Source: Bilabrum cf. latius
Lineage: Eukaryota
Assembly: GCA_965178125.1 (NCBI GenBank)
Contig: OZ237754.1
Coordinates: forward strand, 806,001-870,000
Length of the DNA: 64,000 nucleotides
Reading direction: 5' to 3'
Shown: piece after piece, positions 1 to 64,000 of the stretch
Layout of the letters: each line of letters starts with the position of its first letter
How positions within the stretch are numbered: the stretch's first letter is position 1
The notes under the pieces: model-generated
Seen by the model: only the letters and a program-made list of their open reading frames with translations
What the model was told of the DNA's origin: nothing
Database searches by the model: none
Translations under genes and position numbers: made by a program

Positions 1-1405
1 AGGGGTGGCAAAAGGCGCACCGCCGTCCTGGCCCTGGCCAAACTGGCGGGGCCCGCCAGCCCCGCGATCCCCGGAGCGGACACACGGCCCGATAGACGGA
101 CCGTCTGGCTGTGCGCCGGCCTGCGCATTACCCTGGTGTTGACCTGGAGGACTGTTCCCCGGGTGCCCGCGAGGAGCCACGCGTCCACGCACCCGGACCC
201 GGCCACGGCCTGGGCGGCGGCGCGCGCCGGGCTCGGCTGCTGCTGCGGGGACCGTGTGACGAGTGCGAGCTGGTCCGGAGGCGGCTGGGGGCACTTGCCC
301 GCCTGCAGGGCGGTCACAGCTTCCCACGGCAGCAGCGGAGCCTCCCCCGGGCTCGCAACCCAGTGGGGAGCCCTGCAGGTTGCAACCGGCACGTCCACGG
401 TGCGGCCCGGCCGCGCGACCGAAGGGATGGTCAGTGTGGTCGCGATCCGATCCGCGGTGCACCACGCCGCGAGCCGGCCCTCCACAGAGGCGGCCATGAC
501 CACGAGGCACGGCTGCAGCTGGGCGGGGCCCCTTGTTCCCTAGGGGAGCACCTGCGGAACTACCGCTGCACTAACGGCCACTGTGCGCGGCGCCAATCGG
601 AACCCGTCGTTGTCTGCTGGATCGACTTCGGGGGCAAGCTGGCAGCCCTTGGCAGTGGCCGAGGCAGGCCCCAGCCCCAGCATGAGCACCTTCGGCTGGG
701 GGGCGGACTGCTGCGCCTCGGGTCCTGCAGAAGGCGGCGGCATGTCTGTGTCTCGGTGGTGTGACGAGTGCGGCGGCTGCCACAGCATGAGGAGCGTGCC
801 GGCCGAGGCCCACCGCCAGCGGGCGGGGGGGCACGGGGTGTGAGCGATGCCGGGAGTGTCCGCCCGGCCGACGCACACATCAACATCTGCGACGAGGACG
901 ATGCGGCGCGATTAAAGTGCGTGAAAAATGTCGGTCAGTGCGAGGAGGTGGCACTGCCAGTGTCGTCGCGGGGAATCGCGTAAAAAAGTAGGTGCGCAGC
1001 AGCAATCTACGCCGAATCGCTGGGGCGGAGCTCGTTCATGGTCATCTGCACCTAAACCAAGTTCAACACGAGTTAGTGCATAGGTGCTTGTATTGCTCTC
1101 TTACGTTCTCTGGTTGCCACACGCAGCATGTGCTCCACGAGCAAGGGGTATCCGCGGTCCGTGCCATCCTCTAGTTGCAAAATAGTATCAGGGCCGGCTT
1201 CAGCCAAGCTCGACCCATTTTCAAGTCCCACCCTCTGCACCGAGCGGATAAACCCAGTTCCGCCTTGTGTCTTGTTTCGCTTAGCGGCACGTTCGTCCCC
1301 GCCTGGGGTACCGGCGGCCCGCTTACTCCCAATTACTGCGACTCCACCGCCGGGAGTCTTGGGCAGTTTATGAATACTTCCACCTGGAGCGGATATTTCA
1401 TCCAT
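1..1405 (-). CDS. 5' part of a spliced gene running off the window; possible beta-propeller (Nup133-like, speculative)
   Basis: ATG at 1405. Probable intron 1052-1104 (GTAAGA...CACTAAC...TTTAG); the second junction is unresolved. The frame from ~885 to 1 is open if TAG 540-542 is read as sense. RWASAGTLLMLW and VVMAASVEGRLAAW loosely resemble recalled Nup133 N-terminal strands. Confidence 0.45.
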
Positions 1406-1597
1406 GTCACAGTCCTCTTAGTGGGCTTGGCTGGCAATGTCTTCAAAGATAGCTCGCGTTGCGTGAAAACTCCAAAGCAATACTCAGAAGAGCGGTAGCG
1501 ACAACCGAGCAAACAATTGTATGCACGGGATTAAGATGTGCTGCGAGGGTCAATCCAGCCCTAGTTGCCGTTTACGCCGCACTCTGCTTTTTTACTA

Positions 1598-1620
1598 GGG
1601 TGAAGGTTCGTCAATCCGGA
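1598..1620 (+). repeat. Left terminal inverted repeat of the transposon
   Basis: Exact reverse complement of 4293-4315. A degenerate second copy (GGCTCGTCAAGTCGGA) follows at 1622-1637. Confidence 0.93.
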
Positions 1621-1863
1621 TGGCTCGTCAAGTCGGAATGGGCATTCAAACTGCAATTCGCGTGTAGCTCGCCGAATTTTCGCTAAGTGAGAACAGTAAT
1701 CACTCAGCAAAAAGTTCTTGAAACATTTAAACAAAAGGCTCGATGTGAGTGTATTGCAGATATCGTAAACGCGCGTGCGAGGTGGCGATGGAACCCCAAG
1801 TGGTTCCCAAGCGACGCCCAAAAAAGCGCCAAATTCGAGCTTTTTATCCTGGTTTTGAGCCAG

Positions 1864-3807
1864 ATGAATAGTCAATAGGATGCTCTATCCCATCTGAAAG
1901 CACGGGGTCTGGACATTCCATCTTCGACTGCCTCTGACTGGGTGAAGAAGGCAGCATCCGGACAAACGGTCGGTGCGAGAGGCGGTTCAAATCCGACATT
2001 GCCTAGGGAAGCAGAGGAATAGCTGGAGCTTCTCATTTCGGAGCTGAATAGATCAGGTGTTCATCCACATCCAGACTTCATCATTTCTTTCGCTAACTAT
2101 TGGCAAGACCTGTATATGAAGAAAGCGTTCCCCCGTCGCAAGTACGACAAGCTGTGTCGTGGCTGGCTCAAGGGATTCAAGAAGCGGTTCAAGATTTCTG
2201 CGCGGCGTAATGAGAACTACTAGCCAGAACGATTCCTAGTTAGGGCTAGCAGCGTCAGGGAGCTGTTCGCCATCCTGCGCCGCCTATTCAAGACGTTCAA
2301 GATCCAACTGCGCCGTCAAGTGGTCGTGTGCAATGAGTCCGGGTTCCAGTGCTGTGCTGCAGTTACAGCAGGTCTTGTCTCAACAGGGGCTCCATCATCT
2401 TCATCATCATCAAGCAGTAGCTCGGCTGCTTCCGGGGGAGCATCAAATCACCCCGAGGCTAGCGCTTGGAGGCCAACTGCCAAGGATTGCAACGCCGTCG
2501 AGTACGGAACGAGGCACACCACCACGCTGCTGTGTGCGTTGGATGCAGACGGCAAGCATGTGTGTAGCATCTACATCACAAAGGGCAAACACCGTGACGC
2601 CATTCCCCCTCCCACTGTGAGCGAGATCTCCAAGAAGGACCCGGAGGTGCTCCGGCATGGGCGCGACCTCCTCCGCTCGTCACCCAAGGCGTTCATCAAC
2701 AGCAAGCTCTGGCGCGACTTCATCGAGAAGTTGGTGTGGAATCTTGACAACCACTAGGGGCGGTAGGCAAACGAATGGTCCATCCTAATCACAGACGGAC
2801 ACTCGGCACATTACGACTTGGACACCATCGCCTGGGCCTTTGCCCACCGCCTCATCATTGTGACGATCCCCCCTCACTCCTCGGCAGAACTGCAGGTAGA
2901 GGACGTTTCGGTATTCAAGCCGCTCAAGACAGAGTTTCGAAAGCTGGTGACCACGTACACTACAAGCATTCCGGAATTCTACGCGAACAAGGACTGGACG
3001 CCAAGGGCAGTGGCGTACGCCCTCGCCAACATCTTGCGACCAAGTGGGGACAAGCCCGCCGGGCATGTCGTACACAGTGGCTTCGCGCACTGCGGCCTGT
3101 GGGACTACGATTCAGACACCCCTCTGCATGAAATTAACATCAAGAAGCGCATTGCGGAGTGTAAGGGCCGTGAAGAACACATGAAGCTGGGTCGGAAGAG
3201 GAAGCGCCAGCCGGCGCAGAGGCACTGGGAGGCACGCGAGGAGGAGAGCGGAAAAGTCCTAGAAGCCATGGATGGGTCAGACATCGGGAAGCAGACTTTG
3301 ATTGCGTCGTCGAGGGGAAAGAAACATGCGGGGGAGCAGTTCGAGAAGGTCAAGAACGATGCAGTGGAGCGAGCTACCAAACGCCTGCGATCCACCCAGC
3401 CGGGGGGCCGCCGAGACCCCCTGGAGCAGGAGCGGCAAGGGCGACCGCAGGACACGCGCGTGTACTGGAACTCAAAGCAGCTGGACACGTGGGCAAAGAC
3501 AAAGGTATCAGCTATGATTGCAGCTGCAGGTACTTCAATTGGAGCCACGCGATCCGTGCTTGCCTCAGTTGGCAAGGTCGTTGGGGCTCTCGGTACCTTT
3601 ATGGAGGTCACCAGTTCCAAGGATGCAACCGAGGAAGATAATGACAACGCTTTCATGGCTCTGACGGACCAAATAAGCATGATGGAGTCTGTCTCGGCGA
3701 CCGCATCATCTGCATGTGATGAACTGGAGAAGGCCCGGGCAGCTGCCAGCGAGCAGAAGCCACGCCCGCTGCAGATCGAAGATGAGGCCACAGGTGGAAG
3801 CTCCTGA
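1864..3807 (+). CDS. CENP-B-type HTH plus DDE_1 transposase (~647 aa with TAG=Gln; start uncertain)
   Basis: One frame with TAG at 1876, 2020, 2221, 2755 and 2764, ending TGA at 3805. Motifs: LPREAEE*LELLI, GWLKGFKKRF, VCNESGF, ILITDGHSAH and IPPHSSAELQVEDVSVFKPLK, with 35 residues between the last two Asp. Confidence 0.85.
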
Positions 3808-4292
3808 GCTCGCTATTTTTTCCAAGCAACTAGAAGCATGATTTAAAACTTTGTTTTATCCCAATCATGCGGTTCTCTTTGCCTATACCTAATTTTTCCG
3901 AGAGTAAATCGACAAGTTGCAGTTCGGCACAGCGGTCCGAATCGTGGCCGGACTCGCCATTCCGCGATGATATCCGTTCTTAGCATGCCAGCCATCGAAA
4001 GATATTTACCACACCATAAAGCTAACACTTCAGCAACAGCATGTGCGCGGCGGCAAAATACCGAACTCATTGCTCGTGGTGTAGTTGCAGCGTTCCGGAT
4101 TGATGAGCCACCGATTTTTGGGGTGCACAGAGCACTAACTTCACGTCAAGGTTACTAGTCACATACTCAAAGATTTCCGAAACAAGATGCACTTTTTGGA
4201 ACTTCAATCGGTGTAGAATTCATCTAGAAAAACGGAAACATATGACATGGTGTTCTCGGCCAGATTTCCCGCTCGAAGTTCGGCGGCTCCAG

Positions 4293-4315
4293 TCCGGATT
4301 GACGAACCTTCACCC
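4293..4315 (-). repeat. Right terminal inverted repeat of the transposon
   Basis: TCCGGATTGACGAACCTTCACCC followed by TA. A degenerate internal copy TCCGGATTGATGAGCC lies at 4094-4109. Confidence 0.93.
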
Positions 4316-4601
4316 TAAAGCGATGTGTGTGGGTGTGATGACGAGCACGGCAGCGGCACCGCTGTGCTGGTGACTGCATGCATGAAGCATTCTGGTGCAT
4401 TCAGCATCCAGGGCAGCGTGTTCCAATGGACAATCTAACTTCTACTCAACACATCAAGGCTGCCCTCCAGCCCCACCGACCGAAGCATACCAACAATCCC
4501 CCCAACCCCCCCCTCTCAGCTCCCTACGAAGCGACAAGATCCAACCCCCACCGCCACACTACATCAAATCCCCCTACACCCAAAAGGTAACCCTCTTTCC
4601 A

Positions 4602-5909
4602 TCACGTCCTCTGCCCCCCCTCCAGCTTGGCCAGCTCGGACCCCTCCCCCTCGCCCCCGCTGTCCTCCCGGGAGCCCCCGTTGCTGTCGTCACCCCGCGC
4701 AGCCACAGCCCCCGCACCCACGCTCGCACCGCTTTCCCCCCCGTCCCTCACCCCCGTGGCCTCCGCCAGTTTGGCCAGCCTCTGCCTCTCCTGCGATGCC
4801 TGGTACTGGACAAACCCGTAGTACACGCCCCCGCTGAACCCGATGAGCAGCCCCATGAAGTTGGTCGGCTCGAAGATGTAGTCGGAGAACAAAAACAGGG
4901 ACAGGATGAACGCGGCGAAGTTCTTCACCTGCCCGATCACGGACTGGGTGGTGGCCCCGTTCAAACTGGAGCTAAAGTACGTCGACAGGTTGAGGAAGAA
5001 CGCCAGAGTGGCCGAGAAGAAGAACACGACCATGAAGCCGGCATTGGCGAGGTTGGGGAATGACAGGGCCTTGCTCATCTCCCCCGTGCCCGCGCACACG
5101 ACGAACAGCACCGGCAGGGTCAGCACGGTGTTGTAGTACAGGATCGCGAACGTGGATAGGTTGCTCTGCTTCTTCACGTCGCCGATCGAGGTGGTGTACA
5201 GCGCCGTGAGGACGTTGGTCAGGATCACCAGCCCATACGAATACAGGTCAAAGGTGAGGTCCTTCCAGGCCGCGATACCCGCCCCCACCAGCATGATGGC
5301 CACCGCAAAGAGCACCTTCTGCGAGGGTGTCTTGCCGTAGTAGTAGTACTCCATGCCCATGGCGAAGCAGATGGTCGTGCGCCGCAGCGCGGTGAACATG
5401 GGCACGTTGACGCTCCCCAGCGCCATCAGCGAGACGACGACGTATCCCACGAAGGCCAGAGACAGGGGTGCGATCTTCTTGGCCAGCTCCCAGTTGAAGG
5501 AGGGCAGCGTGATGATGCCCATCTAAGAGACGACCGTGAGTGCCACGAGCGTGAACAGGCTCTGGCACACGGTGAGGAACATGGGGTACTGGAAATCGTA
5601 CGTGCTCATCACGGCCTTGTTGAAGAGCGTGATGGTCATGCTGCTCAGGCCGTACATGAGAGCCCAGAACATGCCGCTGCCCATCGCGCCCCCTGCGCCG
5701 CCGCCGGAGGACGACTTGGAGGAATTTGCTGATTTGGATCCCTTGCCACCGCTGCCATTCTATCCAGCTGGTCCCACTACCGGCACGCCGCCCGACGAGC
5801 TGGGAGGAGCTTCCGAAGACATGTCTGCCTCAGGCGTTGATCTCGTGCCCTGTTCCAAAGTCTCTGCCGCGCGAGTCCCGTAACCGCGCTGGCGAGATTC
5901 TCCCTGCAT
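4602..5909 (-). CDS. Nucleotide-sugar transporter, SLC35D/TPT family (~435 aa)
   Basis: ATG 5909 to TGA 4602 in one frame with 2 TAGs (5760 and 5523). ITLFNKAVMSTYDFQYPMFLTVCQ lies upstream of the TAG; VPMFTALRR and TTQSVIGQVKN lie downstream. Multiple hydrophobic helices. Confidence 0.88.
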
Positions 5910-6361
5910 TAAGCAGAGAAGCGAATAGACTGCTGCACAAACACGGCAGCAACGAGCAGGTACAGCTGCTCAGACTTCCCTGCGACGGCAAAAACGGACA
6001 GAACCACAGTTGGAAATAGTTTCCTGAGGCACTAAGAGACAGTAAACTAGCACATGAGTACGAAAATGTCATGGCTCTGCTGTGGCATAGCCAAGCACGG
6101 CAGATGGGGTGCGCAAGATTCTTCCGGTTCGGAAGTACAGTTGCGATGCGATGCTCAAGGAGCAATCGTGTGTTGCTCCCGATCCTTCGCTCTCGATTCA
6201 TTGTTTTGATCGTTACATCTGATGTGAATAATTTACTCACTGTGCTGTTGGGCTGTCCTTGTGGAGTTTTTGGCCAACGATCTCGTCGCGGCCAGGTTGC
6301 GTGCGATTTCACGGCGGCCGAAAATATTGCACCTGCGGCAACTCGACGCATAGACCTTGCT

Positions 6362-9300
6362 ATGAAGAGCGGCCGGCTAGATCTGCTCGATCTGAATGAA
6401 GGGGAGCATTACTTTGAGGAGTATGACGGGGAGTACTAGTACGTCTCCCGAACAGATGCTGAGGGCACCGTGCGACGAGGAGCGGATGCAGTAGCCGCGA
6501 GTGTCACGGAGCATGCGTACGAACCAGGAACGTTTCACGTAGCCTCCAAAGCCATTTACTTTGAACCCGAGTCTGCATACCTTCCAATCCTCCGATTCCG
6601 GTTCGCGGACATGCCAAGACCCCCTGCATCGGTCCTGCGGCTAAGCCAAGGCCCGTAGGCGGCGTTGGGCGAGCGCAAGTCGGCGCAGGCGGGATCCACT
6701 CTATTGTTTCAGGCGACACAAGCCACTCGGATCAAGCAAGACGGTCGCATTGGACCTCACTAGACTGTGGTGCTCGATAGCGGCCCGGACGCCGCGGGCT
6801 CGAGCCTGGGCAAGGACATTGCCGACGAGCCCGCGCTGGTGGAAGGGAGGGGAGTGGCCATCCTGAGGGCCGGGCACGCCGGACTCGATACCGACAAAGC
6901 AGCAAGACTAGAGGACCTGCTCCTGCTCTGCTTCCGCGCCGCGCACTGCCGTGCGCTGCACCGGCTGCAGGGTGCCTCTGGCCGGCCGCCCACGGAAGAC
7001 GAGTTGCTGGGTCCTCTGGTCCGGAGGCGGTGGGAGCTGCCTCCCCCTGGGTATGCGGGGGCAACGGGAGGTGGTGCGGCGGGTGCATCGCACGGTGGTG
7101 CTATCCTCGCGCCCGGTGAGCCCGGCGGGCCGTCATCCTTGTCATCTTCATCTTCAGGGATGGGCGCCCCGACCCTGTCGGCGGGGGAGTCCATGCTGCC
7201 CCAGGGCCCCTGGCCCGTGCTGCGGGCGCGTCCACTGGTGGACCAGGACTGCCGCTTGTTCCTCAGCGACAGGGCGCTGTACCTGAGGCCGTCCGCCGTG
7301 AACTGCCCCAGGGCGGGGGTCCCCGACCCGGTGCAGTCCATTGCGGTGGCGGCGGCGGCGGGAGAGACGGCGCTCCTTGGACCGGTGCCCCAGCTGGGTG
7401 CACTGCACGGTAGTGAAACCGGCGGGAGCGGGGCCCCGCTGGGCGCACCCTTGGGCGTACCGGGGTCGATCGGCACACCTGCAGGGTCGGGAAACCGGAA
7501 CCGTCACCGCGACCTCCGTGCTAGGCTGGATGACCCGGGTGCATCGCACGATGCCGTAAGGGCGGGGGAGCTGGCCGCGTTGGAGGGCGAGCGGGCGTCT
7601 TCTGGTGGTGCGGGCTCGGGGGCTATGGAAGCGGGGTCGGGGGGTGCGGGGGGCCAGTGGGGGGGGGCGAAGCTCCGTGTGGGGTGGGAGAACGTTCGCG
7701 TGCTTCGGCGGCGCACGCGCATGCGGAGGGACGTGGGTCTAGAGCTGGAGCTGCTGCCCAGCTCCAGGGGCGGCGCGGGATCCGGTGGGATGGGCACGGG
7801 CATGGGCATGGGCATGGTTGAAGGGACAGGTATGGAGCCGGGGGTAGGGTCTTTTGCAGCCACGGCCACGGGCACGGGCACGGGGACAGGGACCGGTGGT
7901 GGCAGTGGGTCGAACGGGCAAGGGGGAAGGCGCGGCCGGGAGGGGCTGAAGGAGATCGGCGGCGCCGCGGGAGGTTCCGCAGGGGAGTCCTCGTCACTGT
8001 CCAAAGGGGGGCGGCGGCGCCGTGGCAGCAGCCGCTACTCGGATTCGGAATCGGACGAGCCGACGGCCGCGGCACGGGCCGAGTAGCAGCTCCTGCGGAA
8101 CCCATGGCTCCTGCAGCCGCGCGGCGCCGCCGTCTTGCTCGTGTTCCGCAGCCGTGGGGAGCGGGAGCGCGCCTTGGCAGCGATCGCGGGGCAGTGCCCT
8201 GGCGTCTTGGTCGCGCCGGCGCGCCGGTCCGTGGCGGAGGCCCGCTGGCTCCGGGCCGCCCAGGGGGCCTGGCGGCAGGGTGCCCTGGGCACGTTCGAGT
8301 ACCTCGCGGTGCTCAACTCCGCGGCGGGTCGGTCGAGGTGCGACCTGCAGCAGTACCCCGTGTTCCCCTGGGTCATCCGGGACTACGAGAGCTACGAGCT
8401 GGACCTGGAGGCCGAGGGAGCCGCGTGGCTGCGTGACCTGGCGGTGCCCATCGGGGCCATGAACGAGGCGAGGCTGGGGAAGTTTCGGGAGAAGCTGGAG
8501 AGCCTGCGGGTGGACGGGGGTGTGACGAGTGAGGGGCCGGGGCACGGCGAGCAGCCGGGAGGAAGGAAGGAAGGCGCCGGGCCTGCCGGTCCTAGGGGCA
8601 GCCCCGCGCGGCCGGGCCCAGGGAACAAGAGTGGCAAGCCGCACCAGGAGCCCCTGCACAAGCACGGGCTCTACCGCTCGCACTACAGCAACCAGTCCTA
8701 CGTGATTTTCTACCTGGCCCGCGTAATGCCCGAGCACATGCTGCGGCTGCAGTCGGGCAGCTTCGACGCGCCCGACCGAATGTTCCGCGGGGTTCGCCAG
8801 GCCTGGGAGTCGGTGACGGGCACCAACGGGATGGACGTCAAGGAGCTGGTGCCCGAGTTCTACGAGCCTGGCACGGCGGGCCGGTTCCTCGTGAACTCCA
8901 GGGGGATCCGCTTCGGCGAGCTGTCGGACGGGAGCACCGTGGGGGACGCCGAGCTGCCCCCCTGGGCGCTCGACGCCTCTGATTTCGTGCTGCAGTGCCG
9001 CAGGGCGCTGGAGCACCCGGCGTGCTGCAGTACGATGCACCGATGGATCGACCTGGTGTTCGGGAGCCGGCAACGGGGCAGGGCCGCCGACCTCGCCGAC
9101 AACCTGTTCGAGCCGGACAGCTACGAGGGCGCCGTGGACCTGGACCGGATTTCTGATCCGATCCGCAGGGAACAAGCCAGGGCAGTGCTCGCGGAGCTGG
9201 GCCAGACGCCCTCTCAGCTGTTCCTCAGCGACCACCCCCATTGGGTGGGCCCCCAGATCGGGGGGGTCATAGGATAGCCGGATGCATCCGGTGCAGCGGG

Positions 9301-12300
9301 GGCGGGCGGGGATCAGGCGCTGGATGAGGCAGTGGCGGTGAATCGGAGCAGTGACGTCACTGCGGGCGGGCCGTCTAGCGGTGCAGGCGCCTCGGACGGT
9401 GCAGGCGATGCACCCGCGCCGCGGGCGGCGGACTCATTCCGAGCTGCATCCAATGCATATGATGCAACCGCTACGGCCGGCAGCACCGACCAGCGCACCG
9501 ACGGTCGCGAAGATGAAGATACGAAGGCTACCGAGGAACACATCATCGCCTGGAAGGAAGCACAGTCCCAGTCGTGGTCCGCCTCCAAGGCCGTGGAGGA
9601 TGCAGCCAGGTCGATCAAGCGGTCCGCACCGCAGCACGTGCTGCGGTTCCATCGACTCTGGGCCAGAAAGGTGCCCGACCCAGACGAGGAGATACGGGTG
9701 GACGAGGGTGTGACGAGTGAGGATGCCTCTCGAGAAGAGGCCTCGTCCTCTCCCGTGCCGATGGCCCAGACGGGTGGGATGGCAGGGGAAGGCGAGGGCC
9801 CTGGTGCTGGTGCTGGTGCTGGTGCTGGAGCAGGTGCGTCGGCGGGGTCTGGTTCCGGGCCCGACTCGCCTCGGCTGCTCCGGGGCTCCTCTGTGGGCAC
9901 CAGCGTCCGAAGCGGGTCTCCTGCGGTGTCCCAGGGAACAGCAAGGGAGGGAGAGGGGAGGCGGAAGGGGGGTGCCGCGTCCCCCAGCAAGCGGGGGTCA
10001 GCCAGGGGCCGTGACCCCGCAGAGGGGGTGCTCCGCAGGGACATCGAGGAGTCGGCAGGGGCGTGCGACGTGGTGGCGGCAGGGCCGGGGACGTGGCCGG
10101 GCACGGTGCGTCTGCACGGCGGTCCGGTGGAGGCGGTTTGCGCCTCGGAGCTGCAGCCGAGCCGGTGCGTTGTGACTCTGGGTGCTGACGGGCTGCACAG
10201 GCGGTGTGGGGTGGCCACTGCGGAACCTCTTGCTCTCGCCGCGGCGCCGTTCCGGGGGTATGATGAGGCTCTCATGCCTTCGGGGTCATCATCTTCATCT
10301 TCCAAAAAAGCTGCTGCGGGCAAGGGCAGAGACACAGCTGGAAGTGCTGCAATGCCGAAGCCTCTCGCGACCAAGACAGCTTCACAAGGCAAAGGCACAG
10401 ACAAAGGCGCCATCAGTACCATGGCCAGCTACCCCACTGCGGGGGCACCCCTCGGGGGTCAGGACTTCCTGCTGGCGGGGTCGAGCCGGGGGTCGGTGTG
10501 CCTCGTGCGGCTGGCGCGGGGCTCGCCTGTCAGCAGAGTGCAGATTGGGGCACACAAAGGCCGCGTGCTGTCGTGCGCTGCTCCCAGGACTGCGCTCCTG
10601 CGGCCCTCCGGAGAAGAGGACCAAGAGGCCCTGGCGGCTGGGTCGGGGTCGGGCAGGGGCGGCGGGAGAGGGGGCAAGGGAGCCGGTGAGCGTCTTCGGC
10701 GGATGTCGTCACTGAAGGCGGTTCGAAGGGCTGCCGAAGAAGCCGGAGCGAACGTTCTCTGCACGGCGGGGGCAGACGGGGACGTGTGTCTGTTCGCGGT
10801 GGGGGCCGCTGGCCAGGGGGGTGCGCCTGCCGCCGGGGAGCAGGAAGAGGAACTGGCCGGTGGGGTAGGTGCATTGCACGGGGGTGCAGGGGATGCATCG
10901 CTGCCGTCGCTGCATCTGCTTTGCAGGATAGAGGCCAGGGCAGTTCTGGCCGCGCTGGATCAGGTCGAGCAGGGGCAAGGGCAAGGGCAAGGACAAGGGC
11001 AAGGGCAAGGGCAATGGCAAGGGGGAGGGAAGGGACGGAGGGCGGGCGATTGGCCCCCCGCCGTGCCTGCTGGTCTCTCCTCAATCAGTGGAGCTGGACT
11101 TGAAGACGATGACCAAGAGGATGGCGGTGCCAGCGGTATCAAAGGCAAAGGGGTGGACCTATCCGCACTGCTGGGACCCACCACCTCCTCCTCCTCCGCG
11201 GCAAGCCCGCTCCGACCTCGCTAGTCCGGGGAGAAATCCAACGGCAGTAAGAAAGACGGCGTAAAGAAGAAGCTGGAGCTCGGCTCGGAATCGAATTCCA
11301 AGCGATCGAGGCCGAGTGCAACGCCAGTGCCAGTGCCCGCAACCGCCGTGGCCTTGTCCCAGGCAGCTGACCGGTTGGCCGTGGGCTTCGGGGACGGGTC
11401 TGTTCTGACCGTGCGTCTGCGTGCGGTGGGAAGCAAGGCAGGGGGAAAGAAGGGCAAAGGGAAGGGCAAGGGCAGCGGCAGCAGCACCCCAAGGACAGGT
11501 GCAGCCGGTGCAGGTGAGCTCAAGGCCTTCCGAGCTAGGAGTGGACGGGACCTGTGCGGCCTGGCGGACGGGATGCAGGTCGCGTGGGCTGCGGACGCAG
11601 CCAGGGAACAAGGGTCTGGAACAGCGCAGGTGCCGGTGGGTAGACCGGAGCTTGGTGGCCGCTCGGGGATCGTCTGGATGCAATGGGTGGAGCTGGAGAC
11701 ACAAGAAGGGGGCAGCACAGGGGAGGACGACGATGGTGGAGACGGGGGTGAGCGGGGTGCGGGTCTGCTGGACGCGGATGACAGCGTCTGGGACGGGTAC
11801 GGGGACGGGGGTGAGATGCCTGCGGGAGTAGGGGGTTCTGAGGTGGGTGCAGGGGGCAAGGGGGGACATGAAGAGGAGGAGGATGGGGGTGGTGGGACCT
11901 AGGGAACAAGCGGCGAGGGAGCCAAGGCGCGGCTGCTTGCTCTCTCCTCTAGCGGGGAGCTGGCTGTATATGACGCTGACGCTGTGTGCTTGGCCGTGTT
12001 CGCGCTGGGCCACCGGTGCACCTGCGCAGCGCTGGCACCGGGCGGGAGGGTGCTGCTCGCGGGCGGGGAACAAGGATCGCTGGCGGCGTACGATGCGTTT
12101 GCGGCCGTGCGGGCCGCGAATGGCGGCAGTCGTGGAGTGGGTCGCGATGGTTCGGCGCCGGGGACGACTGCGGCATTGGTTGCGCCGCCCGTGCTGCCGC
12201 TCGAGGTGCTGAGCCGAGCGCTGCGTCCGGGCCGCGAAGGTGTGACGAGTGCTTCTAATGGTGTGACGAGTGTTATTGATTATGGGGAGTTCAAAGAGGA

Positions 12301-12835
12301 CGAGAACGGCTCGGTAGACTCAGTGGATCAGGAGGGCGGTGAACATGGTGATGGTGATGGTCATGGTAATATCGGTCGTGGGATTGAAGTAGACAACGGG
12401 GGCGGTAAGGCTGAAAGGGATGGTGGCGCCGACCCAAATGCGGTTGTTGACAGTGCAGGCGCCGTGGCGGCCCAGGCAGACGCACTGCTGGCTTGGCTAG
12501 ACGCTCGGTCGGCCATTGGCCCAGTGCGAGCACGGGGCAACTGCTTGCTGCTCGGTCGCATGAGTGCGGTCGGGGGCGCGCCTGGGACCAGAGGGGTGCC
12601 AGGAAAGGGGACCAAAAAGGAATCAAAACAAGGATCAAAGAAGGATGCACTCAGGGGGGCCTAGAGGGATGCTTCAAGCAAGTCAGGTGGTGTTGCGAGC
12701 ACGGATGGAGACGAAGACGATGGAGCGAACACGCCCCCGGCCGTCCGCAGCGTGTTCGTCAGCTCGGACCAGCGGTTGGTGATCGCTGGGCTGGATGATG
12801 GGTGCGTTGGTCTGCTGTACAAGGAGTTCAAGTGA
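6362..12835 (+). CDS. NSMAF: FAN/NSMAF-like GRAM-BEACH-WD40 protein with large low-complexity inserts (~2157 aa)
   Basis: Single frame with TAG at 6437, 6656, 6761, 8084, 9275, 11222, 11900 and 12662, ending TGA at 12833. The N-terminus RLDLLDLNEGEHYFEE...GTFHVASKAIYFEP resembles FAN. BEACH motifs: FEYLAVLN, DLQQYPVFPWV, YRSHYS, DVKELVPEFY, WIDLVFG and LGQTPSQLF. C-terminal WD-like strands. Confidence 0.85.
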
Positions 12836-13147
12836 GTTGCCTAGTAGGGCAGCTCCGGTTCCGTTCCTGTGGTGAGATGCCGCGACCACAAAAGCAGAAG
12901 GCGTTTGCCAAGACTATGTAGCAAAACCCTGCTTAGCTTGACTTCCACATGTTAATTGATGATGAATTCCGGTCGAAAGTGCACCGAGGAGATGTAAAAC
13001 AAGAAGAACCGTGCTATGCGCCTCAATGCACTGCACTTTCTGCCTGGCCACACCATGTTAGGGCACTTTGATTAATCGCATCAACAGTCGTACCGGGTAC
13101 CCTCTTCCGTAGATATGCCTGAAGGGCGCGCTCAATGGAGGCACCCA

Positions 13148-15653
13148 TCACAGCCCGAAGGACGGGTCCTGGGCCGGCTTGAAGAATGCCTCGAGCACCT
13201 GTGCCAGCGCCTCCTGGTCCTGCTTGTGCGCCGGCTGCCCCGCGAGGTTGGTACGCTCCCACGGACCGTCGAAGCTGCTGCCCACGTCGCCCGCGTGGTC
13301 GTACAGCTGCTCCGCGTGCGGGGTGCCGTCCCACGAGCTGCTGTTGGTGGAGCTGCTGAACTCTGCGGATCTCGGGAACAAAGAATCGGAGTGTGTGTGA
13401 GATAGTGGTGGTGGAGGGGGGAGGAGCGGGTCCAAGATGGTCACGTTGGCTAGCAGCAGGGTGCTCCATCTCGGTGGTCGGGGCGAGAACCGGCGTGCGG
13501 CACATGTTGCGTAGTGCATCTGCGGCAACGGCAGTATCGCACATGCCCGAGGACCGGCGGTACTGAGTCATAGCATCATGCAGCTCTCACCTCTCCATTC
13601 GATGTACCTCCACCTGGACGTCCGCACGGAGTATCCCATGTACTCGGTGTCGTACGACTCGCAGTGGTCCGTGTCCCACCACTCGGGGAGGCTCCCGTGG
13701 CTTGGGTTCTCGGAACAGTGGGGGTACTGCGTGAAGCTCGCGGTGCCGTTAGGGAGGCCACCCAAACGGAGGTGCTCGGCCAGATCCAGCAGCCGCTCGG
13801 GGGCGTCTTGTTCCCTGGCCCTGGCGTCCATCTCGGCCGCGAACGCCTTGGTAGCCGCGTGCTCCAAGGGAACGGAATAGCTCGGGTCCTGGAAGACCCA
13901 CGCCAGCGACGCGCCGTCAAGCTCGTCTTTCTGCGAGGGCTCTGGCCCCTCGATCAGGTCGGCCAGGGTGGCGTACATGTCCACCAGGTTGGCCTTCACG
14001 AGGGTGGCACGGCCCGCGGTCTGGGGATACCAAGGAGCCCTGACTATGAGTGGGACCCTGGCCACTTGTTCCCCGAGCTGTTCCTTCATGTACTGGTTGT
14101 TCTCTCCGATCCTGTACCCGTGGTCACCGTGTATGACCACTGCCGTGTCCTGATCCAGCCCTAGGGCCTCCAGCTCGTCCAAGATGCGGCCCAGCTGCTC
14201 GTCCATCCACGTGATCGAAGAGTAGTACGCGCGCCTGACCTGCGTACGTGCGAGTGAAATCGATCGCTTACAAAGCGGGGGTGGGAGGTGCAAGTGGAAG
14301 CCAATGAATCGCGGGCTGTGTTTATGATATGCGGCATCTCATAGAGGCAGATGGCGTGTAGGTGGTGGGAGCAGGAGCAGTCGGTGCAGCACCTCTCACG
14401 GTCTGCTGGATGTGGAGCGGTACGGTGATGTCCGTGAAATTGGGCGCGTATATCTCGTTGGGCAGGGTGGGCACGGTAAAGTTGTTGTACTTGTAATGGC
14501 CCTGCCTGTGGTAGGCGATGGGGGGGTAGCCCTCGCTGATGCCCTGGTACTTGGCTGGCACGATGTGGCTGCTGTCGTTGGCTGGTCCGTACATGTCCCA
14601 GATCCGCTGGGGAACACGGAGGGGGACGTGGGGACGGGCGAAGCCCGCAAAGATGGCGAAGGGCTTGCCCGCGTCGTGCGCTTTGTGCAGCGCCTCGATC
14701 GTGTGGTTGGCCAGCCTGTGGTCATAAAACGAGTCGTCGGGCAGGTCAAGCACGCACCACGTGTCGATCTCTGAGGCGGACGCGCCGCCGGCTTTGCTGC
14801 CCTTGGCGTGGTTAGGGCAGTGGCCGTCCCCCTCCACGTAGTAGGAGAAGTCGAAATACTGCAAAAAGGCATTGTCCCAACTCTTGTCACCATCGAAGTC
14901 CTTGGGGCAGTGGGGGTGGAACGTCTTCCTGAGAGCAAGAGGTCAAAGCGAAGTGAGGCAATCAAGCGCATGCTTTGAGGGACCGAAAGAATGCAATTCA
15001 TGAAGGCCTATTCGAAATGGCCATGGTAGATCTGGCGCTGATCCAGTGCTGCTCGTCTCACCCTCCCCCGATCGTGATGCGATTTGCCTCGTCCTTAAAA
15101 TACCCAGGCATCGTGCGCCAGGACTGAGGATCGCCCTTGCCATCGATCCGAAAGTTAACGGAGCCCGAGTTGTGCCATACCCGGGTCTTTGCTGGCCGTC
15201 GGCCAGTCATGAAGGAGCTGCGAGGTAGATCGCGGTGCAATAGCATACTTTCGCATTCGATCTTGCTTGCACACACGGTCCGGCCCTCTTTGCAGAACAC
15301 CTTACCTACGCGCCGGATCACACACTGGCGCCGCTGTAACTGCGCTCTTGAATGAGAGACCTGTTTGTGCGAGCTTGTCGAGGTTGGGTGTTTGCAGGAT
15401 CGTATCGCCATCCTGTAGCCAAGACGCGATCTCCGCCCGAAAGTCATCCGCAATTAAATACAAGCTGCAGAGAAATGGGCGGATAGTAAGCGGGGCGGGA
15501 TCCGCGCATGCAGTGAATACTGCAGCGAGTTACAGTCGGATCGAGTACCGGTGCCGCAGCCTTGGCTCACACGTTCCGGGGCGCAGCAGCAGCCCGAGTC
15601 GTGAGGACGCATGCTATCATGCTTGCAGCAGCGACCGTTGCAGATATTCGCAT
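13148..15653 (-). CDS. Secreted sulfatase, iduronate-2-sulfatase-like, multi-exon
   Basis: Signal-like N-terminus from ATG 15653. Exons encode NVLYLIADDFR, TPNLDKLA, the CxPxR motif CDPAR, SFMTGRRP, GKTFH, GFARPHVP, HGDHGY, RVPLIVRAP and MGYSVRTSRWRY. Several GT-AG introns; TGA stop. Confidence 0.9.
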
Positions 15654-15879
15654 GTCTAGAAACGGACTGAGGCGGTAGAATTGTACCGTGTGACGCGCTC
15701 ATCATGCAACGGGTGGCCGCGCCATCCGGAATCCGGCTCCTGCGGAACCAGCCTGATCTCTGTTCAACTCCTGTCCATCGCACGCAAGGCACGCAAATCC
15801 AAAACGCACACCCGCATTGACATGCAGCACGTAATCTATGCATCTAATCAGTCCTCATGCATGACCCCCCAGCCCCCGT

Positions 15880-18800
15880 TCACTCTGTCAGGTCGTGCAG
15901 CACATGCACCGCCCCTGCACGCCCACCCGTCACCCTGCCCTCCGTACCGCCAGCCGATGATGACCCGGGTCCCGCCTGGGCGATCCCCGCCCCGCTGGCG
16001 ACCCCGAGCGTCGACCGATGAACCCTCACGAACCCCGCGCCGGCCTCCGCCTCGCCCTCGCGGATCGGCCCGCTGCCGCGCTCGTCAAAGTCCTCTTCAT
16101 CTTCCTCTTCCGACCTCGATCCACCGATGGACTTGCGACCGCCCCCGCGCCTGGGCCGCCCTGCACCCGACGAGCCCGAAGGAGAAGATGCCTCACCGCC
16201 GTCCCCCTCGATCGGAGCCGGCATGGGCCGGTAGAGCACGCTGAACTGGCGCCGGGCCCACACTGCCTTGGTGCTGGGTGGCTCGACCCCGCCGGTTTGG
16301 ACACCTCCGTCGGGAGGTCCTTCCAGTTGCGGCGGCTTGCGATTCCATAGGCCCTCGACGAACGTTCCTTGGATGGCGGGCGGGTCCACTGCGACGCCGC
16401 CGCCATCGCCGCCGTGATAGGAGACTGCTGCTGCTGCTGCGGAGGCACCGCCGTCTGCACCACCGTGCGCTGCACCCTCCGCCGCCAGAGGCCGGAAGAA
16501 CTCGTGCATGGCCACGTCCCGCATGCCGCCCGCGCCGCCCCCCAGCCGTTTGCTCGGATCCGTTTCCAGGAGCGCTCCCACCAGTTTCCGCGCGACGTCC
16601 GGGAAATCCTCCGGAAACGCCTCCTCGACCTCCCTGGCCCCGAACCGGACCACCTTCTCCAGCGTCTCCTCCGGGCTCTCTGCCCACAGGGGCGGCTTCC
16701 CTGCCAGCAAGAAGAAGATCAGGCAGCCGAGGGCCCAGGCGTCGGTGGCTGGGCTGGGCCGCCCGCCCCCCCTCACCAGCTCGGGGGCCATGTACCCCGC
16801 TGTTCCCTCCAGCCGGTCCTCTTCATCCGATCCTTTGGCTTGTCCTGCGGAACCGGATGCCTCGCCCTTCGATTGAGACTCCGAATCTGCCGCCTTCGAT
16901 AGTTTCTTCGTCTCACCATGTCCCCCCCCTTGCGCCTCCAGACCCCGATCCGGATCCGATCCGTCCGCACTCGTCACACCCCCATCACTCGTCACACGGA
17001 GACCCAGGTCTGCCTCCCAGCCCCCGTCCCTCAGGTTGGCAAAGACGTCCCCGGCCTCCTCCAGCAGCCTCTGGCCCTTGGGCTCGCAAGGCCTTACGGC
17101 ACCGAAATCGGTGAGCTTCGCGTGACCCGCCCCCGTCAGCAGCACGTTCTCGGGCTTTAGGTCCCCAAAGGCGAAGCCCAGCTCGTGCACGGCCGCCAGC
17201 GCCGCCACCAGCTCCCCCGCGATGTGACGAGCGCAGGCGGGAGAAACCGCCCCGTGGCGCACCACGTGAGAGTGTAGGTCCCCCCGGGTGGCCAGCTCCG
17301 CCACCAGAAACGCCCCCTGCCTGTACCGGAACGAGGCCACGAGTCTGGCCACGCAGGGGTGCTGCACGGCTCTAAGCACCGCCACCTCTCGCCTGACGCT
17401 GGCCTCGTAGCCCATCCGTTTCATCAGCTCGGTGGACACCTGTTTGACGGCGAAGCTGGGCCACTGGGACCTGCCCACCGATGGATTGACCACCATGGCC
17501 TTCTTGACGGTGCTGAACGCCCCTTTGCCCAGCTTCCCTGCGAACACGAGCTGCAGGAACTTCAGGTCGGGCTGCACGGCGGGGGCAGGGCTGAGGGTGC
17601 CGTCGGGCTTCTCGCCGCTCCCTGCCGCCGCCGCCCGTTTTTGTCCGTTGAGTTCCTCCCTGTTCTCCATCCCCGAGGAGATGCTCTCGAGCAAGTGCTC
17701 GAAGAAGGCGAGCAACTCGGCGGAGGGGGCACCCGGCGGTGGGACCCGAGTGGGGCGGGATGGTGCACTGCATGCAGGTGCAGGTGCAGGTGCAGACAGC
17801 GACGAGGAGGAGGAGGAAGCTGAGGCTGAGGACTAGCCATTTGCAGGCGACCCCTTCACTGGCCCGCGCCTTTGCCCATGCCCGGCAGCCGCCTCGGCAG
17901 GTGCCCCTGCCCTAGAGGCGTCCGTGGGCTTGATGGACCCGGAGCCGGAACCACCCTTGCCCCCGTGCGCTGCCACCGCCCAGGGCGCCACCCCCGTGAC
18001 CCCAATCTGGGGACTGACCCCGCTTCCCCCGGGGGTGCCCCCCGGCATCACCGCCACGTACTTGGAGAGGCCAGCGCCACCCCCTGCCTTGCTACCATTG
18101 CTCGGCATCGCACTCGTCACACTGCCAGAGGGCATGGGCACCGCTCGAACGGCAGGGGGTCGGGACGCGCGTACCGACATGCTCGTGTGGTGTGACGAGC
18201 CATCCCGCGTCAACTGCTGATGACCCGGACCACCCGAATGCATCGGCTGCTGCTGCTGCTGCTGCTTGTGCTTTTCCATTTTCTTCTGCTCGGCTCGCTC
18301 CGTGGCCGTGAGGGGCACCTGGGAGCATCGTGAGACTGCTCGGCGCACCGCCGCCAGCCACTGCTCCTCTCCTTCTCCTTCTCCTGCTCCCTCGTCTTCC
18401 TCCTCCTGTGCATCCTACTCTGCTGCCACTGCCGCTGCCGCTGCTACCGTCCCACCGGCGCTTGTCTCCTCCCTCAAGCCTCCGACGCAGGCCGCGCGCA
18501 TCGCCTCCGCCGCCGCCCTCCTCATCTTGCTCGCGCCCGCGTTCCACGAGGGCCTGCCCTCCTGCAGCACCGCGGGGAGCAGCCGGCTGGCGACCATCCC
18601 GGCGGTGGCGCGGTCGCGCTGGAGCCCCTCCACGATTTGTTCCCTGGAGAACAAGCGGAGGGCCCGCTGGGAGATGGACGCGTGCTCGGACAGCATCGCG
18701 CGCTCGAGGACCGGCAGCACGACCGTCCACGCGGAGTGAAGGTCCTTCCGGGGAACAAGGCGGGCGAGCACGGCCTCGGCCGACTGCAGCAGGAACGGCG

Positions 18801-20061
18801 TCTTTTTGCTGGCCCCGTCCTTGGCCTCTGGCACGCACTGCATCAGCCCCGCGAGGCACTCAACGGACATATGGGGGCTCCTCTCGCACGCCGCCAGCAG
18901 GCACCGCGCGAGGTCCTGGTGGTAGAGTGCCAGCATGGCGGTGAGCTCGTTGGCCATGCGGTGTGACGAGTACAGGGGCAGGAGCACCTCGCGGAGGAGG
19001 GGGGGGATGGGGCCCTCGCGAGAACCCCCGGGGGACGACGGGGGACCTACACTCTCCGATGGGGGCAGGCCCAGCAGGATGGACCGGAGCATCCGCAGGA
19101 GCCCGCAGGTCCCGGGGGCGCCGCGAATCGTTGGTTCCGCTGCGTAGTTCCGCAGCGCGGCGCCGATCTGGGCGCGGATCCTGGCCCTCTGGTTCCGGAG
19201 GCACCAGTATCCCCAGCGAAGGTTCGCTTCGGCTTCGGCGACCTCGGGCCCCGAGGCGGCGCCTGCGAGCCTGCGGACGAGAGCGGGGCCCAGAGCGGCC
19301 GGGGCCTCCGCTTCGAAGGCCCCGCGGTCGAACTCGGGGAAATGTCTCGCCAGCCGGCACACCTCCTGCGCCGCCATGCGCCACTCCACCCCCGGGCTGG
19401 GGTCCGCCGGGGGGGGGTCGCACCGGGAGGGGGTCGGCAGCGCGATGCGCTTGGAGGGGCGCTCGTCGCCGCCTGCTGCCATGGGCTGGGCGCCAGGGCC
19501 GGCTGGGCCGTGGCGGCTGCTCACATGTTCGGTGCGTGGTACACGTGAAGGCCCTGCTGGTTTGCTACTCGTGCTGTGCTGTGTTCCGTTGCCAGATGTG
19601 TCCGAGGCAGCTGGGGCAGGTCCAGCCGTGGAGGGCGGGGGCGGCATAGCCTCGCTAGCTCGCGATCCGGGAGCACGAGCCAGCGTACTTTCAATTGTTA
19701 CCTGTACCTTGGTTGCAGATCCTTTCAGCTCGCCTTGCTTGCTCCGGCGTGGCGGCGGACCGATCGAAGCCCACGGACCGGGCAGCGCATTCGGTGGCGG
19801 AGACTGCGCACCATAATACCAAATGGACAGGTGCCTGTAAACATTGGGCGTGAAATCCAACTCTCGTAGCTGAGCTCGCCTTGTCCACACCAAAACATCA
19901 CGTGCGGCCCGTAAATGGTGAGGTTTGATTCCTCCCCTGAGGGGAGCTTGCGGCTTGCCCTTTGGCAGCGAGGAGCTGCGCGAATTTGCGACAGATCCAT
20001 CATTGCCGGTGGCCGCTTGCAGTCTTGCGATCAACACCTGTTCGGTGAGATCGCCCTCCAT
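15880..20061 (-). CDS. Fusion of a PP2A B56(B')-like domain and a PDK1-like AGC Ser/Thr kinase (~1393 aa)
   Basis: Three ORF-track ORFs are in one frame, joined by TAG at 18415 and 17833; TGA stop. B56-like: VLLPLY, LALYHQDLARCL, SEHASISQRALRLF, SWN. Kinase: LGKGAFSTV, FAVK, GDLKPEN, DFG, GTAGYMAPE, DAWALG. Confidence 0.85.
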
Positions 20062-20280
20062 GCGCAAAGGCGAACAATTAACTCAACAGTGTCTGTCCAT
20101 TTGCGGACGCAGAAAGGACTCGGAGCTCCGAATCCACGCCGGCACGATCCAGACCAGCTCGACAACTTTGGTCCGAAAATTAAGATTCTCTTGCTTGCTT
20201 CGTTCGAAGTTGACACGTCGGCGATCTACGTAAAGACAACTTTTCACGTCTCCCAACTGTCAGGTCCAGCGTGGATCTCT

Positions 20281-20383
20281 TTCGCATGTCTGCTGCCCGG
20301 GATTCAGTTCGCAAGTCTGCTGCCCGGGATGCCTTTTGCATGTCTGCTGCAAGGGATTCAGTTCGCAAGTCTGCTGTAAGGGA
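20281..20383. repeat. 27-bp tandem repeat, about 4 imperfect copies, between divergent genes
   Basis: Units resemble TTCGCAWGTCTGCTGCCCGGGATTCAG. Confidence 0.85.
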
Positions 20384-20782
20384 TGTGACCTCCTCCTGAC
20401 TGCCGCCTGCTCGTAACAGACTCGTCATACGCCACTTGGCGATCCGATCACCCGGAGCCGCTCCCAGGATTCTTGCTGACGCTCCGATGCCATCACAATT
20501 CACCAGCTGAACCGACTTGCTCAGCCAATGAAAACCATCGTAAGTGACATTGCAACGCTTGGCAAGCTATCATAACTCCATACGGGGTGCCCAATCATCA
20601 GAACAGAAGCGCAATCCGTGCAGTGCTATCCTTGCCTACTGCTATCCGTCTGTTTGGTCACGCTGCACCGATGGCTCCCACGGAGGGAACGTGGTGCTAC
20701 TGCGGCACATCTTCAACTGCCATGTACCTATGAATGATCAAATATATCAACACGTGCTAGTTTCCGACGTCTCTCGCCGCAG

Positions 20783-22573
20783 GCTGCTGCCCTTCTGCTG
20801 GCTCCAGCAGCGCTATGCGGGTTTGGACACGCGGGCGTGCTGCCACTGCAAAAGACCATCTATGCAGACATCAAGCTTGGCATCCCAACAAAGCCGCTCG
20901 CATTCGGCGATATCGTACACGTGCAGATCAATGCGCAGGGGTGCGAACAGCTGGTGCAGTTTCGCGACAACGGCACAGCCAAGGGTGAGCCCACCGGAAT
21001 GGCCTACAAGCTGTTCGCCGCTGTGCAGGACCCGGTGACCAAGAAGAGTGTGCTCGTGGACCAGAGCAATGCCGTGAGTCAGCCCGTGCTGAACATCACC
21101 AGCGCCGTACCCTCGCCTCAGACCCTGGACTTGTTTGTGGCCGTCACCGGCTCTCCACCACGCGCCGAGGAGCCCCCTCCCGGGATGTTGACTTTGACCC
21201 AGAGCTCCAAATGCCTCGCCAAGAGCGTGCGGGCGGAGCGCGGCATGGCTCCGCATGATCCCTCCATCCCGCTGGTCCAGCGGCCGGGAGGAGATGCCGT
21301 GGATCTGCAGCTTCTCGGGATCTCCGTGCCTGCCGAGCTAGCCAAGACATCCGAGGACGCACCCAACCCTGCCAGCGTGGTTGTGCTGTACCCTCCCAAT
21401 ATGCTGGAAAACAAGATCTCGGTGGTGGGGTACGGTCCGCAGTACGACCGCTGCATCAACTCGCAGGTGTGGTACGAGCTGCAGGGGGTGTACACGCAGG
21501 GCGGAGGCACCAAGCTGTGCTCTGCATCTAGCTCTGACAATGAGTGCGGCACCGTGTCTCTCTGCGAGCAGCCCGCGAGCCTCAAGTCGACTGACCTGAT
21601 CTTCTCGCTGAAGGGCCTCGTCGGCCTGGCCCAATTCGTGGGCATCTTCCCCGCGGTCACCGTGGACTCCGCCCCCAGCCGGTCTCCGGTGGCGCCTGTG
21701 CCCGCCCGAGGCTCTCTGCTGGAGCAGGTGCTGCGGAGCACGGAGATGCCCGACGTGTCCAGATTCGAGTACGCCTCCCTGAAGTACGCCACGGAGCTCT
21801 TCAACATCCAGTACCAGAAGCCGCTGAGTGTGACGTATTCGCTGGATTCCCAGTGCAACAACACGTTCACTGTTGTGCCGGCAAAGGGGGCCGAGTTTGA
21901 CACGCAGATCACGGTGTTCCTCGGTGACACGGTCGTGGCCAAGTCATTCGTGGAGCAGACCCCCACCGCCACGTTCTCTGCTTCTGTGGGCTCGCCCACG
22001 GATCTGGAAGCGGTGGTCTCCATCTTCGGAGGGGCACCCTGGACGGCCATCGCGAACGTCACCATGTATTGGCAAGCCAAGGGGTCATGCGTCAATGACG
22101 ACTCCGCACTGCTCAGGGCCAACAGTCGGCCCGCGGGCAAGGTCATCCGCCAGACCGGACAGATGCCGAGCAGCAGCAGCGATCCCACGGTAGGGGCCAC
22201 TCGGCTGGCTGGCGTATCGTTCGGGGGGGCCTACACGGTGGACGCCACTGCCGCGCCCAGGGAGACGACGCAGATTGCCCTCTTGTCTCCGCGTGTGCAG
22301 GACGATACCACCGTCAACATCACGCAGATGAGCCAGGGGGCCGTGAGCTGCCCCGCCACCGGCAAGCTGCCCTTCTTCAAGTTCGCCAACGTCACTGCCA
22401 ACCGTGGCGCCACGTGCCTGTGCACGGCAGGGCCGGCCGATGCGCCTGCGTGCAGTCAGGTGACTGGGTGCAAGCTGAACAAGGACATGGCATCGTTCGA
22501 GGCCAACGCATTCATGCAAGGGGTGCAGGAGGCCGGGACCGCCGTTGGGCTCAGCTGGGACGCGCGGGTGTGA
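20783..22573 (+). CDS. Cys-containing, probably secreted protein of unknown function (first exon unresolved)
   Basis: Long ORF with G/C-rich third positions after an acceptor-like CGCCGCAG. Begins AAALLLAPAALCG (signal-like) and ends TGA. Confidence 0.7.
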   Translation, partial: AAALLLAPAALCGFGHAGVLPLQKTIYADIKLGIPTKPLAFGDIVHVQINAQGCEQLVQFRDNGTAKGEPTGMAYKLFAAVQDPVTKKSVLVDQSNAVSQPVLNITSAVPSPQTLDLFVAVTGSPPRAEEPPPGMLTLTQSSKCLAKSVRAERGMAPHDPSIPLVQRPGGDAVDLQLLGISVPAELAKTSEDAPNPASVVVLYPPNMLENKISVVGYGPQYDRCINSQVWYELQGVYTQGGGTKLCSASSSDNECGTVSLCEQPASLKSTDLIFSLKGLVGLAQFVGIFPAVTVDSAPSRSPVAPVPARGSLLEQVLRSTEMPDVSRFEYASLKYATELFNIQYQKPLSVTYSLDSQCNNTFTVVPAKGAEFDTQITVFLGDTVVAKSFVEQTPTATFSASVGSPTDLEAVVSIFGGAPWTAIANVTMYWQAKGSCVNDDSALLRANSRPAGKVIRQTGQMPSSSSDPTVGATRLAGVSFGGAYTVDATAAPRETTQIALLSPRVQDDTTVNITQMSQGAVSCPATGKLPFFKFANVTANRGATCLCTAGPADAPACSQVTGCKLNKDMASFEANAFMQGVQEAGTAVGLSWDARV

Positions 22574-23437
22574 GTGCAACAGCCCGGGCTTGGAGGGATG
22601 ATGGCGCGTGCAGGATGCTTTGTACACGGCTTGCGGCTGGTGTTGATCTATTCTTAGGCGCGGGGGTGCACGCATCGTGCCCCTGGCTTCAGATGGACTG
22701 CATCAGTAGCAATCCGGTGTCGGGCGTGTTCTTCCCGCGTGCGATCCCACACAACTTGCTAGCTTCGCTTTGAGTCATACATGCAGTTTAAGACACTCAT
22801 TTCATAAAGTCCTTAGGGTACCAATATGTCCAATCAGTCCGTGAATGTTTAATTTAGTCCGTCCTCAAGTACGGGTCTAGATCTAGGATTCCAGATCTGT
22901 TCCAGATTCAATGAGCGCTATTGCGGCGCAGAAAGAAAGGCTGAAAGGGGTCCTAGAGGCTGCCAGTGGGGGATACGAGACCATGTCACCTGCGGAGGTG
23001 GTAGTCATGAGGCAATCTGTCCGTGTACAGTCAGTGCTCGAGGCGGCCAAGTCCCCCTTCGCCGGAAAAGAGCAGGAACCGGTGCAAGCGAGCGGCGCAA
23101 GGGGGAGCGAGCGGGCCTCATACGGCACGTCTTGGTATGCTGTTGGGGCATTGGGGATCGGAGGTCACTCATCACTCGGATCCTCTGCGTCAAGGCTGGC
23201 GGTGCTGCGACAGTGGGGTGCCACCAGTGACGTGGCTTGGGGGCAGGGGTGGCAGCGGACCTCCAGCGGGATTCGAGGGCATGTCTGCTGCGGGGCTGGA
23301 CCAATGATGGATCAGTGCTTCCATACGTGACCCACAGCAGCGCCAGACTTTGTAAATTGGGGCATTGCGCAGAACGGAACCGGCTGCCACTGCAACTTCA
23401 CTTGACATGTCCCCTGTGCCACTCGTGGTTCCTTTGC

Positions 23438-25844
23438 ATGGATAACGTGGATCCCGTGTCGCAACTACGCGCGGCATGTGAAAGACTTAAAGAAGATGCT
23501 GCATTCGCTGCATAGAATGACTTCTCAATAGGTCAGATGGCAGTGCATGCAGCTGAGTATGCCCTTGCAAATGGGTTCCCAATTCACAAAGCAGCCGACC
23601 TATGTGTAGCCCCCCTGCTTGTTCGAAGAAATCTGGTCGGAGTCAGGTTGTGCTATGCAAATTTCCTCATGGACCACGGTCTCGAAATTGAGGCATGCAA
23701 GGAATTCAAGGAGGCAGCACTTGTATCGCCTTCGCCTTTGCATGGTCTCGCCCTAGATGCACACAGGTCTGCCATGTCACAGGTTGCGCCGAGGTGGCAC
23801 TTTAGAATGATGAATGATTATGAGAGAAATTCGGGCTACCGTATCGCTATCTAGCGGGGGATTCGTTCGGCAGTGAATGCCGGCGAAGCAGTGCTGGCGG
23901 TTGACATCGGAGCTGGTGCCGGGCTTTTGGGGGCATACGCGCTAGATACAAGCCAAGAAACAAGTACAAACTTGCGCTTAGTCGCAATCGAGAGCAGCTC
24001 AGCGCTAGCACATACGTGTCATCGCGCCTTGCAACCCGTATCTCAAGCGAAGGGTGCAGCCTCAGCCGACCTCCGACCTGCCCTCGCGGTAATAAATGCA
24101 GACTCCAGGCGTCTCGATGGGCTACCGAGCGCGGCGTCAGGCGTACTAAGACCGAACGAATCCGCGCCTTCGGGCGAGTCGCCCAGCGGGAGCACAGGCA
24201 GCCACGCCGCCGTGCGAGGCCATCGCGATGATTCCATATAGGCACCTAGTAGTAGTAGTAGTAGCACGAGTAGTAGTGCAAGTGCAAGCGCAAGCGACAG
24301 TGCCAGAGCTAGCCTCCTCTTGAGCGAGGTACTGGACTCCGGATTGCTGGGTGAGGGCGTGCTGTCCACCCTGCGACACGCCGCGGCGACTCTCTGCAAG
24401 GCGGGCCCCGGGTCCTGCCAAGCGGTGCCCGAGCTGGCCGTGATGATGGGCACGCCGGTGGAGTGCAGTGCATTGCGGCGCAGGTCTCGCCTGGTGCTGC
24501 CCCCGGGCTGCAGCTCCTCTCGTTGTGGCACGCTCCCAGCCCCTGTCAGGAGCTACCTCTCCTCCTGTGTTCCCTGCGTGGCAGAGCCCTACTGCTGCGA
24601 TCGGATCGACCTGATGAGCCACACGGCGCTGGGACCGGAGGTGCCGCTGTTCGCCCTTGCCATGGGAGCATGCAGGGAGGAGGCCGTGGGGAGGGCGGAG
24701 CGATACATGGAGGCACGGGGACTTGGCTCCGTGCCTGTCTTTCACATCAGCAGCTGGGTCGATGATGATGGTGACGATGGAAACGGCAAGGAGTCGGAGG
24801 GTGAAGGGCATTGTGCTGGTGGTCTGAGAAGGGGCATGATGGGGCGGGCGACGCTGCCGGTGGAGACGGGTGGCACCGTGGATTGCGTCGTGGCTCGATT
24901 CGAGCTGGTACTGCGGTATGACGAGTGCGAGTACTAGGCCTAGACCTAGGTCTAGATGTTGCCCCAGGGTGCAGATGCAGGGCATGCAGGTGCAAGCTCT
25001 CGTTCGGGTGCCTCTTCAAAGGAACAGCAGGAGGGCCCCATGGAGGGGCCCATCGTGGTCATGTCTGCTCCCAGCCTGCGCGGGAAGAGAGAGGGAGAAG
25101 CAACCGGGGCTACAGATAGGTACCACTCCATGGGTTCTCTGCCTCAGGCTGCCCCCATAGCCTCTCATGCAGCAGGCAGCAGCAGGGGTCCCTCCTCTCC
25201 TGGGCTGCTTGCTTCCGATGACCGAGCTACGTGCGGCAACTGGGACCATTCCCTGTTTTTTCCCGTGGAAGATGCAGATGTAGACGTGAACACTTGGACG
25301 GCGAGACCCGCGCGAGGAAGAAGCAAAGAAAAGGATGAGGAGAAAGCGGGCAGTTTCCCACTCCGCCCCAGCGAGCTGGAGGCTGTTCCCCCGGGGTGCG
25401 CGAGGACTCCCGTCGTAGGCAGCGGCTGCTTCCAGTAGCGTGCAGCTGGAGCGGTCATGCCAGGGGATGATAATTGCTTGCAAGCGAGCCGTGGCGACCG
25501 CGTGCTGGCAAGCTTCGAGCTGACGGGGGACCGGCTGGCCATGCGATGGCGGGTGCAGCGCACCGCAGGTCAGCCGGTGATGCAGGTGCAAGAAAAGGGC
25601 GAGGGTGGGGCATCAGGCAAATCCAAGCAGCGCAAAGAGCCCAAGACAGTCAGCAGTAGCACAGCCTCTTCAGCCGCCCCTATTGCGTCGACAGGCCGCA
25701 TCGTGTCCCGCCAGCTGGCGGTGCTGGACCAGCATGGGATGGCAAGGGCCAACGACTGGCTCATGGAATATGCCAAGGAACAAGGTTGGGGGTCGACAGA
25801 AGGTAGCACAGACGTGGCAATAGCTGATTCCATCATTGTTGCCC

Positions 25845-25912
<68 letters not shown>

Positions 25913-27520
25913 CGCAGTACCGATGCATCCGCTCCGCGTGCGATCCCATCATCTGCCTCCTTGGATCTGTCGAGCGGCCTGCCTCTTGCGGCGATCGGCG
26001 AGGCGAGCAGCACTCGATCGGGGGCTTCGCACGTGATCTTGCTCGGGGGCCTGGCCGGTGACGAAGATGGTGAAGACGAAAGCGATGATGAGGATGATGA
26101 TAGTGACGGCGGGAGTACGAGTGGGGGGGCTCGCGATGGCAGTTAGTCTCACATGCGAGCCGACAGCAGCCGTTTGAACCCGCACGGGTTACGCCTGTCG
26201 CGGTCGGCAACTGTCGCGCGGTCCATTCAGCACTGGCTTGCCACCACGGGTCGCCGCTGGTCTGCCAAGATACAGCTGCTAGGCTGCGATGGCGCGCGTG
26301 AAGGCACAGGTCGCTCTGGCCAGTAGCGAGCAGCTGCACCAAGCCAACCCCGAGGCATACACGCATGCGTGCAGCAGGCAGGGGCACGCATCGCCATGGG
26401 AGCGTCCGCTCCTACAGGATCGGAGCACTCCGACACGCATACCCTGCCACTGCCTCGCCTCGATTCGATGCGCATGGATGCTCTGGATGCACACGGTATG
26501 CTGCGGCCGCACGTGCTGTCAACCTCTGCACTGGCCGCTCGATGGATGCTCAAGCCGGGCAGGGCAGGACGGTTGCGGCCGGGCGCGCTGGTGCTGTGGG
26601 CGTGCGTGGTCCGCAGCGCGGCCATCAGGGGCACCTTCGCAGTGGATCCGGCCGTGGCTGCCGGCAGTTCGGGGGTACCATCGGAGGCAGTGCGAGCGTG
26701 CGCAGCGGGGATGAACTACCTGTCGACCGATTGTGTCCACGACGTGCTGGGGCACTGGGAGCTGCTTGAAGAGGTAGGCGGGCCTGTGGAGGGCAAAGGC
26801 AGCCTGGGAGAGAACAGGGCAGAGGGGCAAGTCGCCATGGTTGGCAGCGGCGGCGGTGGTGATGGTGATGAGGAGGACAGATTCCGCGCGGACCTAGATC
26901 CACCTGCAGGCACCTCGACCTCGACTGCGTTGTCTACCTGGGCCCGCCCTGAGGGCAGCTGGCCCAGCTTCCAAGCAGTTGGGCCTGCTTCTCCCGTGTT
27001 ACGCGTTCCCCTTCGGGAACAGGCCCCGATTGCAACCGCACTGCATTGCGCTGCAGGCAGCAAACGTGTAGTCGGCGATGTGTCAGACGAGGAGGTCCCG
27101 TGGAGCGAGAGGTACTGGGGAGGGCGCGAGAGGCTGGTGTTGCAGGGGTGTGATGAGCACACAGGTAGACAGGACGAGCTATCAGTGCTGTGCTGGTTCG
27201 TGGAGGAGAATGAAGAGGGAGAGGGAGAGGAAGGACAAGAGGAAGAGGGGGGGAACGAGGTAGTCGCTCGCGGTGGGAAAGTAGAGGGCAAGTCGAGGGC
27301 AAGTGAGCGAGATGGGAGCAGGGGCAGAGAGGCTGTGGCAGCTAGCCTCAGGGCAGGGACAGGGAGGTGCGCAAGGACAGGCAGGTTTACGGGTTGTGCA
27401 TTCCACATCTCCAGTGGCAGTCCGCCCTAGGGGCAGGGAGGAGGTACGGGTAGCTCTGTTGCGGTTGAGGCTCGGGTTTGGCCCGAGGGGGCGCTGGAGG
27501 TGCTCGCTAGTTGGCGATGA
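23438..27520 (+). CDS. PRMT9: Protein arginine methyltransferase, PRMT9-like, with low-complexity inserts (~1360 aa)
   Basis: One frame with 11 TAGs (23513, 23852, 24239, 24935, 24941, 24947, 24953, 25436, 26144, 26324, 27428), ending TGA at 27518. Motifs RWHFRMMND.ERN..Y..AI*R, VDIGAGAGLL and SEVLDSGLLGEG. Confidence 0.8.
25848..25910 (+). repeat. (GCA)n microsatellite encoding poly-Ser inside the PRMT9-like gene
   Basis: About 20 AGC units. Confidence 0.9.
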
Positions 27521-27976
27521 GAAAGCACGAAGCATGCAAGATCTTGGTGCTGCTGACGATTGATTATCATAAACCATATTCCTCTGTCTGTACCAAGCCA
27601 GCGGGTCATCTTCACCATCGCACAGCGCGCGAACTGTAGCTACAGATGGATCTAGATTCTAGATCTACCCGTAGGCCCTAGGATCCGGATTCCGGATCCA
27701 TCGCGTAGTAGATCTAGATGTAGGCCTATCCTGGATGCTGCGCACTTGAGTGGAGATGATCGCGGGCCGAGCCAAAAGTCATCAATCCAAATGGATGCCT
27801 TGCAGCCAGCGGGCCGCCTCCGCCCACGCTTCCGCCCCTTCTCACGCCGCAGCCAGGACATCAGCAGACGAACGGCCATGCACGCGTGTGCCTCTGCGAT
27901 GGCCACACAGATGCGCGTCCATCGCATTACCCACACACCCCTATATGTGCGCTTGCCGCACACTGCACCCATCTCA

Positions 27977-28087
27977 CTCACTCGTCACAGGTCCTCGTCA
28001 ACGATGAACCGGTTGCCCTCGCTGTGGCTCCCTCACTCGTCACAGGTCCTCGTCAACGATGAACCGGTTGCCCTCGCTGTGGCTCCC
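27977..28087. repeat. 55-bp tandem duplication spanning the LRMDA stop codon
   Basis: CTCGTCACAGGTCCTCGTCAACGATGAACCGGTTGCCCTCGCTGTGGCTCCC occurs at 27981 and 28036. Confidence 0.9.
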
Positions 28088-28858
28088 ATCATACCTGCTC
28101 CTGCCCAATCCCAGGAACGCCCCGGACTCCCCCGCGTCCCCCCCCGCCGTGCTGTCCGCGTCGTCGTCCTGCCCCGCAACGCTCACGTCGTCGTCTCCGC
28201 CATCGCCCGCGCCGCCTGGGGAGGCTGCGCCCGCCGCTGCACCGTCCCCTGCTATCTTCTTCTTCTTCTTCGGTTTCCTGGGCGCAAGGTACTTGCCCTT
28301 CTCCTTCGCTTCCTCTCTCTCGGCGGGGCTGACGGGGGAGGAATCCAAGAAGGCGAGCGCGGGCAGCCGGAAGGACACGTACAGGCGATACCTCTGGCTC
28401 GCGGCGATGTCCTCCTCGGAGAGAAGCACAAAGTTGGGCGAGGCGGGGTTCCGCATCAGAGACAGGAAACTCAGCCGAGGGAACCGTTCTACCGCCAGGT
28501 CGCAGAACTACACGATATCAGATATGCTATTGTTATTGCAGGACAGCGTCTTGATGTTCTCGAGCCTGGGGCACGTCTCGAGCACATCCTCGATGAGACC
28601 AGTCTTGTCCAGGATCAGCGTCTCCAGGTTCGGCACCGCCGAAAGGCTCTTCAGAGACTTGATTGGGTTCTCAGATAAATTCAGTGACTTCAGGCTATCG
28701 CCACGCCCCAGCAGTGCCCCATCCGGGATAGCTCCGAGACCTTTGTCTGCAATCACCACGCTGGTAGCAGTGCACGGGGGCAGCTTGCTCAGGTCCAGCT
28801 TGCCCATGGCAGTAGCATCGCTAGGTCCAGTTCCATCTGTACTAGCAGCTCCCGCCAT
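28040..28858 (-). CDS. LRMDA: Leucine-rich repeat protein, LRMDA/C10orf11-like (272 aa)
   Basis: Two ORFs joined by TAG at 28508. LRRs, then LSFLSLMRNPASPN, RYRLYVSFRLPALAFLD and the C-terminal YDGSHSEGNRFIVDEDL recalled as typical of LRMDA; TGA stop. Confidence 0.85.
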
Positions 28859-29326
28859 GCCGTTGGTACCAGCTCAAATAACTCTCTAGGCGTGACTCAA
28901 CAAGGCCAACCGAATTCTGCTGGCAACCGAACGGCACACTACTGCACAGCTGGTGTCGTTGTCTGGTTAAACGAAGCGACAAGTGAGCTCTCGTATATAG
29001 TCGTGCTAATTTTGTCTTCCGATGCCGGCGACTCGGTATATGTGAACTGTACCGCTGCGTCCCAAGAGTAATCGCTTGGGGGCCGATGTAACCACACTGA
29101 ACTAAATCTGATATATCTCGCGAGAAATTGCTTTTCGACAGATTTCAGCGCTGTCGTTCTTACTGTGAGAATGTATTTCGTATAATGTGTAACGTGTATC
29201 ACTACTTTGTGGCATCGTTTAAGTTTTACTTGTATTCGAGATCTACCGGATTTACAATTCATGTTCCTTCATTCGCAACTTTCGCCGGCACGCAGACTTG
29301 CTGCAGTCTGATAGCACAGGCATTGA

Positions 29327-32300
29327 ATGCCCAGCCGCAAAGGTAGACGAGGTGGTCGCAAGGCCAAGACGGCCCAGGCGTCCGGCTCGAAACCCGAAGT
29401 TTCGACCGCAGGTGGGCCTGGGGCTGGCACGTCCGATGCAAGTGCGCCATATTGTCGCCCGGCCGTGCTGACCCTCCGGCAGCGCATCGAAGCGAACTGG
29501 CCGGCTGCTGCAGAGATGCACGCGGCGGCTGACAGGAAGCGGGAGGAGCAATCGACCCGCCTGCAGTACCGTCGCGCCACGGCCGCCGTCCAGCAGCTAG
29601 ACCAAGTCATCTCCTACGAGCCTCTGTGGGGAAGGGCCTCTCTGTCCAAGGGAGATCCCATCCGCCAAACAATGGCGGCATTGAAGCAGGTGGAAGCCAC
29701 GCAGCCGCAGTTCCATGGGATCGACCAGGACCTGTCCCCGGAGAGGAGGGTCGGCAGGTTCCTCCATTGGCTCGGCGTGTGGGGATTCAAACAGCTCCCC
29801 GGCAAGCCGATCCGGGTCGTGCGGAGCCGACGGAAAGGATTCGGGCTCCGGATCCTGGGCAGGGCTCGCGAGGCCGAGACTGTTCTCCGGATCCCGCAGA
29901 CGATCGTGCTGTCCATGCTGCAGGTGAACGAGGGGCCCGTGGGCCGGCTGCAGAAGATCGACGCGCAGCTCAAGGGGGCCGCGAGGCCGTTTCAGCTGGC
30001 CCTGCACCTGGGGCACCTGGCAATGCAGTGCGCTGCGCTTCCCGAGGAGCTGAAGAACCTGGAGCCCGCGCGTAAGCCAGTGCCAGAGCCAGAGCCCGTG
30101 CCAGTGCCGGAGGACGACAGGGTGGCCGACCCCGCCGCGCAGGCAGACGATCGGGACGCGGACACGCTGGACCAGGAGCTGGTGCAGGCCTGGAGACGGG
30201 CTTACGCAAATGCAGGGGCGGACCAGCTGCACCCCGAGATGCAGCACTGGCGGCCCTACCTTGCCCTGCTGCCGGTGGGTGGGGTGGGAAACCTGCTAGA
30301 CTGGGGCGAGTAGACCTGGTCGGTGCTTGCAAAGGCAGACCCTGCGGGACACATGCAGGCAGCGAGGTACCTCCGTAGTTTCTTGAAGAACTATTGTGCC
30401 CACTACTAGGTGCATGCCTCCGAGAAGGCGCTCAGCCTGTCCAGCATTGGCAAGAGGATCGCCCAGACGGTGGCGCAGCAGGCCGCCGCTGGTCTTCCGG
30501 AGGACAAGCGGCTGGCCCTGCCGCAGGGCGTGTCTGCCGACGGAACCGTGGACCCGACGGCGCTGCGCGGCGCCCGGGAGGCCCGCCCCTCCGTTTAGGC
30601 TGCCCTGGCCTTCCCCTTGCTCCGCTGGGCCTTGGTGCATGTGATGAGCAGGCACAACTCGGCGCCGCTCAAGATGCTGACCGTGGCCCTTGACGCGGAC
30701 GGGCGGATCATCACGAAGACGAAGGCGCAGGTCGAGGAAGAAAAGGCTAGAGCAGGGGCCAATCCGGGTGAATCGGGGGAGGAGGAAGGGGTGGGGCCAG
30801 CAGCAGCGGAGGAGGAAGACCCGGAGCTGGGAGGCACGCGCCCCCCCCTGCTGGTGGCACCCGAGTACTACGAGGCGCACGAGTGCCTCATCCCGCTGTG
30901 GGACCTATAGAACCACGAGGAGGGGTACATGAGCACGGTGCCGGATGTGGCGGAGGAGGAAGAGATCAGGATGGGAAGGGAGGAGGAGGAGTGGGAGAAG
31001 AAAAACCTGGAGCAAATGCTCAAGGAGGCAGAGGAAGGGGCGGGGGTGACGGCGCAAGCGGAACCGGGCAAAGAAGCAGGAGAAGAAGAAGAAGCAGGAG
31101 AAGCAGCCAGTGCCGCTGCAGGGGATCCGGGGGAGGGGGAGAGAGATGTTTCGACCTCAGCCAGCGCGGCTGCATTGTCAAGCAAGAAAGGCATTGAAGA
31201 GGAAGAGATGAAGGCAGGGGTGGTATCCATCGATGAACTGCCGGGAGCAGAGACCACGTCTGTTCTGGCGGAGCGGGTGGGCCTCGCTGCGCGCGCGATG
31301 AGGGAGTTTGCTCCCGGCGAGGAGCTGGTCATGGACTACGGGCCCCGGCCCGCGATCCAGCTGCTGCACTTCATGGGGTTCGCCGCTCGTCAGGGGCCCT
31401 GGTCCACCGTGCAGGTGCCTGTGGAGGCCATGCACTCCGCGGCTGCGTTCGTGCGGAGGCAGGACGCGCAGCGAGCCGCAGAGGCAGAGGCCGAGGCAGA
31501 GGCCGGTGGCGAGGGAGGGGAGGGAGCGGGAGGGGAGGGAGCGGGAGAGGAGGGGGGCGATGAGGACGCGAGGGCCAGGCGGGTGAAGAAGGCGCTCACG
31601 AACGCGGTCAAGGACCCGCTCCGGCCCGTTCGAACCAAGGTCCTGCAGCTGGCCAAGCTGACGGACCCCGCGGGCCCGGGGGCCGACGGGATCGAATTCG
31701 TGGCACTGCCTGCCACCGGGTACATGTCCTCGCAGGCGCTGGGGTACTGCAGAGTGCTGGCGGCCGACGGGGAGCAGCTGAGGCAGTTGCTGGCCGAGGT
31801 GGGCGCGCGCGCGAAGCAGGCCGCCGTCGCCGCGAGAGAGGTCGTGGAGGGCAACAGGGCGGTGGTGCGGCCCGTGCGGCAGGTGTCCGTTGAGCTGGAG
31901 CAGGACGAGGGGGCGGCGGGACGAGGCGCCAAAGCAGGGGAACAAAAGGAGGGCAGTGGGGCGGGAGCGCCGCCTCTTCCTAGGGTGCTGCGGTGTGACG
32001 AGTATCCCAGGAACGAGTGGCTCGGAAGGGCGCCCCGGCTGAGGGCCACCACGAAGGCCCCTGCACTGCCCCCTCCCCCGCCGACGCCCGAGACCGTGGA
32101 CCGGCTGTGCCCTGTTCCGCGGCTGTGTTCCGCGCTAGAGAGGAGGGCCCTCAGGATCATGGCCCGGGCGGCCGCCCAGCACAGGATCAGGGCGGCCAAG
32201 GCGGCAAGGGAGCTGCACGGGGCCGGGGCAGGGGCAGGGGCAGGGGCAGGGGCAGGGGCAGGGGCAGGGTCTGCAGCTGCAAAGGTGGGCACTGAAGGGG

Positions 32301-32653
32301 CCTAGGCGGAGACTGGGGATGGGGTTCGGACTGGTGCTGGGAAGAGCCGTGGAGGCGGTCGACGCGGCGGGAGGGGGGGCAAGCGGTCTGGGGCATCGCC
32401 TGCAGCCGCTGGTGCTGCGGGTGGTGCGGCTTCCGGTGCGGGGGCCGGCGGGAAGGGTGCATCGCACGAGGGTGCGGCAGCAGCCGGGGCAGAGCTGGGT
32501 CGCAGGGCCGTGGTAGGTTTCTTGATCCGAACGACGGAGAACTTGAAGGCGGTCGAGTCGACGATCCGGGAGTGGGTGGGGAGGCTCGACTTGGAGGAGG
32601 AAGGCGATGGGGCCGGGGCTGTGAGTGCAGCTGTGGGTGGTGCGGGCAAGTGA
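29327..32653 (+). CDS. SET-domain methyltransferase, SETD3/Rubisco-LSMT family (~1108 aa)
   Basis: One frame with TAG at 30311, 30407, 30596, 30908 and 32303, ending TGA at 32651. Motifs KGFGL, WRPYLALLP, RWALVHVMSRHN, LIPLWDL*NH and GEELVMDYGPR..LLHFMGF. Confidence 0.82.
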
Positions 32654-33256
32654 CTGCTGTGAGGAGGCATGCGCCATACCTCAGGCTTTGAAATGTCTAA
32701 AATCAGGCATGGATCGAACAGTGAGCTCTCTCTGGCCAGTGCCGTGGTTTACGAGCCGTGTGCCGGTTGCAGGCACCCCCGCACTTTGGATTGAATACCG
32801 GTTTCCGGAGGATCCGCTACTCCACAACATGTTGTGTGTCAGGTAAAACAAGAAAACATGCACTTCAATATAATTACACGAAAACGTGCCGAGTAGGCCT
32901 ATATCTAGGCTTGGCCTAGGCCTAGACTAGGCAGTTGACCGATTCCGAGTCTACACTTTTTCTGGAATCCGGATTCCGGAATGATCCACCCGATGCACAG
33001 ACCGCCCGAGCACAGATACTCTGGCACCTATCGTGGCCATCGTGGTCATCGCTGCAGCGCAACCTTGCCAGTCCTCTGGGGTGTGACGCGACTATTTCAC
33101 GGCTTGGACCGCCCGACCATCACAATAGGCACAGAAGCCCAGATCTTGTCTCTTCCCCACGCATCCAAGGGGGTGTCCCTCGCGGGATACCCCCCCCCGC
33201 GCACGCGAAAACAGGATTGCGCACGCTACATTCCCTGCTACCAGGCCCACAGGCCT

Positions 33257-33708
33257 CTACCCGCTCCTCATGGGCAGCAGAGCGTCAGCCCTGTAGCCCG
33301 CCGCTCCCCCCCCCCTACCGCTCCTCATGGGCAGCAGAGCGTCAGCCCTGCAGCCCGCCGCTCCCCCCCCCCTACCGCTCCTCATGGGCAGCAGAGCGTC
33401 AGCCCTGAAGCCCGCCGCTCCCCCCCCCCTACCGCTCCTCATGGGCAGCAGAGCGTCAGCCCTGTAGCCCGCCGCTCCCCCCCCCCTACCGCTCCTCATG
33501 GGCAGCAGAGCGTCAGCCCTGTAGCCCGCCGCTCCCCCCCCCCTACCGCTCCTCATGGGCAGCAGAGCGTCAGCCCTGTAGCCCGCCGCTCCCCCCCCCC
33601 TACCGCTCCTCATGGGCAGCAGAGCGTCAGCCCTGAAGCCCGCCGCTCCCCCCCCCCTACCGCTCCTCATGGGCAGCAGAGCGTCAGCCCTGTAGCCCGC
33701 CGCTCCCG
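33257..33708. repeat. 57-bp minisatellite, 8 copies; the unit contains the last codons and TGA of the adjacent minus-strand gene
   Basis: Unit CGCTCCTCATGGGCAGCAGAGCGTCAGCCCTGHAGCCCGCCGCTCCCCCCCCCCTAC, contiguous and without spacers. Confidence 0.92.
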
Positions 33709-36234
33709 CTCCCCAACCCGCTTGCGCTGCCAGCGCCAGTGCCAGTTCCCTGCACCGCAGTGCCGTTCGCCCCCGTCTCCTCGCCAGAGCTCGCGCCCGG
33801 CATCAGCCCCAGCCCCAGGTCCAGGCCGAGACCCATGCCCATGCCCGGAGGATCTGCCCCTTGCCCAATACCCTGGGGGAACAACGCACCTGCTCCCTCG
33901 TCTGGCTCGTCCAGGCCCCACCCCCACCCGCCCTGCTGCTGCTGCTGCTGCTGTTCCCCAGCGGCGCCGCCGGTGGCGCGTGGGGGCACGGTGGTCGTTG
34001 TGGTGGCTGTGCCGGAGCTGCTCACCGGGAGCAGGCCACGGTCCCCACTCGTCACACCGGCATCCACGCGAGCCTTCTTGCTGTCGGGCGGGAGCACGGC
34101 GCCCACCCCCGCCTCCTGCCCCTGCACCACAGTGCCCTGCACCGCGCCGCCGGCTAGCGCCGGGCCCCGGCTACGCTTGCGACCAGTCGTGACACCGAGC
34201 CCCCCTGCGATTGCGGAACCTCCGCTCTGCGCGGCGCCCCTGGAGAGCGCGATTCGTCGCGCCGCCGCCTGCTGCCTCCCCAGCACGCCCAGCGCGACCT
34301 CGTCGAAGCCGTCCACGGGCGACTGGTGGTGCGCGGCGCCGCCTCCGATTGCGGAACCTCCGTGGAGGCCCAGGTCGAGGGCGTTCTCCGCTGCCGAGGT
34401 CGCAACCGCCGCGGCCCTCTTCTCCTCGGTGGTGACCCGCGCCAGGTCCGGCATGGTCACCGCCCGGCGGGTAGGGTGCATCGGCACTGGCGCGGCGACA
34501 GGGACAGAGACAGAGGTGGAGGAGATGCCCTGCCTGCCAGGGGCATAGGCAGCTGTCGCAGCCACCGGGAGGGGGGGCGCATGTGGGGCGGCGGTGGGCA
34601 CGCCCGCTACAGCCTTCGAAGATGAAGATGAAGATGAAGATGAAGAGAGGGCGGCGGTGGGCACGCCCGCTACAGCCTTCGAAGATGAAGATGAAGATGA
34701 AGATGAAGAGAGGGCGGGGTGCTGTCTGGCGCTGGACTCGACCGAATCGACGGGCAGGGGCAGGGACAGGTCGTCTTGCGCGGCGCCGATCTAGGTTCCG
34801 CTGAGCTAAACCCCGTCGTCATTATCGCCGCCGCCAGGGCCCCCCCTGCTGCCGCTCCACTGCCCCAGTGCCGCAGCCCCATCCCCGCCCCTGCCCCTGC
34901 CAGCGCCCCTTCCCCTGCCCCTGCCACCAACGCCGACGAGGTTGGTTGGAGTCAGGCTCCCTTCGAGATCATGGTCGCTGATGAACCCCCCCCCTTCCCC
35001 TTCCATCTCTCCCTCTCCCTCCCCCTCTGGCCCGGTCCCTCCCAGCTCCAGGCTCCCCCGGCTGATGGCACCCCCCCTGTCCCCCCCCCTTGCTCCCCCG
35101 CTACCCCTTGACCCCCTGCCCCCGCCCCCAACGCCGAAGGGTCCCAGGTCACCCGCCTCCACCCTGTCCCATTCCTTCGGCCCGCTCCTGCTTGTTCTCT
35201 GCTTCAGCAGCTCGATCACGCTGTCGTTCTCAGAGTCGAGGCCGCTGTCGTCGTCATCATCCAACCCACCGCCGCCAGGGCCGCCAGCACCCAAGTGCCG
35301 GCTAGGCCCACCCTCGCTGCCCAGGCCACGACCCAGCCCCAGGCCAAGCGGCCCGCCTATGCCCCTACCCCTACCACTGCCCCTGAAGCGCCCGCCCAGC
35401 CCAAAGCCCAGCGGGTCGTCCCTGGCACGATCCTCACTCGTCACACCGAGCCCTCGGGACGACGACATGTCGTGAGGCAGGGAGGCGCTCCGGTGAAGCT
35501 TCCCGGCCGTCCTACCCCCCATCCCCACCCCCGCTCCCAACCCGCCGCCGACGCCGGACTCCCCGAGCGGCGGACCCATCGCACTCGTCACACCAAGGCC
35601 CCCCACTGGAGACAGGCCAGCCAGAGCCGAGGAGGGGAGCACCGCGTCGGCCGCCGCGCCGGTGTCCCGGTGCGGTGCGGGAGCGGGTGTGGCGGCAGAA
35701 GCGGCAGGCGCCACTCTGACCACCCTCTCCGACCGAGCAGAAGCCATGCCGAGGGTGTGATGCGACGCGGCGGTTTCTCCGCTCTTTCTCCGGAGGGTGC
35801 CACCGGACGGCCCCTGCCCCTGCCCCTGCCCATGCCCCTGGCCCTGCTGCACCCCACGACCATCACTCTCCGTACTCGGAGCGTCCATCTCATCCTGGTC
35901 CGCAGACACCCTGCGGCGGGTCTCAGACTGACTCCCGCCGGAGTGACCCCCGGCAGAGCGGCTCCAGCCGGTCCCGTGACTCGAGCTCGCAGGCAGCAGG
36001 GAGGAGGCATCCGAGGGACCCGCCTGCTGCCTGTGGCCGGGGCCCCTGCTGCTGCTGCGGCTGCTGCTGCCGCTGCCAGCAGGAGCCACCCCCTGCTGGC
36101 GCCGACGGTGGTGGTGGTGGCTCTGGTGATGGTCCTGCTACTGCTGCTGCTGCATGCCCAGGTGCGCCGCCGCGCCCAGCTGCACCGACCCGGGCCCGGA
36201 ACTGGTGCTGGCGGCACCACTATTCCCATGCCCG

Positions 36235-36305
<71 letters not shown>

Positions 36306-38225
36306 GGGTGCCTGCTGGGGAACAATCCGGGGGGTGGTCGCCGTCAGGAATGCCAGCACGTTGGGCTCCCTCCGCCCGCCCTGTTCCCCAGCGGTGCCTC
36401 CCCCTTGTTCCCCCGCTGTTCCCTGGCCAGATCCCAGGGCCTGTATGGCGGCCAGCGCGGCCTGCCCGGTGGACTAGGGCAGCGTGAACGACCGGCTGCT
36501 GCTGCCGTTGCGGCGCATCCCATGAGACTGTGACGAGTGCGACTATCCACCCATACCCATGCTTGTTCGCTGCTAAACGGACGCCTAGGAGGACGAATGG
36601 GGGCCAGAGACCGCGGCGGGGTTACGGGCACCCGAAGCAGTCTAGGCGCCCAGCTGGGATAGCCCGAGACCTACGGAGCCATGCGGCGCCGGGATACCAG
36701 CAGCTGCCTGCTGCTAATGATGCTATTGCTGCTGCATTGCATGGTGCTGCTGCTGATAGCCCCCTAGTCCCTAAGAGCCCATGGCCATAGTGGTCGACAT
36801 GCCACTACTGCCAATCCCAGCACCCAGCCCCGCTCCCATGCCCATGCCCATCCCATCCACCATCTAGATCCCCGCACCTATCCCTATCCCTGCCCCTGCC
36901 CCTGCCCCTGTCCCACCCCCCGAAGCAGTGGCTGCGGGCGCCTAGGAGCTCGTGCCCGTCCCCAGCCCGAACTCGTGCAGCCTCGCCGCCGCCTCCATGG
37001 CGGAGGACGAGGGGGCCGTGGAGCGGGACAGGGTGTAGTGCTGCTGGTGTGACGAGTGAGGGGTGTGTGACGACGGCATTGAAACCGAGCCCATCGGCGT
37101 ATGCGCGGCGCCGCCGGTGGTTCCGCTATGGGGCAGCTGCAGCTGCGACAGGCCAGAGGCAGGGGGAGCCAGCAGGCCGTGGTTCTGGTTTTGGTTAGGG
37201 TTCTATATCTGCGTGACAGCGGGCGATGATGCATGTGTTGCCGCTGCGTGCAACTGTAACTGCTGCTACTGCTACTGCAAAGGCTGCTGTTGCTACTACT
37301 GCTGTTGCTACTGTTGGCCACCCCCTCCCACCCACCCCCCCGTCGCCTGCATGCTGCTTCCCACCTCAAGGTCCCTCCCGTCCTCCCCAAGGAACGTCTG
37401 GCCGGGGGGTGCTTCCAGCCCCGCCCGGAAATGAGCCGAATGCGCACCCGCGCCTGTCTCGAGCAAGCGGAACCGGGCGCCGCGCATCGCATCGACGATG
37501 TTCCGCAGGACGCTGGCGCGCTCTCCCGACGCGCCCCCCGACTTTTCCACGTTCTTGGCGGCCTTGTTGGCCCTGGACACCGCGGTGATGACCCGCTTGG
37601 GGGGACCCGACGGCTGCTTGGCGAACACGCAGAACTGTCTGGTTGCAACCACCTCTCTGTCGGCGAGCATGAAGGCGAGCATGAAGGGCCTGTTCGCGTG
37701 CACGGAGGAGATGGGCAGGCTCTTGGGCAGGATGCTGACGTGGAGCACGCCCTGCTGTGACGAGTAGCAGGGCACGGCGGAGGGGAGGGGCACGGGGTGG
37801 GCTTCCCCAACGGACTGGTCCTCGTCACTGGAGGTGAGGAACACAGTGGGCACCGTGCCGTCGTAGTACAGCACGTCGGTCCTGACCAGCCTCGCCAGGT
37901 CCATGGGGTCGATGTCCCCCCCGGACTCGAAGGAGTTGGGGCTGGGCTCGGGGGGCAGGGGGAGGCCGTCGAGGCCAGTTGTGGGCTCTGTTAAGGAGTT
38001 GGGGGGCCAGGCAGCGGGGGGCGACTTGGAGGAGCCCTTGCCGCCGCCGCCGCGCCCGCCCCGGCGCCTGCCGGTGCCTGCGACAGCAGGGGCGGGCGTG
38101 ATGGCGGGCCGCATGGCCGGAGAGGCCCCGCTGCGTGTCGGGCGCGCTTCACGCGTTGCTGTGTCGAATGCGGCCTTTGTAGCCGCTCCTAGTCGCAGCT
38201 GCGATGCTAAAATGGGTGCAACCAT
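33684..38225 (-). CDS. Large Gln/Gly/His-rich protein with one compact N-terminal domain; putative transcription factor (start uncertain)
   Basis: One frame through about 18 TAGs, many inside poly-Q tracts, ending TGA at 33684. Compact beta-rich segment LPISSVHANRPFMLAF...TRQFCVFAK near 37600-37900. Confidence 0.72.
34587..34717. repeat. 63-bp in-frame tandem duplication containing (GAAGAT)n
   Basis: GCGGTGGGCACGCCCGCTACAGCCTTCGAAGATGAAGAT... occurs twice. Confidence 0.85.
36225..36305. repeat. (CCCATG)n hexamer repeat encoding (GH)n on the minus strand
   Basis: About 13 units. Confidence 0.9.
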
Positions 38226-38894
38226 GTGTATGACGGTGCTGCAGCAACCAGTGGCTCGCTGAGCGATCTCGACGCCCTGCGCGTGGCATAATTCGGCCTC
38301 CGGCCAGTCTCAAGCCCAAGCAATTACATCAGGGCTACACAAAACGGAGCCAGCATCACTTCGAGGCGGCTACTGAGTCTCATTGACCAAACTCGCTCCC
38401 GTGCCGGCAGGCCAGTCGATGGATGTAAGCTAGTTGGTGGCAAACTGTCAATAATTACCCAATTGGTTATCATTAGAACATATGCGGCGCAGTTCGTGCC
38501 GTTGCAATATCGACACAGCTTCATGCCGAGGCTGAATATCTGGAAACATCAGTTGCAGTGGTGGCTGCAGCCCGCATCCTCACCGATATTGTCATGCGCG
38601 TGCGGCTATCGAGCCTTCCGTGCTCGTCACGTCGAGAGTTATATACAATGTTTGGCGGACCCCGGACTACCAACGACTCTTGGGGCTCCATAGCCCCGCA
38701 AAATCGGGGAGAAGATACGTCCCGCTTTTCAGCGACGCAGCGGCTGCGTCATGTAAAGCACACCTTTCAAAATCTGAATTGTGCAATCCGTACTCGACTC
38801 GTTTCGATGCCCTGAACCGGACAGCAAAGCTTTAGCGAATACTACAGTCTGTATTCACTGGGTTGAACTATCCCACCGCAAAGGATTGCTTTGC

Positions 38895-41210
38895 ATGGCA
38901 GCGTCTGCGTCGCACCCGGAGGGCCCCGGCGCACCAACGGCAACTGCAACGGCCACGAGCAAGAAATCTGGCCACGGTACTGACAAGTAGCCCACATCGC
39001 GCCACGAGGAAACCTCAGGTGTACCTGATGCCTTCCTACAGACGTGGAGGGACCCATTCCTGGAGCTGGCCGCCCAGTCGAGCTGCGTGGACTCATTGGA
39101 CGCGAATTTGGCCGATGAGGCGCAGCTCGTGCTCGCCTGCCAGGATGGTAAGCTTCGCGTGATCGAGAACACGAGAGTCGTCGCTGAACGAAACCTGATC
39201 GGCGCACCGTGCGGGCTAGTGTGCCTCCGACCCAAGCGAGGCGAGCGGCAGGTGGTGGCGGTCGCGAGCGGGACTTACATGTTCGTCTACAGGAACTTCA
39301 AGCCGTATTTCAAGTTCAAGCTGCCGGAAACAGCTGTTGATGCGGAAGAAAAAGAAATCTGGGCGAACCTAATGGGTCTCGATCCCAGGCTGGCAGCCTC
39401 CCACGGGGGAGCGCCCCCCCCGGGCGAGGGGTTTGCGCACCCGCCACATCCAGGCCCGGAGCCGGCTGCGGGGTCTGGCACAAGCACGCTCTCTGGCGGC
39501 AGCAGCAGCAAGAGCAGCATTGGCATCGCCGGCGAGAAAGAGGAGGGCAGGCACTCGCCCGCCTGGGTGCTCGCCCGCAGCGTGGAGCAGCTGAGGAGCC
39601 TTAGGCACAGGGGGGGGCAGCTCACCTTCGACTCGGCAGATTTAATCCTGAAAGTAGACGGCGAAGATGGATCCGGAGCCGTAGAGCAGGTGCTCCGCAG
39701 GGCCTAGGCGACCGGGCGGGTGCTCCGCGCGACGGTTGTAACCGTCGTCTCCAAGCTGGGGCACCGCCTGCCGCTCGCCGAGGACCCCGAGGGTGTGACG
39801 AGTGCAATCCTAGGCACGGAGGGCCGCGCGGTGCTCGCCCTGGAGCCGGACTGCACCCGGATTGCCTTCGCCATCGGTGTTCCCTCGGTGCCGGTGGCGA
39901 TCAGCGGGACGGGCTGCCTCTCCTCGGACCACCGGATCGCCTTTACAGGGCGGGACGGGAAGATCCGATTTATTCGAAACCGCACGCTATCCGCGGACAC
40001 GATCGAGCCTGCGCTCCCCGCCACGGACGTGCTCCTCACCGAGACGCACACGGTGGTTGCAACCGCTGGCAAGGAGGTGCTCTTCTACGGCAGCCGGGGC
40101 AAGCGGCTCCTGTTCCAGCACACCCTGCCGGCCCACGCGGTGGCGCTGCGGCCCCTCCCTGGGCCCCGCTGCGAAGGTTCGTACGGTTCGCTGGTGGTGG
40201 TTGCGCTCCGAGACGGGTCCGTGCTGGTGCTGGACGGCCCACAGGTGGTGAGCGAATCCAGAGGGCCGGGGAGGGGGCGCGTGGTGGGTGCATTCGTGGG
40301 GGCCTTCGGCCGGGAAGAGTGCGCCGTGTGTTCCCTGGGACAGGCTGACGGCTTCGTGGTCAGAACGCTGCGGAGGAGGGCGAGACTCTCGGCCCAGGGA
40401 ACAATGGGCGGGCCTGGGACGGGGCTGCCCGGGGGTCCAGCAAGCGCGGTTGTGGGAGGGGGGGGCGGGAGCAGCGGGGCTGCGGCAGGTTTGACCACCC
40501 CCTCGCACAAGCGACTGACCCCCGCCGAAATCGACACCCCGTTGCCCCTGCCCAAGCGCACCCGCGCCTTCCTGGAGGTGGCAGAGCGGGAGCTGGCCGA
40601 CCCAGGGGCCGTGCACGTCGCCTTCCAGCGGGGGCTGGCCAGGACCAAGCTGGCCGTTGCGAGGGCGTTCGTGGAGCACGTGGCCAGGGGGGTGGAGGGG
40701 GCCGGCGGCTCCCCCGCGGGGGCGGGAGCAGCCGAGGCGAGCCGGAGGGGGGTGGCGCTGCGGGCCTAGGCGGACGGGATGGGCCCGCATTTTAGGCTCC
40801 GAGTCGAAGCGTCTTCGTCAGCGGTCGCGGTGACGGGAGCGACCCTCGTGGTGCAGCCCATTGCAGCGCGGTCCTATGCCGTGCGACCCTCTAGCGTATC
40901 GCTGCAGTGCATTGCACCCGGGGCGCCAGCTGCAGTGGACGTGTCCGTCGACTGGGTAGGGGGCGAGTCCCCGCCCTCGCTGCATGGGAACGAAGATGGT
41001 CTGGGGTCGGGAGGTGGAGGGTGGGCGGGCGGTGCAGGTGCAGGTGCAGGCAATGGTGTAGGGTCAGGGTCAGGGTCAGGTGGGCTAGGCGGGGTTGGCG
41101 GGGTTGCCAATGGCCGCACGATTCGGGTGTCCCTGGTGCATCCAGGCTCCACTCAGCCTCTGGTCCAGCTGCGTGTGGTGCTGCCCGAGGCAGAGCTAGA
41201 GGAGGCGTGA
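38895..41210 (+). CDS. BBS1: BBSome subunit BBS1 (~771 aa)
   Basis: One frame with TAG at 38988, 39705 and 40767, ending TGA at 41208. Motifs VAVASGTYMFVYRNFKPYFKFKLP, ILGTE, GAFGREE, LPKRTRAF...ERE and LRA*ADGMGPHFRL. Confidence 0.9.
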
Positions 41211-41283
41211 GTGAGGAGCAGACGTGCTGGTGCTGCCCGAGGCAGAGCTAGAGGAGGCGTGAGTGACGAGCAGACGTGCTGGT
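41176..41283. repeat. 52-bp tandem duplication spanning the BBS1 stop codon
   Basis: CTGCCCGAGGCAGAGCTAGAGGAGGCGTGAGTGASGAGCAGACGTGCTGGT occurs at 41181 and 41233. Confidence 0.9.
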
Positions 41284-41369
41284 ATTCATGGCACAGGTCT
41301 GTTCTAATTAAAAAGGATAGCAAATGAACATGACCTGCAGTTCAAGAGTGGCGGTCAGTGCGCTGCTCA

Positions 41370-42776
41370 TCAGCCAGGTCCACTGCCCACAGATGAAGAG
41401 GAATGCAATACCCCTGCCCCTGCCCCTGCCCCTGCTGCTAATGACACCGACTCTGAAGACGATGACACACCACCTGACGATGCACTCGTCACACCTCGAC
41501 CAGGCCCTGATCCCAGCTTCGCCCCCAACGACGCACCTGCCCCGGCCCCGGCCCCTATCCCCTTGCCCTTGCCAAGGCCCGCCCCCGAGCCCGCGCCAGC
41601 TGATGCCCTCTCCCTCCGTCTCGCCGACCCGGCCCGCCGCAGCTCGGCCGCCACTGGCCGGGCCTTGCGGGGGAGCGGGAGCCTGGGCGGGGGTGTGGGC
41701 GCCGCGCCCGTGCGGAACACGGGGTGCCGCAGCGCCTGTTCCGCAGTAAGGCGCCGCGCAGGGTCCAGATGCAGCATGTTTGCGACCAAGTCCACCATCT
41801 CCGGGGAACAACCGGAGGATCGGAGCACGGAGGGCCAGGGCTGCGCCTCCCTGCTCTCGAACACCATCCAGGCGGGGAGCGCCGTCACCCCCGGCCAGCT
41901 CGCTTCCGAAGGCGTTCCGGCGATCCGGAAGATCTGCGCCAGTTGGTAAACTTCCTCGCTCGGGTATTTTGCGACCACCTGGGGCAGCCAGGGGAAGAGC
42001 TAGTGCCGGAGGAGCATCTCGGCGAGGATGCAGCCGCAAGCCCAGACGTCCACCGCAGCGCCGTAGTGCCGCGCGCCCAGCAGGAGTTCGGGTGCACGGT
42101 ACTGTAGCGTCACCACCCGGTTGGTTTGCCTGCCGTCGGCGCCCGTCCCTAGCGCGATCCGCCCGGCGTGCCCGAAATCCGCCACTTTGACGGTGCCATC
42201 GTGCGCGAGCAGCAGGTTCTCGGGTTTGAGGTCCCGGTGCATGAAGCCCGCCCTGTGCATGTACGCGATGCCGCTCATCATCTAAAGCGCGATGCACTTG
42301 ACGTGGGATTCAGTCAGCAGCACGGAGCCGTCCTTGATCAGGTCGTCGAGATCAGAGACGCACCTCTCCAGCACGACGAACACGCGGTCCAGGTACGGGA
42401 ATACGTCCAGCAGCTGCACCACGTTCCGGTGGCGCAGCTCGCGCATGGCTTGCAGCTCTTTGATTGCCCCTAGATTAACACCAGCACTAGCCTTGTCACC
42501 GGACACCTTCTTGATGGCTACGCGGCGCCTGGTTGCAGTGTCTTCCTGCGATGCCTACCATACACGAAGCAATACGCGCTGCCGCAATGACATGCGCGGA
42601 TATCATTCAAACAATACAAAGCGTCACCTCACGTGCTCGTCTACCTCGGCGAATGCGCCCTTGCCCAGGTGGTTTACCTTCTTGTACCGTCGCAACCGCT
42701 CCATGCCCACACGGTCGGGATCAAGGGTCCTCGCGCGCTTGCGACCCGCCGTAGCTATCGATGACACTTCGGACAT
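41370..42776 (-). CDS. CDK7: Cyclin-dependent kinase, CDK7/CAK-like; intron 42546-42632
   Basis: [33 protein letters not shown] (TAG 42282), [30 protein letters not shown] and LLRH*LFP (TAG 42000); TGA stop. The subfamily call is tentative. Confidence 0.8.
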
Positions 42777-42911
42777 GATACACACAGCAAATTGGGGTGT
42801 TTCGCGGCAAGGAATGGCACGGATCGGACCGATAAGCCAGATTCGTCACATGATGCCGCGGACGGCAACTGCGGGAGACGCTGAAGACAGTGCCTGCAGA
42901 CAGCTTTGCAA

Positions 42912-45900
42912 ATGGAGAGTGACATCCCAGTCCCCGATTTGTTCTCGCCTGCGACTATTTTAACCCCATACCGGATCTATGAATCGAAATGCAGCTATTG
43001 CTACGGGCCAGGCAAAGGAAGAAGCGCGTGAGTGCAACCGCCACGTTTCATAGAGCAGAACAGCCCCTTCTTGATGCTGCACACGAAGTTATAGCCAGCT
43101 ACGATATACTTACATGTTTGATCACAGGTATGGAGCATCGGCCGAAAGACTAACCGTGGATGACTACGATTTCTTGCTGGATCGCGGCTGGATGAGGAGC
43201 GGAGACTTTCTGTATCACCCATACAACCAGCGGGCGTGCTGCCCAAACCTGGTGATTCGGCTTGACATTCGACGATTCATGTACGACAAGCAGCACGAGA
43301 AGGCCCTCCGTCGCCTGCACGAAATGCTGCGGGGTGACCGGCCAATCATTCACGACTGGACAGCGATTCCGAGGCCAGAGGCACTGCGCCACAAGAAGCT
43401 CGCGCTAATCCACGAACGGTGGCGAAGAGATAACAATTGGGAGCCTCCAAGCACAACCACGGAGGAAGTGCTTCGCCGCCGCCGCGAATCCGGGCGAGCA
43501 CCCAAGTGCGCTTTGGACTGGCTCGAGGCGAGCAAGAACGATCGGACGGCAGCGGGCGAAGAGGCCCAGCGCAGTGATTAGGCGCTGCATCTGCCTAGCA
43601 GCGCAAGCGAATCATCCGATGAAGCCCGCAGGAGGGCGGGAAGTCTCCTCCTCGCCGCTCTGGCAGCCGAGTGGATCACGGAGACGAAGCAGGAAAGCAA
43701 GCAGGAGAGCGAGCACGGTGGAGGGGCACTTGCTCCGCTGGCGCAGGAAGCCATGGACCGGCTGGTCGCACTTGGGATCGATGCGGGGGTCCTGCGGTCT
43801 GCGGGGTGTGACGAGTGCGTCTGGACCGCGGCTGGGCTGTTGCTGCGAGGCTCCACCGAGCTCCGAGCTGCTTCTGGCCTAAAGGCGAAGGCAGGAGGCG
43901 CTCGGGGCGCTGTCGCTGGGGCCGAGTCTGGGGCTGGGCCTGGGGTGGGGTCTGGAGAGGAGCAGGCCTCGAAGCGGCGCCGCACGGAAGCCCGCGGCAG
44001 TTTTGATTCCGGTTCCGGTTCCGCAGCGGCGCCGCGCGACTGTGGGTGGGAGGGCACTTCGACGGTCGCCCACGCTCTCGGGAACGACCCGCTGCTCGGG
44101 TTTCGTGGCGAGGAGCCCGAGGGCGAAAAAGGGGCAGCCAAGCAGAAGAAGAAAGGAAAAGGCAAGGGTAAGAAAGCGAAAGGAGGAAAGAAGGGCCCGA
44201 ATCCGGCCGTGGAGCGGGTGGCAGCTGGCCTGGCTACCGCATCGGTGGGCCAGTCGGACAAGCAGGCCGCCGCACTTGCGACCACCGTGAAGCAGCTGCT
44301 CGGGCTCCTGTCCCTCGCCCGACGCGAGAAGGAGAAGTAGAAGGAGGAACAGCGAGCAATCGAGGGTCGGGGCCCTGAGGCAGCTGCTGTGTCTTCCTCT
44401 GTCGTTTCCTCTGCTCCTGGTGGCAGCCGCGCGACTGGAGCCGGCGCGATGACCCGATCGCACGAAGACGAAGAACAAGAACACGGACACAAACAAGAAC
44501 AAGAACAAGAAGGTGGGCCAGTCGGGATCATGGGGGTCACTGCGCGAAGGGGCGGCATCCTGGCGGTGCGAACGGGTGCACTGCACGATGGTACCGCGGG
44601 GGGGGCCAGCGAGCGTGAGCTGCAGGAAGGGTGGCGGGCGGCGGCGGCGCTGCGGGCCGCGTGGGTGCAGCGCACGAAGGCGCTCGCCAAGGCAAAAGCA
44701 GAGGAGGAGAAGCGATCGAGGGAACGCAGCAAGCAGCCGGGCAGCAGCAAGAACATGGAAGGAGAAGGTCAGGGAGGAGGAAAACGCTCGAGCGGCCCCT
44801 CCCCCTCGCCGCCCAGCAGCGGGCCCGCTGGGGGAGGTGTGACGAGTGAGGCCATGCCACGACCACTCGGCCGCCATGGCCCCGCGCTGCCCCCAGACTG
44901 GGAGGAGCGGGCAGCGTCAGAGGCCGGGCGCGCGGCACTGGAGGCAGGTGCAGGCGGCGCGGAAGAGGGCGAGGCTTAGGCGGTAGCAAAACCAAGTCCA
45001 GGCTCAGGGTCAGGTGCAATGCACGGCGGTTCCAGCGCTGCATTCCAGGGAACAATGGGTGGCGAGGACCCCGCCAGCACCCCTCCCAGTTAGCACCACC
45101 ACGCAATGCACCAGCGCCCCGTGCCGGCCTCGGAGCTGGCGGGCCCCCCCCTGGCGCGGAGCCAGCACCCTGACCTAGACGAGAGAGAGAACCAATGCAT
45201 GAAAGGCAGGGAGCTCCTGGGCGGCAAAACCGCCAAGGAGAGGGAGGATCTGGCCCGGGAGCTCGAGACGGAGCTCATGGGTTTCGAGGACAGGTGGGTG
45301 CAGGAGGTGAGGTACAGGTACACGAGGTCGGAGCAGGGGATGCTGCCGGGGGCGCGCCTCAAGATCGCCGACATCCAGGGTGTGACGAGTGAGTTGCCGG
45401 AGGCCTCCGGTGCGGTTGTGGCGCTTGGGGCGGCGGCTGCTGCAGGAGAGCAGTCTGAGCTGTGGGTGGCGGGGGAGGCTGCACAGGCTGCTTCTGCTTC
45501 CGGTGCTGGTGCAGGTGCAGGTGCAGGTGCAGGTGCAGGTGCAGGTGCAGGTGCAGGTGCTGCTTCAGGGGCAGGGGTAGGTGCAGGTGCAGGTGCTGCT
45601 TCAGGTGCAGGTGCAGGTGCAGGTGCAGGTGCAGGTGCAGGTGCAGGTGCAGGTGCAGGTGCAGGTGCAGGTGCAGGTGCAGGTGCAGGTGCAGGTGCAG
45701 GTGCAGGTGCAGGTGCAGGTGCAGGTGCAGGTGCAGGTGCAGGTGCAGGTGCAGGTGCAGGTGCAGGTGCAGGTGCAGGTGCAGGTGCAGGTGCAAGGGC
45801 ATTAGCGAAGGGTCAAAGGCAAGGGTCGAGCGGTGCAGCAAAGGCCGGGCAAGCACCGATGGAGTCAGATGCATTGCATGCAGGTGCGACCGAAGGGCAG

Positions 45901-48900
45901 CATGATACACCGCAGCTTGGACGTGCGGCCGGCCTGCAGCCCGAAGAGCCGCTACGGCTGAACGTGTCCTTGCATCGGCCCCGGTACACCCCGGTGCACC
46001 ACGACCTCTACTTCCGGTTTAATACGGAGATCCACGGGAGCGCCCCCGGGGACAGCACGGCCGCGGACTACCTGAGGCACCTGATGGGGTCACCCCTGGT
46101 GCGGGAGGGGGGTCGGGTGCTGCCCCCCGACCGGCTGCCCTGCAGGCAGGAGCACAAGGAGGATCTAGCCGCTGCACTGGGGCAATTCCAGGCATCGCAG
46201 GCGCAGCAGCGCAGGGAACAACGCGATCGTGCGATGCAGTTGCGGCGGGAGCGCTGGGAGTGGGTGAGGAAGCAGGAGGAGGAGGGGTACAGGGCGAGGG
46301 TCGAGTCGGCGCGCAGGGCCCGTGAGGCGCTGGAGAACACGCGCAGGGAACAACGAGAGGCGCAGGCGGAGCTGCGGCGGGAAGAGGAGGCGGGGGATGC
46401 GCTGCAGCAACGGATTCGAGGTGGAGATTCTGGGTCTGGGTCGGGGTCTGAGTCGGCGCAGGCGGCTGGGTCTGGGTCTGGGTCTGGCGCTGGGTCGGGG
46501 TCTGGGTCTGGGTCGGGTGCGGGGTCTGTATCTGGCAGCAGCATGCTTGATGGGCTGCTTGACGGGCTGTTCGGGTCTCGGAGCGGCAGTGGTGCTGGTG
46601 CTGGTGCTGGTGCTGGTTCCCGGGAACAAGGAGAAGACGCTGACGGCCGGAGCCCTGAAGAGCTGGCGGCACTGCTGCAAGAGGCAGCGGGCAGGCTGCG
46701 CCGTGCCCGGGCGCGGGCGGACAGCGCGGCAAGGCGAACAGAGCAGGCGGCGCAACTGAGCGAGGTGGCCGAGCGCGCCGTGCGGATGCCTCCGCCAGAG
46801 GAACTGCCCTCTGCCGAAGAGTACAGCGAGGCCCTGGACCTCTGCGTCAGCGAGGTGGGGCAGGCCGCGGGGCTGGACCCCGGCATGGTGGAGCATTTGT
46901 TCCTCAGGGCGGTGGGGCAGGGAAGGACGCCTTGGCTGCTGCCAACGCCGCGGGAAATCCTGAGACTGCCGGCGAGGACGACGAGGACGGTGGCGGACGC
47001 CTCCGCGAGAGTTCTCCGGATCAATCGCGGAAAGTTCCTGGAAAGGCACGTGCAGAACGCCAGGCCCCCGGCGCTGGCCCGGTTCGCTGCGCACCACGGG
47101 ATCGCCGTTGGCGGTGTGACGAGCGAAGAAGCTCCATCTTCATCTTCATTTTCGTCGGACCTCGGGTCGACGGTCGCCGAGCGAGCCGCCACGGCCGTGC
47201 TGCTGCAGGGCGGCGAGGAGGAGGACGCCGAGCGTGCGCGGCTTTGGGGACCCGGAGCCGCAATGGACGCCGCCTACGCCGCGAGGAAAGGGGCCCCCGG
47301 GGGCTGGGCGGGGTTCTCTCCCGAACGTTCGCCGGGACTGGGGCTGCTGGAGAAGTATTTCGGCGGTCCCGGGGACTGCCTCGACGAGGACAGCGACGAG
47401 GACGAGGACGAGGACGAGGATGAAAATGAAGGTGACGGTGGCGGTGCTGCTGCTGCGGCCGGGATGCGGGGTGGGGGTCGTAAAGCGGACTCCGCCCAAG
47501 GAACAGTGCGTCGGACTCGCGCACCGGGTGCATCGCACGGTGGTGCATCCGGCCCCAAGTCGGTGATGGGCCTGGGGCCAGCCGACGTGGAGGGCTGGGA
47601 CGTCCGGATGGGCTACGGTCCGTTCTTTCAGGAATACAGGGTGGGAGACCGGCTGGTAGCATTCACGCTCCTGGACGTGCTTCCCACTCGCGTTTGTAGC
47701 GTGTACTTTGTGTGGGACCCCGACCTCCGGGGGATGCAGCTGGGGACGGTGTCCGGACTGCGTGAGCTGGCGTTCATCTGGCGGATGTCCGCATTCTCGC
47801 CTGCCCTGCGGCACCTGGACCTGAATTTCTACGTGCCTTCGTGCTCCAAGATGAACTACAAGCGGCAGTGGCGCAGCCAGGACCTCATGTGTCCCGAGAC
47901 CAACCGATTCGTGGACATGGAGGCGGGGCTGCATCGCATTGCAGCGACGCAGGGGACCCAGTACACGCTCGCCGATGAGAAGGGGGACCCGCTCCCGTGG
48001 GAGCCGCCAGGGTACAAGGCCTGGCTTGAGGCGCGAGGGAACAGCGGGGGCGAGGGAACAGCGGGGGAGGGAGAGGCCGCGGGCGCAGAGGGCCCCAGGT
48101 CCGGTGCCGGCGCGGGCCTAGGGTGTGACGAGTGCGACGGGGCTCACGGCGACCCGCGCGAGCACTCGTCACACGTGAAGCTGGCCGGGTTTGAGGACCT
48201 TCTGGAGGCCCAGCGAACGTTCCGTGCCTCCAGGGCGGAGGATGCCGCGGCACTGCCTGACGCTGGTGGTGTGGGCGATGGAGAGGGAGAGGGAGAGGGA
48301 GAGGGTACGAGGGGTCCTGGGTCGGGGGACCTGGTGGAGCGGGAGGCACTGCGGTCAGTGTGGCTGGGTTTGATGGGGAGGGCGGTGTGGCTGGGGAGCC
48401 TGGAGGGGGCCTTCCGCACGCGGGACGCAGCCGCCACCAGCCTGCTGCAGCCGAGGCTGCCCCGCCTGCCCCCGGATGCGACCCCGCAGGACGAAGCGAT
48501 GCTTGAGACGCTGCGGCAGCAGCACCTGCAGCTGATCCGAGTGGCCGCGGGGTCGGATTTCTCGCTCCGAGTCCTCGCCCGCCGGGGCCGGCTGGTGCTC
48601 CACCCCTCTTCCGGAGGGGAAGGAGCAGCCGCTGTCGCCTCCTATATGGGGGGCATCAGTCCACCGTGCGCGGTTGCAATACGAGGGGCTAGCGAGACCT
48701 CCCTGAGGCAAGCCCTTGAAGCGCACAGGGTGTGGCACGACAAGGGGAGCGCCCCTTTGTCCGGGCCTGGATCCGAGGTCACCGAGAGGGTGGCCAAACA
48801 GACAAGCAGAGACGTCATCGTGCGCGTGCCGGAGGTGCAAGAGTACGAGCCCAAGCCCGGTCCCGTGCCCTACACGGCCGTGGACCGTGCCGCCTTGCAG

Positions 48901-49779
48901 GCCCTCTGGGAGATTGCACCTCACGGGTTAGCCACGCCCGAGCGGCTGGAGGTCGCTGCGGCCAGGGCCGTCATGCAGCTGAGGCAGGCCAGGGGGGAGC
49001 AAGGCAGCCCAGGGAACAAGGGATCGGAGCAGGCCGCGGGGGCCGCCGCCGCGCCTGCCGCTGCCAAGCTCGATTTCAGCCCCTCAGACGCGTTCGACAG
49101 CACCCCCCCGCCCGTCCCAGGCCTGACGGATATCCTCAGCTCCAGTTTCGCTCGCCAGCGGTTGTTCTTTGCCCCCGAATGGAGGCCGGCGTGGGTTCCG
49201 AACCCGGGCCCCTCCCACCGTCGCCTTGCGAGCAGGCCCGACCAGTACCTCCTGCACTGCGAGGTGAATTCCCTGGCGAGGCAGAAGATGGAGCTGACCA
49301 CGCCCGAGTACGTGCGGTGGATGGGCCCCGAGACGGCCGTGACCGCCGTGCACGAGCCCAGGGTGCTGCTGTACTTTGGCGGCAAGAAGCTGCGGGAGCT
49401 GGAGGAGAAGAGGGAGCTGCAGATGAAGAAGGAGAGGGAGGCGCAGGAGAGGCTGATGAGGGAGCAGATGGAGGCCATGGGGATGACAGGGGGGCCTGCT
49501 GGAGGCGCAGAGGGGCAAGGAGGCGGTGGTTCCGGTGGGGGCTTGCCACCGGGGGCGTTGCCAGGGTTTCCGGCTGCCTTTGCTGGCTTTGGTATGCCCG
49601 GAAGTCCCGGCGGCTTTGGCTTTGGCGGGCCTGGCGGCAGCAACGGAGGTGGAAGCGATATGGGGGCGGAAGAAGCTATGCTGCAGGCCATTTTACAGCA
49701 GTCGAAACGGGAGTACGAGGCCGCCATGGCGGCATCCAAGTCGGAGCAAGGAGGTGGCGCAAGTGGCGGCAGTGATTGA
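42912..49779 (+). CDS. ATE1: Arginyl-tRNA--protein transferase ATE1, greatly expanded (~2255 aa); intron 43028-43127
   Basis: Exon 1 encodes CSYC. Exon 2 has DYDFLLDRGWMRSG...CCPNLVIRL (ATE_N), then GYGPFFQEY...LDVLPTRVCSVYFVWDPD...LGTVSGLRE...FYVPSCSKMNYK...DLMCP (ATE_C). TAG at 43579, 44338, 44977 and 45091; TGA stop. Confidence 0.88.
45502..45795 (+). repeat. (GGTGCA)n microsatellite encoding poly-(Gly-Ala) within ATE1
   Basis: More than 40 hexamer units with two short interruptions. Confidence 0.95.
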
Positions 49780-50131
49780 CGGCGGGTCCCGTCTTGCAAA
49801 CGGCGATGATGACCGCATTCAGTCGATTTCTAGTGCTAATACTAAAAGATTCTATAATTTGCAACCGTGCGATCCCAGATCCTGGATAGAGTGCGTATTG
49901 ATGCTGCAAGAACTTCAACGACGATAAACAGAGTTCGGGAACGGTTGCATAGAGCAAGCAATCCGAACAAATTCGCAAGCGCAACCAAAGTCACCACTCC
50001 CTCCACACAACAATGATAGAACCCAAGCACCTCGCATCCAGCAGCGAAGGAAGCAAGGGCTCGATGCAGCAGGAGTCTGCTGCCGGTCCCCCTCTCGCAA
50101 CGCCCAGCCTCCACCGAGCTAGACATCCGCG

Positions 50132-53100
50132 TCAGCAGTCCTGTCCCGGAAACCGGATGACACCCGTCTCTGTGAGCAGCGCCTGGGTGAGGAAGAGCAC
50201 GTACGCGACGAACATGACCCGGCCCAGGTTGAGGTCGAGCTTCCACCCGAGCCCGGCGATGGCCGCCACGGTCAGGATCACCATGAGCAGGAGCACCACG
50301 ACGGAGTAAAACAGCCCGCACGACCCGATCGAGATGCTCGAGCCCGGGTCCACCATGGCGGTCTGGATGAGCCAGGGGAGGGGCAGCCCGAAGCAGATGT
50401 CGAACACGTTGGATCCCACCGAGCTGCTCACCGCCATGTCACCGAAGCCGTTCTTGGCCACGACGATGGAGCTAAGCGCGTCTGGGATGGACGTCCCCGC
50501 CGCCAGCACAGTCAGGCCCATGATCGCGTCGGGGATGCCGATCGCGAACCCGAGCGTGGAGGCCCACCAGACCATGCAGTAGGCGTACACTGCGATCCAC
50601 ACGAGCGACATGCCGAAGGTGGCCCAGTAGAGGTGCCGCTGGCCCTCCTTCTTGCAGTGGGGAACAGTGTACCAGAGCAGCACCACCAGGGGGAAGGTCA
50701 CCAGCCAGACGCATTGCATGATGGTGCCCTCCGGCACCTCCCACGGGTTGGTGGGCTCGTCGTCGTCGTCGTCCTCCTCCTCCTCTTCCTCCTCCTCCTC
50801 TTTATCGCCCTCCTTGGCCTCGTCACCCCCCGGCTGCTTCTCACCACCCGCGTTGTTCCCTGCGGTGGCCGTGGCAGAGGTGCTGCTGCCCCCCGCACCA
50901 GCACCCGAAGGCTTTCTCTGCGGAGACAGCTCCGACTCGTTCTCGACGGCCGCAGTGGCCCCCGTGCCGGCCTGCAGACCCCCGCCCAGGCCGCCCAGTG
51001 ACACGCCGGAAGGGGTGGTTTGAGACTCCGGATCCGCGTCGGGGGAGGGCAGCGCCTGCGCGGCGGCTGCTCCCTGGGACAGGGACGAGGAGGAGGGAGC
51101 CACGGTCGGCTTGCCTGTGACTGTGACTGTGCCTCTGGCGCCGGCCTGCTGCTCCGTCTTGTCCGTCTCCACCACGTGGGTCTGCGACATCCTGCGGTGG
51201 GCCTGCCTCTGGTGCACCACCATCTCCGCTACGGCCCTCAGAGTCGCTTTCTTCCTGCGTTTTTTCACCTTATCCTCCTCGTGCACCGCCCTCAGCGCCT
51301 CCCCCACCCCCATGCCCACGCCTCCACCACTCCCCGCGCTCAGCCCGCCCACGCTGCCCTCCCCGTCCTCGCCCCCACCGGCGCCCTCATGGACCCCACC
51401 CCCCTGCTAGGCCCCACCCCCCTGCTGCTGCTGCTGGGCGGAGGAGGACTGCTCCTGCATGAGCTTCTTGGCCCTGCCCAGCTTCTCCTGCAGCTTGTCC
51501 AGCCGCCCCTTGAGGATGTACCTGAGGGCCACCCCGCGCATGTCCACGTGCTGCACGTAGGCGTTCCCGCTGTCCAGACCGCCGTACGACACGGAGAAGG
51601 AGGGCACCTTGGACATGAGGGGGGAGCCAGTCCCCCCCCCCGCCCCCGTCCCCGCGCCGAGGGGGGCGTGCGCCGTCGTGTCAGGGCCCGCCTCACCGGC
51701 CCGGGGCACCTCCACCGCCGTTTCCTCGGTGGATTCCCCGCTGGTGGTGGTGGGAAGCTTGTTGTTCCCTGCTGCGGCGGCCCCCTCCTTGCTCTCTCGC
51801 GTGCCGAGCGGAGCGTAGCTCCCTGCCAGGTGAGTCCCCTGGTCCTCCTCCCCCCCCCCTCCCCCCGGGGTTGGAGTGCCTCCATGGACGCCCTGCCTGC
51901 GCTCGGCCTGTTCCACCTTGCGGGCCGCGAGTTCCAGTGCGGCGTCCTCGCCCTCGATGCCTCCGTCCCCTGGAGCGACGGCTCGGCTCGCGCAGCATCG
52001 TCCCTTCAGGGAGTGCACGAGCGCCTCGGCCCGCGCGCGCAGGGTCGCATTGAAATACATAATAGTTACGTAGAGCACATACATCAGAAGGAGGATGAAG
52101 GCCTCGTACCAGTCGATCTTGGAGTCGGCAGTAAAGCCGGCTAGAACGAGCAAAGCGATCGAATAGTACGTGCAGTCGCGAAACAGCGGCCACCACGTCA
52201 AAGGGAGAGAGCCAGGAGCAAACAAAGCGCACAGCCCAATCACCGCCAAGATGTTGAAGGTCGCGCTGCCGACGATGGTTCCAAACCCGATGTCTGACTG
52301 CGCGATAAACACCCCAATGAAGGACGTCGCTAGCTCGGGAGCGCTACCACCAGCTGCGGTGATTGGTGGTGACAAGTTGATTCCCAGTACATAGTGCAAC
52401 CTCGTGAACTCCAGTCCCGCGGTAGAGCGAGCAAACAGAGTTGCTGGCGTTTTGCCGAAACACTCTGGACGCGCAGCAAGATGTTGGACTGATCTGGACT
52501 CCGAGTGTAGCCGATGTCGGCACGTGCAAGGGATGCCCACGGAAAATTGTGTTGGGGCGGTACTGGCCGATGATGGCCAGGGCTAAGCAACTGCATTCGT
52601 AACGGAAGGTATTCAGCTGCAACGGAAACAATCCTAACTCACCTGCCATAAGGGTGGCACCTGCCACATCTTCCGATATCTGAAACTCTTCAATTATCCT
52701 TTCAAGACCAGCCACAAAGTACTCATCACAAACTGCGGGAGGAGGTAAACCCAAGATTCGAGCGTTGAGCAAATTGGGGAGCGGAAGATGGGATGGTTGC
52801 ATCGCTGACGGTTCGCCCAATGACCGTCCGCAAATGCCGCTACCATCAACTGAATAGTTATATGATGAAACGTAAAATGCGGAGTGCCAGCGGTAGGGAC
52901 GTCTTGCGTCTTGCGAGGCACCGCCTGTCAGCACCCGCTCTCACTAATTGCGAGGCCGTAGAACATGTACACTGTCCCAATGGCATGCAAAAACAGCCAG
53001 TATCTATTTGTAGCTTCATCATACGGCTATTTGTTGAGGATAGCATCGTCTGGAAACTCCTATAGTCGCCTTGAAGCACCCGAGGGCTCCTTCTCTTGCC

Positions 53101-53224
53101 CTAAACCTGCGAACGCCAGCAGGCATACTACACCCAGCGCACCGGCAACAAAAAGCGCCCTTATATTTCTTCGGGGTCGTTTCCACTTGAATGAGGCCCG
53201 CAAGGGCGCAATTTCCCCTCTCAT
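50132..53224 (-). CDS. K+-dependent Na+/Ca2+ exchanger (NCKX/SLC24 family); introns 52733-52944 and 52354-52642
   Basis: EFPDD...LHAIGTVYMFYGLAI|ICDEYFV, DVAGATLMA|AGGSAPEL, GTIVGSATFNI, LAAGTSIPD and GDMAVSSSVGSNVFD. TAG at 53060, 53027 and 51407; TGA stop. Confidence 0.92.
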
Positions 53225-53346
53225 GGCTCCGTGAGGCGCCTGCGCGCAGGGTCTCACCCGGAAGACCCGACTCGACAAAGGTGCACGCTATCTAGGAAGT
53301 CTGGATTGCTGAGGCGTGCTCGCGCTTCCTGCCGAGCAGCACAATC

Positions 53347-54894
53347 ATGGACAAAAGAGAGGGTTTTGTACTTGAAGAGGTGCATAGAGACGACCCGTAC
53401 CATGCGGAGCATTCTAGTGCCGCGGCTGCGGGTTTAGCCGGAGAATCGATGCTAGATTTTGACTCTGCTGGGAATGCCAGCTTACAGGGCGAACTGGCCC
53501 CGCAAAGCGTGTACAAAGTGCATACTCCGACGGAATCGGCTCATAGTGGGATATCTGGATCGCGGTATGACGTCTTGATGCCCAAACCGCTTCGAGGAAG
53601 CGCGGCAGCTTTGGGCTCAACAGTGCAGCACTACAAAGTCGGGGCCTCCTATGGGCGGCTAGGCGACCCCAACCGCGACTAGAATCGCTTAATAAAAACC
53701 GAAGATGCTGCGGATGCGCTCCAGGCCGTGATTGGTCCATCGGCGGCGAGCGCGGGCGGGCCAGTACCAAGCGCTCCTGGTTCTAGTAGCGGCGCAGTGA
53801 TTGAGCTCCATGCCAACCGTGATCGTGGCCGCGCGACGGATGGCAGTAACGGTGGCTAGTTGAGCAAAGATGATACTCCACACGTCCGATGGGCGGATCA
53901 AGCGACGCAGGGCGAGACTTCCGGCGCGAGAGGCGGCGTGGTTGTCGAAAAGCAAGCGGGCGGGGCAGGTGCTTCGAGCCGCAACGGAGCCGAGCAGCAG
54001 TCGGAGCACGAATCGAAGGACTCGGAGCCGGAATTTGAGCTGAGTGGGGAGCACGCCGACGTGCTCGGGGTTGTCTTTCAGTTCCTTGACGAGGACTGCG
54101 ACGGCGAGCTGAGCGACGACCAGCTGCGGTACGCTGTGACGGCCATGGGCATCCCGCCCACGTGGCCCTTCCTGCAGGAAATAAAGAGCCACTGCGTAGA
54201 GGGACAGGGAGTCAGCTATCCGCTGCTAAAGAGCGCCATAGAAAATCGCACGGAGTAGCAGCCGATCAACTGCGCGAGGCTCGACGCGCTCTTTTCCGGC
54301 TTTGCCTCGCCGGCGTGCGGCCCGGGCGAGGTGCCCACGCACCTGCTCAGGTACCTCCTGAGCGGAGTGCACACGGCGTACGGGACGCAGCTGAGTGATG
54401 GCGAGACGGACCAGCTGCTGGATCACCTGCGCATTCGTGAGGGGGAGCGGGTGCACGCAGTGGACTTTGTGCGCGCGCTCAGCAGCGGTTTCCTCAAGAT
54501 GGTGCCCGGGAGCGAGCAGGACGTTGCCCCGCCGCCCCCGTCCAGCAGGGAACAACGGTCCGACATGGCCCGCCGCAGGATGGAGCGGGTGCAGCAGGCA
54601 GCGGAGGAGAAGGAGGCGATTTAGGAGAAAGGGGCCCGGGAGGCAGAGGAGCAGGCGAGAAGGGGGGCGATGCCTGGAGGAAGCGCAGCGGAGGAACAAG
54701 ATGAAGGAGAAGCGAGGGGAGTGGCATCAACGGCACTGCTGGAGGCACAGATGCCGCGCCCATCGGACATGGTGGAGCGCCGCGGGACGAGCACCGGAGC
54801 GAGCGCCCGAGCAAGTGCTAGGGTGCCGCACACGATTGACCTTCAGGCGCAGGCACAGCTGCGGGACGGCAGCACATTTGTAACGCGGGAATGA
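53347..54894 (+). CDS. EF-hand-containing protein (~515 aa)
   Basis: One frame with TAG at 53680, 53857, 54256 and 54622, ending TGA. EF loop FQFLDEDCDGELSDDQL, followed by degenerate calmodulin-like helices. Confidence 0.7.
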
Positions 54895-55278
54895 GTCGCA
54901 AATGGGTTTCAAGGGGTATTACAAGGGGTACATGGAGGTAGAGACCCGAGTGGTTCTACAAGGGGTACAAGGAGGTGGCCCACTGGCAGGCGTCACAAGC
55001 CGTCCATCCAGTCATCCCGCTGCTCTGCTCTGCTCTTCCCTTTATGTGTAAGGATTGTACAGTGCGAGCCAAAATTTGAATGCACCCGCTGCAACCACCA
55101 TGCTCCAAAGATTCAAGTCGCCTATGCAAATATTACCCGCCCGCAACCGCACCCTCCCCCCCCTCCTGGCTGGCTGGCTCCCATCTAGCTCCCAGTTGGA
55201 CTGTCCTCGCGGCTGCTGAGACGCAGCAGCAGCAGCAGCAGCAGCAGCAGGCCCCAAGCCTCCCCAGTTGTGGCCCGC

Positions 55279-55947
55279 TCACTCCAGCTCCACCTCGGCT
55301 CCAATCTCCTTGAGCTTGTTCATGATTTCCTCCGCCTCCTCCTTCTTCATGCCCTTGGTCACGGGGGCCGGCGCGCTCTCCACCAGCGCCTTGGCCTCCT
55401 TGAGTCCCAAACCGGAAATAGCCCGGACCTCCTTGATCACCTTGATCTTGGACTTGGCGTCGAATCCCTTGAGCACCACGTCAAAGGCGGTCTTCTCCTC
55501 CACGGGAGCCGCTTCCTCAGCCGCCGCCCCGCCGCCGCCGCCTCCCGCGGGCGCGGCCATGGCCATCCCGCCGATGGCGCTCATGGGCACGTACAGGTCC
55601 GCCGGGTCGTCTGGCTTGCCAAGCTTCTCGCGAAGCACATCCATGAGATCCACGGCCTGCAACATGTTCAGTCGCAGGACTCGGTCGGCCAATTCCAGTA
55701 CCTCGGGGTCGTACGCCCGGTCCCCGTCGCCTTCGCCCACGAGGCTCAGGTCCACGCCATGCTCCTCCACAATCTCGTTGACTACCTTCTTCAATGGCTT
55801 CACGGGGGGCGTTTTGTCATCTGCCGCAACCTCGGAGGCTTCTTCAGCCCTAGCAATCGCGCAGACATGCAACGGGCGGTACGCAGCGCTAGAGGGCTGC
55901 GCCCATCGCAATCCGCCCAGGCTGGCCGTCCTGACTTGCGCTGGCAC
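55279..55947 (-). CDS. MRPL12: Organellar (probably mitochondrial) ribosomal protein L7/L12; true start lies upstream and is unresolved
   Basis: [44 protein letters not shown]...[11 protein letters not shown] stop. The frame continues upstream through a TAG into an Arg/Ser-rich, transit-like region. Confidence 0.92.
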
Positions 55948-56544
55948 TGCCAGCTGTGATAATCCCCGCGCTCCCTATGTGCAGAATCGACGAACCGTAC
56001 TGCGATGGCACGAATGTAGGGAACATATTGTGAATTTCACAGGCTACGGCGGCCACGACGGCAGAACGTCATAGTTGCAGAATCGAAAAGCAACAGGCGA
56101 TCTCCACAAGCCCATTTGTTGGATAAGACACCAATCCACGCATGCAAACTCTCCATCTCACCTGGATAAGCGCTGCATTTTAAGTTGTGGCAGCAAGAGT
56201 AGTGCACTAGGTGGAGGCAACGATCGGGAGGCCCAGTTCGCTAGCTAAACCAGAATAAGCACGGTACCTCAATTGCGAGGCCCGCATTGGCCTCTGGCCT
56301 CATCGTGCACTCGAAGTTCACGTGTGCACATTTCAATACCAAAATGTGTAAATTGACATTGGTAACTGCGATATGATTCCACCCAGGGTATGCTCGCACC
56401 TTCCGCGAGGCCCTCGTGAGCCTCCCTCTCGTATTCTTGATTGCCTGGTGTCACAGTGGTGTGTCTTGATTGCTGGTGTGTCTGTGCGGCAAGCCCTTGT
56501 GCCGGAGCACTACAGAGGCCCCCGCCTTGTCCGAGCCCGCGCCC

Positions 56545-56592
<48 letters not shown>

Positions 56593-56832
56593 GCATCGCC
56601 CGCCGTTGTGTCCCACACGCGGGCCGTCCCGTCCGAGTGGCTCGTGGCGAGCTGCTGGCCAGAGGGCCCGGGCGACAGGCCCGTCGGCGTCTTGCCCACG
56701 GCCACGCGCATCCAGCAGCAGCTCAGCGCACTCGCCATGCACCCCCCGCCCGCGCCGTGACCAGTGCACAACCGACGAGATGTCCTAACTCGCCCAGCAC
56801 CTAGAAGCTTGCCTCGCACCTAGAAGCTTGCC

Positions 56833-59800
56833 TCACGCCTCTCCTGCAGCGCCGCGCTCCGCCGCCCGCCGGACCAGCGCCCTGCCCTCTGCCCTTGCGA
56901 CCTCCGCGGGCAAGTGCTCCGTGCTCGCACTCAACGGGATGCTCACCGTGGCCGACCCCAGGCGCCCGTCCTCGCTCGTCACACGCACCACGATAGGCGC
57001 CGTGGCCGAAGGGCTGGCGGCTTCCGACTCGGTCGCGATGCGGGAGGGCGCCGCGCCTGCGGAACCGCCCCGGGCTCCGGTTCCGCTCCCGTGCACCTCC
57101 AGCAGCCGGCGCCGCGCATCCGGCGGGCTGGCGGCGTCCAGCGTGGATCTGATAAAGCACCGCAGCAGGCCGTAGTACGTTGTTCCCTGGCTGCTCCAGG
57201 CCGCCCCCTGGTCCGCGGGGGACCCCGAGTGCGTGGCGAGGACCGTCCCGTGCCCCGAGAGCACCTCGAACCGCAGTGCAGTGCCACTCACGGGGGACAG
57301 GGCCCCGTTCTCGTCCACGATCTCGGCCCGCAGCATGGCCACGTCCTGACCGTCTGCTACCAGCGCGCTGCCTGTGCCGGTCGTGGGGCTGGGCGCGTCC
57401 ACCCTCAGCCTCAGACCCGCTGGGCTTCCCGGGGACAGCCGAGTCGCGGTTGCAACCACCCTGCCCTCGGAGTCCCTGGCCACCGCGGTGAGGTTGCCCG
57501 CCTCGTATGGGATAGAGTCGAAGGTCGCAGTGCCGAAGTAGGCCATGGGCTGGGCCTCCCCGCCCTTGGGCTGCTTGCCGTTGACGAGCAGTGAGACAGA
57601 GTGCGCGTTGGTGTAAGCGTGGATGACCCGGGTGGGCTTGCCCTTGGACTGCCCCTGCGCCGGCTCCCACGTCTCCGGGATGGAGACCTCGTATTTCAAT
57701 TCCGGGTCCACGGGTGGCCGTCCCGCGTCTGCGGTGCCGTTGATGGCCGCGAGCCACCATGCCCTTACCCAGGCGGCTGACTCCTTGGCGAACCCCGCCA
57801 CGTCAGCGATGACCCCCCTAGCCTTGGAGGTCTGCGGCCATCCTCTCGACTCGCCAAGGTAGCTGAAGCTGCGGGACGGTGCGGTGCGGTGCAGTACAGT
57901 GCAGTGCACGTAGGGATAAATCATGGCCGTACGCAGGCAAGGGGGCGAAGGAGATCTGGCGCGATGCATCGCATGTAACGAGGAACGACAGGGAGTGAGG
58001 TTGCAAGCTACATGGACTGGACACGGAACAGGCGCGGGCAGCAGGACGGTCAGCAAATCACCCCCCCCCCCGCCTTCCCTTCCTTTCTTTTTCTTGCTCT
58101 CTCTCTCACCCGCTCCACACGAAGGTGCCGCTCATGAAAGGCCTCCCGTCGCTCTCGTTCACCTGAGTGGCAGTGCACTGCGATATCTCGTCGTTGTAGA
58201 ATACACCGGTGGTGTTGTCCCCCGTGTACGTGCCCTGACAGTCCACACGGCACCCCTGCTTGCATCCGCTCGGTCTTGGGTTAGGACACGCGTCGTAGTC
58301 CACGCCCCTCTGGGATAGGCATGAGCAGCACTCGGTGGCCAGCGTAGGCTTGCCGGGGTAGTGCGCGTGGAAATCGTCAAACGTGCTCCCCGACTTGTGC
58401 GAAAACCCCTGCACGTCCAGGAATGCCGTGGAGAGGTTGGTCCCGTGGTGGTTCTGCGTGACTGGCCGCGAGGGGTCAACGGACAGGATGGCCTCCCGGA
58501 AGTACTGCGCGCTCGACTCGTTGTTGCAGCCCACCTCGCTGCGGTGACAAAAAGAGATGGGAAAAAGGGATCGATGTGTGCAAAACCACACACCGGCCGC
58601 GCGATGGAGCGGCCTCGTGCGGCACGAGGGCGCGCTCGGAGGATAGCATGGCATAGATGCATTGGAGCGCGCTGGCTCTCTACCCTGCCGCGGGCCTGCC
58701 CATCGAAGGTTCTCTCACTTGCAAAGGCTCCACAGAAACACAGATGCCCTGTTCCGGTCCCTCACCACCATGTCCCGGATGTCCTGGAGCTCCTGCGCCA
58801 CGGTTTCTTTGGTGGTGCCCCCCTGCTGTTGGTGACCCCCGTAGTCCCGGTTTTCGTCCATGACCACCACTCCCAGGGCGTCGGTGACGTCCAGGCGAGC
58901 CTGCACGGGCGGGTTGTGAGCCATCCTCCATGCGTTCCCGCCCACGGACCTCAGGGCTTGGGCCCTGAACAAGTTCACCCGGTCGGGGACGGCAGACCCC
59001 ACCCCCCCGAAGTTGCTGTGGTCGCAGAAGCCCCTCAGCTTCACGTGGCGCCCGTTCACGAAGAGTCCCTAGTCTGCCGTGAAGTCCAGGCGCCGGAACC
59101 CTATGCTCGAGTTTGTTGCGTCCTGCAGCTGGCCGTTAAGCTCCACTGCGGTCTCCAGCGTGTACAGCGCGGGGACCTGCACGGTCCAGGGAACAATGGA
59201 AGGCACGCTCGCGCGCGCCTCCAGCACGGCGGTGCCCCCGCCGGGACTCGGAGCCGGAACTCCCCCACCGCTGGAGCGGAAGCTCGCCACCAGCCTTCCT
59301 TCCGAGTCGAAGAGCCTGTGCGCGCTCGTGGCTGTGCCTGTGCCGGTGCCACGGCCCTGCCCTTGGGCAGCTGCTCCGGCGGCAGTAGCAGAATCCTCGT
59401 CGTTACGCACCGTCACCTGCACCGTCAAGTCGGCGCTGGCCGGGGCTCGCGGCGCCGCGCGATCCGGGTCCGCAGCGGAACCGCCCAGCAGGCTGATGTT
59501 CTGGGAGCGGGCAAAGACCCCCTCGCCCAGGACCCCAAGGTGCATCGCCTTGCGGGCCCGACGCAGGCTGTAATGCCGGAACAGCCCGCCGCCCTCCCGC
59601 CACCACCCGTCTCCGTACGACGCATCCACGTACACGGCCAGCACGTTCTCTTGCGCGGCGCCGGTTCCGTAGTGCAGCCCGGTGACGTTGTCGATGCGGA
59701 GGGCAAATGACGTGTACCCCTGCATGTGGGTCGGTCCCAGCTGCTAGCCGTTGAGCCAGGCGGTGGTCTCGTGGAAGGAGCCCTCGAAGAAGACCCACAG

Positions 59801-60458
59801 CTCCGACTGGCCCCCGTCCTGCCAATCCTGGGGCAGATTGAAGTGCTTCCGGTACCAGCCCACCCCCCGGGGGAGGAAGGCCTGCGATGGGGAGTTCTCC
59901 TCGGAGAAGTTCTGAGCCAGGAGCATGTCGTGAGGCGCGTCCACGATCTGCCAGCTGGAGTCGTCGAAGCCCGGCTGCGCGGCTGGAGGCGGGCCGGGCG
60001 GCGGCGGTGGAATCGTCCCGGCGTAGCGATCAGCCGGGACAGGTCCGGGAGATGCCGTCGGCTTCGTCCAGCACTGCGCGCAAAATTAAGAAGGAATACA
60101 TATGGGGTACGATCCCGGGTGAACCGATGCCGAACGGGGAATAAGGGTGGGCTACCATGCCGCGCCTTGCGCAGCGAGACCAACTGCAACTCACTTGTAG
60201 GGATGTCGGATTCCAGTCCCAAGCGACACAGGACGAATCTTCAGCGCACATTGAGCAGCATGTAGCAGGTTGTGATACATTAGGGTGCATGTTCCCTCCT
60301 GTCCCGTAGTTTACGCCCTTTTTGATCTCCCCGCATTGCCTGCGTGGATCGGGCACTGGACCCAGGTGGTGCTTCCAGCCAAAGTCAAAGTTAACGCTCT
60401 CGCGCAAGTTTTGTGCTAAGGTGTTTGTACTTAACACCCCGAGGACAAACAATATCAT
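56833..60458 (-). CDS. Secreted glycoside hydrolase family 2 (beta-galactosidase-like) with a PAN/apple insert, multi-exon
   Basis: NFDFGWK, GWYRKHF, FEGS...WLNG*QLG (TAG 59744), DGWWREGGGLFR, FTAD*GLFVNG (TAG 59069), WRMAHNPP, RDRNRASVFLWSLCNE, ATECCS and FVWSGFSYLGE. At least 3 GT-AG introns; TGA stop. Confidence 0.9.
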
Positions 60459-61348
60459 GCCTGCTCGTGTCTTTATCAGAGTGCAAACTGCAGTGGCGTC
60501 GCGTCTGGTCGCGTCAAAACGAATAGTGCACGCAACCACCCCGGCCGGACACATATCGATTGTTGAGTGCCCGTTGCACCCTGAAATTGCTGGGGGTATG
60601 CGGCTGTATCGAGCGCGTCTACCAAGGCAGCATCGGGCGGTGAGTGGCGCAGCATGGCACGTTGAAGTGAGCATGTACTGAATCCTCCACGAGACACCCT
60701 GACCCTTCAACCAAACGGGTATATGAGGCGTGCTGGTTTACGACCGTCGCGGTGCACCACGTCGGACCACGGATATCGGCTGGGGTGTAATTCAACGCAG
60801 GGCAGGATAGGATAGGCACGCGCTGCGAAGAAGCATCCGCCAGGATAGATCTACTGTCTGCCTGCTCCCACACACGGACGGCGGTCGATAGCCTTGGTAG
60901 ACGAGCGCAGTACGGTATCGAATCATCCATTTGGGGAAAGGCCGGGGTGGTGTTGAGTGACAGCGCGGCCGGTTTCATGGGGGCGGGCGAGAGTCCGTCT
61001 CTCCCAGACTTCGCTGGCCCGGGGGGAACCTTCACTGGCCAAAGTCGGTGGACACTGGAGAATGCGGCTTCACGTTCACATTCAGTTGTATTTTGGTCCA
61101 GACTTTTGTGTAGCTAGTAGAGTCCAAGCAGCTTGAGGATTATCTTCCTACATTGACCATTCGATTCTAGCGACCAAGTACTAGATCTACTTGTGAGCGA
61201 TGTGCCCAGTCCACCAATAGCACTGGAACGAGGACGTATCCCCGCCAGATGCTGGCATTCCCGATGCAAGTAGCTACCAAGCTCTTTCAGCGCGGTATAA
61301 ATGTGATTGACTGTTTTTTTTCTTCGCAGCTTGCTCTTTCTGCCGAAG

Positions 61349-64000
61349 ATGAGCGCTGCAGCCGGAGGCGGAGATGTCAGGGCTGCGTACTCTACTTTCG
61401 GTCTACAGCCTGGAGCCGGGGAAGCACAAATCAGCAGAGCTTTCCGCAAGCTCGCCTTTAAATATCACCCGGATAAAGCGGGTGTAAGCAGTAGTGCTCG
61501 CATGCAACGGCTGAGCGCAATGAAGCAGCGGCTTCTCGATGCAGAGACACGGCTCGCAAGGGGCGAAGACCTGGAGCAAGATACGGGGAGTGGCGACTCT
61601 GAAGATGATGATGACGACGATATCTGGATTCATGAAGAGTCGGGGACAAGGCTTAAGCTCTCAGTGGGGGAAACGCCCGGGGCCACGCTGATGCGACAGA
61701 TTCGACAGATGTGGGCAAAAGCAGATTCTATCAGTGCTGGGAAGCTTCGCGCGCTTTAGAGCATGCAGACAGAAGGCGGTAGACAGTTTTAGATCCTGCT
61801 ACGCGATTGGCATACCGAGGCTAAAAAATTCATCCGGACAGGACCCTGGAACGCCACCCATCCGGCCGTGCGACCTCGATGCGACGACTCAGAGCCTGCA
61901 GCATCTCTCATCATGCCTGCGCTGGTGGCCTTAAGCGAAACGATCCCACTGGGAGACTTCATTGCCACCCTACGGCCGAGCATGTGCGAAGACCGGCCCA
62001 AGGAGGGCGATCCTTCGCGCGACGCCGAGGCGTGGGAGGACGATGCGCTGGCTGTGCTGGACGCCATGGAGGCCGACGGGGAGCCGGAGTCGAGGGACTG
62101 GGACAAGTGGGCTAGGTCTGCGCAGCGGATGGAGCGGCTGCTCGAGTCACTATCACACGCGCGCAACATCCGCGGCGATCAATGCAAGACGTGTGAGTGG
62201 CAGCACCGGCATACGGTGGCCAGAGCCCTTCTACTGCGAGGCGATACGGAGCGGTCCGCATTGCTGGTGGCCAAAGATGTGCAGCACACACTTGCGGCTC
62301 GCAAGCTGGTCGTTCGATCACTGCTTCGTTTGCTGCGGGACATCGCGCAGGAAGCCTTCGATGCCATGCATCCTGACGCCAGTCCCCTGGTGGAATGCTT
62401 GGTGCGTGTTGGTGCAGCGGAGCCGCCACGCCCCACGCCGCCAATGGCGGATGCCCCTGCATCTGGTGGGGACAGATCTTCTGGTGCTCCTGATGGGGAC
62501 AGAGCTGCTGGTGCCTCTAGTGGGGACAGCACTGCTGGTGGGGCGGCTGCACCAGGGCCCGCCTCAGGGGCAGGAGCGGACCCAACTCCGCCCTCTGCTT
62601 CGACCGACCAATCGACTGCACACATGAAACCGCATGATTTAGCCGTGGAGTAGGCCAAGCAAGTAGCCACCTGTCTCCGGGGCTTGGTGGTTGGGCATGC
62701 ACTTGGTGATGTCGGGGCACTGGCTCTTCGAGCTGCCGACGCAATCCTGAAATATGTGCGAGAGTCGGCGAGAGCAAAGCAGCGGCAGGAACTCAAGCTG
62801 CTGTTCGACCGTGGACTGGGACGGGAGGATCACGCGGCCATGGGGAAGGGCATCTGCATGTTGGCAACACCTGCCGATCACGCAGTGCTACAAGAGGCAC
62901 TCTTGCCTTACCTGCGCCGGGACGTGTATAATAGCCCTGCCATCTCCGCGACCAGACGAGCAGCCATCGACGTGGGCAGGGTGTCATGCGGCCTAGCTGG
63001 CCAGGAGTGGAGGATCGGGGCGCGCCCTAAAGCAGCAGCTGGAAAGGCAGCTGCTCCACAGGCTACGGCTGCCACAATCAGCGGGGCTGACGCCATGACC
63101 TTGCTCGGAGGCGCCATGCTACGCGTAGGACCTTTTCAGGATGCCAGGCCGGCGCTGGAACCAGCTGTTCATCTGCTGTGGGGCAAGGTGCTAGCTGCTT
63201 CTGGAGGCATGGATCAGGCGCTTCTGGATCAGGATTGGGGTGCCATCACGCAGCAGCTGACCCCTAGAGGTATGCTTTCCAGTTGGGACAAGGCAATGGA
63301 GAAAATGGCACGCATGGACTCCGTTGGAACTGACCATCCTGCTGACCTCACACAAGCTGGAGAGTGCAACAGCTAGCTCCTGCCAACCTGTGACGAGCTA
63401 GTGCCACCACTCGACACCAAAGCCAACCAGATGGGACTGCCCAAGCTCTCCTTCAAAGGAATCAGTATAAGGCAGGTGCGCCGAATCGAAAAGGTCATCC
63501 TGAGGCGCGTGAGCACTTCTGTTGGAGAGAGGACTGCTGCCGACGGTGGCGCTGCTACTGGTGGATGCAGTGCTGATGCTAGCAAGAGCAAGCCATCCGG
63601 CGGCACTAGGTCTAAAGCAAAAGCCGATGCCAGCACTTCACGCTGCTCTGCGTGCAGAGAGGAGTGGGGTAACCTTGAGGTGGCCTAGGCGCTGCTGGAC
63701 CTGACGATGGCCGCTAACAGCTTGGACGAGGTGGTCGGGGCTTACGTGAATGCAATGCTGTGGCTGTTACGGGAGCTATGTATCGCGTCTCAGGACGAGA
63801 GCTATGACCCGAGACGTAGGACTGGCTCGAGTGGGAGACCGAGTGGTGACGATGCCCCAGGACCGGTGGGTGCTGCCGGTAGTGCCGAGGGTAGCGCTGC
63901 ATCAGTCAAAGGGGCTCAAGCTCCAGGAAGCGATGGTGAATCTGGAGCAGCAGATGCTTCCGAACTCGCTGCTTCAGAAGGCTCCGATGAGGGCTGGTTC
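61349..64000 (+). CDS. DnaJ-domain protein, 3' end outside the window
   Basis: AYSTFGL...ISRAFRKLAFKYHPDK. The frame is open to the window end through TAG at 61757, 61790, 62651, 63374 and 63686. Confidence 0.8.

Follow-up and report, generated by a model that had tools for sequence, protein, structure and literature searches.

A 64-kb nuclear window of a GC-rich, cilium-bearing eukaryote with TAG as a sense codon, probably for glutamine, and TGA as the working stop

Genes and elements of the window

The window, that is, the whole stretch of 64,000 nucleotides analysed here, has a G+C content of 63.9%, and about 19 genes are laid out on both strands over its 64 kb. A pogo-like DNA transposon (1596..4317, plus strand) lies near the start; its terminal inverted repeats of 25 nt at 1596-1620 and 4293-4317 are perfect (100% complementary). 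Its transposase frame (1864-3807, plus strand) ends in TGA, contains five in-frame TAG codons and no other internal stop, includes the motif EAEE*L, and matches DDE_1 (E=1.9e-07) over a range spanning TAG codons 298 and 301. Judged from its sequence, the element fits a resident transposon that would be expressed under a code with UAG as sense. A nucleotide-sugar transporter of the TPT family follows on the minus strand (4602..5822; two TAG, TGA end; TPT E=5.8e-13), matching GDP-mannose transporter structures with E=2.6e-21. The FAN-like BEACH protein of 2254 codons (6071..12835, plus strand) contains eight TAG, ends in TGA, and matches Beach (E=8.1e-81) and PH_FAN (E=3.8e-09), with its TAG-231 at positions 6761-6763.

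The gene at 12998..15880 (minus strand), which we take to be sulfatase-like from a reading of its translation, is interrupted by five GT..AG introns of 88-228 nt and yields a spliced frame of 611 codons with no TAG and a TGA end. It is followed by a protein kinase whose N-terminal part is B56-like (15880..20061, minus strand; two TAG, TGA end; Pkinase E=2.2e-44, B56 E=3.2e-08) and a 524-codon frame with no Pfam family (20999..22573, plus strand; no TAG, TGA end). The PRMT9/PRMT7-like methyltransferase (23438..27520, plus strand; TGA end; E=3.4e-10 to solved PRMT9) holds 11 TAG, four of them in the string TAG GCC TAG ACC TAG GTC TAG at 24935-24955. A leucine-rich-repeat protein of the LRR_9 type (28040..28873, minus strand) has one TAG, and a 1108-codon frame (29327..32653, plus strand), without a match in the family search and perhaps SET-like as judged by eye alone, has five; both end in TGA.

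The second half of the window opens with a Q-rich low-complexity protein (33684..38225, minus strand; TGA end) with 19 TAG, eight of which (codons 306, 310, 311, 318, 320, 501, 504, and 696) lie in CAG/CAA runs. BBS1, a ciliary BBSome subunit (38895..41210, plus strand; three TAG; BBS1 E=2.5e-42), closes with a TGA that sits in a GTGAGT-like string, leaving its true end uncertain. The main exon of a CDK7-like kinase (41370..42602, minus strand; TGA end; Pkinase E=5.2e-59) carries two TAG in the kinase domain and has one intron upstream. Arginyl-tRNA-protein transferase (43114..49779, plus strand; four TAG, TGA end) has its two conserved ends, ATE_N at residues 10-62 and ATE_C at 1501-1593, separated by about 1400 codons. 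Further along are a sodium/calcium exchanger (50132..52612, minus strand; two TAG stop-to-stop, one near the 5' edge; TGA end; Na_Ca_ex E=3.2e-47) and a 567-codon frame without a match in the family search (53191..54894, plus strand; five TAG, TGA end). A nuclear gene for the organellar ribosomal protein bL12 with an N-terminal extension (55279..56157, minus strand; TGA end; Ribosomal_L12 E=1.4e-26) matches mitochondrial bL12m structures over residues 53-200, and the presence of such a gene implies that translation takes place inside an organelle. Glycoside hydrolase family 2 (56833..60085, minus strand) comprises at least two exons, with no TAG in 56833-58131 and two in 58715-60085, and a DnaJ-domain protein with five TAG (61349..64000, plus strand; DnaJ E=1.7e-08) leaves the window.

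Stop codons in and out of frame

Counting stop-to-stop frames of 1000 codons or more gives one with standard stops, six with TAG freed (2391, 2234, 1541, 1429, 1400, and 1108 codons), one with TAA freed, and two with TGA freed. The 11 long frames (13,366 codons) contain 68 in-frame TAG and neither TAA nor TGA, whereas the two off-frames of the same DNA contain 154 TAG, 62 TAA, and 376 TGA. Adding four shorter genes gives 15 frames on both strands with approximately 15,900 codons, 76 in-frame TAG, and again no TAA or TGA; TAG thus occurs about five times per 1000 codons, roughly one-eighth of the Gln codons. The first-pass annotation had counted about 75 TAGs in about 17 genes, of which the codon count is reproduced and the number of genes becomes 15 frames. 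Eukaryotic Pfam domains among the frames include BEACH/FAN, kinases, BBS1, ATE1, GH2, and others, and matches to Pfam families or solved structures continue on either side of TAGs. Comparison by eye of match ranges with TAG positions places about 11 TAGs within or at the edge of a Pfam match, in DDE_1, PH_FAN, Pkinase, GH2_N, GH2_C, TPT, LRR_9, and GAE_BBS1. Conserved genes of either strand use TAG as sense.

All 17 gene ends inside the window are TGA, with the sulfatase end taken from the spliced frame, just as had been reported for all of about 17 genes, and the role of TGA as the working stop is supported. The earlier pairing of a sense TAG with a terminating TGA accordingly holds in both parts. 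In ambiguous codes of the Condylostoma, karyorelict, and Blastocrithidia type the reassigned codon doubles as a terminator, whereas TAG ends none of the 17 genes in this small sample, and TAGs are spread over all frame positions, even close to TGA, as at codon 1331 of 1360 in the PRMT gene. An ambiguous UAG, read as sense within genes but terminating close to their 3' ends in the manner of Condylostoma and karyorelict ciliates, is therefore highly improbable.

The position of TAA is read mainly from its absence. As a gene end it is found in 0 of 17 cases, for which the chance from local composition is about 0.08, and since TAA makes up just 14% of off-frame TAA+TGA (62/438), the exclusive use of TGA weighs little alone. 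Reassignment of both UAA and UAG to Gln, the arrangement of NCBI table 6, with TAA too rare at high GC to appear in 64 kb, would accommodate the lack of TAA terminators; it is nevertheless improbable in view of the codon counts. In the same frames CAA/CAG is 107/393 and AAA/AAG is 97/308, and because CAA forms 21.4% of CAA+CAG, about 20 TAA would be expected beside the 76 TAG if the two codons were synonymous, against none observed (P ~1e-8). The 62 off-frame TAA against none in frame further indicate that TAA is purged from the reading frame much like TGA. TAA is clearly no common sense codon, and it is most likely retained as a stop that is little used owing to the G+C bias. The earlier claim that UAA is not reassigned thus draws its sole support from the in-frame absence, while the gene ends, with TAA at 0 of 17, do not speak for it.

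Contigs from other sequencing runs bear on whether the TAGs are real. X5, X6, and X7 are three other, independent sequencing runs from three studies, and their contigs join across the five GT..AG intervals of the sulfatase gene (joints 13362/13591, 14237/14398, 14927/15061, 15217/15306, and 15464/15571, minus strand), whereas X4 contigs read through. One X5 contig has as its loose end a run of A at 22799, 226 nt downstream of the 524-codon frame. The first-pass annotation had proposed looking for the TAGs in RNA-seq; of the 18 TAGs in 5701-25700, 15 lie within listed pieces of X5, X6, and X7, which match the window letter for letter and are nowhere joined at a TAG, although the kind of these runs is a guess, X5 is marked 'probably DNA', and the unspliced contigs over TAGs could be DNA-derived. 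An X5 contig over 23432-25700, which includes the four-TAG run of the PRMT gene, likewise shows no differences and no joint. The runs whose contigs preserve TAG also contain the neighbouring sulfatase gene in spliced form. Under a standard code, with the TAGs due to assembly errors, lesions of pseudogenes, introns lying in frame, or RNA editing to CAG, the real introns at the locus would count as evidence that some genes are discontinuous, and in this respect the earlier statement that no frameshifts are needed applies to the long frames and not to the locus as a whole, with five introns in the sulfatase gene and one in the CDK7-like gene. Lesions or introns would, however, also add TGA, TAA, and frameshifts, none of which occurs in the approximately 15,900 codons, and the identity of the TAGs across the three studies, together with the unjoined contig over the four-TAG run, leaves a standard code with hardly any probability.

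The residue at TAG

The reading of TAG as Gln has moderate strength and is favoured mainly because a near-orthologue carries Q at TAG-231 of the BEACH gene and because eight TAGs lie in poly-Q runs. With a length of 393 aa, the near-orthologue P0249 matches BEACH residues 212-566 at 89% identity, and at the place of RIGPH-TAG-TVVLDSG in the window it has RIGPHQTVVLDSG. A second sequence, P0250 (64% identity), has P opposite TAG-1069. Both gene calls break off within the same gene and look like standard-code fragments of relatives' genes; gene calling with the standard code splits most long genes of this organism. The eight TAGs in CAG/CAA runs are exemplified by CAA CAG TAG CAA CAG CAG TAG TAG CAA CAG CAG, where TAG behaves like a synonymous CAA. 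Among the residues next to TAG, strong enrichment is confined to Q (20 observed, 5.5 expected, p=7e-07), falling to 7 observed against 3.9 expected (p=0.1) when the Q-rich gene is left out. With the top rank of Q in homologue profiles, these results bear out the Gln assignment of the first-pass annotation.

Distant homologues lend the Gln reading weak backing, most TAGs standing at variable positions where the residues opposite are mixed. Summed log-odds of homologue profiles over six alignable TAG sites are 2.68 nats for Q, 1.35 for K, 1.35 for H, and 0.03 for S, so that the lead of Q over K and H is just about 1.3 nats; in control draws of six known-codon sites the true residue ranked first in 84%. 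At the first TAG of the CDK7-like gene, 12 of 37 homologues have Q, among them 6 of the 7 that score best, and 20 have M; at the second, almost all 37 have Pro. The CDK alignment given in the first-pass annotation therefore concerns a gene of CDK7 type, with a column in which Q is present and M is more frequent. The PRMT9 alignment given there is likewise borne out in part, with Q at the TAG column in three solved PRMT9 sequences but R (10), H (1, the closest homologue), Y (1), or a gap (2) across 14 metagenomic loci. Opposite GH2 TAG-114 stands V or H.

Decoding of TAG as some other residue, such as Ser as in Scotinosphaera, Leu as in exLh, Lys, His, or Glu, finds some footing in these alignments. 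S stands opposite GH2 TAG-339 in all five alignments listed, four of which are almost one protein, and opposite the transporter TAG in one of two alignments, the other having I; several TAGs adjoin Ser runs; and K and H take second place in the profile sum. Set against this are the Q of the near-orthologue at TAG-231, the TAGs embedded in pure CAG/CAA runs, and the behaviour of S, which shows no enrichment in the neighbour statistics and next to nothing in the profile sum, so that a residue other than Gln has only a slim chance of being correct.

Decoding, known codes, and origin

The window is very probably nuclear DNA of a GC-rich, cilium-bearing eukaryote with organelle translation, in which UAG is read as Gln, UGA is the stop, and UAA is most likely a stop. 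A code of the NCBI table 15 type, with UAG alone reassigned to Gln, is supported by the codon evidence. By analogy with known cases, a tRNA-Gln with anticodon CUA, one base from CUG, would read UAG and not UAA, and the N-domain of eRF1 would be altered so that release is lost at UAG, kept at UGA, and probably kept at UAA. ARAGORN and Rfam found no tRNA genes within the 64-kb window, and eRF1 is not among the genes it contains.

Nuclear genomes seldom alter their code, and UAA and UAG nearly always shift together. NCBI table 15 (Blepharisma nuclei and some phages), with TAG as Q and TAA and TGA as stops, is a formal fit, but its TAA stop closes 0 of 17 genes in the window, and the table describes a code rather than a lineage. 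The first-pass annotation had called this type rare, which agrees with the few lineages given with UAG alone as Gln in the available portions of two accounts (PMC11687900, PMC5304391). The fornicate metamonad Iotanema spirale resembles the window in that UAG only is reassigned, to Gln, and UAA has no new meaning; the mechanism proposed for it combines tRNA-Gln(CUA) with the replacement T32G in the GTS motif of eRF1 (PMC5304391). In I. spirale UAA remains a stop and is the primary terminator (PMC5304391), whereas the 17 ends in the window are all UGA with no UAA seen, and Iotanema is an anaerobic fornicate, whereas the window organism has an organellar bL12 gene and 64% G+C.

Among ciliates, the phyllopharyngeans Hartmannula sinica and Trochilia petrani, together with Protocruzia tuzeti, are reported to read UAG and not UAA as Gln, and, as in the window, the reassigned UAG is widespread across genes (PMC11687900). 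The window differs from these ciliates in its 64% G+C, its approximately 19 genes on 64 kb, and its GT..AG introns of 88-228 nt. We take this layout to be unlike that of a ciliate macronuclear genome. Table 6 systems (UAR=Gln), reported for many ciliates, hexamitin diplomonads, Streblomastix, some Ulvophyceae, and Amoeboaphelidium (PMC11687900), share with the window UAG as Gln and UGA as terminator and differ in having TAA as sense, against 0 TAA and 76 TAG here. UAG alone is reassigned, as in the window, in Scotinosphaera (Ser) and in rhizarian exLh and phyllopharyngean MAGs (Leu), which retain UAA but assign UAG a different residue (PMC11687900, PMC5304391).

The organellar ribosomal gene, the introns, and the 64% GC tell against the fornicate and ciliate cases described so far, and since neither gene content nor genome style is that of a fornicate or a ciliate, a reassignment of independent origin is plausible. 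A fuller account, in which UAG to Gln arose independently in aerobic GC-rich flagellates, is shared by relatives (P0249, P0250), and leaves UGA as practically the sole terminator, is tentative and somewhat less likely to be right than wrong. On that account the window would derive from a flagellate lineage missing from reference collections, and the trait would be common to relatives known so far as environmental or unlabelled assemblies. G+C pressure would have moved the code one step past the described cases, with UAA almost lost both as sense and as stop. High G+C favours UAG as the stop at the expense of UAA and UGA, and the case would show whether such pressure helps to uncouple UAA from UAG. 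The organism, GC-rich and with genes and introns of an ordinary kind, would also be tractable for finding a UAG-reading tRNA and eRF1 changes. Public runs apparently hold both genome and spliced-transcript data for this organism.

Reading frames and gene ends

With standard stops, the window (63.9% G+C) holds one reading frame of at least 1000 codons. Freeing TAG alone yields six such frames, of 2391, 2234, 1541, 1429, 1400, and 1108 codons; the number stays at one when only TAA is freed and becomes two when only TGA is. The 11 long frames (13,366 codons) contain 68 TAG, 0 TAA, and 0 TGA codons in frame, against 154 TAG, 62 TAA, and 376 TGA in the remaining two frames of this DNA. TAG is therefore about equally common in and out of frame, with TGA and TAA swept from the coding frame. 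Adding four shorter genes brings the total to 76 in-frame TAGs in 15 frames, without TAA or TGA, which bears out the claim of the first-pass annotation that TAG occurs in frame across genes of both strands.

The frames opened by freeing TAG represent genuine eukaryotic genes and lie on both strands. Their Pfam matches encompass Beach with PH_FAN, Pkinase with B56, BBS1, ATE_N with ATE_C, Na_Ca_ex, DnaJ, DDE_1, TPT, LRR_9, Ribosomal_L12, three GH2 domains, and another kinase. Among solved structures, there are matches to PRMT9, GH2 beta-galactosidases, a GDP-mannose transporter, and bL12. By our comparison of Pfam ranges with TAG positions, approximately 11 TAGs lie within a matched domain or at its margin.

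TGA closes all 17 genes whose end falls within the window, the end of the sulfatase-like gene (12998-15880, minus strand) being taken from its spliced frame. The earlier statement that genes end in TGA thus holds, as evidence that is weak by itself: TAA makes up only 14% of off-frame TAA and TGA, so that 0 of 17 ends in TAA has a chance of about 0.08. The true end of BBS1 is uncertain, since the TGA that closes the frame is part of a GTGAGT-like string within a 52-bp tandem repeat. An extended stop signal around TGA was rejected, as the base 3' of TGA varies.

CAA accounts for 21.4% of CAA and CAG codons, and the shares of AAA, GAA, and TAT are similar. If TAA shared the meaning of TAG, the 76 TAGs should be accompanied by about 20 TAAs, and none was observed (P ~1e-8 by our arithmetic). 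TAA does occur off frame (62 in two frames) and is thus avoided in the coding frame, as expected of a stop. UAA presumably acts as a terminator, a role that we infer rather than observe, since no gene in the window ends in TAA. The code that fits is NCBI table 15, with TAG as Gln and with TAA and TGA as stops.

Residue at the TAG codons

TAG very probably encodes Gln. The strongest single result is the Q that stands exactly opposite TAG-231 (the TAG at codon 231) of the FAN-like BEACH gene (6071-12835, plus strand; 8 TAGs in 2254 codons) in the related protein P0249. This 393-residue gene call, retrieved by exhaustive HMMER searching with BEACH residues 1-1200 as the query, is 89% identical over BEACH residues 212-566. 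A second relative, P0250, 64% identical, has P opposite TAG-1069. Both gene calls are short, with either end internal to the BEACH gene, and their contigs (2254 and 4908 bases, respectively) have room for more; such truncation is only a hint that these relatives may carry in-frame TAG stops too.

In the Q-rich gene (33684-38225, minus strand; 19 TAGs), eight TAGs lie within CAG/CAA runs, the longest of which includes TAG five times and the synonymous CAA three times, its other interruptions being a single Pro codon and two Leu codons. Among the neighbours of TAG, only Q is strongly enriched (20 observed vs 5.5 expected, p = 7e-07), and the same neighbour statistics give no enrichment of S; without the Q-rich gene, the Q enrichment drops to 7 vs 3.9 (p = 0.1). 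Profiles were built from 120 CDK7-like, 120 GH2, and 150 BEACH homologues, and emission probabilities were taken at six TAG match columns. Summed over these sites, the log-odds were best for Q (2.68 nats), followed by K and H (1.35 each) and S (0.03), the margin of Q being small because TAGs occupy variable positions. When sets of six sites with known codons were drawn as a control, the true residue ranked top in 84% of draws. Three of the five FAN TAGs fell in insert states.

Individual columns are mixed. In the CDK7-like kinase (41370-42602, minus strand), the first TAG faces Q in 12 and M in 20 of 37 homologues, with Q in six of the seven best-scoring, and the second faces a nearly invariant Pro. 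All five listed alignments, including four of nearly the same protein, have S opposite GH2 TAG-339, and GH2 TAG-114 is opposite V or H; S and I stand opposite the transporter TAG. At the TAG of the PRMT9/PRMT7-like gene (23438-27520, plus strand), three solved PRMT9 sequences have Q. A metagenome scan with the PRMT protein returned 14 loci, none close (best identity 36%); at this position, ten of them carry R, the closest carries H, another has Y, and two show a gap. Columns from distant homologues at the GH2, LRR, transporter, and FAN N-terminus TAGs are variable and uninformative.

Other sequencing runs, introns and a recurrent motif

Assembly errors, introns, or editing are an unlikely source of the TAGs. 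The stretch is present in runs from four studies, none of them listed as RNA, and contigs of four runs (X4, X5, X6, and X7) were compared with it over 5701-25700. Five intervals (13363-13590, 14238-14397, 14928-15060, 15218-15305, and 15465-15570), which on the minus strand start with GTGAG or GTAAG and end with AG, are missing from contigs of X5, X6, and X7; those of X4 continue straight through all five. One X5 contig terminates in an A run at 22799. From these joints and the poly(A) end, X5-X7 appear to contain spliced RNA of this organism. The kind assigned to these three runs is a guess, with X5 marked 'probably DNA', and their unspliced contigs could therefore still be DNA.

Among the 18 TAG sites in 5701-25700, 15 are covered by listed X5-X7 pieces, each with 0 differing letters and with no joint at any TAG, including the PRMT-gene run TAG GCC TAG ACC TAG GTC TAG, which is unchanged; the other three, without a listed piece, are uninformative either way. 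Contigs drop rare variants, so editing of a minority of copies at TAGs may still occur. Contigs of all four runs carry many alternative letters at 20954-22299, across a frame (20999-22573) with 0 TAG; these variants may represent paralogues or alleles.

The window has 31 copies of a short motif, GTGTGACGAGT (extended consensus gGTGTGACGAGTG[A/C]G), allowing one mismatch at most, vs 0.67 expected. Example sites are 8520, 9708, 12240, 12261, 16969, 16987, 18112, 34047, 35436, 35583, 39793, 44837, 45380, and 48123/48174. Most copies are in sense orientation within genes and are translated as G-V-T-S or C-D-E; the motif often opens lineage-specific insertions in conserved domains (the BEACH domain, a kinase activation segment), and was not found in 398 fetched homologues. 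A role as 5' splice site or in-frame intron mark was rejected, as real introns start with GTGAG or GTAAG and X5 and X7 contigs cross motif copies without joints. The frame at 15880-20061 joins a B56-like region (PP2A regulatory subunit family) and a protein kinase domain, the latter with an insertion of approximately 80 residues in its activation segment.

Lineage, decoding and repeated elements

The BBS1 gene presumably implies a cilium, and the nuclear bL12 gene with its N-terminal extension an organelle with its own ribosomes. Such an organelle would set this organism apart from fornicates such as Iotanema, and its G+C content, introns of 88-228 nt, and gene layout appear unlike those of ciliates. 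The best named CDK7 matches, 38-49% identical, come from Ochromonadaceae, Platyproteum, Symbiodinium, fungi, and green algae; the top GH2 match is a EukProt transcript (54%), followed by Balamuthia (48%) and sponges (40-41%). The named relatives are all distant. A word-indexed search with BBS1 returned no matches, low-complexity words having probably crowded out relatives.

Reassignment of UAG alone to Gln is already known elsewhere, and this organism is very probably a further case. It is reported for Iotanema (PMC5304391) and for Hartmannula sinica, Trochilia petrani, and Protocruzia tuzeti (PMC11687900), with UAG as Ser in Scotinosphaera and as Leu in the rhizarian exLh and phyllopharyngean MAGs (PMC11687900, PMC5304391). 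UAA is the main stop in Iotanema (PMC5304391), whereas all stops seen here are UGA. No published report of a GC-rich eukaryote outside ciliates and fornicates with UAG as Gln was found, in a literature coverage whose incompleteness makes this no proof of absence.

ARAGORN found no tRNA genes and Rfam no RNA families in the window. In the Iotanema study, a tRNA reading UAG but not UAA is argued to need the anticodon CUA, one base from tRNA-Gln(CUG), and a substitution in the GTS motif of eRF1 is reported (PMC5304391). By analogy, a tRNA-Gln with anticodon CUA would read UAG and not UAA here, and eRF1 would no longer grip UAG.

An apparently intact pogo-like DNA transposon with perfect 25-nt terminal inverted repeats occupies 1596-4317, its DDE_1 transposase frame containing 5 TAGs and no other stops. 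At its 3' end, the Q-rich gene overlaps with a 57-bp tandem repeat (33261-33718; 8 copies, 98% matching). Hexanucleotide microsatellites are common in the window (9801-9837, 10969-11034, 32219-32269, 36225-36305, 45502-45795, and 56546-56592), and those within genes encode dipeptide repeats such as GA, GQ, GH, and GT. The arginyl-tRNA-protein transferase gene (43114-49779) carries approximately 1400 mostly low-complexity codons between ATE_N and ATE_C, including a 49-copy (GGTGCA) repeat that encodes Gly-Ala.

Follow-up and report, generated by a model that had tools for sequence, protein, structure and literature searches.

To our knowledge, exact words scattered genome-wide over coding sequence have been described from bacteria, serving in DNA uptake, in recombination or as chromosome orientation marks. 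USS in the Pasteurellaceae and DUS in the Neisseriaceae are DNA uptake sequences of competent bacteria. HIP1 (GCGATCGC) of cyanobacteria is a hyper-abundant word inside genes with an unsettled function, and Chi and the KOPS/FtsK-orienting sequences have a polarity that tracks replication. Minisatellites that are dispersed as tandem arrays can share a core of 10-15 bp. Introners are described as elements of 50 to 1000 nt that are similar over their full length and spliced out, in Micromonas, Aureococcus and others (PMC4540971, PMC3879977, PMC9860276). We analyzed a word of this general kind in a 64-kb window, by which we mean the whole stretch of DNA studied.

The core TGTGACGAG has 31 exact matches in the window, 20 on the plus strand and 11 on the minus strand. 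A preliminary description had listed 31 starts; every one is an exact match, and a search of both strands found no further copy. Its rough estimate of less than one copy per 64 kb was also sound, as dinucleotide shuffles (n = 100) gave a mean of 0.51 and a maximum of 3. With its flanks, the consensus is GG-TGTGACGAG-TG-[A/C]-G, and 16 of the 31 copies are the perfect 13-mer GGTGTGACGAGTG. The core stays exact: the 31 exact copies compare with 25 one-mismatch variants (about 14 expected by chance), and only 2 of 32 matches to the 13-mer with up to two mismatches have an altered core. Homology between copies ends at about 15 nt. An all-against-all blastn of the 809-nt flanks revealed nothing common beyond the word except overlaps and microsatellites; neither a donor template nor flanking homology was found in this way, and flank comparison gave no common sequence downstream of the copies. 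Of 930 papers that contain one or the other 9-mer, those listed had it only in unrelated primer or siRNA contexts, and among the matches listed for the concept none was relevant. In pattern scans of viral and prokaryote sequences, single hits made up all 80 of the entries listed for the former and 79 of the 80 for the latter, which corresponds to background.

The window is GC-rich and eukaryotic, with genes for PP2A-B56, BBS1, ATE1, CDK7-like and BEACH proteins and with spliceosomal introns. Its genes require TAG to be read as an amino acid, and TGA ends all 16 coding sequences checked. At two TAG sites of the CDK7 gene, 60 homologues have mainly Q (31) or M (24) and P (55), respectively, and two TAG sites of the GH2 gene line up with V and S of solved structures. 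Glutamine is a plausible meaning of TAG. Of the lineages compared with the window, Amoebophrya is richer in AT, and Amoeboaphelidium, which has a UAR-to-Gln code, differs in a GC content of about 40% and yielded no close protein hits. We rejected the word as a signal for TAG decoding because genes with TAG but without a copy exist. An uptake signal of a competent bacterium was likewise rejected, given the eukaryotic genes and spliceosomal introns.

Codon-aware null models were applied to 16 putative coding sequences (48.8 kb), which hold 20 sense and 7 antisense copies. Synonymous-codon shuffling gave 1.39 sense (maximum 5) and 0.10 antisense copies. The corresponding values were 0.17 and 0.09 for codon shuffling, as opposed to 0.66 and 0.32 under a first-order codon Markov model. 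The excess therefore outlives all three nulls, a check that the preliminary description had proposed. Seven of the 16 coding sequences are free of copies, so the word is not needed by every transcript. The coding sequence holds 27 copies in 48.8 kb versus 4 in the remaining 15 kb or so, a difference that is not significant. The word had also been called frame-independent, which holds insofar as all six frames occur but fails in that 16 of the 31 copies share a single frame (xxT GTG ACG AGx, read as VTS). Its usual translation is GVTS[E/A/D].

Relative to the genes, sense copies outnumber antisense ones by 22 to 7 (two-sided p=0.008), where gene strands were taken from ORFs, GC3 periodicity and Pfam matches rather than from annotation. 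No gene strand could be assigned to the copies at 255..263 (+; CG-core-TG, read as RVTSA in a plus-strand ORF and LVT in a minus-strand ORF) and 760..768 (+; a perfect 13-mer). Merging the tandem pairs leaves 19 sense versus 7 antisense (p=0.03), and among perfect 13-mers with an assignable strand 14 of 15 are sense (14 versus 1, p=0.001). Filtering of in-frame stops alone would place sense copies in the minority, and a model with only this filter (sense share 0.33-0.4) is contradicted with one-sided p values of 3e-5 to 7e-4. The polarity flips with the gene strand inside the window. The strand independence that had been claimed thus does not hold; orientation analysis shows a polarity that tracks the direction of transcription. 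This sets it apart from HIP1, which is likewise a hyper-abundant intragenic word but is palindromic and so has no strand polarity, whereas the present word is asymmetric. With Chi and KOPS it shares the strand-polarised over-representation of an exact oligomer, but here the polarity changes with the direction of each gene within 64 kb.

The antisense copies, too, greatly exceed the null (7 versus 0.1) and six of the seven share one frame, which suggests that the DNA duplex may matter too. They include 17223..17231 (+; ARH, within a Pkinase domain, flanks off consensus), 18962..18970 (+; YSSH, just N-terminal of a B56-like Pfam match) and 37756..37764 (+; YSSQ), the latter two in strongly periodic coding sequence. 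Two others are antisense to a long minus-strand ORF: 36529..36537 (+; HSSQ), in a stretch whose coding status is weak, and the perfect 37048..37056 (+; HSSH), behind which a near copy lies at 37066.

Perfect sense copies in the GVTS frame occur at 8521..8529 (+; GVTSE, where a loop insert peculiar to the lineage begins in the BEACH domain of a FAN-like gene), 9709..9717 (+; GVTSE, same gene), 34048..34056 (-; GVTSG), 35437..35445 (-; GVTSE), 35584..35592 (-; GVTSA), 39794..39802 (+; GVTSA, in a conserved segment of BBS1), 41485..41493 (-; GVTSA, in the C-terminal tail of the CDK7-like kinase), 44838..44846 (+; GVTSE) and 45381..45389 (+; GVTSE). Imperfect sense copies at 47115..47123 (+; GVTSE) and 56975..56983 (-; RVTSE, near the C-terminus of the GH2 glycosidase) share the VTS reading. 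Sense copies in the CDE frame lie at 31994..32002 (+), at 43807..43815 (+; perfect, in the ATE1-like gene) and at 63389..63397 (+; in a DnaJ-domain gene), the last of which has flanks off consensus and so could be there by chance.

Close pairs, of which three are tandem and two inverted, account for ten of the 31 copies (five or more gaps of at most 80 nt, p=0.004). The perfect sense copies at 12241..12249 (+; GVTSA) and 12262..12270 (+; GVTSV) are spaced 21 nt, and the perfect sense copy at 16970..16978 (-; GVTSA), located in a protein kinase insert between DFG and APE, has a sense copy 18 nt upstream at 16988..16996 (-; RVTSD). The third tandem pair is a 55-nt tandem duplication comprising the sense copies at 28036..28044 (-) and 27981..27989 (-), the second of which lies 3' of the stop of an LRR gene. 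In the preliminary description the word supplied the TGA stop of LRMDA, a string found in none of the six frames; the TGA of the word at 28036 does serve as a stop codon, ending a Pfam-supported LRR ORF (28043-28873, minus strand) that reads ...FIVDEDL. The inverted pairs combine 18113..18121 (-; sense, SVTSA) with 18191..18199 (+; antisense, SSHH), 78 nt apart, and 48124..48132 (+; perfect, sense, CDE frame) with 48165..48173 (-; antisense, HSSH), 41 nt apart and with 13-nt arms.

Orthologue comparison, another check that had been proposed, revealed that the word is missing from the nearest orthologues of both genes compared (BBS1 and the FAN-like BEACH gene). The nearest BBS1 orthologue (66% identical, obtained by exhaustive search) has TDASCA in place of EGVTSA in the window with no length change, meaning that four adjacent residues were replaced one for one without insertion. 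As far as these alignments reach, copy positions are not conserved between relatives. The word is also present in a second, unlinked set of contigs: eight metagenome loci (33 kb), whose contig names have a common prefix, carry 24 copies with the same flanks, and loci L040 and L061 have one copy each. These loci have a GC content of 55-61%, lower than that of the window, and no blastn or tblastx similarity to it. All nine translated ORFs overlapping copies read the word as (G)VTS, although the ORFs were chosen as the longest TGA-free frames, a choice that favours this reading. Locus L010 contains arrays in which 3 and 4 units repeat every 15 nt, and L011 one pair spaced 15 nt. The two copies of L046 were rejected as terminal inverted repeats because that locus is a palindrome of the whole contig. 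Confinement to a single contig, which would have undermined the earlier proposal, is thereby ruled out, and the sites are also present in runs from three studies.

Across the 64 kb and about 38 kb of related contigs, the word shares with USS and DUS an excess of exact copies that includes coding sequence. Further points of likeness are exactness over 9-13 nt, a huge over-representation, placement in tolerant frames and protein segments, and presence in relatives while positions turn over. The differences are the eukaryotic host, the polarity with transcription and, as far as these data go, the lack of any conceivable link to DNA uptake. The proposed likeness to HIP1, Chi and uptake sequences therefore survives as a nucleic-acid overlay on coding sequence but not in its strand symmetry or as a bacterial mechanism, given a eukaryotic host with TAG as a sense codon and a word polarised with transcription.

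We considered whether the word could belong to an RNA structure or a mobile element. Within the word the pairing probability averages 0.62, compared with 0.60-0.64 for the flanks and 0.59 for control positions, and a scan of the 64-kb window matched no Rfam family, so a structured RNA element or hairpin was rejected. A tRNA scan of the window likewise found nothing. The only transposon in the window (DDE_1, 1596-4317) has perfect 25-nt terminal inverted repeats unrelated to the word and, as the preliminary description had observed, contains no copy; the word as a transposon end was rejected on these grounds.

Several readings place the function in the protein, the ribosome or the spliceosome. 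A selected peptide G-V-T-S-[E/A/D], such as a site of modification or cleavage, would fit the predominance of the GVTS frame in both lineages. However, of the 18 occurrences of VTS, the most over-represented mixed tripeptide (18 versus 4.1 expected), 16 are encoded by GTGACGAG[T/C] despite its rare codons (AGT accounts for 9% of Ser codons), whereas other codons give VTS 2 times versus 4.1 expected. The word is also read in the CDE, SSH and stop frames and stands 3' of a stop, and GVTS[AED] is found in none of 323 homologous proteins retrieved. The codon analysis refutes this reading, which we regard as barely plausible. Because the shuffle leaves 1.4 of 20 sense copies and the VTS tripeptides share one codon string including the rare AGT, the word acts at the nucleic-acid level, overwritten on coding sequence, and the earlier statement that it is not a peptide motif agrees with both results and with the BBS1 comparison. 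Equally far-fetched is an 'ambush' device halting frameshifted ribosomes: GGTGTGACGAGTGAG does offer TGA, the sole stop codon, in the +1 and +2 frames, but off-frame TGAs (237 and 226 in 16,273 codons) are slightly below the synonymous-shuffle values of 282 and 242, so they are not selected for; moreover, the second TGA is missing in 18 of 31 copies and many other dicodons would be equally usable. A frameshift or readthrough site was rejected because the frame is continuous across copies. A splicing element, be it an introner-type intron end, a mimic of the U1-binding 5' splice site or a miniature intron, could draw on the core GTGTGACGAG, which opens with GT and closes with AG, and on the 3' half of eight copies (GTGAGG or GTGAGT), which resembles the four real donor sites found (GTGAGG twice, GTGAGA twice). 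Against this, GTGAG is present in 13 copies and missing in 18, the most conserved part lies outside the U1 footprint with nothing shared downstream, and the four real introns lack the word. Contigs that appear RNA-like, from runs also holding spliced forms of two introns, span 7 of the 14 copies within 26000-45590 and, among the contigs listed, show neither a gap nor a changed letter there, although the RNA nature of these runs (X5-X7) is a guess rather than on record and contigs show the dominant form only. No splice junction was seen at any copy so covered, and reading frame and conserved domains run on across copies. A 5' splice site was rejected accordingly, as was an introner or MITE-derived intron; the likeness to introners is a sense-oriented repeat within genes of a GC-rich protist, but here only about 15 nt are common, and they are exonic and translated. 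Splicing is thus largely refuted and very improbable as an explanation.

Two mutational explanations deserve more weight. In one, a drive at the DNA level without host function (biased gene conversion, repair or templated short-patch mutagenesis, coupled to transcription) would turn near-matches into the word, and selection would merely remove harmful copies. The one-for-one origin of the BBS1 copy, the excess on both strands, the clustering in tandem and inverted pairs, the turnover of positions and the copy-free transposon all fit. But all three antisense frames are open, so a symmetric process such as a methylation site or unbiased repair should yield at least as many antisense as sense copies and cannot produce the bias of the perfect 13-mers; a transcription-coupled step must be added that no evidence supports, and neither a donor template nor flanking homology turned up. 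We consider this drive unlikely. Less likely still is the duplication of an in-frame, minisatellite-like 15-nt unit (GGTGTGACGAGTGNN, GVTSx) by slippage and ectopic short-tract copying, with spread into disordered protein segments that tolerate it. The 15-nt arrays and pair of L010 and L011, the 18-nt and 21-nt pairs and 55-nt duplication in the window, and the many copies in low-complexity inserts speak for it, and a short core at many loci with possible tandem arrays (L010) is what minisatellites have. However, copies here are mostly single, coding and sense-biased, at least one (BBS1) arose by substitution, homology stops at about 15 nt, and slippage accounts for local arrays but neither for the sense bias nor for the spread to unrelated genes. 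Our preferred reading, offered tentatively, is that the word is a signal peculiar to the lineage, read from RNA or from the non-template strand of the DNA. A sequence-specific factor would recognise GGTGTGACGAGTG in the transcribed direction, with mRNA (for an RNA-binding protein or guide RNA) or the non-template strand as the likeliest place of reading. Copies would arise by clustered point substitutions and local duplication where coding sequence tolerates them, those with an in-frame TGA would be purged, leaving mainly the GVTS frame, and selection or drive would then keep the exact word itself rather than its position. A linear site for an RNA-binding protein, perhaps of the PUF type with its UGUR core, is hinted at by the sense polarity and by the UGUG with which the core opens. 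That such a factor exists, that it reads RNA and that this has a consequence is what we infer. The antisense excess and the copy-free coding sequences count against this signal, and the close pairing would also fit a purely mutational, self-seeding process.

The word distorts protein sequences, pushing VTS to the top of the mixed tripeptides, and would mislead gene finders and repeat maskers. A comparable excess in eukaryotic nuclear genes, aligned with transcription and shifting in position, implies an undescribed reader or drive. It is possible, though on balance doubtful, that a lineage of eukaryotes in which a stop codon has been reassigned keeps thousands of exact 13-nt copies in its nuclear genes, polarised with transcription, re-created elsewhere as positions turn over and read on the transcript. 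If true, this would be a eukaryotic counterpart of the genome-wide words of bacteria that differs in being read from the transcript, where a dedicated RNA-binding factor or guide RNA might, for instance, recognise it as a mark of 'self' or of quality control, and it would constitute a previously undescribed layer of information over protein-coding sequence.

The 9-mer word TGTGACGAG occurs 31 times in the window, with 20 copies on the + strand and 11 on the - strand. The total and each of the 31 starts listed in the preliminary description were confirmed by exact matches; dinucleotide shuffles of the window contained a mean of 0.51 copies and a maximum of three. Alignment of the copies lengthens the word to GG-TGTGACGAG-TG-[A/C]-G, and 16 copies carry the perfect 13-mer GGTGTGACGAGTG. 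Microsatellites aside, the word is the commonest 9- to 13-mer of the window. Apart from overlapping flanks and microsatellites, no homology among the copies was found past ~15 nt. The 31 exact copies compare with 25 one-mismatch variants (~14 expected by chance), and among 32 matches to the 13-mer with two mismatches or fewer, only two alter the core. Decayed copies thus form no cloud around the exact ones, despite the unique flanks.

Codon-aware statistics covered 16 putative CDS (48.8 kb), which hold 20 sense and 7 antisense copies. The expected sense and antisense counts were 1.39 (max 5) and 0.10 (max 1) under a synonymous-codon shuffle, 0.17 and 0.09 under a codon shuffle, and 0.66 and 0.32 under a first-order codon Markov model trained on the real CDS. 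Because the excess persists under all three nulls, the shuffling that the preliminary description had itself proposed as a refutation does not refute the enrichment. The tripeptide VTS, one of the readings of the word, was seen 18 times against 4.1 expected, the top ratio among three-letter tripeptides. Sixteen of these 18 are encoded by GTGACGAG[T/C], though AGT accounts for only 9% of Ser codons, and VTS arises from other codons twice. GVTS[A/E/D] was found in none of the 323 retrieved homologous proteins (147,465 residues). The single codon string behind VTS and the absence from these homologues rule out a selected peptide motif, in agreement with the earlier proposal of a signal at the nucleic-acid level.

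Gene strand was assigned from long ORFs, GC3 periodicity and Pfam matches. Relative to it, 22 copies are sense and 7 antisense, and two (255 and 760) lie without a strand assignment; the earlier claim of strand independence therefore does not hold. The sense share is significant (22/29, two-sided p = 0.008), also with tandem pairs merged (19/26, p = 0.03) and for the perfect 13-mers (14/15, p = 0.001). In-frame stop filtering alone would leave sense copies in the minority, and against this filter-only expectation (a sense share of 0.33-0.4) the merged counts give a one-sided p of 3e-5 to 7e-4. The strand bias is not an effect of filtering, since all three antisense frames are open. The polarity reverses with gene direction within the window and therefore tracks transcription, not replication. 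Sixteen sense copies are read in the frame xxT GTG ACG AGx, giving (G)VTS[E/A/D], and four as TGT GAC GAG (CDE); TCG TCA CA (SSH/SSQ) is the frame of six of the seven antisense copies. The VTS-frame preference is largely a filter, because this is the only TGA-free sense frame whenever TGAG follows the word; sense copies lacking the second TGA comprise 10 VTS versus 4 CDE. Copy 28036 is the TGA stop of an LRR gene, so that the word does supply a stop codon as described earlier, and its tandem duplicate lies just past that stop. The 3' end of this gene carries a 55-nt tandem duplication (27935-28090, - strand) that doubles the word together with the stop and the final codons; in the downstream copy, each of the three frames shows a TGA within 17 nt.

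The window is eukaryotic, with ~64% GC and Pfam matches to PP2A-B56, protein kinases, the N and C domains of ATE1, BEACH/FAN, BBS1, a Na/Ca exchanger, GH2 glycosidase domains, DnaJ, LRR, sulfatase and L7/L12. Its high-GC3 coding frames are broken by single in-frame TAG codons (for example at 8084, 17833, 18415, 39705, 42000, 42282, 51407, 54256, 59069 and 59744, in well-supported frames), and with TAG taken as sense, ORFs reach 800 to 2,391 codons. TAG is a sense codon here, as the ~16,300 codons of the 16 putative CDS include TAG 77 times in frame but never TAA, and TGA terminates all 16. One TAG of a CDK7-like kinase lies opposite Q (31) or M (24) among 60 homologues and another opposite P (55), and two TAGs of the GH2 gene fall opposite variable positions; with alignments so mixed, Gln as the meaning of TAG is plausible but unproven. 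UAR-to-Gln codes have been published for a few eukaryotes, including Amoeboaphelidium (PMC5304391, PMC6299283), a genus with a GC of ~40% (PMC10608142). No close protein matches to Amoeboaphelidium appeared.

Several features of this gene set were observed in passing. In an ATE1-like ORF (43075-49776, + strand), low-complexity sequence keeps the N- and C-terminal Pfam domains ~1,440 residues apart; part of it is a (GCAGGT)n array at 45602-45795 encoding (GA)n. The BEACH, BBS1 and kinase genes have comparable large low-complexity inserts. At 15883-20082 (- strand), a single stop-free frame spans a B56-like region as well as a protein kinase domain; these may be two genes with a spacer that lacks TGA by chance, or TAG 18415 may serve as a context-dependent stop. 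Across 35810-36463, word depth in the DNA run X1 rises ~100-fold (1301 vs ~13) and numerous contigs stop, marking a high-copy repeat or microsatellite family. A pogo-like DNA transposon at 1596-4317 is bounded by perfect 25-nt terminal inverted repeats and encodes a DDE_1 transposase in an ORF (1687-3804) with five in-frame TAG. It contains no copy of the word, as had been noticed from the sequence.

Introns are sparse. Four were found on the - strand, at 38199-38583 and 42546-42632 (from contigs without the intron) and at about 58539-58717 and about 57871-58107 (from GH2 homology). All start with GTGAG[G/A] and end with (C/G)CAG, their GC is below that of exons, and none of the four contains the word. 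In runs X5-X7, whose RNA nature is presumed, two introns occur in joined, GT..AG-bounded form; in X1 the same two are unspliced. Among the matches listed, contigs of X5-X7 span seven of the 14 copies in 26000-45590 (27981, 31994, 34048, 37048, 39794, 44838 and 45381) without gaps or letter changes. At contig level the word therefore appears to be present in transcripts, neither spliced nor edited there.

The word is not confined to this contig, as it occurs both in run contigs and in metagenome loci. Run contigs from three studies carry the sites of the word with no differences. When metagenome contigs were searched for the 15-mer, at least 120 stretches came up, mostly single background matches. 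Among the matches listed, eight loci sharing a contig-name prefix (L010, L011, L026, L048, L059, L081, L093 and L111) carry the 9-mer and the same flanks 24 times in 33 kb, a density biased upward because loci were chosen for carrying the word; L040 and L061, with a different prefix, have one copy each. These loci have a GC of 55-61% and show no similarity to the window by blastn or tblastx; a P-type ATPase and an AMP-binding enzyme are among their products. Their long ORFs require TAG/TAA readthrough, and the word reads (G)VTS in 9/9 translated ORFs overlapping a copy, these being the longest TGA-free frames, a choice that favours this reading. The whole of L046 (1-5075) is an imperfect palindrome with arms that mirror one another over its full length, which probably reflects an artefact of assembly or amplification; its two copies are not independent. 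The same scan of viral and prokaryote collections gave background only, with single matches in 80/80 and 79/80, respectively, among the matches listed.

Several explanations were rejected. An introner does not fit copies without common sequence past ~15 nt, nor a transposon end a transposon without a copy and a palindromic L046. A splice donor is contradicted by the four introns without the word and by contigs crossing copies without a gap, a recoding site by reading frames that continue across copies, and an assembly artefact by sites recurring unaltered in run contigs from three studies. Off-frame TGAs are frequent and slightly under expectation, which argues against an off-frame stop device, and a structured RNA element was not upheld.

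Some copies cluster in close pairs, of which three are tandem (spacings of 18, 21 and 55 nt) and two inverted (41 and 78 nt); at least five gaps of 80 nt or less have p = 0.004 for 31 uniformly placed sites. In L010, arrays of three and four units with a 15-nt period encode (GVTSD)n. A 15-nt duplicative cassette is nevertheless improbable as the explanation. In BBS1, the word reads EGVTSA within a conserved segment where P0121, the closest relative found (66% identical), shows TDASCA with no indel and other BBS1 proteins have similar residues. In the BEACH domain, it begins a low-complexity loop insert, and the closest relative (P0271, 65% identical) has an insert there too, of different sequence and without GVTS. 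The position is thus unconserved in both comparisons, and substitution gave rise to at least one copy (BBS1). The main rival, a DNA-level drive with a transcription-coupled component, seems to us unlikely, if less so than the cassette. Among the papers listed by a literature search, there was no description of the word or of a comparable eukaryotic phenomenon. Our tentative preference, held at somewhat short of even confidence, is for a lineage-specific word whose recognition would follow the direction of transcription, either on mRNA or on the non-template strand. Substitution and local duplication would generate its copies at coding positions that tolerate them, and selection or drive would keep their exact form.

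Follow-up and report, generated by a model that had tools for sequence, protein, structure and literature searches.

To our knowledge, UAA and UAG are nearly always reassigned together, and we know of their uncoupling from a handful of nuclear genomes only; NCBI table 6 is the ciliate, dasycladacean and hexamitid code. According to the accessible part of one report, the fornicate Iotanema spirale reads UAG as glutamine with UAA and UGA as stops, UAA being the predominant one, and has an eRF1 with the substitution T32G and a predicted tRNA(CUA) with a predicted origin from tRNA-Gln(CUG) (PMC5304391). The same text gives UAG as leucine in the rhizarian exLh, with eRF1 L69A and UAA at 56 of 71 gene ends (PMC5304391), and UAG as serine in Scotinosphaera is cited elsewhere (PMC11687900). 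As far as the accessible text of the latter source goes, UAG encodes glutamine and UAA is a stop in the ciliates Hartmannula sinica and Trochilia petrani and, as cited there, in Protocruzia tuzeti; UAA is located at 86.9-98.3% of gene ends in five UAG-recoded ciliate genomes, which in the view of the authors fixes its stop role, and no suppressor tRNA was detected in H. sinica and T. petrani (PMC11687900).

The nuclear genome considered here very probably uses a code of this table-15 type, with UAG as glutamine and both UAA and UGA as stops. Directly read from the sequence are TAG at glutamine columns, TAA at true C-termini, a tRNA(CUA) gene and substitutions in eRF1. Within what the accessible parts of the above sources describe, the UAG-only glutamine code with UAA and UGA stops is shared with Iotanema, an unrelated lineage, but here UAA makes up only ~15% of ends, the GTS of eRF1 is intact and the tRNA(CUA) is closest to tRNA-Tyr, while in contrast to H. 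sinica and T. petrani UGA is the dominant stop and a tRNA(CUA) gene was found. UAG alone is reassigned also in exLh and Scotinosphaera, although to a different amino acid (leucine and serine, respectively), and the Leu69 position of eRF1 is altered both in exLh and here, where it is occupied by glutamine. With table 6 the genome shares TAG as glutamine and TGA as stop, but TAA is a stop and no tRNA(UUA) was found. Compared with the known table-15-type cases, the code is found in a bicosoecid-like stramenopile, genes stop mainly at UGA, and tRNA-Tyr is the nearest relative of the tRNA(CUA) body; a literature search, with most subscription journals outside its scope and some sources accessible in part, retrieved neither an altered nuclear code from stramenopiles, bicosoecids included, nor a Tyr-derived tRNA of this kind.

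Codons and stops in the window

The window, that is the whole analysed stretch of 64,000 nucleotides (positions 1 to 64,000; G000:C20:806001-870000), is nuclear, with 64% GC and a GC3 of 0.74, and its genes are collected in Table 1. Codons were counted in 19 coding frames, each from its first ATG (16,276 codons). The original prediction had noticed no internal TAA against ~75 TAG with CAA in use, and the count agrees, with 0 TAA, 78 TAG, 120 CAA and 480 CAG; likewise no gene ends in TAA, as had been claimed, since all 17 gene ends seen are TGA, 16 of them in single or terminal frames and one in the last exon of the sulfatase gene. The frame limits derived in part from a scan with TAA as a stop and were rechecked with TGA as the sole stop, upon which TAA was absent from the long gene frames, the exceptions being positions 5' of the coding start in the DDE and GH2 frames.

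Table 1. Genes and open frames of the window, with in-frame TAG codons and stops
Feature	Position	Strand	In-frame TAG	Stop	Pfam match	Remark
DDE_1 transposase frame	1687..3807	+	5	TGA	yes	
TPT-family transporter	4602..5969	-	2	TGA	yes	
PH-BEACH protein	5660..12835	+	8	TGA	yes	TAG counted past first ATG
Sulfatase	13148..15653	-		TGA	yes	several exons, 5' end approximate; TGA of last exon at 13148-13150
B56-like and protein kinase frame	15880..20082	-	2	TGA	yes	
Open frame	20738..22573	+	0	TGA	no	
Open frame	23231..27520	+	11	TGA	no	presumably methyltransferase-like, by eye from a motif
Leucine-rich repeat protein	28040..28873	-	1	TGA	yes	
Open frame	29327..32653	+	5	TGA	no	presumably SET-like, by eye
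Gln-rich low-complexity protein	33684..38309	-	19	TGA		several TAG within poly-Gln tracts
BBS1	38778..41210	+	3	TGA	yes	
CDK-like kinase	41370..42602	-	at least 1	TGA	yes	
Arginyl-tRNA-protein transferase	43075..49779	+	4	TGA	yes	ATE_N and ATE_C
Na/Ca exchanger	50132..52612	-		TGA	yes	terminal exon
Open frame	53191..54894	+	5	TGA	no	
Ribosomal protein L7/L12	55279..56157	-		TGA	yes	Pfam match extends to last residue before TGA
Glycoside hydrolase family 2	56833..60085	-		TGA	yes	several exons, 5' end not fixed; stop in last exon
DnaJ-domain protein	61307..64000	+	5		yes	continues beyond window edge, stop outside

If TAA encoded glutamine and were used in the manner of other A-ending codons, the CAA:CAG ratio would predict ~19.5 sense TAA in the window where none is observed (Fisher P=1.3e-7), and the weakest comparison, CTA:CTG, still predicts eight (P=0.001), so that the shortage of sense TAA goes beyond chance and GC bias. 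High GC, put forward in the original prediction as a partial explanation, may influence the preference for TGA stops over TAA, but does not account for the absence of TAA as a sense codon. That no gene of the window ends in TAA, on the other hand, is compatible with chance, because 0 of 17 has a probability of 0.063 at a genome share of 15%, and it is not a feature of the genome as a whole.

Reading of TAG and TAA across the genome

In 306 Pfam matches read through stops, a hand count gave 154 TAG, 4 TAA and 9 TGA, with all four TAA intronic, which speaks against the ordinary table 6 that the original prediction had envisaged if TAA were found at glutamine columns. Scoring of 60 TAG columns yielded 45.9 for glutamine, 8.5 for glutamate and -81 for tyrosine, the same procedure calling 60 of 61 sense codons correctly. 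Glutamine occupies 10 of 13 conserved columns at TAG sites, the Rab DTAG-Q column holds TAG eight times, and the TAG of the CDK-like kinase in the window is positioned at a kinase column with glutamine in 18 of 28 paralogues. Comparison with solved proteasome chains placed glutamate and lysine opposite two TAG sites, both at columns that are variable in the paralogue alignment, and another PDB comparison gave no match at the chosen cut-off. The 50 codons downstream are open for 88% of TAG versus 86% of CAG, and TAG is not depleted near gene ends (13/142) compared with glutamine codons (62/614). UAG is not used as a terminator, although a small share of UAG stops may exist, and the residue at the TAG sites, as judged from sequence comparison, would be glutamine.

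Stop shares were estimated from ~0.9 Mb, 2% of the assembly of 48.6 Mb in 111 contigs and mostly flanks of conserved families, with some of the counted ends possibly intronic. Among 157 sampled frame ends 24 are TAA (~15%, one of them internal) and 133 TGA, and 22 of 151 distinct frames, again including the internal case, are closed by TAA. The codon directly follows the last residue of histone H2A in seven of eight loci and the YGFGG of histone H4, while histone H3, ending in RIRGERS, is followed by TGA at 11 of its 12 loci and by TAA at the remaining one (L210). Of 20 small GTPases whose C-terminus is a Cys motif (prenylation ends), four stop at TAA, after CVVS, CGC, CC and CMIL, 16 at TGA and none at TAG; UBC joins the histone and Rab/Ras genes ended by TAA outside the window, and proteasome-family ends are TGA in 14 of 14 cases. 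The median coding score collapses after TAA (-14.6, n=24) and TGA (-18.2, n=133), while it stays positive after TAG (+7.9, n=160) and CAG (+9.5, n=1400), and none of the 133 TGA ends has a coding-like continuation. No codon is common both internally and at ends, as TAA is found at 23 ends and one internal site and TAG internally only. Contamination is an unlikely source of the TAA-ended genes, because in-frame TAG and terminal TAA share one gene in eRF1, L054, L056, L057 and L059.

The eRF1 gene (L001, on G000:C35) ends in DDDFI-TAA, with no further residue in 100 of 114 homologues, and one in-frame TAG is located at a column that is glutamine in 110 of 114. Its substitutions include L69Q, S60V, N129S and K130H. 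In the eRF1 of a close relative (L262, 82% identical nucleotides), TGA stands at the site of this TAA and TAG at the site of a CAG. The spliced transcript-like contigs X2 and X3 carry the TAA and both TAG unedited and end ~45-55 nt later, whereas X1 ends before the TAA; these eRF1 codons showed no sign of editing at the RNA level, with no differing letters in three transcript-like runs, none of which is recorded as RNA, so that their RNA status is a guess.

TAA is a minor stop genome-wide, behind TGA, and not an unused codon. Of the two options in the original prediction, a rare stop or a nearly unused codon, the former fits ~15% of the sampled genes and the latter finds no support beyond the window; TAA is missing as a terminator in the window (0/17), but not in the genome, where histone, GTPase and eRF1 genes end with it. 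The proposed uncoupling of TAA from TAG is upheld, with TAG as glutamine, TAA terminating and sense TAA not found bar one case.

Decoding components and alternative assignments

One tRNA(CUA) gene (L005, G000:C23:907607-907679, minus strand) scores 69.8 bits against the Rfam tRNA model and has a full cloverleaf fold. Its body is identical to tRNA-Tyr(GUA) at 50 of 73 positions and to two tRNA-Gln at 44/73 and 43/73, and its acceptor stem is identical to that of tRNA-Tyr at 12 of 14. The identity elements are a mixture of tyrosine and glutamine type, as C1-G72, a eukaryotic tyrosine determinant, is combined with the discriminator G73, not the tyrosine determinant A73, and with a D-arm of the Gln/Glu type. 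The tRNA with a UUA anticodon, proposed earlier as a check, was found in neither of two pattern scans, which need a canonical T-loop, while matching CUA scans did recover the tRNA(CUA) gene; the tRNA census is a partial one, Rfam scoring covering 63 of 780 candidates. A lone UUA call by relaxed ARAGORN needs a 625-nt intron, is one of many low-score calls and was rejected as noise.

In the proposed mechanism, a dedicated tRNA(CUA), presumably expressed and charged with glutamine, would pair with UAG, but would be unable to pair with UAA, and eRF1 would have weakened UAG recognition. The genome probably has no tRNA(UUA); as none was found, eRF1 would still terminate at UAA and UGA. Stop usage in this 64% GC genome would amount to UGA in ~85% and UAA in ~15% of genes, which makes a window of 17 genes without any TAA possible. 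That UAA is kept although it is a minor stop suggests that the mechanistic constraint, the CUA anticodon being unable to read UAA, is separable from the usage argument.

An ambiguous TAA, mostly a stop but read through rarely or by context, for example as glutamine via a near-cognate tRNA, would place the genome part-way to table 6, which we regard as unlikely. Losing a minor stop would cost little, and one internal TAA (L259:1142-1144, at G000:C2:428541) indeed sits in a continuous coding-like frame, with 221 codons upstream, 311 downstream and a GC3 of 0.70-1.0 on both sides. This is, however, one of 24 in-frame TAA of the sampled set, a stricter two-sided scan counted 0 TAA versus 94 TAG and 128 CAA, the scans found no tRNA(UUA), and any one of an error in the assembly, a nonsense allele and a GT..AG micro-intron of 15 nt would suffice to explain the site. 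The L259 gene matches itself alone in its own genome, has no homologues in metagenomes or among 1.84 billion representatives, and has no Pfam match above and one below the cut-off.

The assignment of tyrosine, entirely or in part, to TAG by a tRNA-Tyr derivative draws on the tyrosine-like acceptor stem, overall identity and C1-G72 of the tRNA(CUA), yet it is very unlikely in view of the column scores, the Rab column, a CAG/TAG swap in an orthologue and G73. Ordinary table 6, with TAA and TAG both glutamine, TGA the sole stop and TAA rare from high GC, would accommodate the uniform TGA ends of the window and the proteasome family, but is extremely improbable, as ~20 TAA would be expected in the window, histones, Rabs and eRF1 have TAA precisely at their C-termini, and TAA is swapped with TGA in an orthologue and followed by a falling coding score; the anchored TAA ends refute it, unless every one of these proteins were extended. 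An effectively extinct TAA, neither stop nor sense, would agree with both roles being empty in the window and is refuted by the TAA-ended genes, H2A, H4 and eRF1 among them, so that its probability is practically negligible.

Affinity and significance

The organism seems to be related to the marine flagellate Cafeteria, but belongs neither to C. roenbergensis nor to Cafileria marina. Cafeteria roenbergensis is the best named normal-length match of eRF1 (67%) and Cafileria marina the only named match of nad7 (71%), and the eRF1 tree shows a weak grouping with Cafeteria (79/91), with Bicosoecida CB-2014 outside that group. A mitochondrial tRNA(UCA) is present and the mitochondrial genes are open under table 4, which is shared with Cafeteria and Cafileria, as is the high nuclear GC with C. 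roenbergensis (PMC6972860); the accessible text of both reports mentions a non-standard code for the mitochondria only (PMC6972860; PMC6723347).

The reading with UAG as glutamine and UAA as a minor stop allows a tentative and rather doubtful extension, in which this would be the first nuclear code change in stramenopiles, a tRNA-Tyr duplicate would have become the tRNA(CUA), remodelled for glutamine by G73 and the Gln/Glu-type D-arm, the lineage would represent an extant intermediate stage on the way from the standard code to table 6, because only ~15% of genes end in UAA and readthrough may already occur at some of its sites, and the clade would be a candidate host of giant viruses reading TAG as glutamine and TAA as stop. 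Cafeteria is the host of the giant virus CroV (PMC6972860), and a Cafeteria relative with this code is therefore a candidate lead for the giant viruses assigned to code 15 in the accessible part of a recent list (PMC13524828). A search of the genome for NCLDV capsid proteins gave no match, but the control matched nowhere either, so that this result does not speak for their absence.

In earlier cases with known stop usage, as far as described in the accessible text, UAA is dominant, which has been used to argue that it is locked (PMC11687900), while here it is minor, and the step to table 6 becomes testable within one lineage. The assembly provides the actual tRNA(CUA) gene together with eRF1, where, in the sources as accessible, the ciliates yielded no tRNA and Iotanema only a prediction. 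Annotation of the genome with table 1 gives truncated genes, and table 6 carries about one gene in seven past its end.

Reading of TAG and the lack of TAA in coding frames

The column evidence argues that TAG is glutamine in the nuclear genes. When Ras, proteasome and kinase domains from the whole genome are aligned with their paralogues, glutamine stands opposite TAG in 10 of the 13 cases where the column has a majority residue, eight of these ten lying at the Rab DTAG-Q site, and glutamate (two) or lysine (one) in the rest. A column-likelihood score over 60 TAG sites from four families, which called 60 of 61 sense codons correctly as a control, favours glutamine (45.9) over glutamate (8.5), leucine (-73.7) and tyrosine (-81), and upon removal of the Rab column gives 21.3 for glutamine and 8.8 for glutamate. 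For one TAG of the eRF1 gene, 110 of 114 homologues have glutamine in the column. Where two TAG sites were compared with solved proteasome chains, the residues opposite were glutamate and lysine, in columns that vary from paralogue to paralogue. TAG does not act as a terminator: the 50 codons downstream are open in 88% of cases (n=160) versus 86% for CAG (n=1,400), and the final 30 codons of genes show no depletion of TAG. The DDE_1 transposase frame in the window contains five TAG and is open only with TAG as glutamine, meaning that the element uses the code of its host.

The window, eukaryotic DNA of 64% GC at G000:C20:806001-870000 in an assembly of 48.6 Mb and 111 contigs, holds 19 coding frames counted from the first ATG, 13 of them Pfam-supported, and their 16,276 codons (GC3 0.74) include 480 CAG, 120 CAA, 78 TAG and no TAA. 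TGA terminates all 17 gene ends visible, and with TGA as sole stop the long gene frames are free of TAA, save for two in which it lies 5' of the coding stretch. The original prediction that TAA is missing here both as sense codon and as terminator is thus borne out. High GC, offered as a possible part of the cause, does not explain the absence of sense TAA, as 8 to 25 would be expected if the codon were glutamine and used like other A-ending codons, and the CAA:CAG ratio predicts 19.5 versus 0 observed (P=1.3e-7). Zero TAA among 17 ends has P=0.063 if the genome share is 15%. The 12-mer GTGTGACGAGTG occurs 20 times in the window versus 0.03 expected, mostly within coding frames on the sense strand, where it often translates as GVTS, and a tandem repeat (unit ~57 bp, ~8 copies) lies directly past the stop of a Gln-rich gene.

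Coordinates of the features discussed (G000, source assembly; C, contigs; L, fetched loci)
Feature	Location	Strand
12-mer GTGTGACGAGTG	window 254-48174	both
DDE_1 transposase frame	window 1687-3807	+
Tandem repeat	window 33220-33700	
Gln-rich gene	window 33684-38309	-
eRF1 gene (G000:C35)	L001:1068-2942	
tRNA(CUA) gene	G000:C23:907607-907679 = L005:1501-1573	-
Frame with internal TAA (G000:C2)	L259:479-2080	+
In-frame TAA of that frame	L259:1142 = C2:428541	
18S rRNA, tandem array	C12 (L260)	
18S rRNA, single copy	C95:6099-7900 (L258)	

TAA as a minor stop

TAA is not a regular sense codon in the parts of the genome sampled. When the nuclear loci fetched were scanned with a coding score on both sides of each codon, the count was 1,098 CAG, 128 CAA, 94 TAG, a single TGA, which is antisense to a kinase, and no internal TAA. 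In 306 family matches read through stops, 154 TAG, 4 TAA and 9 TGA were counted by hand, all of the TAA and none of the TGA being inspected: two TAA lie just 3' of a GT donor, with the domain continuing in a different frame beyond an AG, and the other two shortly 5' of an AG acceptor. The count of TAA inside conserved domains, proposed as a check, accordingly gave four codons, all placed in introns. Two of the intronic TAA (loci L130 and L181) form part of a CTAA that stands a short distance upstream of the 3' splice site and resembles a branch-point motif. One further in-frame TAA, one of the 24 of the census, divides a coding-like frame of 533 codons with several hydrophobic stretches into 221 codons before and 311 after, coding-like on both sides; homologues of this frame were found neither in its own genome nor in metagenomes, Pfam (one sub-cut-off match) or 1.84 billion representatives. 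The codon is spanned by a 15-nt in-frame GT..AG stretch and is possibly an error, a nonsense allele, a readthrough site or part of a 15-nt intron.

With respect to termination, the earlier interpretation is partly supported: TAA is uncoupled from TAG and a rare stop, minor but ordinary, and the reading of it as nearly unused finds no support beyond the window, as it closes 24 of 157 frame ends (15%, 95% interval 10-22%; 133 TGA) in a census with a Markov model trained on the window, which sampled ~2% of the genome with conserved families over-represented. The coding score collapses downstream of both types of end, and merging identical C-termini leaves TAA at 22 of 151. Counted over all frames, TAA is 27% of the TAA and TGA triplets, which makes it an under-used terminator. 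The H3 end RIRGERS is followed by TGA in 11 of 12 loci and by TAA in one, H2A ends with TAA in 7 of 8 loci, H2B with TGA in 9 of 9 and H4 with YGFGG-TAA. Twenty small GTPases with a terminal Cys motif of prenylation type show 4 TAA and 16 TGA, a count omitting seven terminal frames without the motif and three internal exons. Proteasome-family ends are TGA in 14 of 14. Three ubiquitin-conjugating genes end in TAA, as does one of the 21 kinases that could be followed to their end.

The eRF1 gene closes with DDDFI-TAA, and in 100 of 114 homologues the protein extends no further than that column. Transcript-like eRF1 contigs from two runs (X2 and X3; RNA status presumed, run X15 being possibly source DNA) have three GT..AG introns spliced out, keep the TAA and both TAG with no letter changed, and stop ~45-55 nt past the TAA. 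The eRF1 gene of a metagenomic relative (L262, 82% nucleotide identity) has TGA in place of TAA and TAG in place of CAG, both swaps as this code predicts. Two 18S rRNA types, ~77-83% identical, are present, and the second, on C95, means that another eukaryote may be in the assembly; a mix of two genomes is nevertheless not the source of the pattern, since five TAA-ended genes carry sense TAG in the same gene.

tRNA(CUA) and eRF1

An apparently single-copy gene for a tRNA with anticodon CUA folds into a full cloverleaf. As the Rfam search scored 63 of 780 candidates, pattern scans were added: a CUA-or-UUA loop scan returned 19 matches with this gene as the sole nuclear tRNA, and a comparable CUA scan 56 matches, judged by eye, without a second CUA gene. 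The search for a tRNA with a UUA anticodon, likewise proposed as a check, came back empty in these 19 and in the 29 matches of an intron-tolerant UUA scan. According to the available text of two studies (PMC5304391, PMC11687900), a CUA anticodon pairs with UAG and not UAA.

Compared with the 22 further nuclear tRNA types recovered, a set without Leu, Asp, His and Trp, tRNA(CUA) is closest to tRNA-Tyr(GUA) (50 of 73 nt; 12 of 14 acceptor-stem bases, including C1-G72), versus 44 and 43 of 73 nt for the two tRNA-Gln. Eukaryotic Tyr determinants are C1-G72 and A73 in the accessible part of PMC9976931; tRNA(CUA) carries discriminator G73 and a D-stem as in Gln(UUG) and Glu(CUC). From this we infer a Tyr-derived body switched to glutamine, with charging predicted.

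eRF1 retains GTS, E55, NIKS and YxCxxxF, and departs from conserved columns at G29A, N30D, I35V, S60V, L69Q, F117P, N129S and K130H (human positions, deduced from GTS). L69 is changed in a rhizarian with UAG as leucine and tied to UAG readthrough, as far as the available text of PMC5304391 goes. A causal role of L69Q is put forward as a hypothesis, given that 4 of 114 homologues share the change and that the N-domain diverges throughout. The N-domain part of the gene contains two in-frame TAG, one being L69Q itself; speculatively, any remaining recognition of UAG would cut eRF1 short, which could act as a feedback. The eRF1 of L306, a whole metagenome contig in a clade near Cafeteria, has two in-frame TAG, a TGA end and the divergent motifs TASQIKS and YWCDSRF, which suggests that TAG recoding either extends more broadly in this group or had two origins. 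Sequences L312 and L320 have one TAG each within the match.

Known codes and placement of the organism

UAG as glutamine with UAA as stop is described, in the portions available, for Iotanema spirale (PMC5304391) and the ciliates Hartmannula, Trochilia and Protocruzia (PMC11687900). The code table is therefore already known. Three differences set this case apart: the lineage; the recovery of a tRNA(CUA) whose body is Tyr-like; and the stop hierarchy, with UGA at ~85% here, whereas according to the same excerpts UAA takes 86.9-98.3% of ends in the ciliates and is the predominant stop of Iotanema. A literature search, with most subscription journals outside it, found no stramenopile with a reassigned nuclear codon; the paper on this genome may describe the case. 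Code 15 is among the giant-virus codes in the accessible text of PMC13524828, and the organism is a lead, not evidence, on the host question for giant viruses with this code.

The organism is called bicosoecid-like on its sequence matches. The best named eRF1 match of normal length is Cafeteria roenbergensis (67%), with which the eRF1 tree weakly groups it; three higher-scoring records, from plant and insect, are longer, duplicated-looking and just 53-59% identical. For nad7, Cafileria marina is the only named match (71%), environmental relatives reaching 88-100%. The mitochondrial contig C111 carries a tRNA(UCA) and is read with table 4.

Follow-up and report, generated by a model that had tools for sequence, protein, structure and literature searches.

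In-frame TAG codons of a probable bicosoecid flagellate as very probable glutamine codons, with a putative decoding tRNA resembling tRNA-Tyr

Does the triplet TAG stand for glutamine in a tract where it alternates with CAA and CAG, or is it an ordinary stop codon in a stretch that is actually read in another frame? This question is raised by a locus in the window (the whole analysed stretch of 64,000 nucleotides, C20:806001-870000 of genome G000, a near chromosome-level assembly of 48.57 Mb in 111 contigs). Positions 37316-37260 of its minus strand (37260..37316 in plus numbering) carry 19 codons, CAA CAG TAG CAA CAG CAG TAG TAG CAA CAG CAG CCT TTG CAG TAG CAG TAG CAG CAG, and five of them are TAG (37310, 37298, 37295, 37274, 37268). 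This run, quoted in a preliminary description of the DNA, is present exactly as given there and lies in a long single ORF on the minus strand (33684..38225) encoding 1513 amino acids from the first ATG at 38225, with 19 in-frame TAG and a TGA end; for translation with table 15, ATG codons at 38225, 38114 and 37904 are the candidate starts. Two further motifs assigned to the same gene were found in the same frame, namely a second, Gln/His-rich stretch at 36737-36708 with two TAG (36725, 36716) and a third Gln run at 36152-36135 with one (36140-36138). If TAG is taken as sense, the frame common to all three stretches runs from 38309 to the TGA at 33684 (1541 codons), and the ORF contains 82 CAG, 8 CAA and 19 TAG. 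The TAG codons are clustered, since 5 of 19 fall inside the 19-codon tract (hypergeometric 1.7e-6 for a stretch picked post hoc), and a Gln-type codon is the neighbour of 9 of 19, such codons making up 7% of the ORF.

The preliminary description regarded this tract as homology-independent evidence that TAG is synonymous with CAR. The conclusion was correct, but the tract alone is ambiguous: in the neighbouring minus frame it reads AGT/AGC/AAC (SSNSSSSNSSLCSSSSSS), that is Ser/Asn, and on the plus strand CTA/CTG/TTG, that is poly-Leu, both stop-free under the standard code. With TAG as a stop the tract might thus be poly-Ser, poly-Leu or intronic, and poly-Ser is common here (19 of 71 homopolymer tracts). 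Over the whole ORF such a reading, to which we assign a practically negligible probability, meets 11 and 19 TAA/TGA in the two alternative frames and codon log-odds of −218 and −34, against +166 in the frame of the tract. None of the five other frames does better, as each contains from 11 to 19 internal TAA/TGA (the tract frame has none) and their summed scores, obtained with a model trained on other contigs, range from −34 to −323. The 300-nt bin that holds the tract scores about zero (−0.03) even in the chosen frame, so that the choice of frame rests on the flanks of the ORF and on stop counts.

The predicted protein is low-complexity, rich in Gln/Gly/His/Ser, and its only globular-looking part (37554..37904, minus strand) has no Pfam match. 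Neither a Pfam family nor a homolog at E<=0.01 among longer proteins was found for the protein as a whole, and its single-sequence AlphaFold model has a pLDDT of 39. Protein-language-model leads for 37554..37904 (DG1062_N, 0.89; LAG1, 0.84; NDT80/PhoG, 0.77; all under 0.9) give a weak indication of DG1062_N or of DNA-binding domains with an immunoglobulin fold. From these model-based leads one may guess, but rather doubtfully, at a transcription factor whose Gln-rich tracts serve in activation, and the interest of this gene is that of a marker of the genetic code. Contigs of four sequencing runs are identical to the window, with 0 other letters and 0 gaps, at 36315-41205 (X4), 36315-36866 (X5), 37019-37293 (X6) and 36931-37234 (X7). 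Run X4 may be the same sample from which the window was assembled, and X5 is probably a DNA run. Runs X5–X7 bear the labels of two other organisms, yet contain window DNA at 100% identity, which suggests that the flagellate rides along in other cultures.

Beyond this locus, homopolymer tracts were tabulated in 69 coding-like ORFs of a random sample (504 kb from five contigs). The idea that TAG favours Gln tracts held there to a modest degree: internal TAG was present in 4 of 8 Gln tracts and in 3 of 63 others (Fisher p = 0.002), but one of these three is a Glu tract. Neighbour preferences across the sample give a weak signal, Gln being next to TAG in 7.0% of cases and next to GAA in 6.1%, with a background of 4.3%. 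As to CAG/TAG polymorphism, no Gln-codon difference was observed among four 99%-identical copies of a transposon, and the matching run contigs contained no variant letters.

Decisive evidence came from homology, in dyneins, small GTPases and eRF1, and it upheld the proposed equivalence of TAG and CAR. For dyneins, 10 kb were taken from each of 19 loci, and 20 ORFs were aligned to the best 40 of 270 homologs. These loci comprise 62,836 codons with 273 in-frame TAG and no internal TAA (394 CAA); TGA is zero by construction, one locus (L062) was cut at its terminal TAA, and some columns are common to paralogs. At least 15 homologs cover 185 of the 273 TAG. In the 25 TAG columns conserved to at least 90% the consensus was Q in 19, E in 4, R in 1 and V in 1, and control codons in columns of the same class gave Q for 259 of 320 CAG and 30 of 35 CAA, Y for 322 of 353 TAC and E for 457 of 501 GAG. 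Thus 6 of 25 highly conserved TAG columns have a non-Gln consensus, a rate similar to that of CAG (p = 0.6). The homolog profile at the 185 TAG columns correlates at 0.99 with those of CAA and CAG and at 0.50 with that of GAA, and the log-likelihood favours Q (+74) over the next best residue, E (−100). In the Cafeteria ortholog of dynein L064 the residue is Q at 7 of 12 TAG sites.

In small GTPases the switch-II glutamine (DxxGQ) is encoded by TAG in 8 of the 21 loci where it was readable, and this genome also uses TAG for Q44 of eRF1, a residue conserved as Q in 89 of 94 homologs. Dynein columns, the GTPase glutamine and eRF1 Q44 also bear out the opinion that TAG is not Glu, Leu or Tyr, and on these sequence comparisons all three readings are rejected. 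The standard code cannot account for 273 TAG in dynein motor domains or for TAG at the catalytic Gln of GTPases; for the genome as a whole it is already refuted.

The fate of UAA, which the preliminary description left unaddressed, was followed at gene ends. Homology or motifs fixed 27 of them, with TGA in 22, TAA in 5 and TAG in none: C-termini matching homolog ends in 7 dyneins are followed by TGA in 6 cases and by TAA in 1, and 20 of 30 GTPase loci have a terminal prenylation-type Cys motif with TGA next to it in 16 and TAA in 4. The eRF1 gene, additional to these 27, ends in TAA. Of the 69 coding-like ORFs 62 end in TGA and 7 in TAA, and past either triplet the coding score sinks to −0.13, whereas beyond 316 internal TAG it holds at +0.096. 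Thus, UAA remains a stop. Since conserved Gln positions, gene ends and sample statistics agree, the nuclear code would very likely be NCBI table 15, with UAG as Gln, UAA and UGA as stops and UGA as the main one.

Table 6, in which both UAA and UAG mean Gln, is the commonest nuclear variant according to the available text of PMC5304391 and PMC11687900, and under it TAA would be rare merely through GC-richness. The ORF cores of the 504-kb sample (72,212 codons) do contain 4 TAA besides 412 TAG. But GC-richness would hardly remove every internal TAA from 62,836 dynein codons that retain 394 CAA, nor place TAA immediately behind the conserved C-termini of a dynein and of eRF1 and behind four GTPase Cys motifs; coding score collapses past TAA, and no tRNA with UUA anticodon appeared in scans of an incomplete inventory. 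We therefore consider table 6 highly improbable.

Somewhat less improbable, but still far from likely, is that UAG is context-dependent or leaky, meaning Gln inside genes and a stop near their 3′ ends or a part-time stop. Unchanged T32, E55 and Y125 in eRF1 would fit this, as would the single tRNA-CUA gene found, the GlnRS gene without TAG in its 839 codons, the avoidance of TAG in high-GC3 genes and the occurrence of TAG at most 7 codons before TGA in three ORFs. Yet TAG closes 0 of the 27 defined ends and is not depleted in the last 30 codons, where its share among Gln codons is 0.099, compared with 0.103 beyond 300; and in GTPase L277 read-through of a late TAG gives the terminal Cys motif. 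With 48 TAG in one dynein stretch, termination at even a small rate would carry a high cost; a low residual rate would still be compatible with the DNA.

Within these limits of table 15, TAG behaves like a non-preferred synonymous codon: it makes up 10% of Gln codons, is present in 77 of 89 ORFs, and its use declines as GC3 rises (rho −0.80, 61 ORFs). We regard the tract, as confidently as the code itself, as a normal poly-Gln stretch that uses TAG as a minor synonym among its Gln codons. As a separate observation, the switch-II Gln of GTPases (L249–L278) is TAG in 38% of cases (8/21), compared with 10% for Gln codons overall (binomial p 0.0006); lower GC3 or the preceding GGC/GGA context is perhaps responsible.

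Other genes of the window are written in the same manner. Eleven long ORFs contain 65 in-frame TAG in total, and the limits of ten of them do not change when TAA is also set to sense. Plus-strand examples are a BEACH-domain ORF (5660..12835) with 9 in-frame TAG, where the PH_FAN match (residues 238-369) spans TAG codons; the BBS1 ORF (38778..41210) with 3, one of them within the GAE domain match; the arginyl-tRNA-protein transferase ORF (43075..49779) with 4 TAG between ATE_N and ATE_C; and a DDE_1 transposase ORF (1687..3807) with 5, two within the DDE match. With five TAG in its transposase, this DDE element follows the code of its host. The same transposon (1687-3807; L058–L060) has four genome copies at 99% identity, and 24 bases of the window copy are absent from the other three. 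The BEACH (5660-12835) and ATE1 (43075-49779) proteins are inflated by long Gly/Ala/Ser-rich insertions, a GVTS-encoding motif is repeated across several window ORFs, and the minus-strand ORF at 15880-20082 has a weak PP2A B56-like region (residues 363-515) fused to a protein kinase domain. Elsewhere (L099, G000:C6:899000-908999) ORFs of 968 and 1074 codons carry 11 and 9 TAG in a stretch that is probably a mobile element; a 29-base motif in it has about 7 occurrences genome-wide. One more dispersed repeat occurs at G000:C2:1623410 and in about 30 other places, two copies being 99% identical over 233 bases.

To which organism does this genome belong? The best plausible named hits are those of Cafeteria roenbergensis, with dynein identity of 82% in AAA1 and 65-67% across the motor domain, and eRF1 identity of 68% in the C-half. 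The top dynein hit (P0001), which bears a sturgeon label, 77% coverage and the mark unverified, was set aside for placement. Identities of 65-67% in dynein and 68% in eRF1 indicate a relative of C. roenbergensis and not that species. In the eRF1 tree (33 rows, i.e. 32 of 120 hits and the gene itself) it groups with Cafeteria and environmental sequences at only 91/83 support, and one relative (P0271) is 88% identical. An 18S gene of 1700 nt on contig C12 looks, as we presume, bicosoecid, and contig C111 is the mitochondrion, with TGA=Trp. Comparison of 18S with plasmid sequences yielded nothing of use for placement. On this comparative basis the nuclear genome would probably be that of a Cafeteria-related bicosoecid stramenopile. 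One eRF1, which carries the label Symbiodinium sp. KB8 (P0278), stands in the tree near Cafeteria among environmental sequences, and its label is likely that of a contaminant. A second, different 18S gene (1802 nt; L034, L097) at G000:C95:6099-7900, on a 17.9-kb contig rich in simple repeats, is presumably dinoflagellate-like and probably derives from a contaminant or a co-cultured cell. The tandem rDNA array at G000:C12:950271-1029808 consists of ~9.5-kb units, and the unit near 969369-970785 is fragmented.

Reassignment of UAG should leave traces in the release factor. The eRF1 gene was modelled in four exons, with GT-AG borders picked by homology and a predicted protein of 440 amino acids, and its N domain contains two in-frame TAG, at human positions 44 and 69. 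Efficient termination at UAG would therefore make the full product of this mRNA impossible. In comparison with 95 homologs of at least 395 amino acids, several substitutions are rare or absent among them: N30D (0/87), K130H (0/95), S60V (1/93), G29A (2/87), N129S (4/95) and L69Q (6/95). Residues T32, E55, S70, Y125 and F131 are unchanged and the GTS motif is intact. L69Q and N129S occur together also in three related environmental eRF1s, and Q69 is found in a plant eRF1 too (8ip8). In the accessible part of PMC4381064, E55, Y125 and N129 are proposed as readers of guanine in the third base, and L69A was slightly stronger on UAG and N30A, in yeast, without effect. N129S and L69Q are thus plausible causes of altered UAG recognition as far as residue comparison goes, and one can assume that eRF1 has lost most of it through changes near the third-base pocket, N30D, S60V, L69Q, N129S and K130H being the candidates; the loss as such appears quite likely. 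Public eRF1 pieces of this lineage come without the TAG-bearing N domain, an absence for which introns would also account. A scan of metagenome contigs for eRF1 gave 79 loci, none above 73% identity.

A decoding tRNA is the other expected participant. One gene with CUA anticodon was found by Rfam and ARAGORN at G000:C23:907607-907679 on the minus strand; it is the second-best of 48 Rfam hits, its MFE structure is a cloverleaf, and DNA search showed it to be single-copy. Downstream of it there is a T-run, and upstream a TTTGTATAT motif common to Tyr and Gln(CTG) genes. Pattern scans with 4- and 5-nt variable loops, which intron-bearing genes would escape, revealed neither a UUA-anticodon tRNA nor a second one with CUA, and the inventory is incomplete, with 63 of 780 Rfam candidates scored. 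One scan gave 65 hits. Closer inspection of 13 singletons, together with 3 loci that represent two repeat families, yielded no tRNA; the rest were judged from the match. Another CUA candidate (L243) folds poorly and was flagged as a possible pseudogene. A 9-mer D-loop pattern produced background matches only, and a 22-mer of the tRNA-CUA was absent from viral contigs.

In its stems this tRNA is closest to tRNA-Tyr(GUA). Acceptor and anticodon stems are identical at 20 of 24 positions (12/14 and 8/10, respectively), whereas 338 control pairs of unlike isotype gave a mean of 8.7/24 (sd 3.0) with a maximum of 16, and the two tRNA-Gln gave 12/24 and 6/24; the choice of these stems was made after the data had been seen. 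Over the whole molecule the identity is 41/60 with Tyr, 36/60 with Gln(CUG) and 33/60 with Gln(UUG), and 41/60 is not exceptional, being reached by 9 of the 338 unrelated pairs. The comparison involved 27 other nuclear tRNAs; genes for Leu, Asp, His, Glu(UUC) and most Ser tRNAs were not found and are hence absent from it, and eight rows (duplicates, one false call, long-arm Ser) as well as mitochondrial tRNAs were left out. Among these 28 nuclear tRNAs C1:G72 is confined to tRNA-Tyr and tRNA-CUA, and the variable loop of tRNA-CUA has 5 nt, as in tRNA-Tyr. Its D-stem (8/8), A37 and G73 match tRNA-Gln(UUG).

The Tyr-like features (C1:G72, 20/24 in the stems, the 5-nt loop) make it necessary to consider that UAG is partly or wholly Tyr, i.e. 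that tRNA-CUA is an amber suppressor derived from tRNA-Tyr and still charged by TyrRS. Some Tyr charging is possible because C1:G72 is kept; the section of PMC9976931 available lists it, together with A73, among eukaryotic Tyr identity elements, A73 having this role in all domains. But in tRNA-CUA A73 is replaced by G, Tyr is the consensus at 0 of 25 TAG columns conserved to at least 90% and at 0 of 47 among those listed at 70% or more, and it makes up 2 of 175 best-hit residues at TAG compared with 662 of 1020 at TAC. A Tyr reading is therefore very improbable, only slightly less so than table 6. With UAG as Gln, decoding by tRNA-CUA seems quite likely, C34 barring the reading of UAA, and, a little less surely, cytosolic GlnRS would charge it via U35 and an acceptor end that TyrRS refuses owing to G73 and C34. 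One GlnRS gene and one GluRS gene were found, the former being the TAG-free gene of 839 codons. A precedent is known from E. coli, where su+3 tRNA-Tyr with A73G is an amber suppressor charged by GlnRS.

How did this tRNA arise? With a slight preference we suppose that it descends at least partly from tRNA-Tyr(GUA) by G34C, A73G and acquisition of a Gln-like D-arm, and not from tRNA-Gln(CUG); for capture of a tRNA-Tyr copy by GlnRS as a whole the chances, judged from sequence, are about even. The opposite view of this step alone, which is only moderately less credible, derives tRNA-CUA from tRNA-Gln, as predicted by Panek et al., with the likeness to Tyr due to convergence or gene conversion, or leaves decoding to a second, Gln-derived tRNA-CUA. 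The match of D-stem, A37 and G73 to tRNA-Gln(UUG) speaks for it, as do the nine unrelated pairs that reach 41/60, the post hoc stem test and fast drift of tRNAs. It has to face the 20/24 identity of the stems with Tyr (control mean 8.7; 12/24 and 6/24 for the Gln tRNAs), the failure of patterns with 4- and 5-nt variable loops to reveal a second CUA tRNA, and the poor fold of L243.

Other tRNA genes are unusual too. The two Gln isoacceptors (L013, L041) have discriminators G73 and U73, Gln(CUG) has an A4:A69 mismatch, and the two are only 33/60 alike, which therefore implies fast tRNA drift here. Multi-copy AT-rich tRNA-Met(CAT) genes (L025, L037, L040, L046–L048) have nearly the same acceptor stem and D-arm as a tRNA-Pro(TGG) that sits 250 bases from one of them; possibly the isotype was switched here too, or the genes belong to a mobile element. 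Nuclear tRNA-Ile with GAT anticodon is encoded by two genes (L011, L043), and the usual anticodon of eukaryotic tRNA-Ile is AAT.

Tentatively, and with less than even confidence, these data may reflect the first nuclear code change in a stramenopile, brought about by an identity switch in which a duplicate of tRNA-Tyr obtained the CUA anticodon, lost A73, acquired a D-arm of Gln type and became a substrate of GlnRS. If this is true, UAG was for a time read as Tyr or as a mixture of Tyr and Gln, the amino acid gained by a stop codon can differ from that of the parent tRNA, the pull of GlnRS on tRNAs with U35 could help to explain why Gln is the usual outcome, and two UAG in the gene of eRF1 itself lock the change in. 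Reassignments of UAG only are rare and test the rule of joint evolution of UAA and UAG; UAG=Gln with UAA as stop has so far been described in a few ciliates and one gut flagellate. For these Gln cases, in the text available, the data are transcriptomes or incomplete assemblies that did not reveal the tRNA, and here code, tRNA, GlnRS and eRF1 can be seen together in one near chromosome-level genome that has standard-code relatives (Cafeteria, by annotation). In practice, most genes would be truncated by annotation under the standard code.

No nuclear code change in stramenopiles was found in the literature searched, which included few subscription journals and no supplements; the accessible portions of a Halocafeteria genome preprint (10.64898/2026.06.25.734631) and of a stramenopile review (PMC11412368) do not mention UAG or a nuclear code change, PMC13524828 concerns, as far as its available part goes, giant viruses, and PMC6723347 is a paper on the mitochondrial genome of Cafileria (Bicosoecida). 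It is conceivable, though less likely than not, that the makers of the assembly have already noted the code.

The codon table as such is already known; what sets this genome apart from the cases in the literature available is its lineage, termination mostly by UGA, a GTS motif that is intact and a tRNA resembling that for Tyr. Iotanema spirale (Fornicata) has the same table with UAR codons uncoupled (available text of PMC5304391 and PMC9161772), but belongs to a different supergroup, so its code is of independent origin. The former source gives UAG=Gln for Iotanema and UAG=Leu for exLh with the tRNAs not known, and the latter confines the change to Iotanema and ties it to eRF1 T32G, whereas GTS is intact here; the main stop of Iotanema is UAA and not UGA, and its tRNA was predicted to come from tRNA-Gln(CUG), in contrast to the Tyr-like tRNA-CUA described above. 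The ciliates Hartmannula sinica, Trochilia petrani and Protocruzia tuzeti share the table and the widespread use of UAG as sense, and no dual meaning is reported in the accessible text of PMC11687900. According to the same text UAA ends 86.9-98.3% of genes in five recoded phyllopharyngeans; here it closes 5 of the 27 defined ends and 7 of the 69 ORFs. Since our genome is GC-rich and UGA-terminated, the argument that UAA was kept because nearly all genes end in it is inapplicable. A suppressor tRNA is described there as not detected in H. sinica or T. petrani, and one was found here.

Reassignment of UAG only, there to Leu and here to Gln, links the rhizarian exLh and phyllopharyngean TARA MAGs with our case (parts available of PMC5304391 and PMC11687900). 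Position 69 of eRF1 is altered in exLh as L69A and here as L69Q (PMC5304391, same part), and in UAG=Leu ciliates tRNA-CUA derives from the cognate tRNA-Leu (PMC11687900, same part). For non-Gln tRNA bodies with U35 captured by GlnRS the likeness is with E. coli amber suppressors: section 17 of PMC9976931, in its accessible form, describes charging of amber derivatives of tRNA-Trp, -fMet and -Ser by E. coli GlnRS via U35, acceptor stem and discriminator. These are laboratory mutants and a bacterial enzyme. Oligohymenophorea sp. PL0344, as presented in the available text of PMC10553269, also has uncoupled UAR codons and tRNA-CUA, but there both are sense (UAA=Lys, UAG=Glu) and each of the ten tRNA-CUA is most similar to the cognate tRNA-Glu, while the single tRNA-CUA of this flagellate is nearest to a tRNA of non-cognate isotype.
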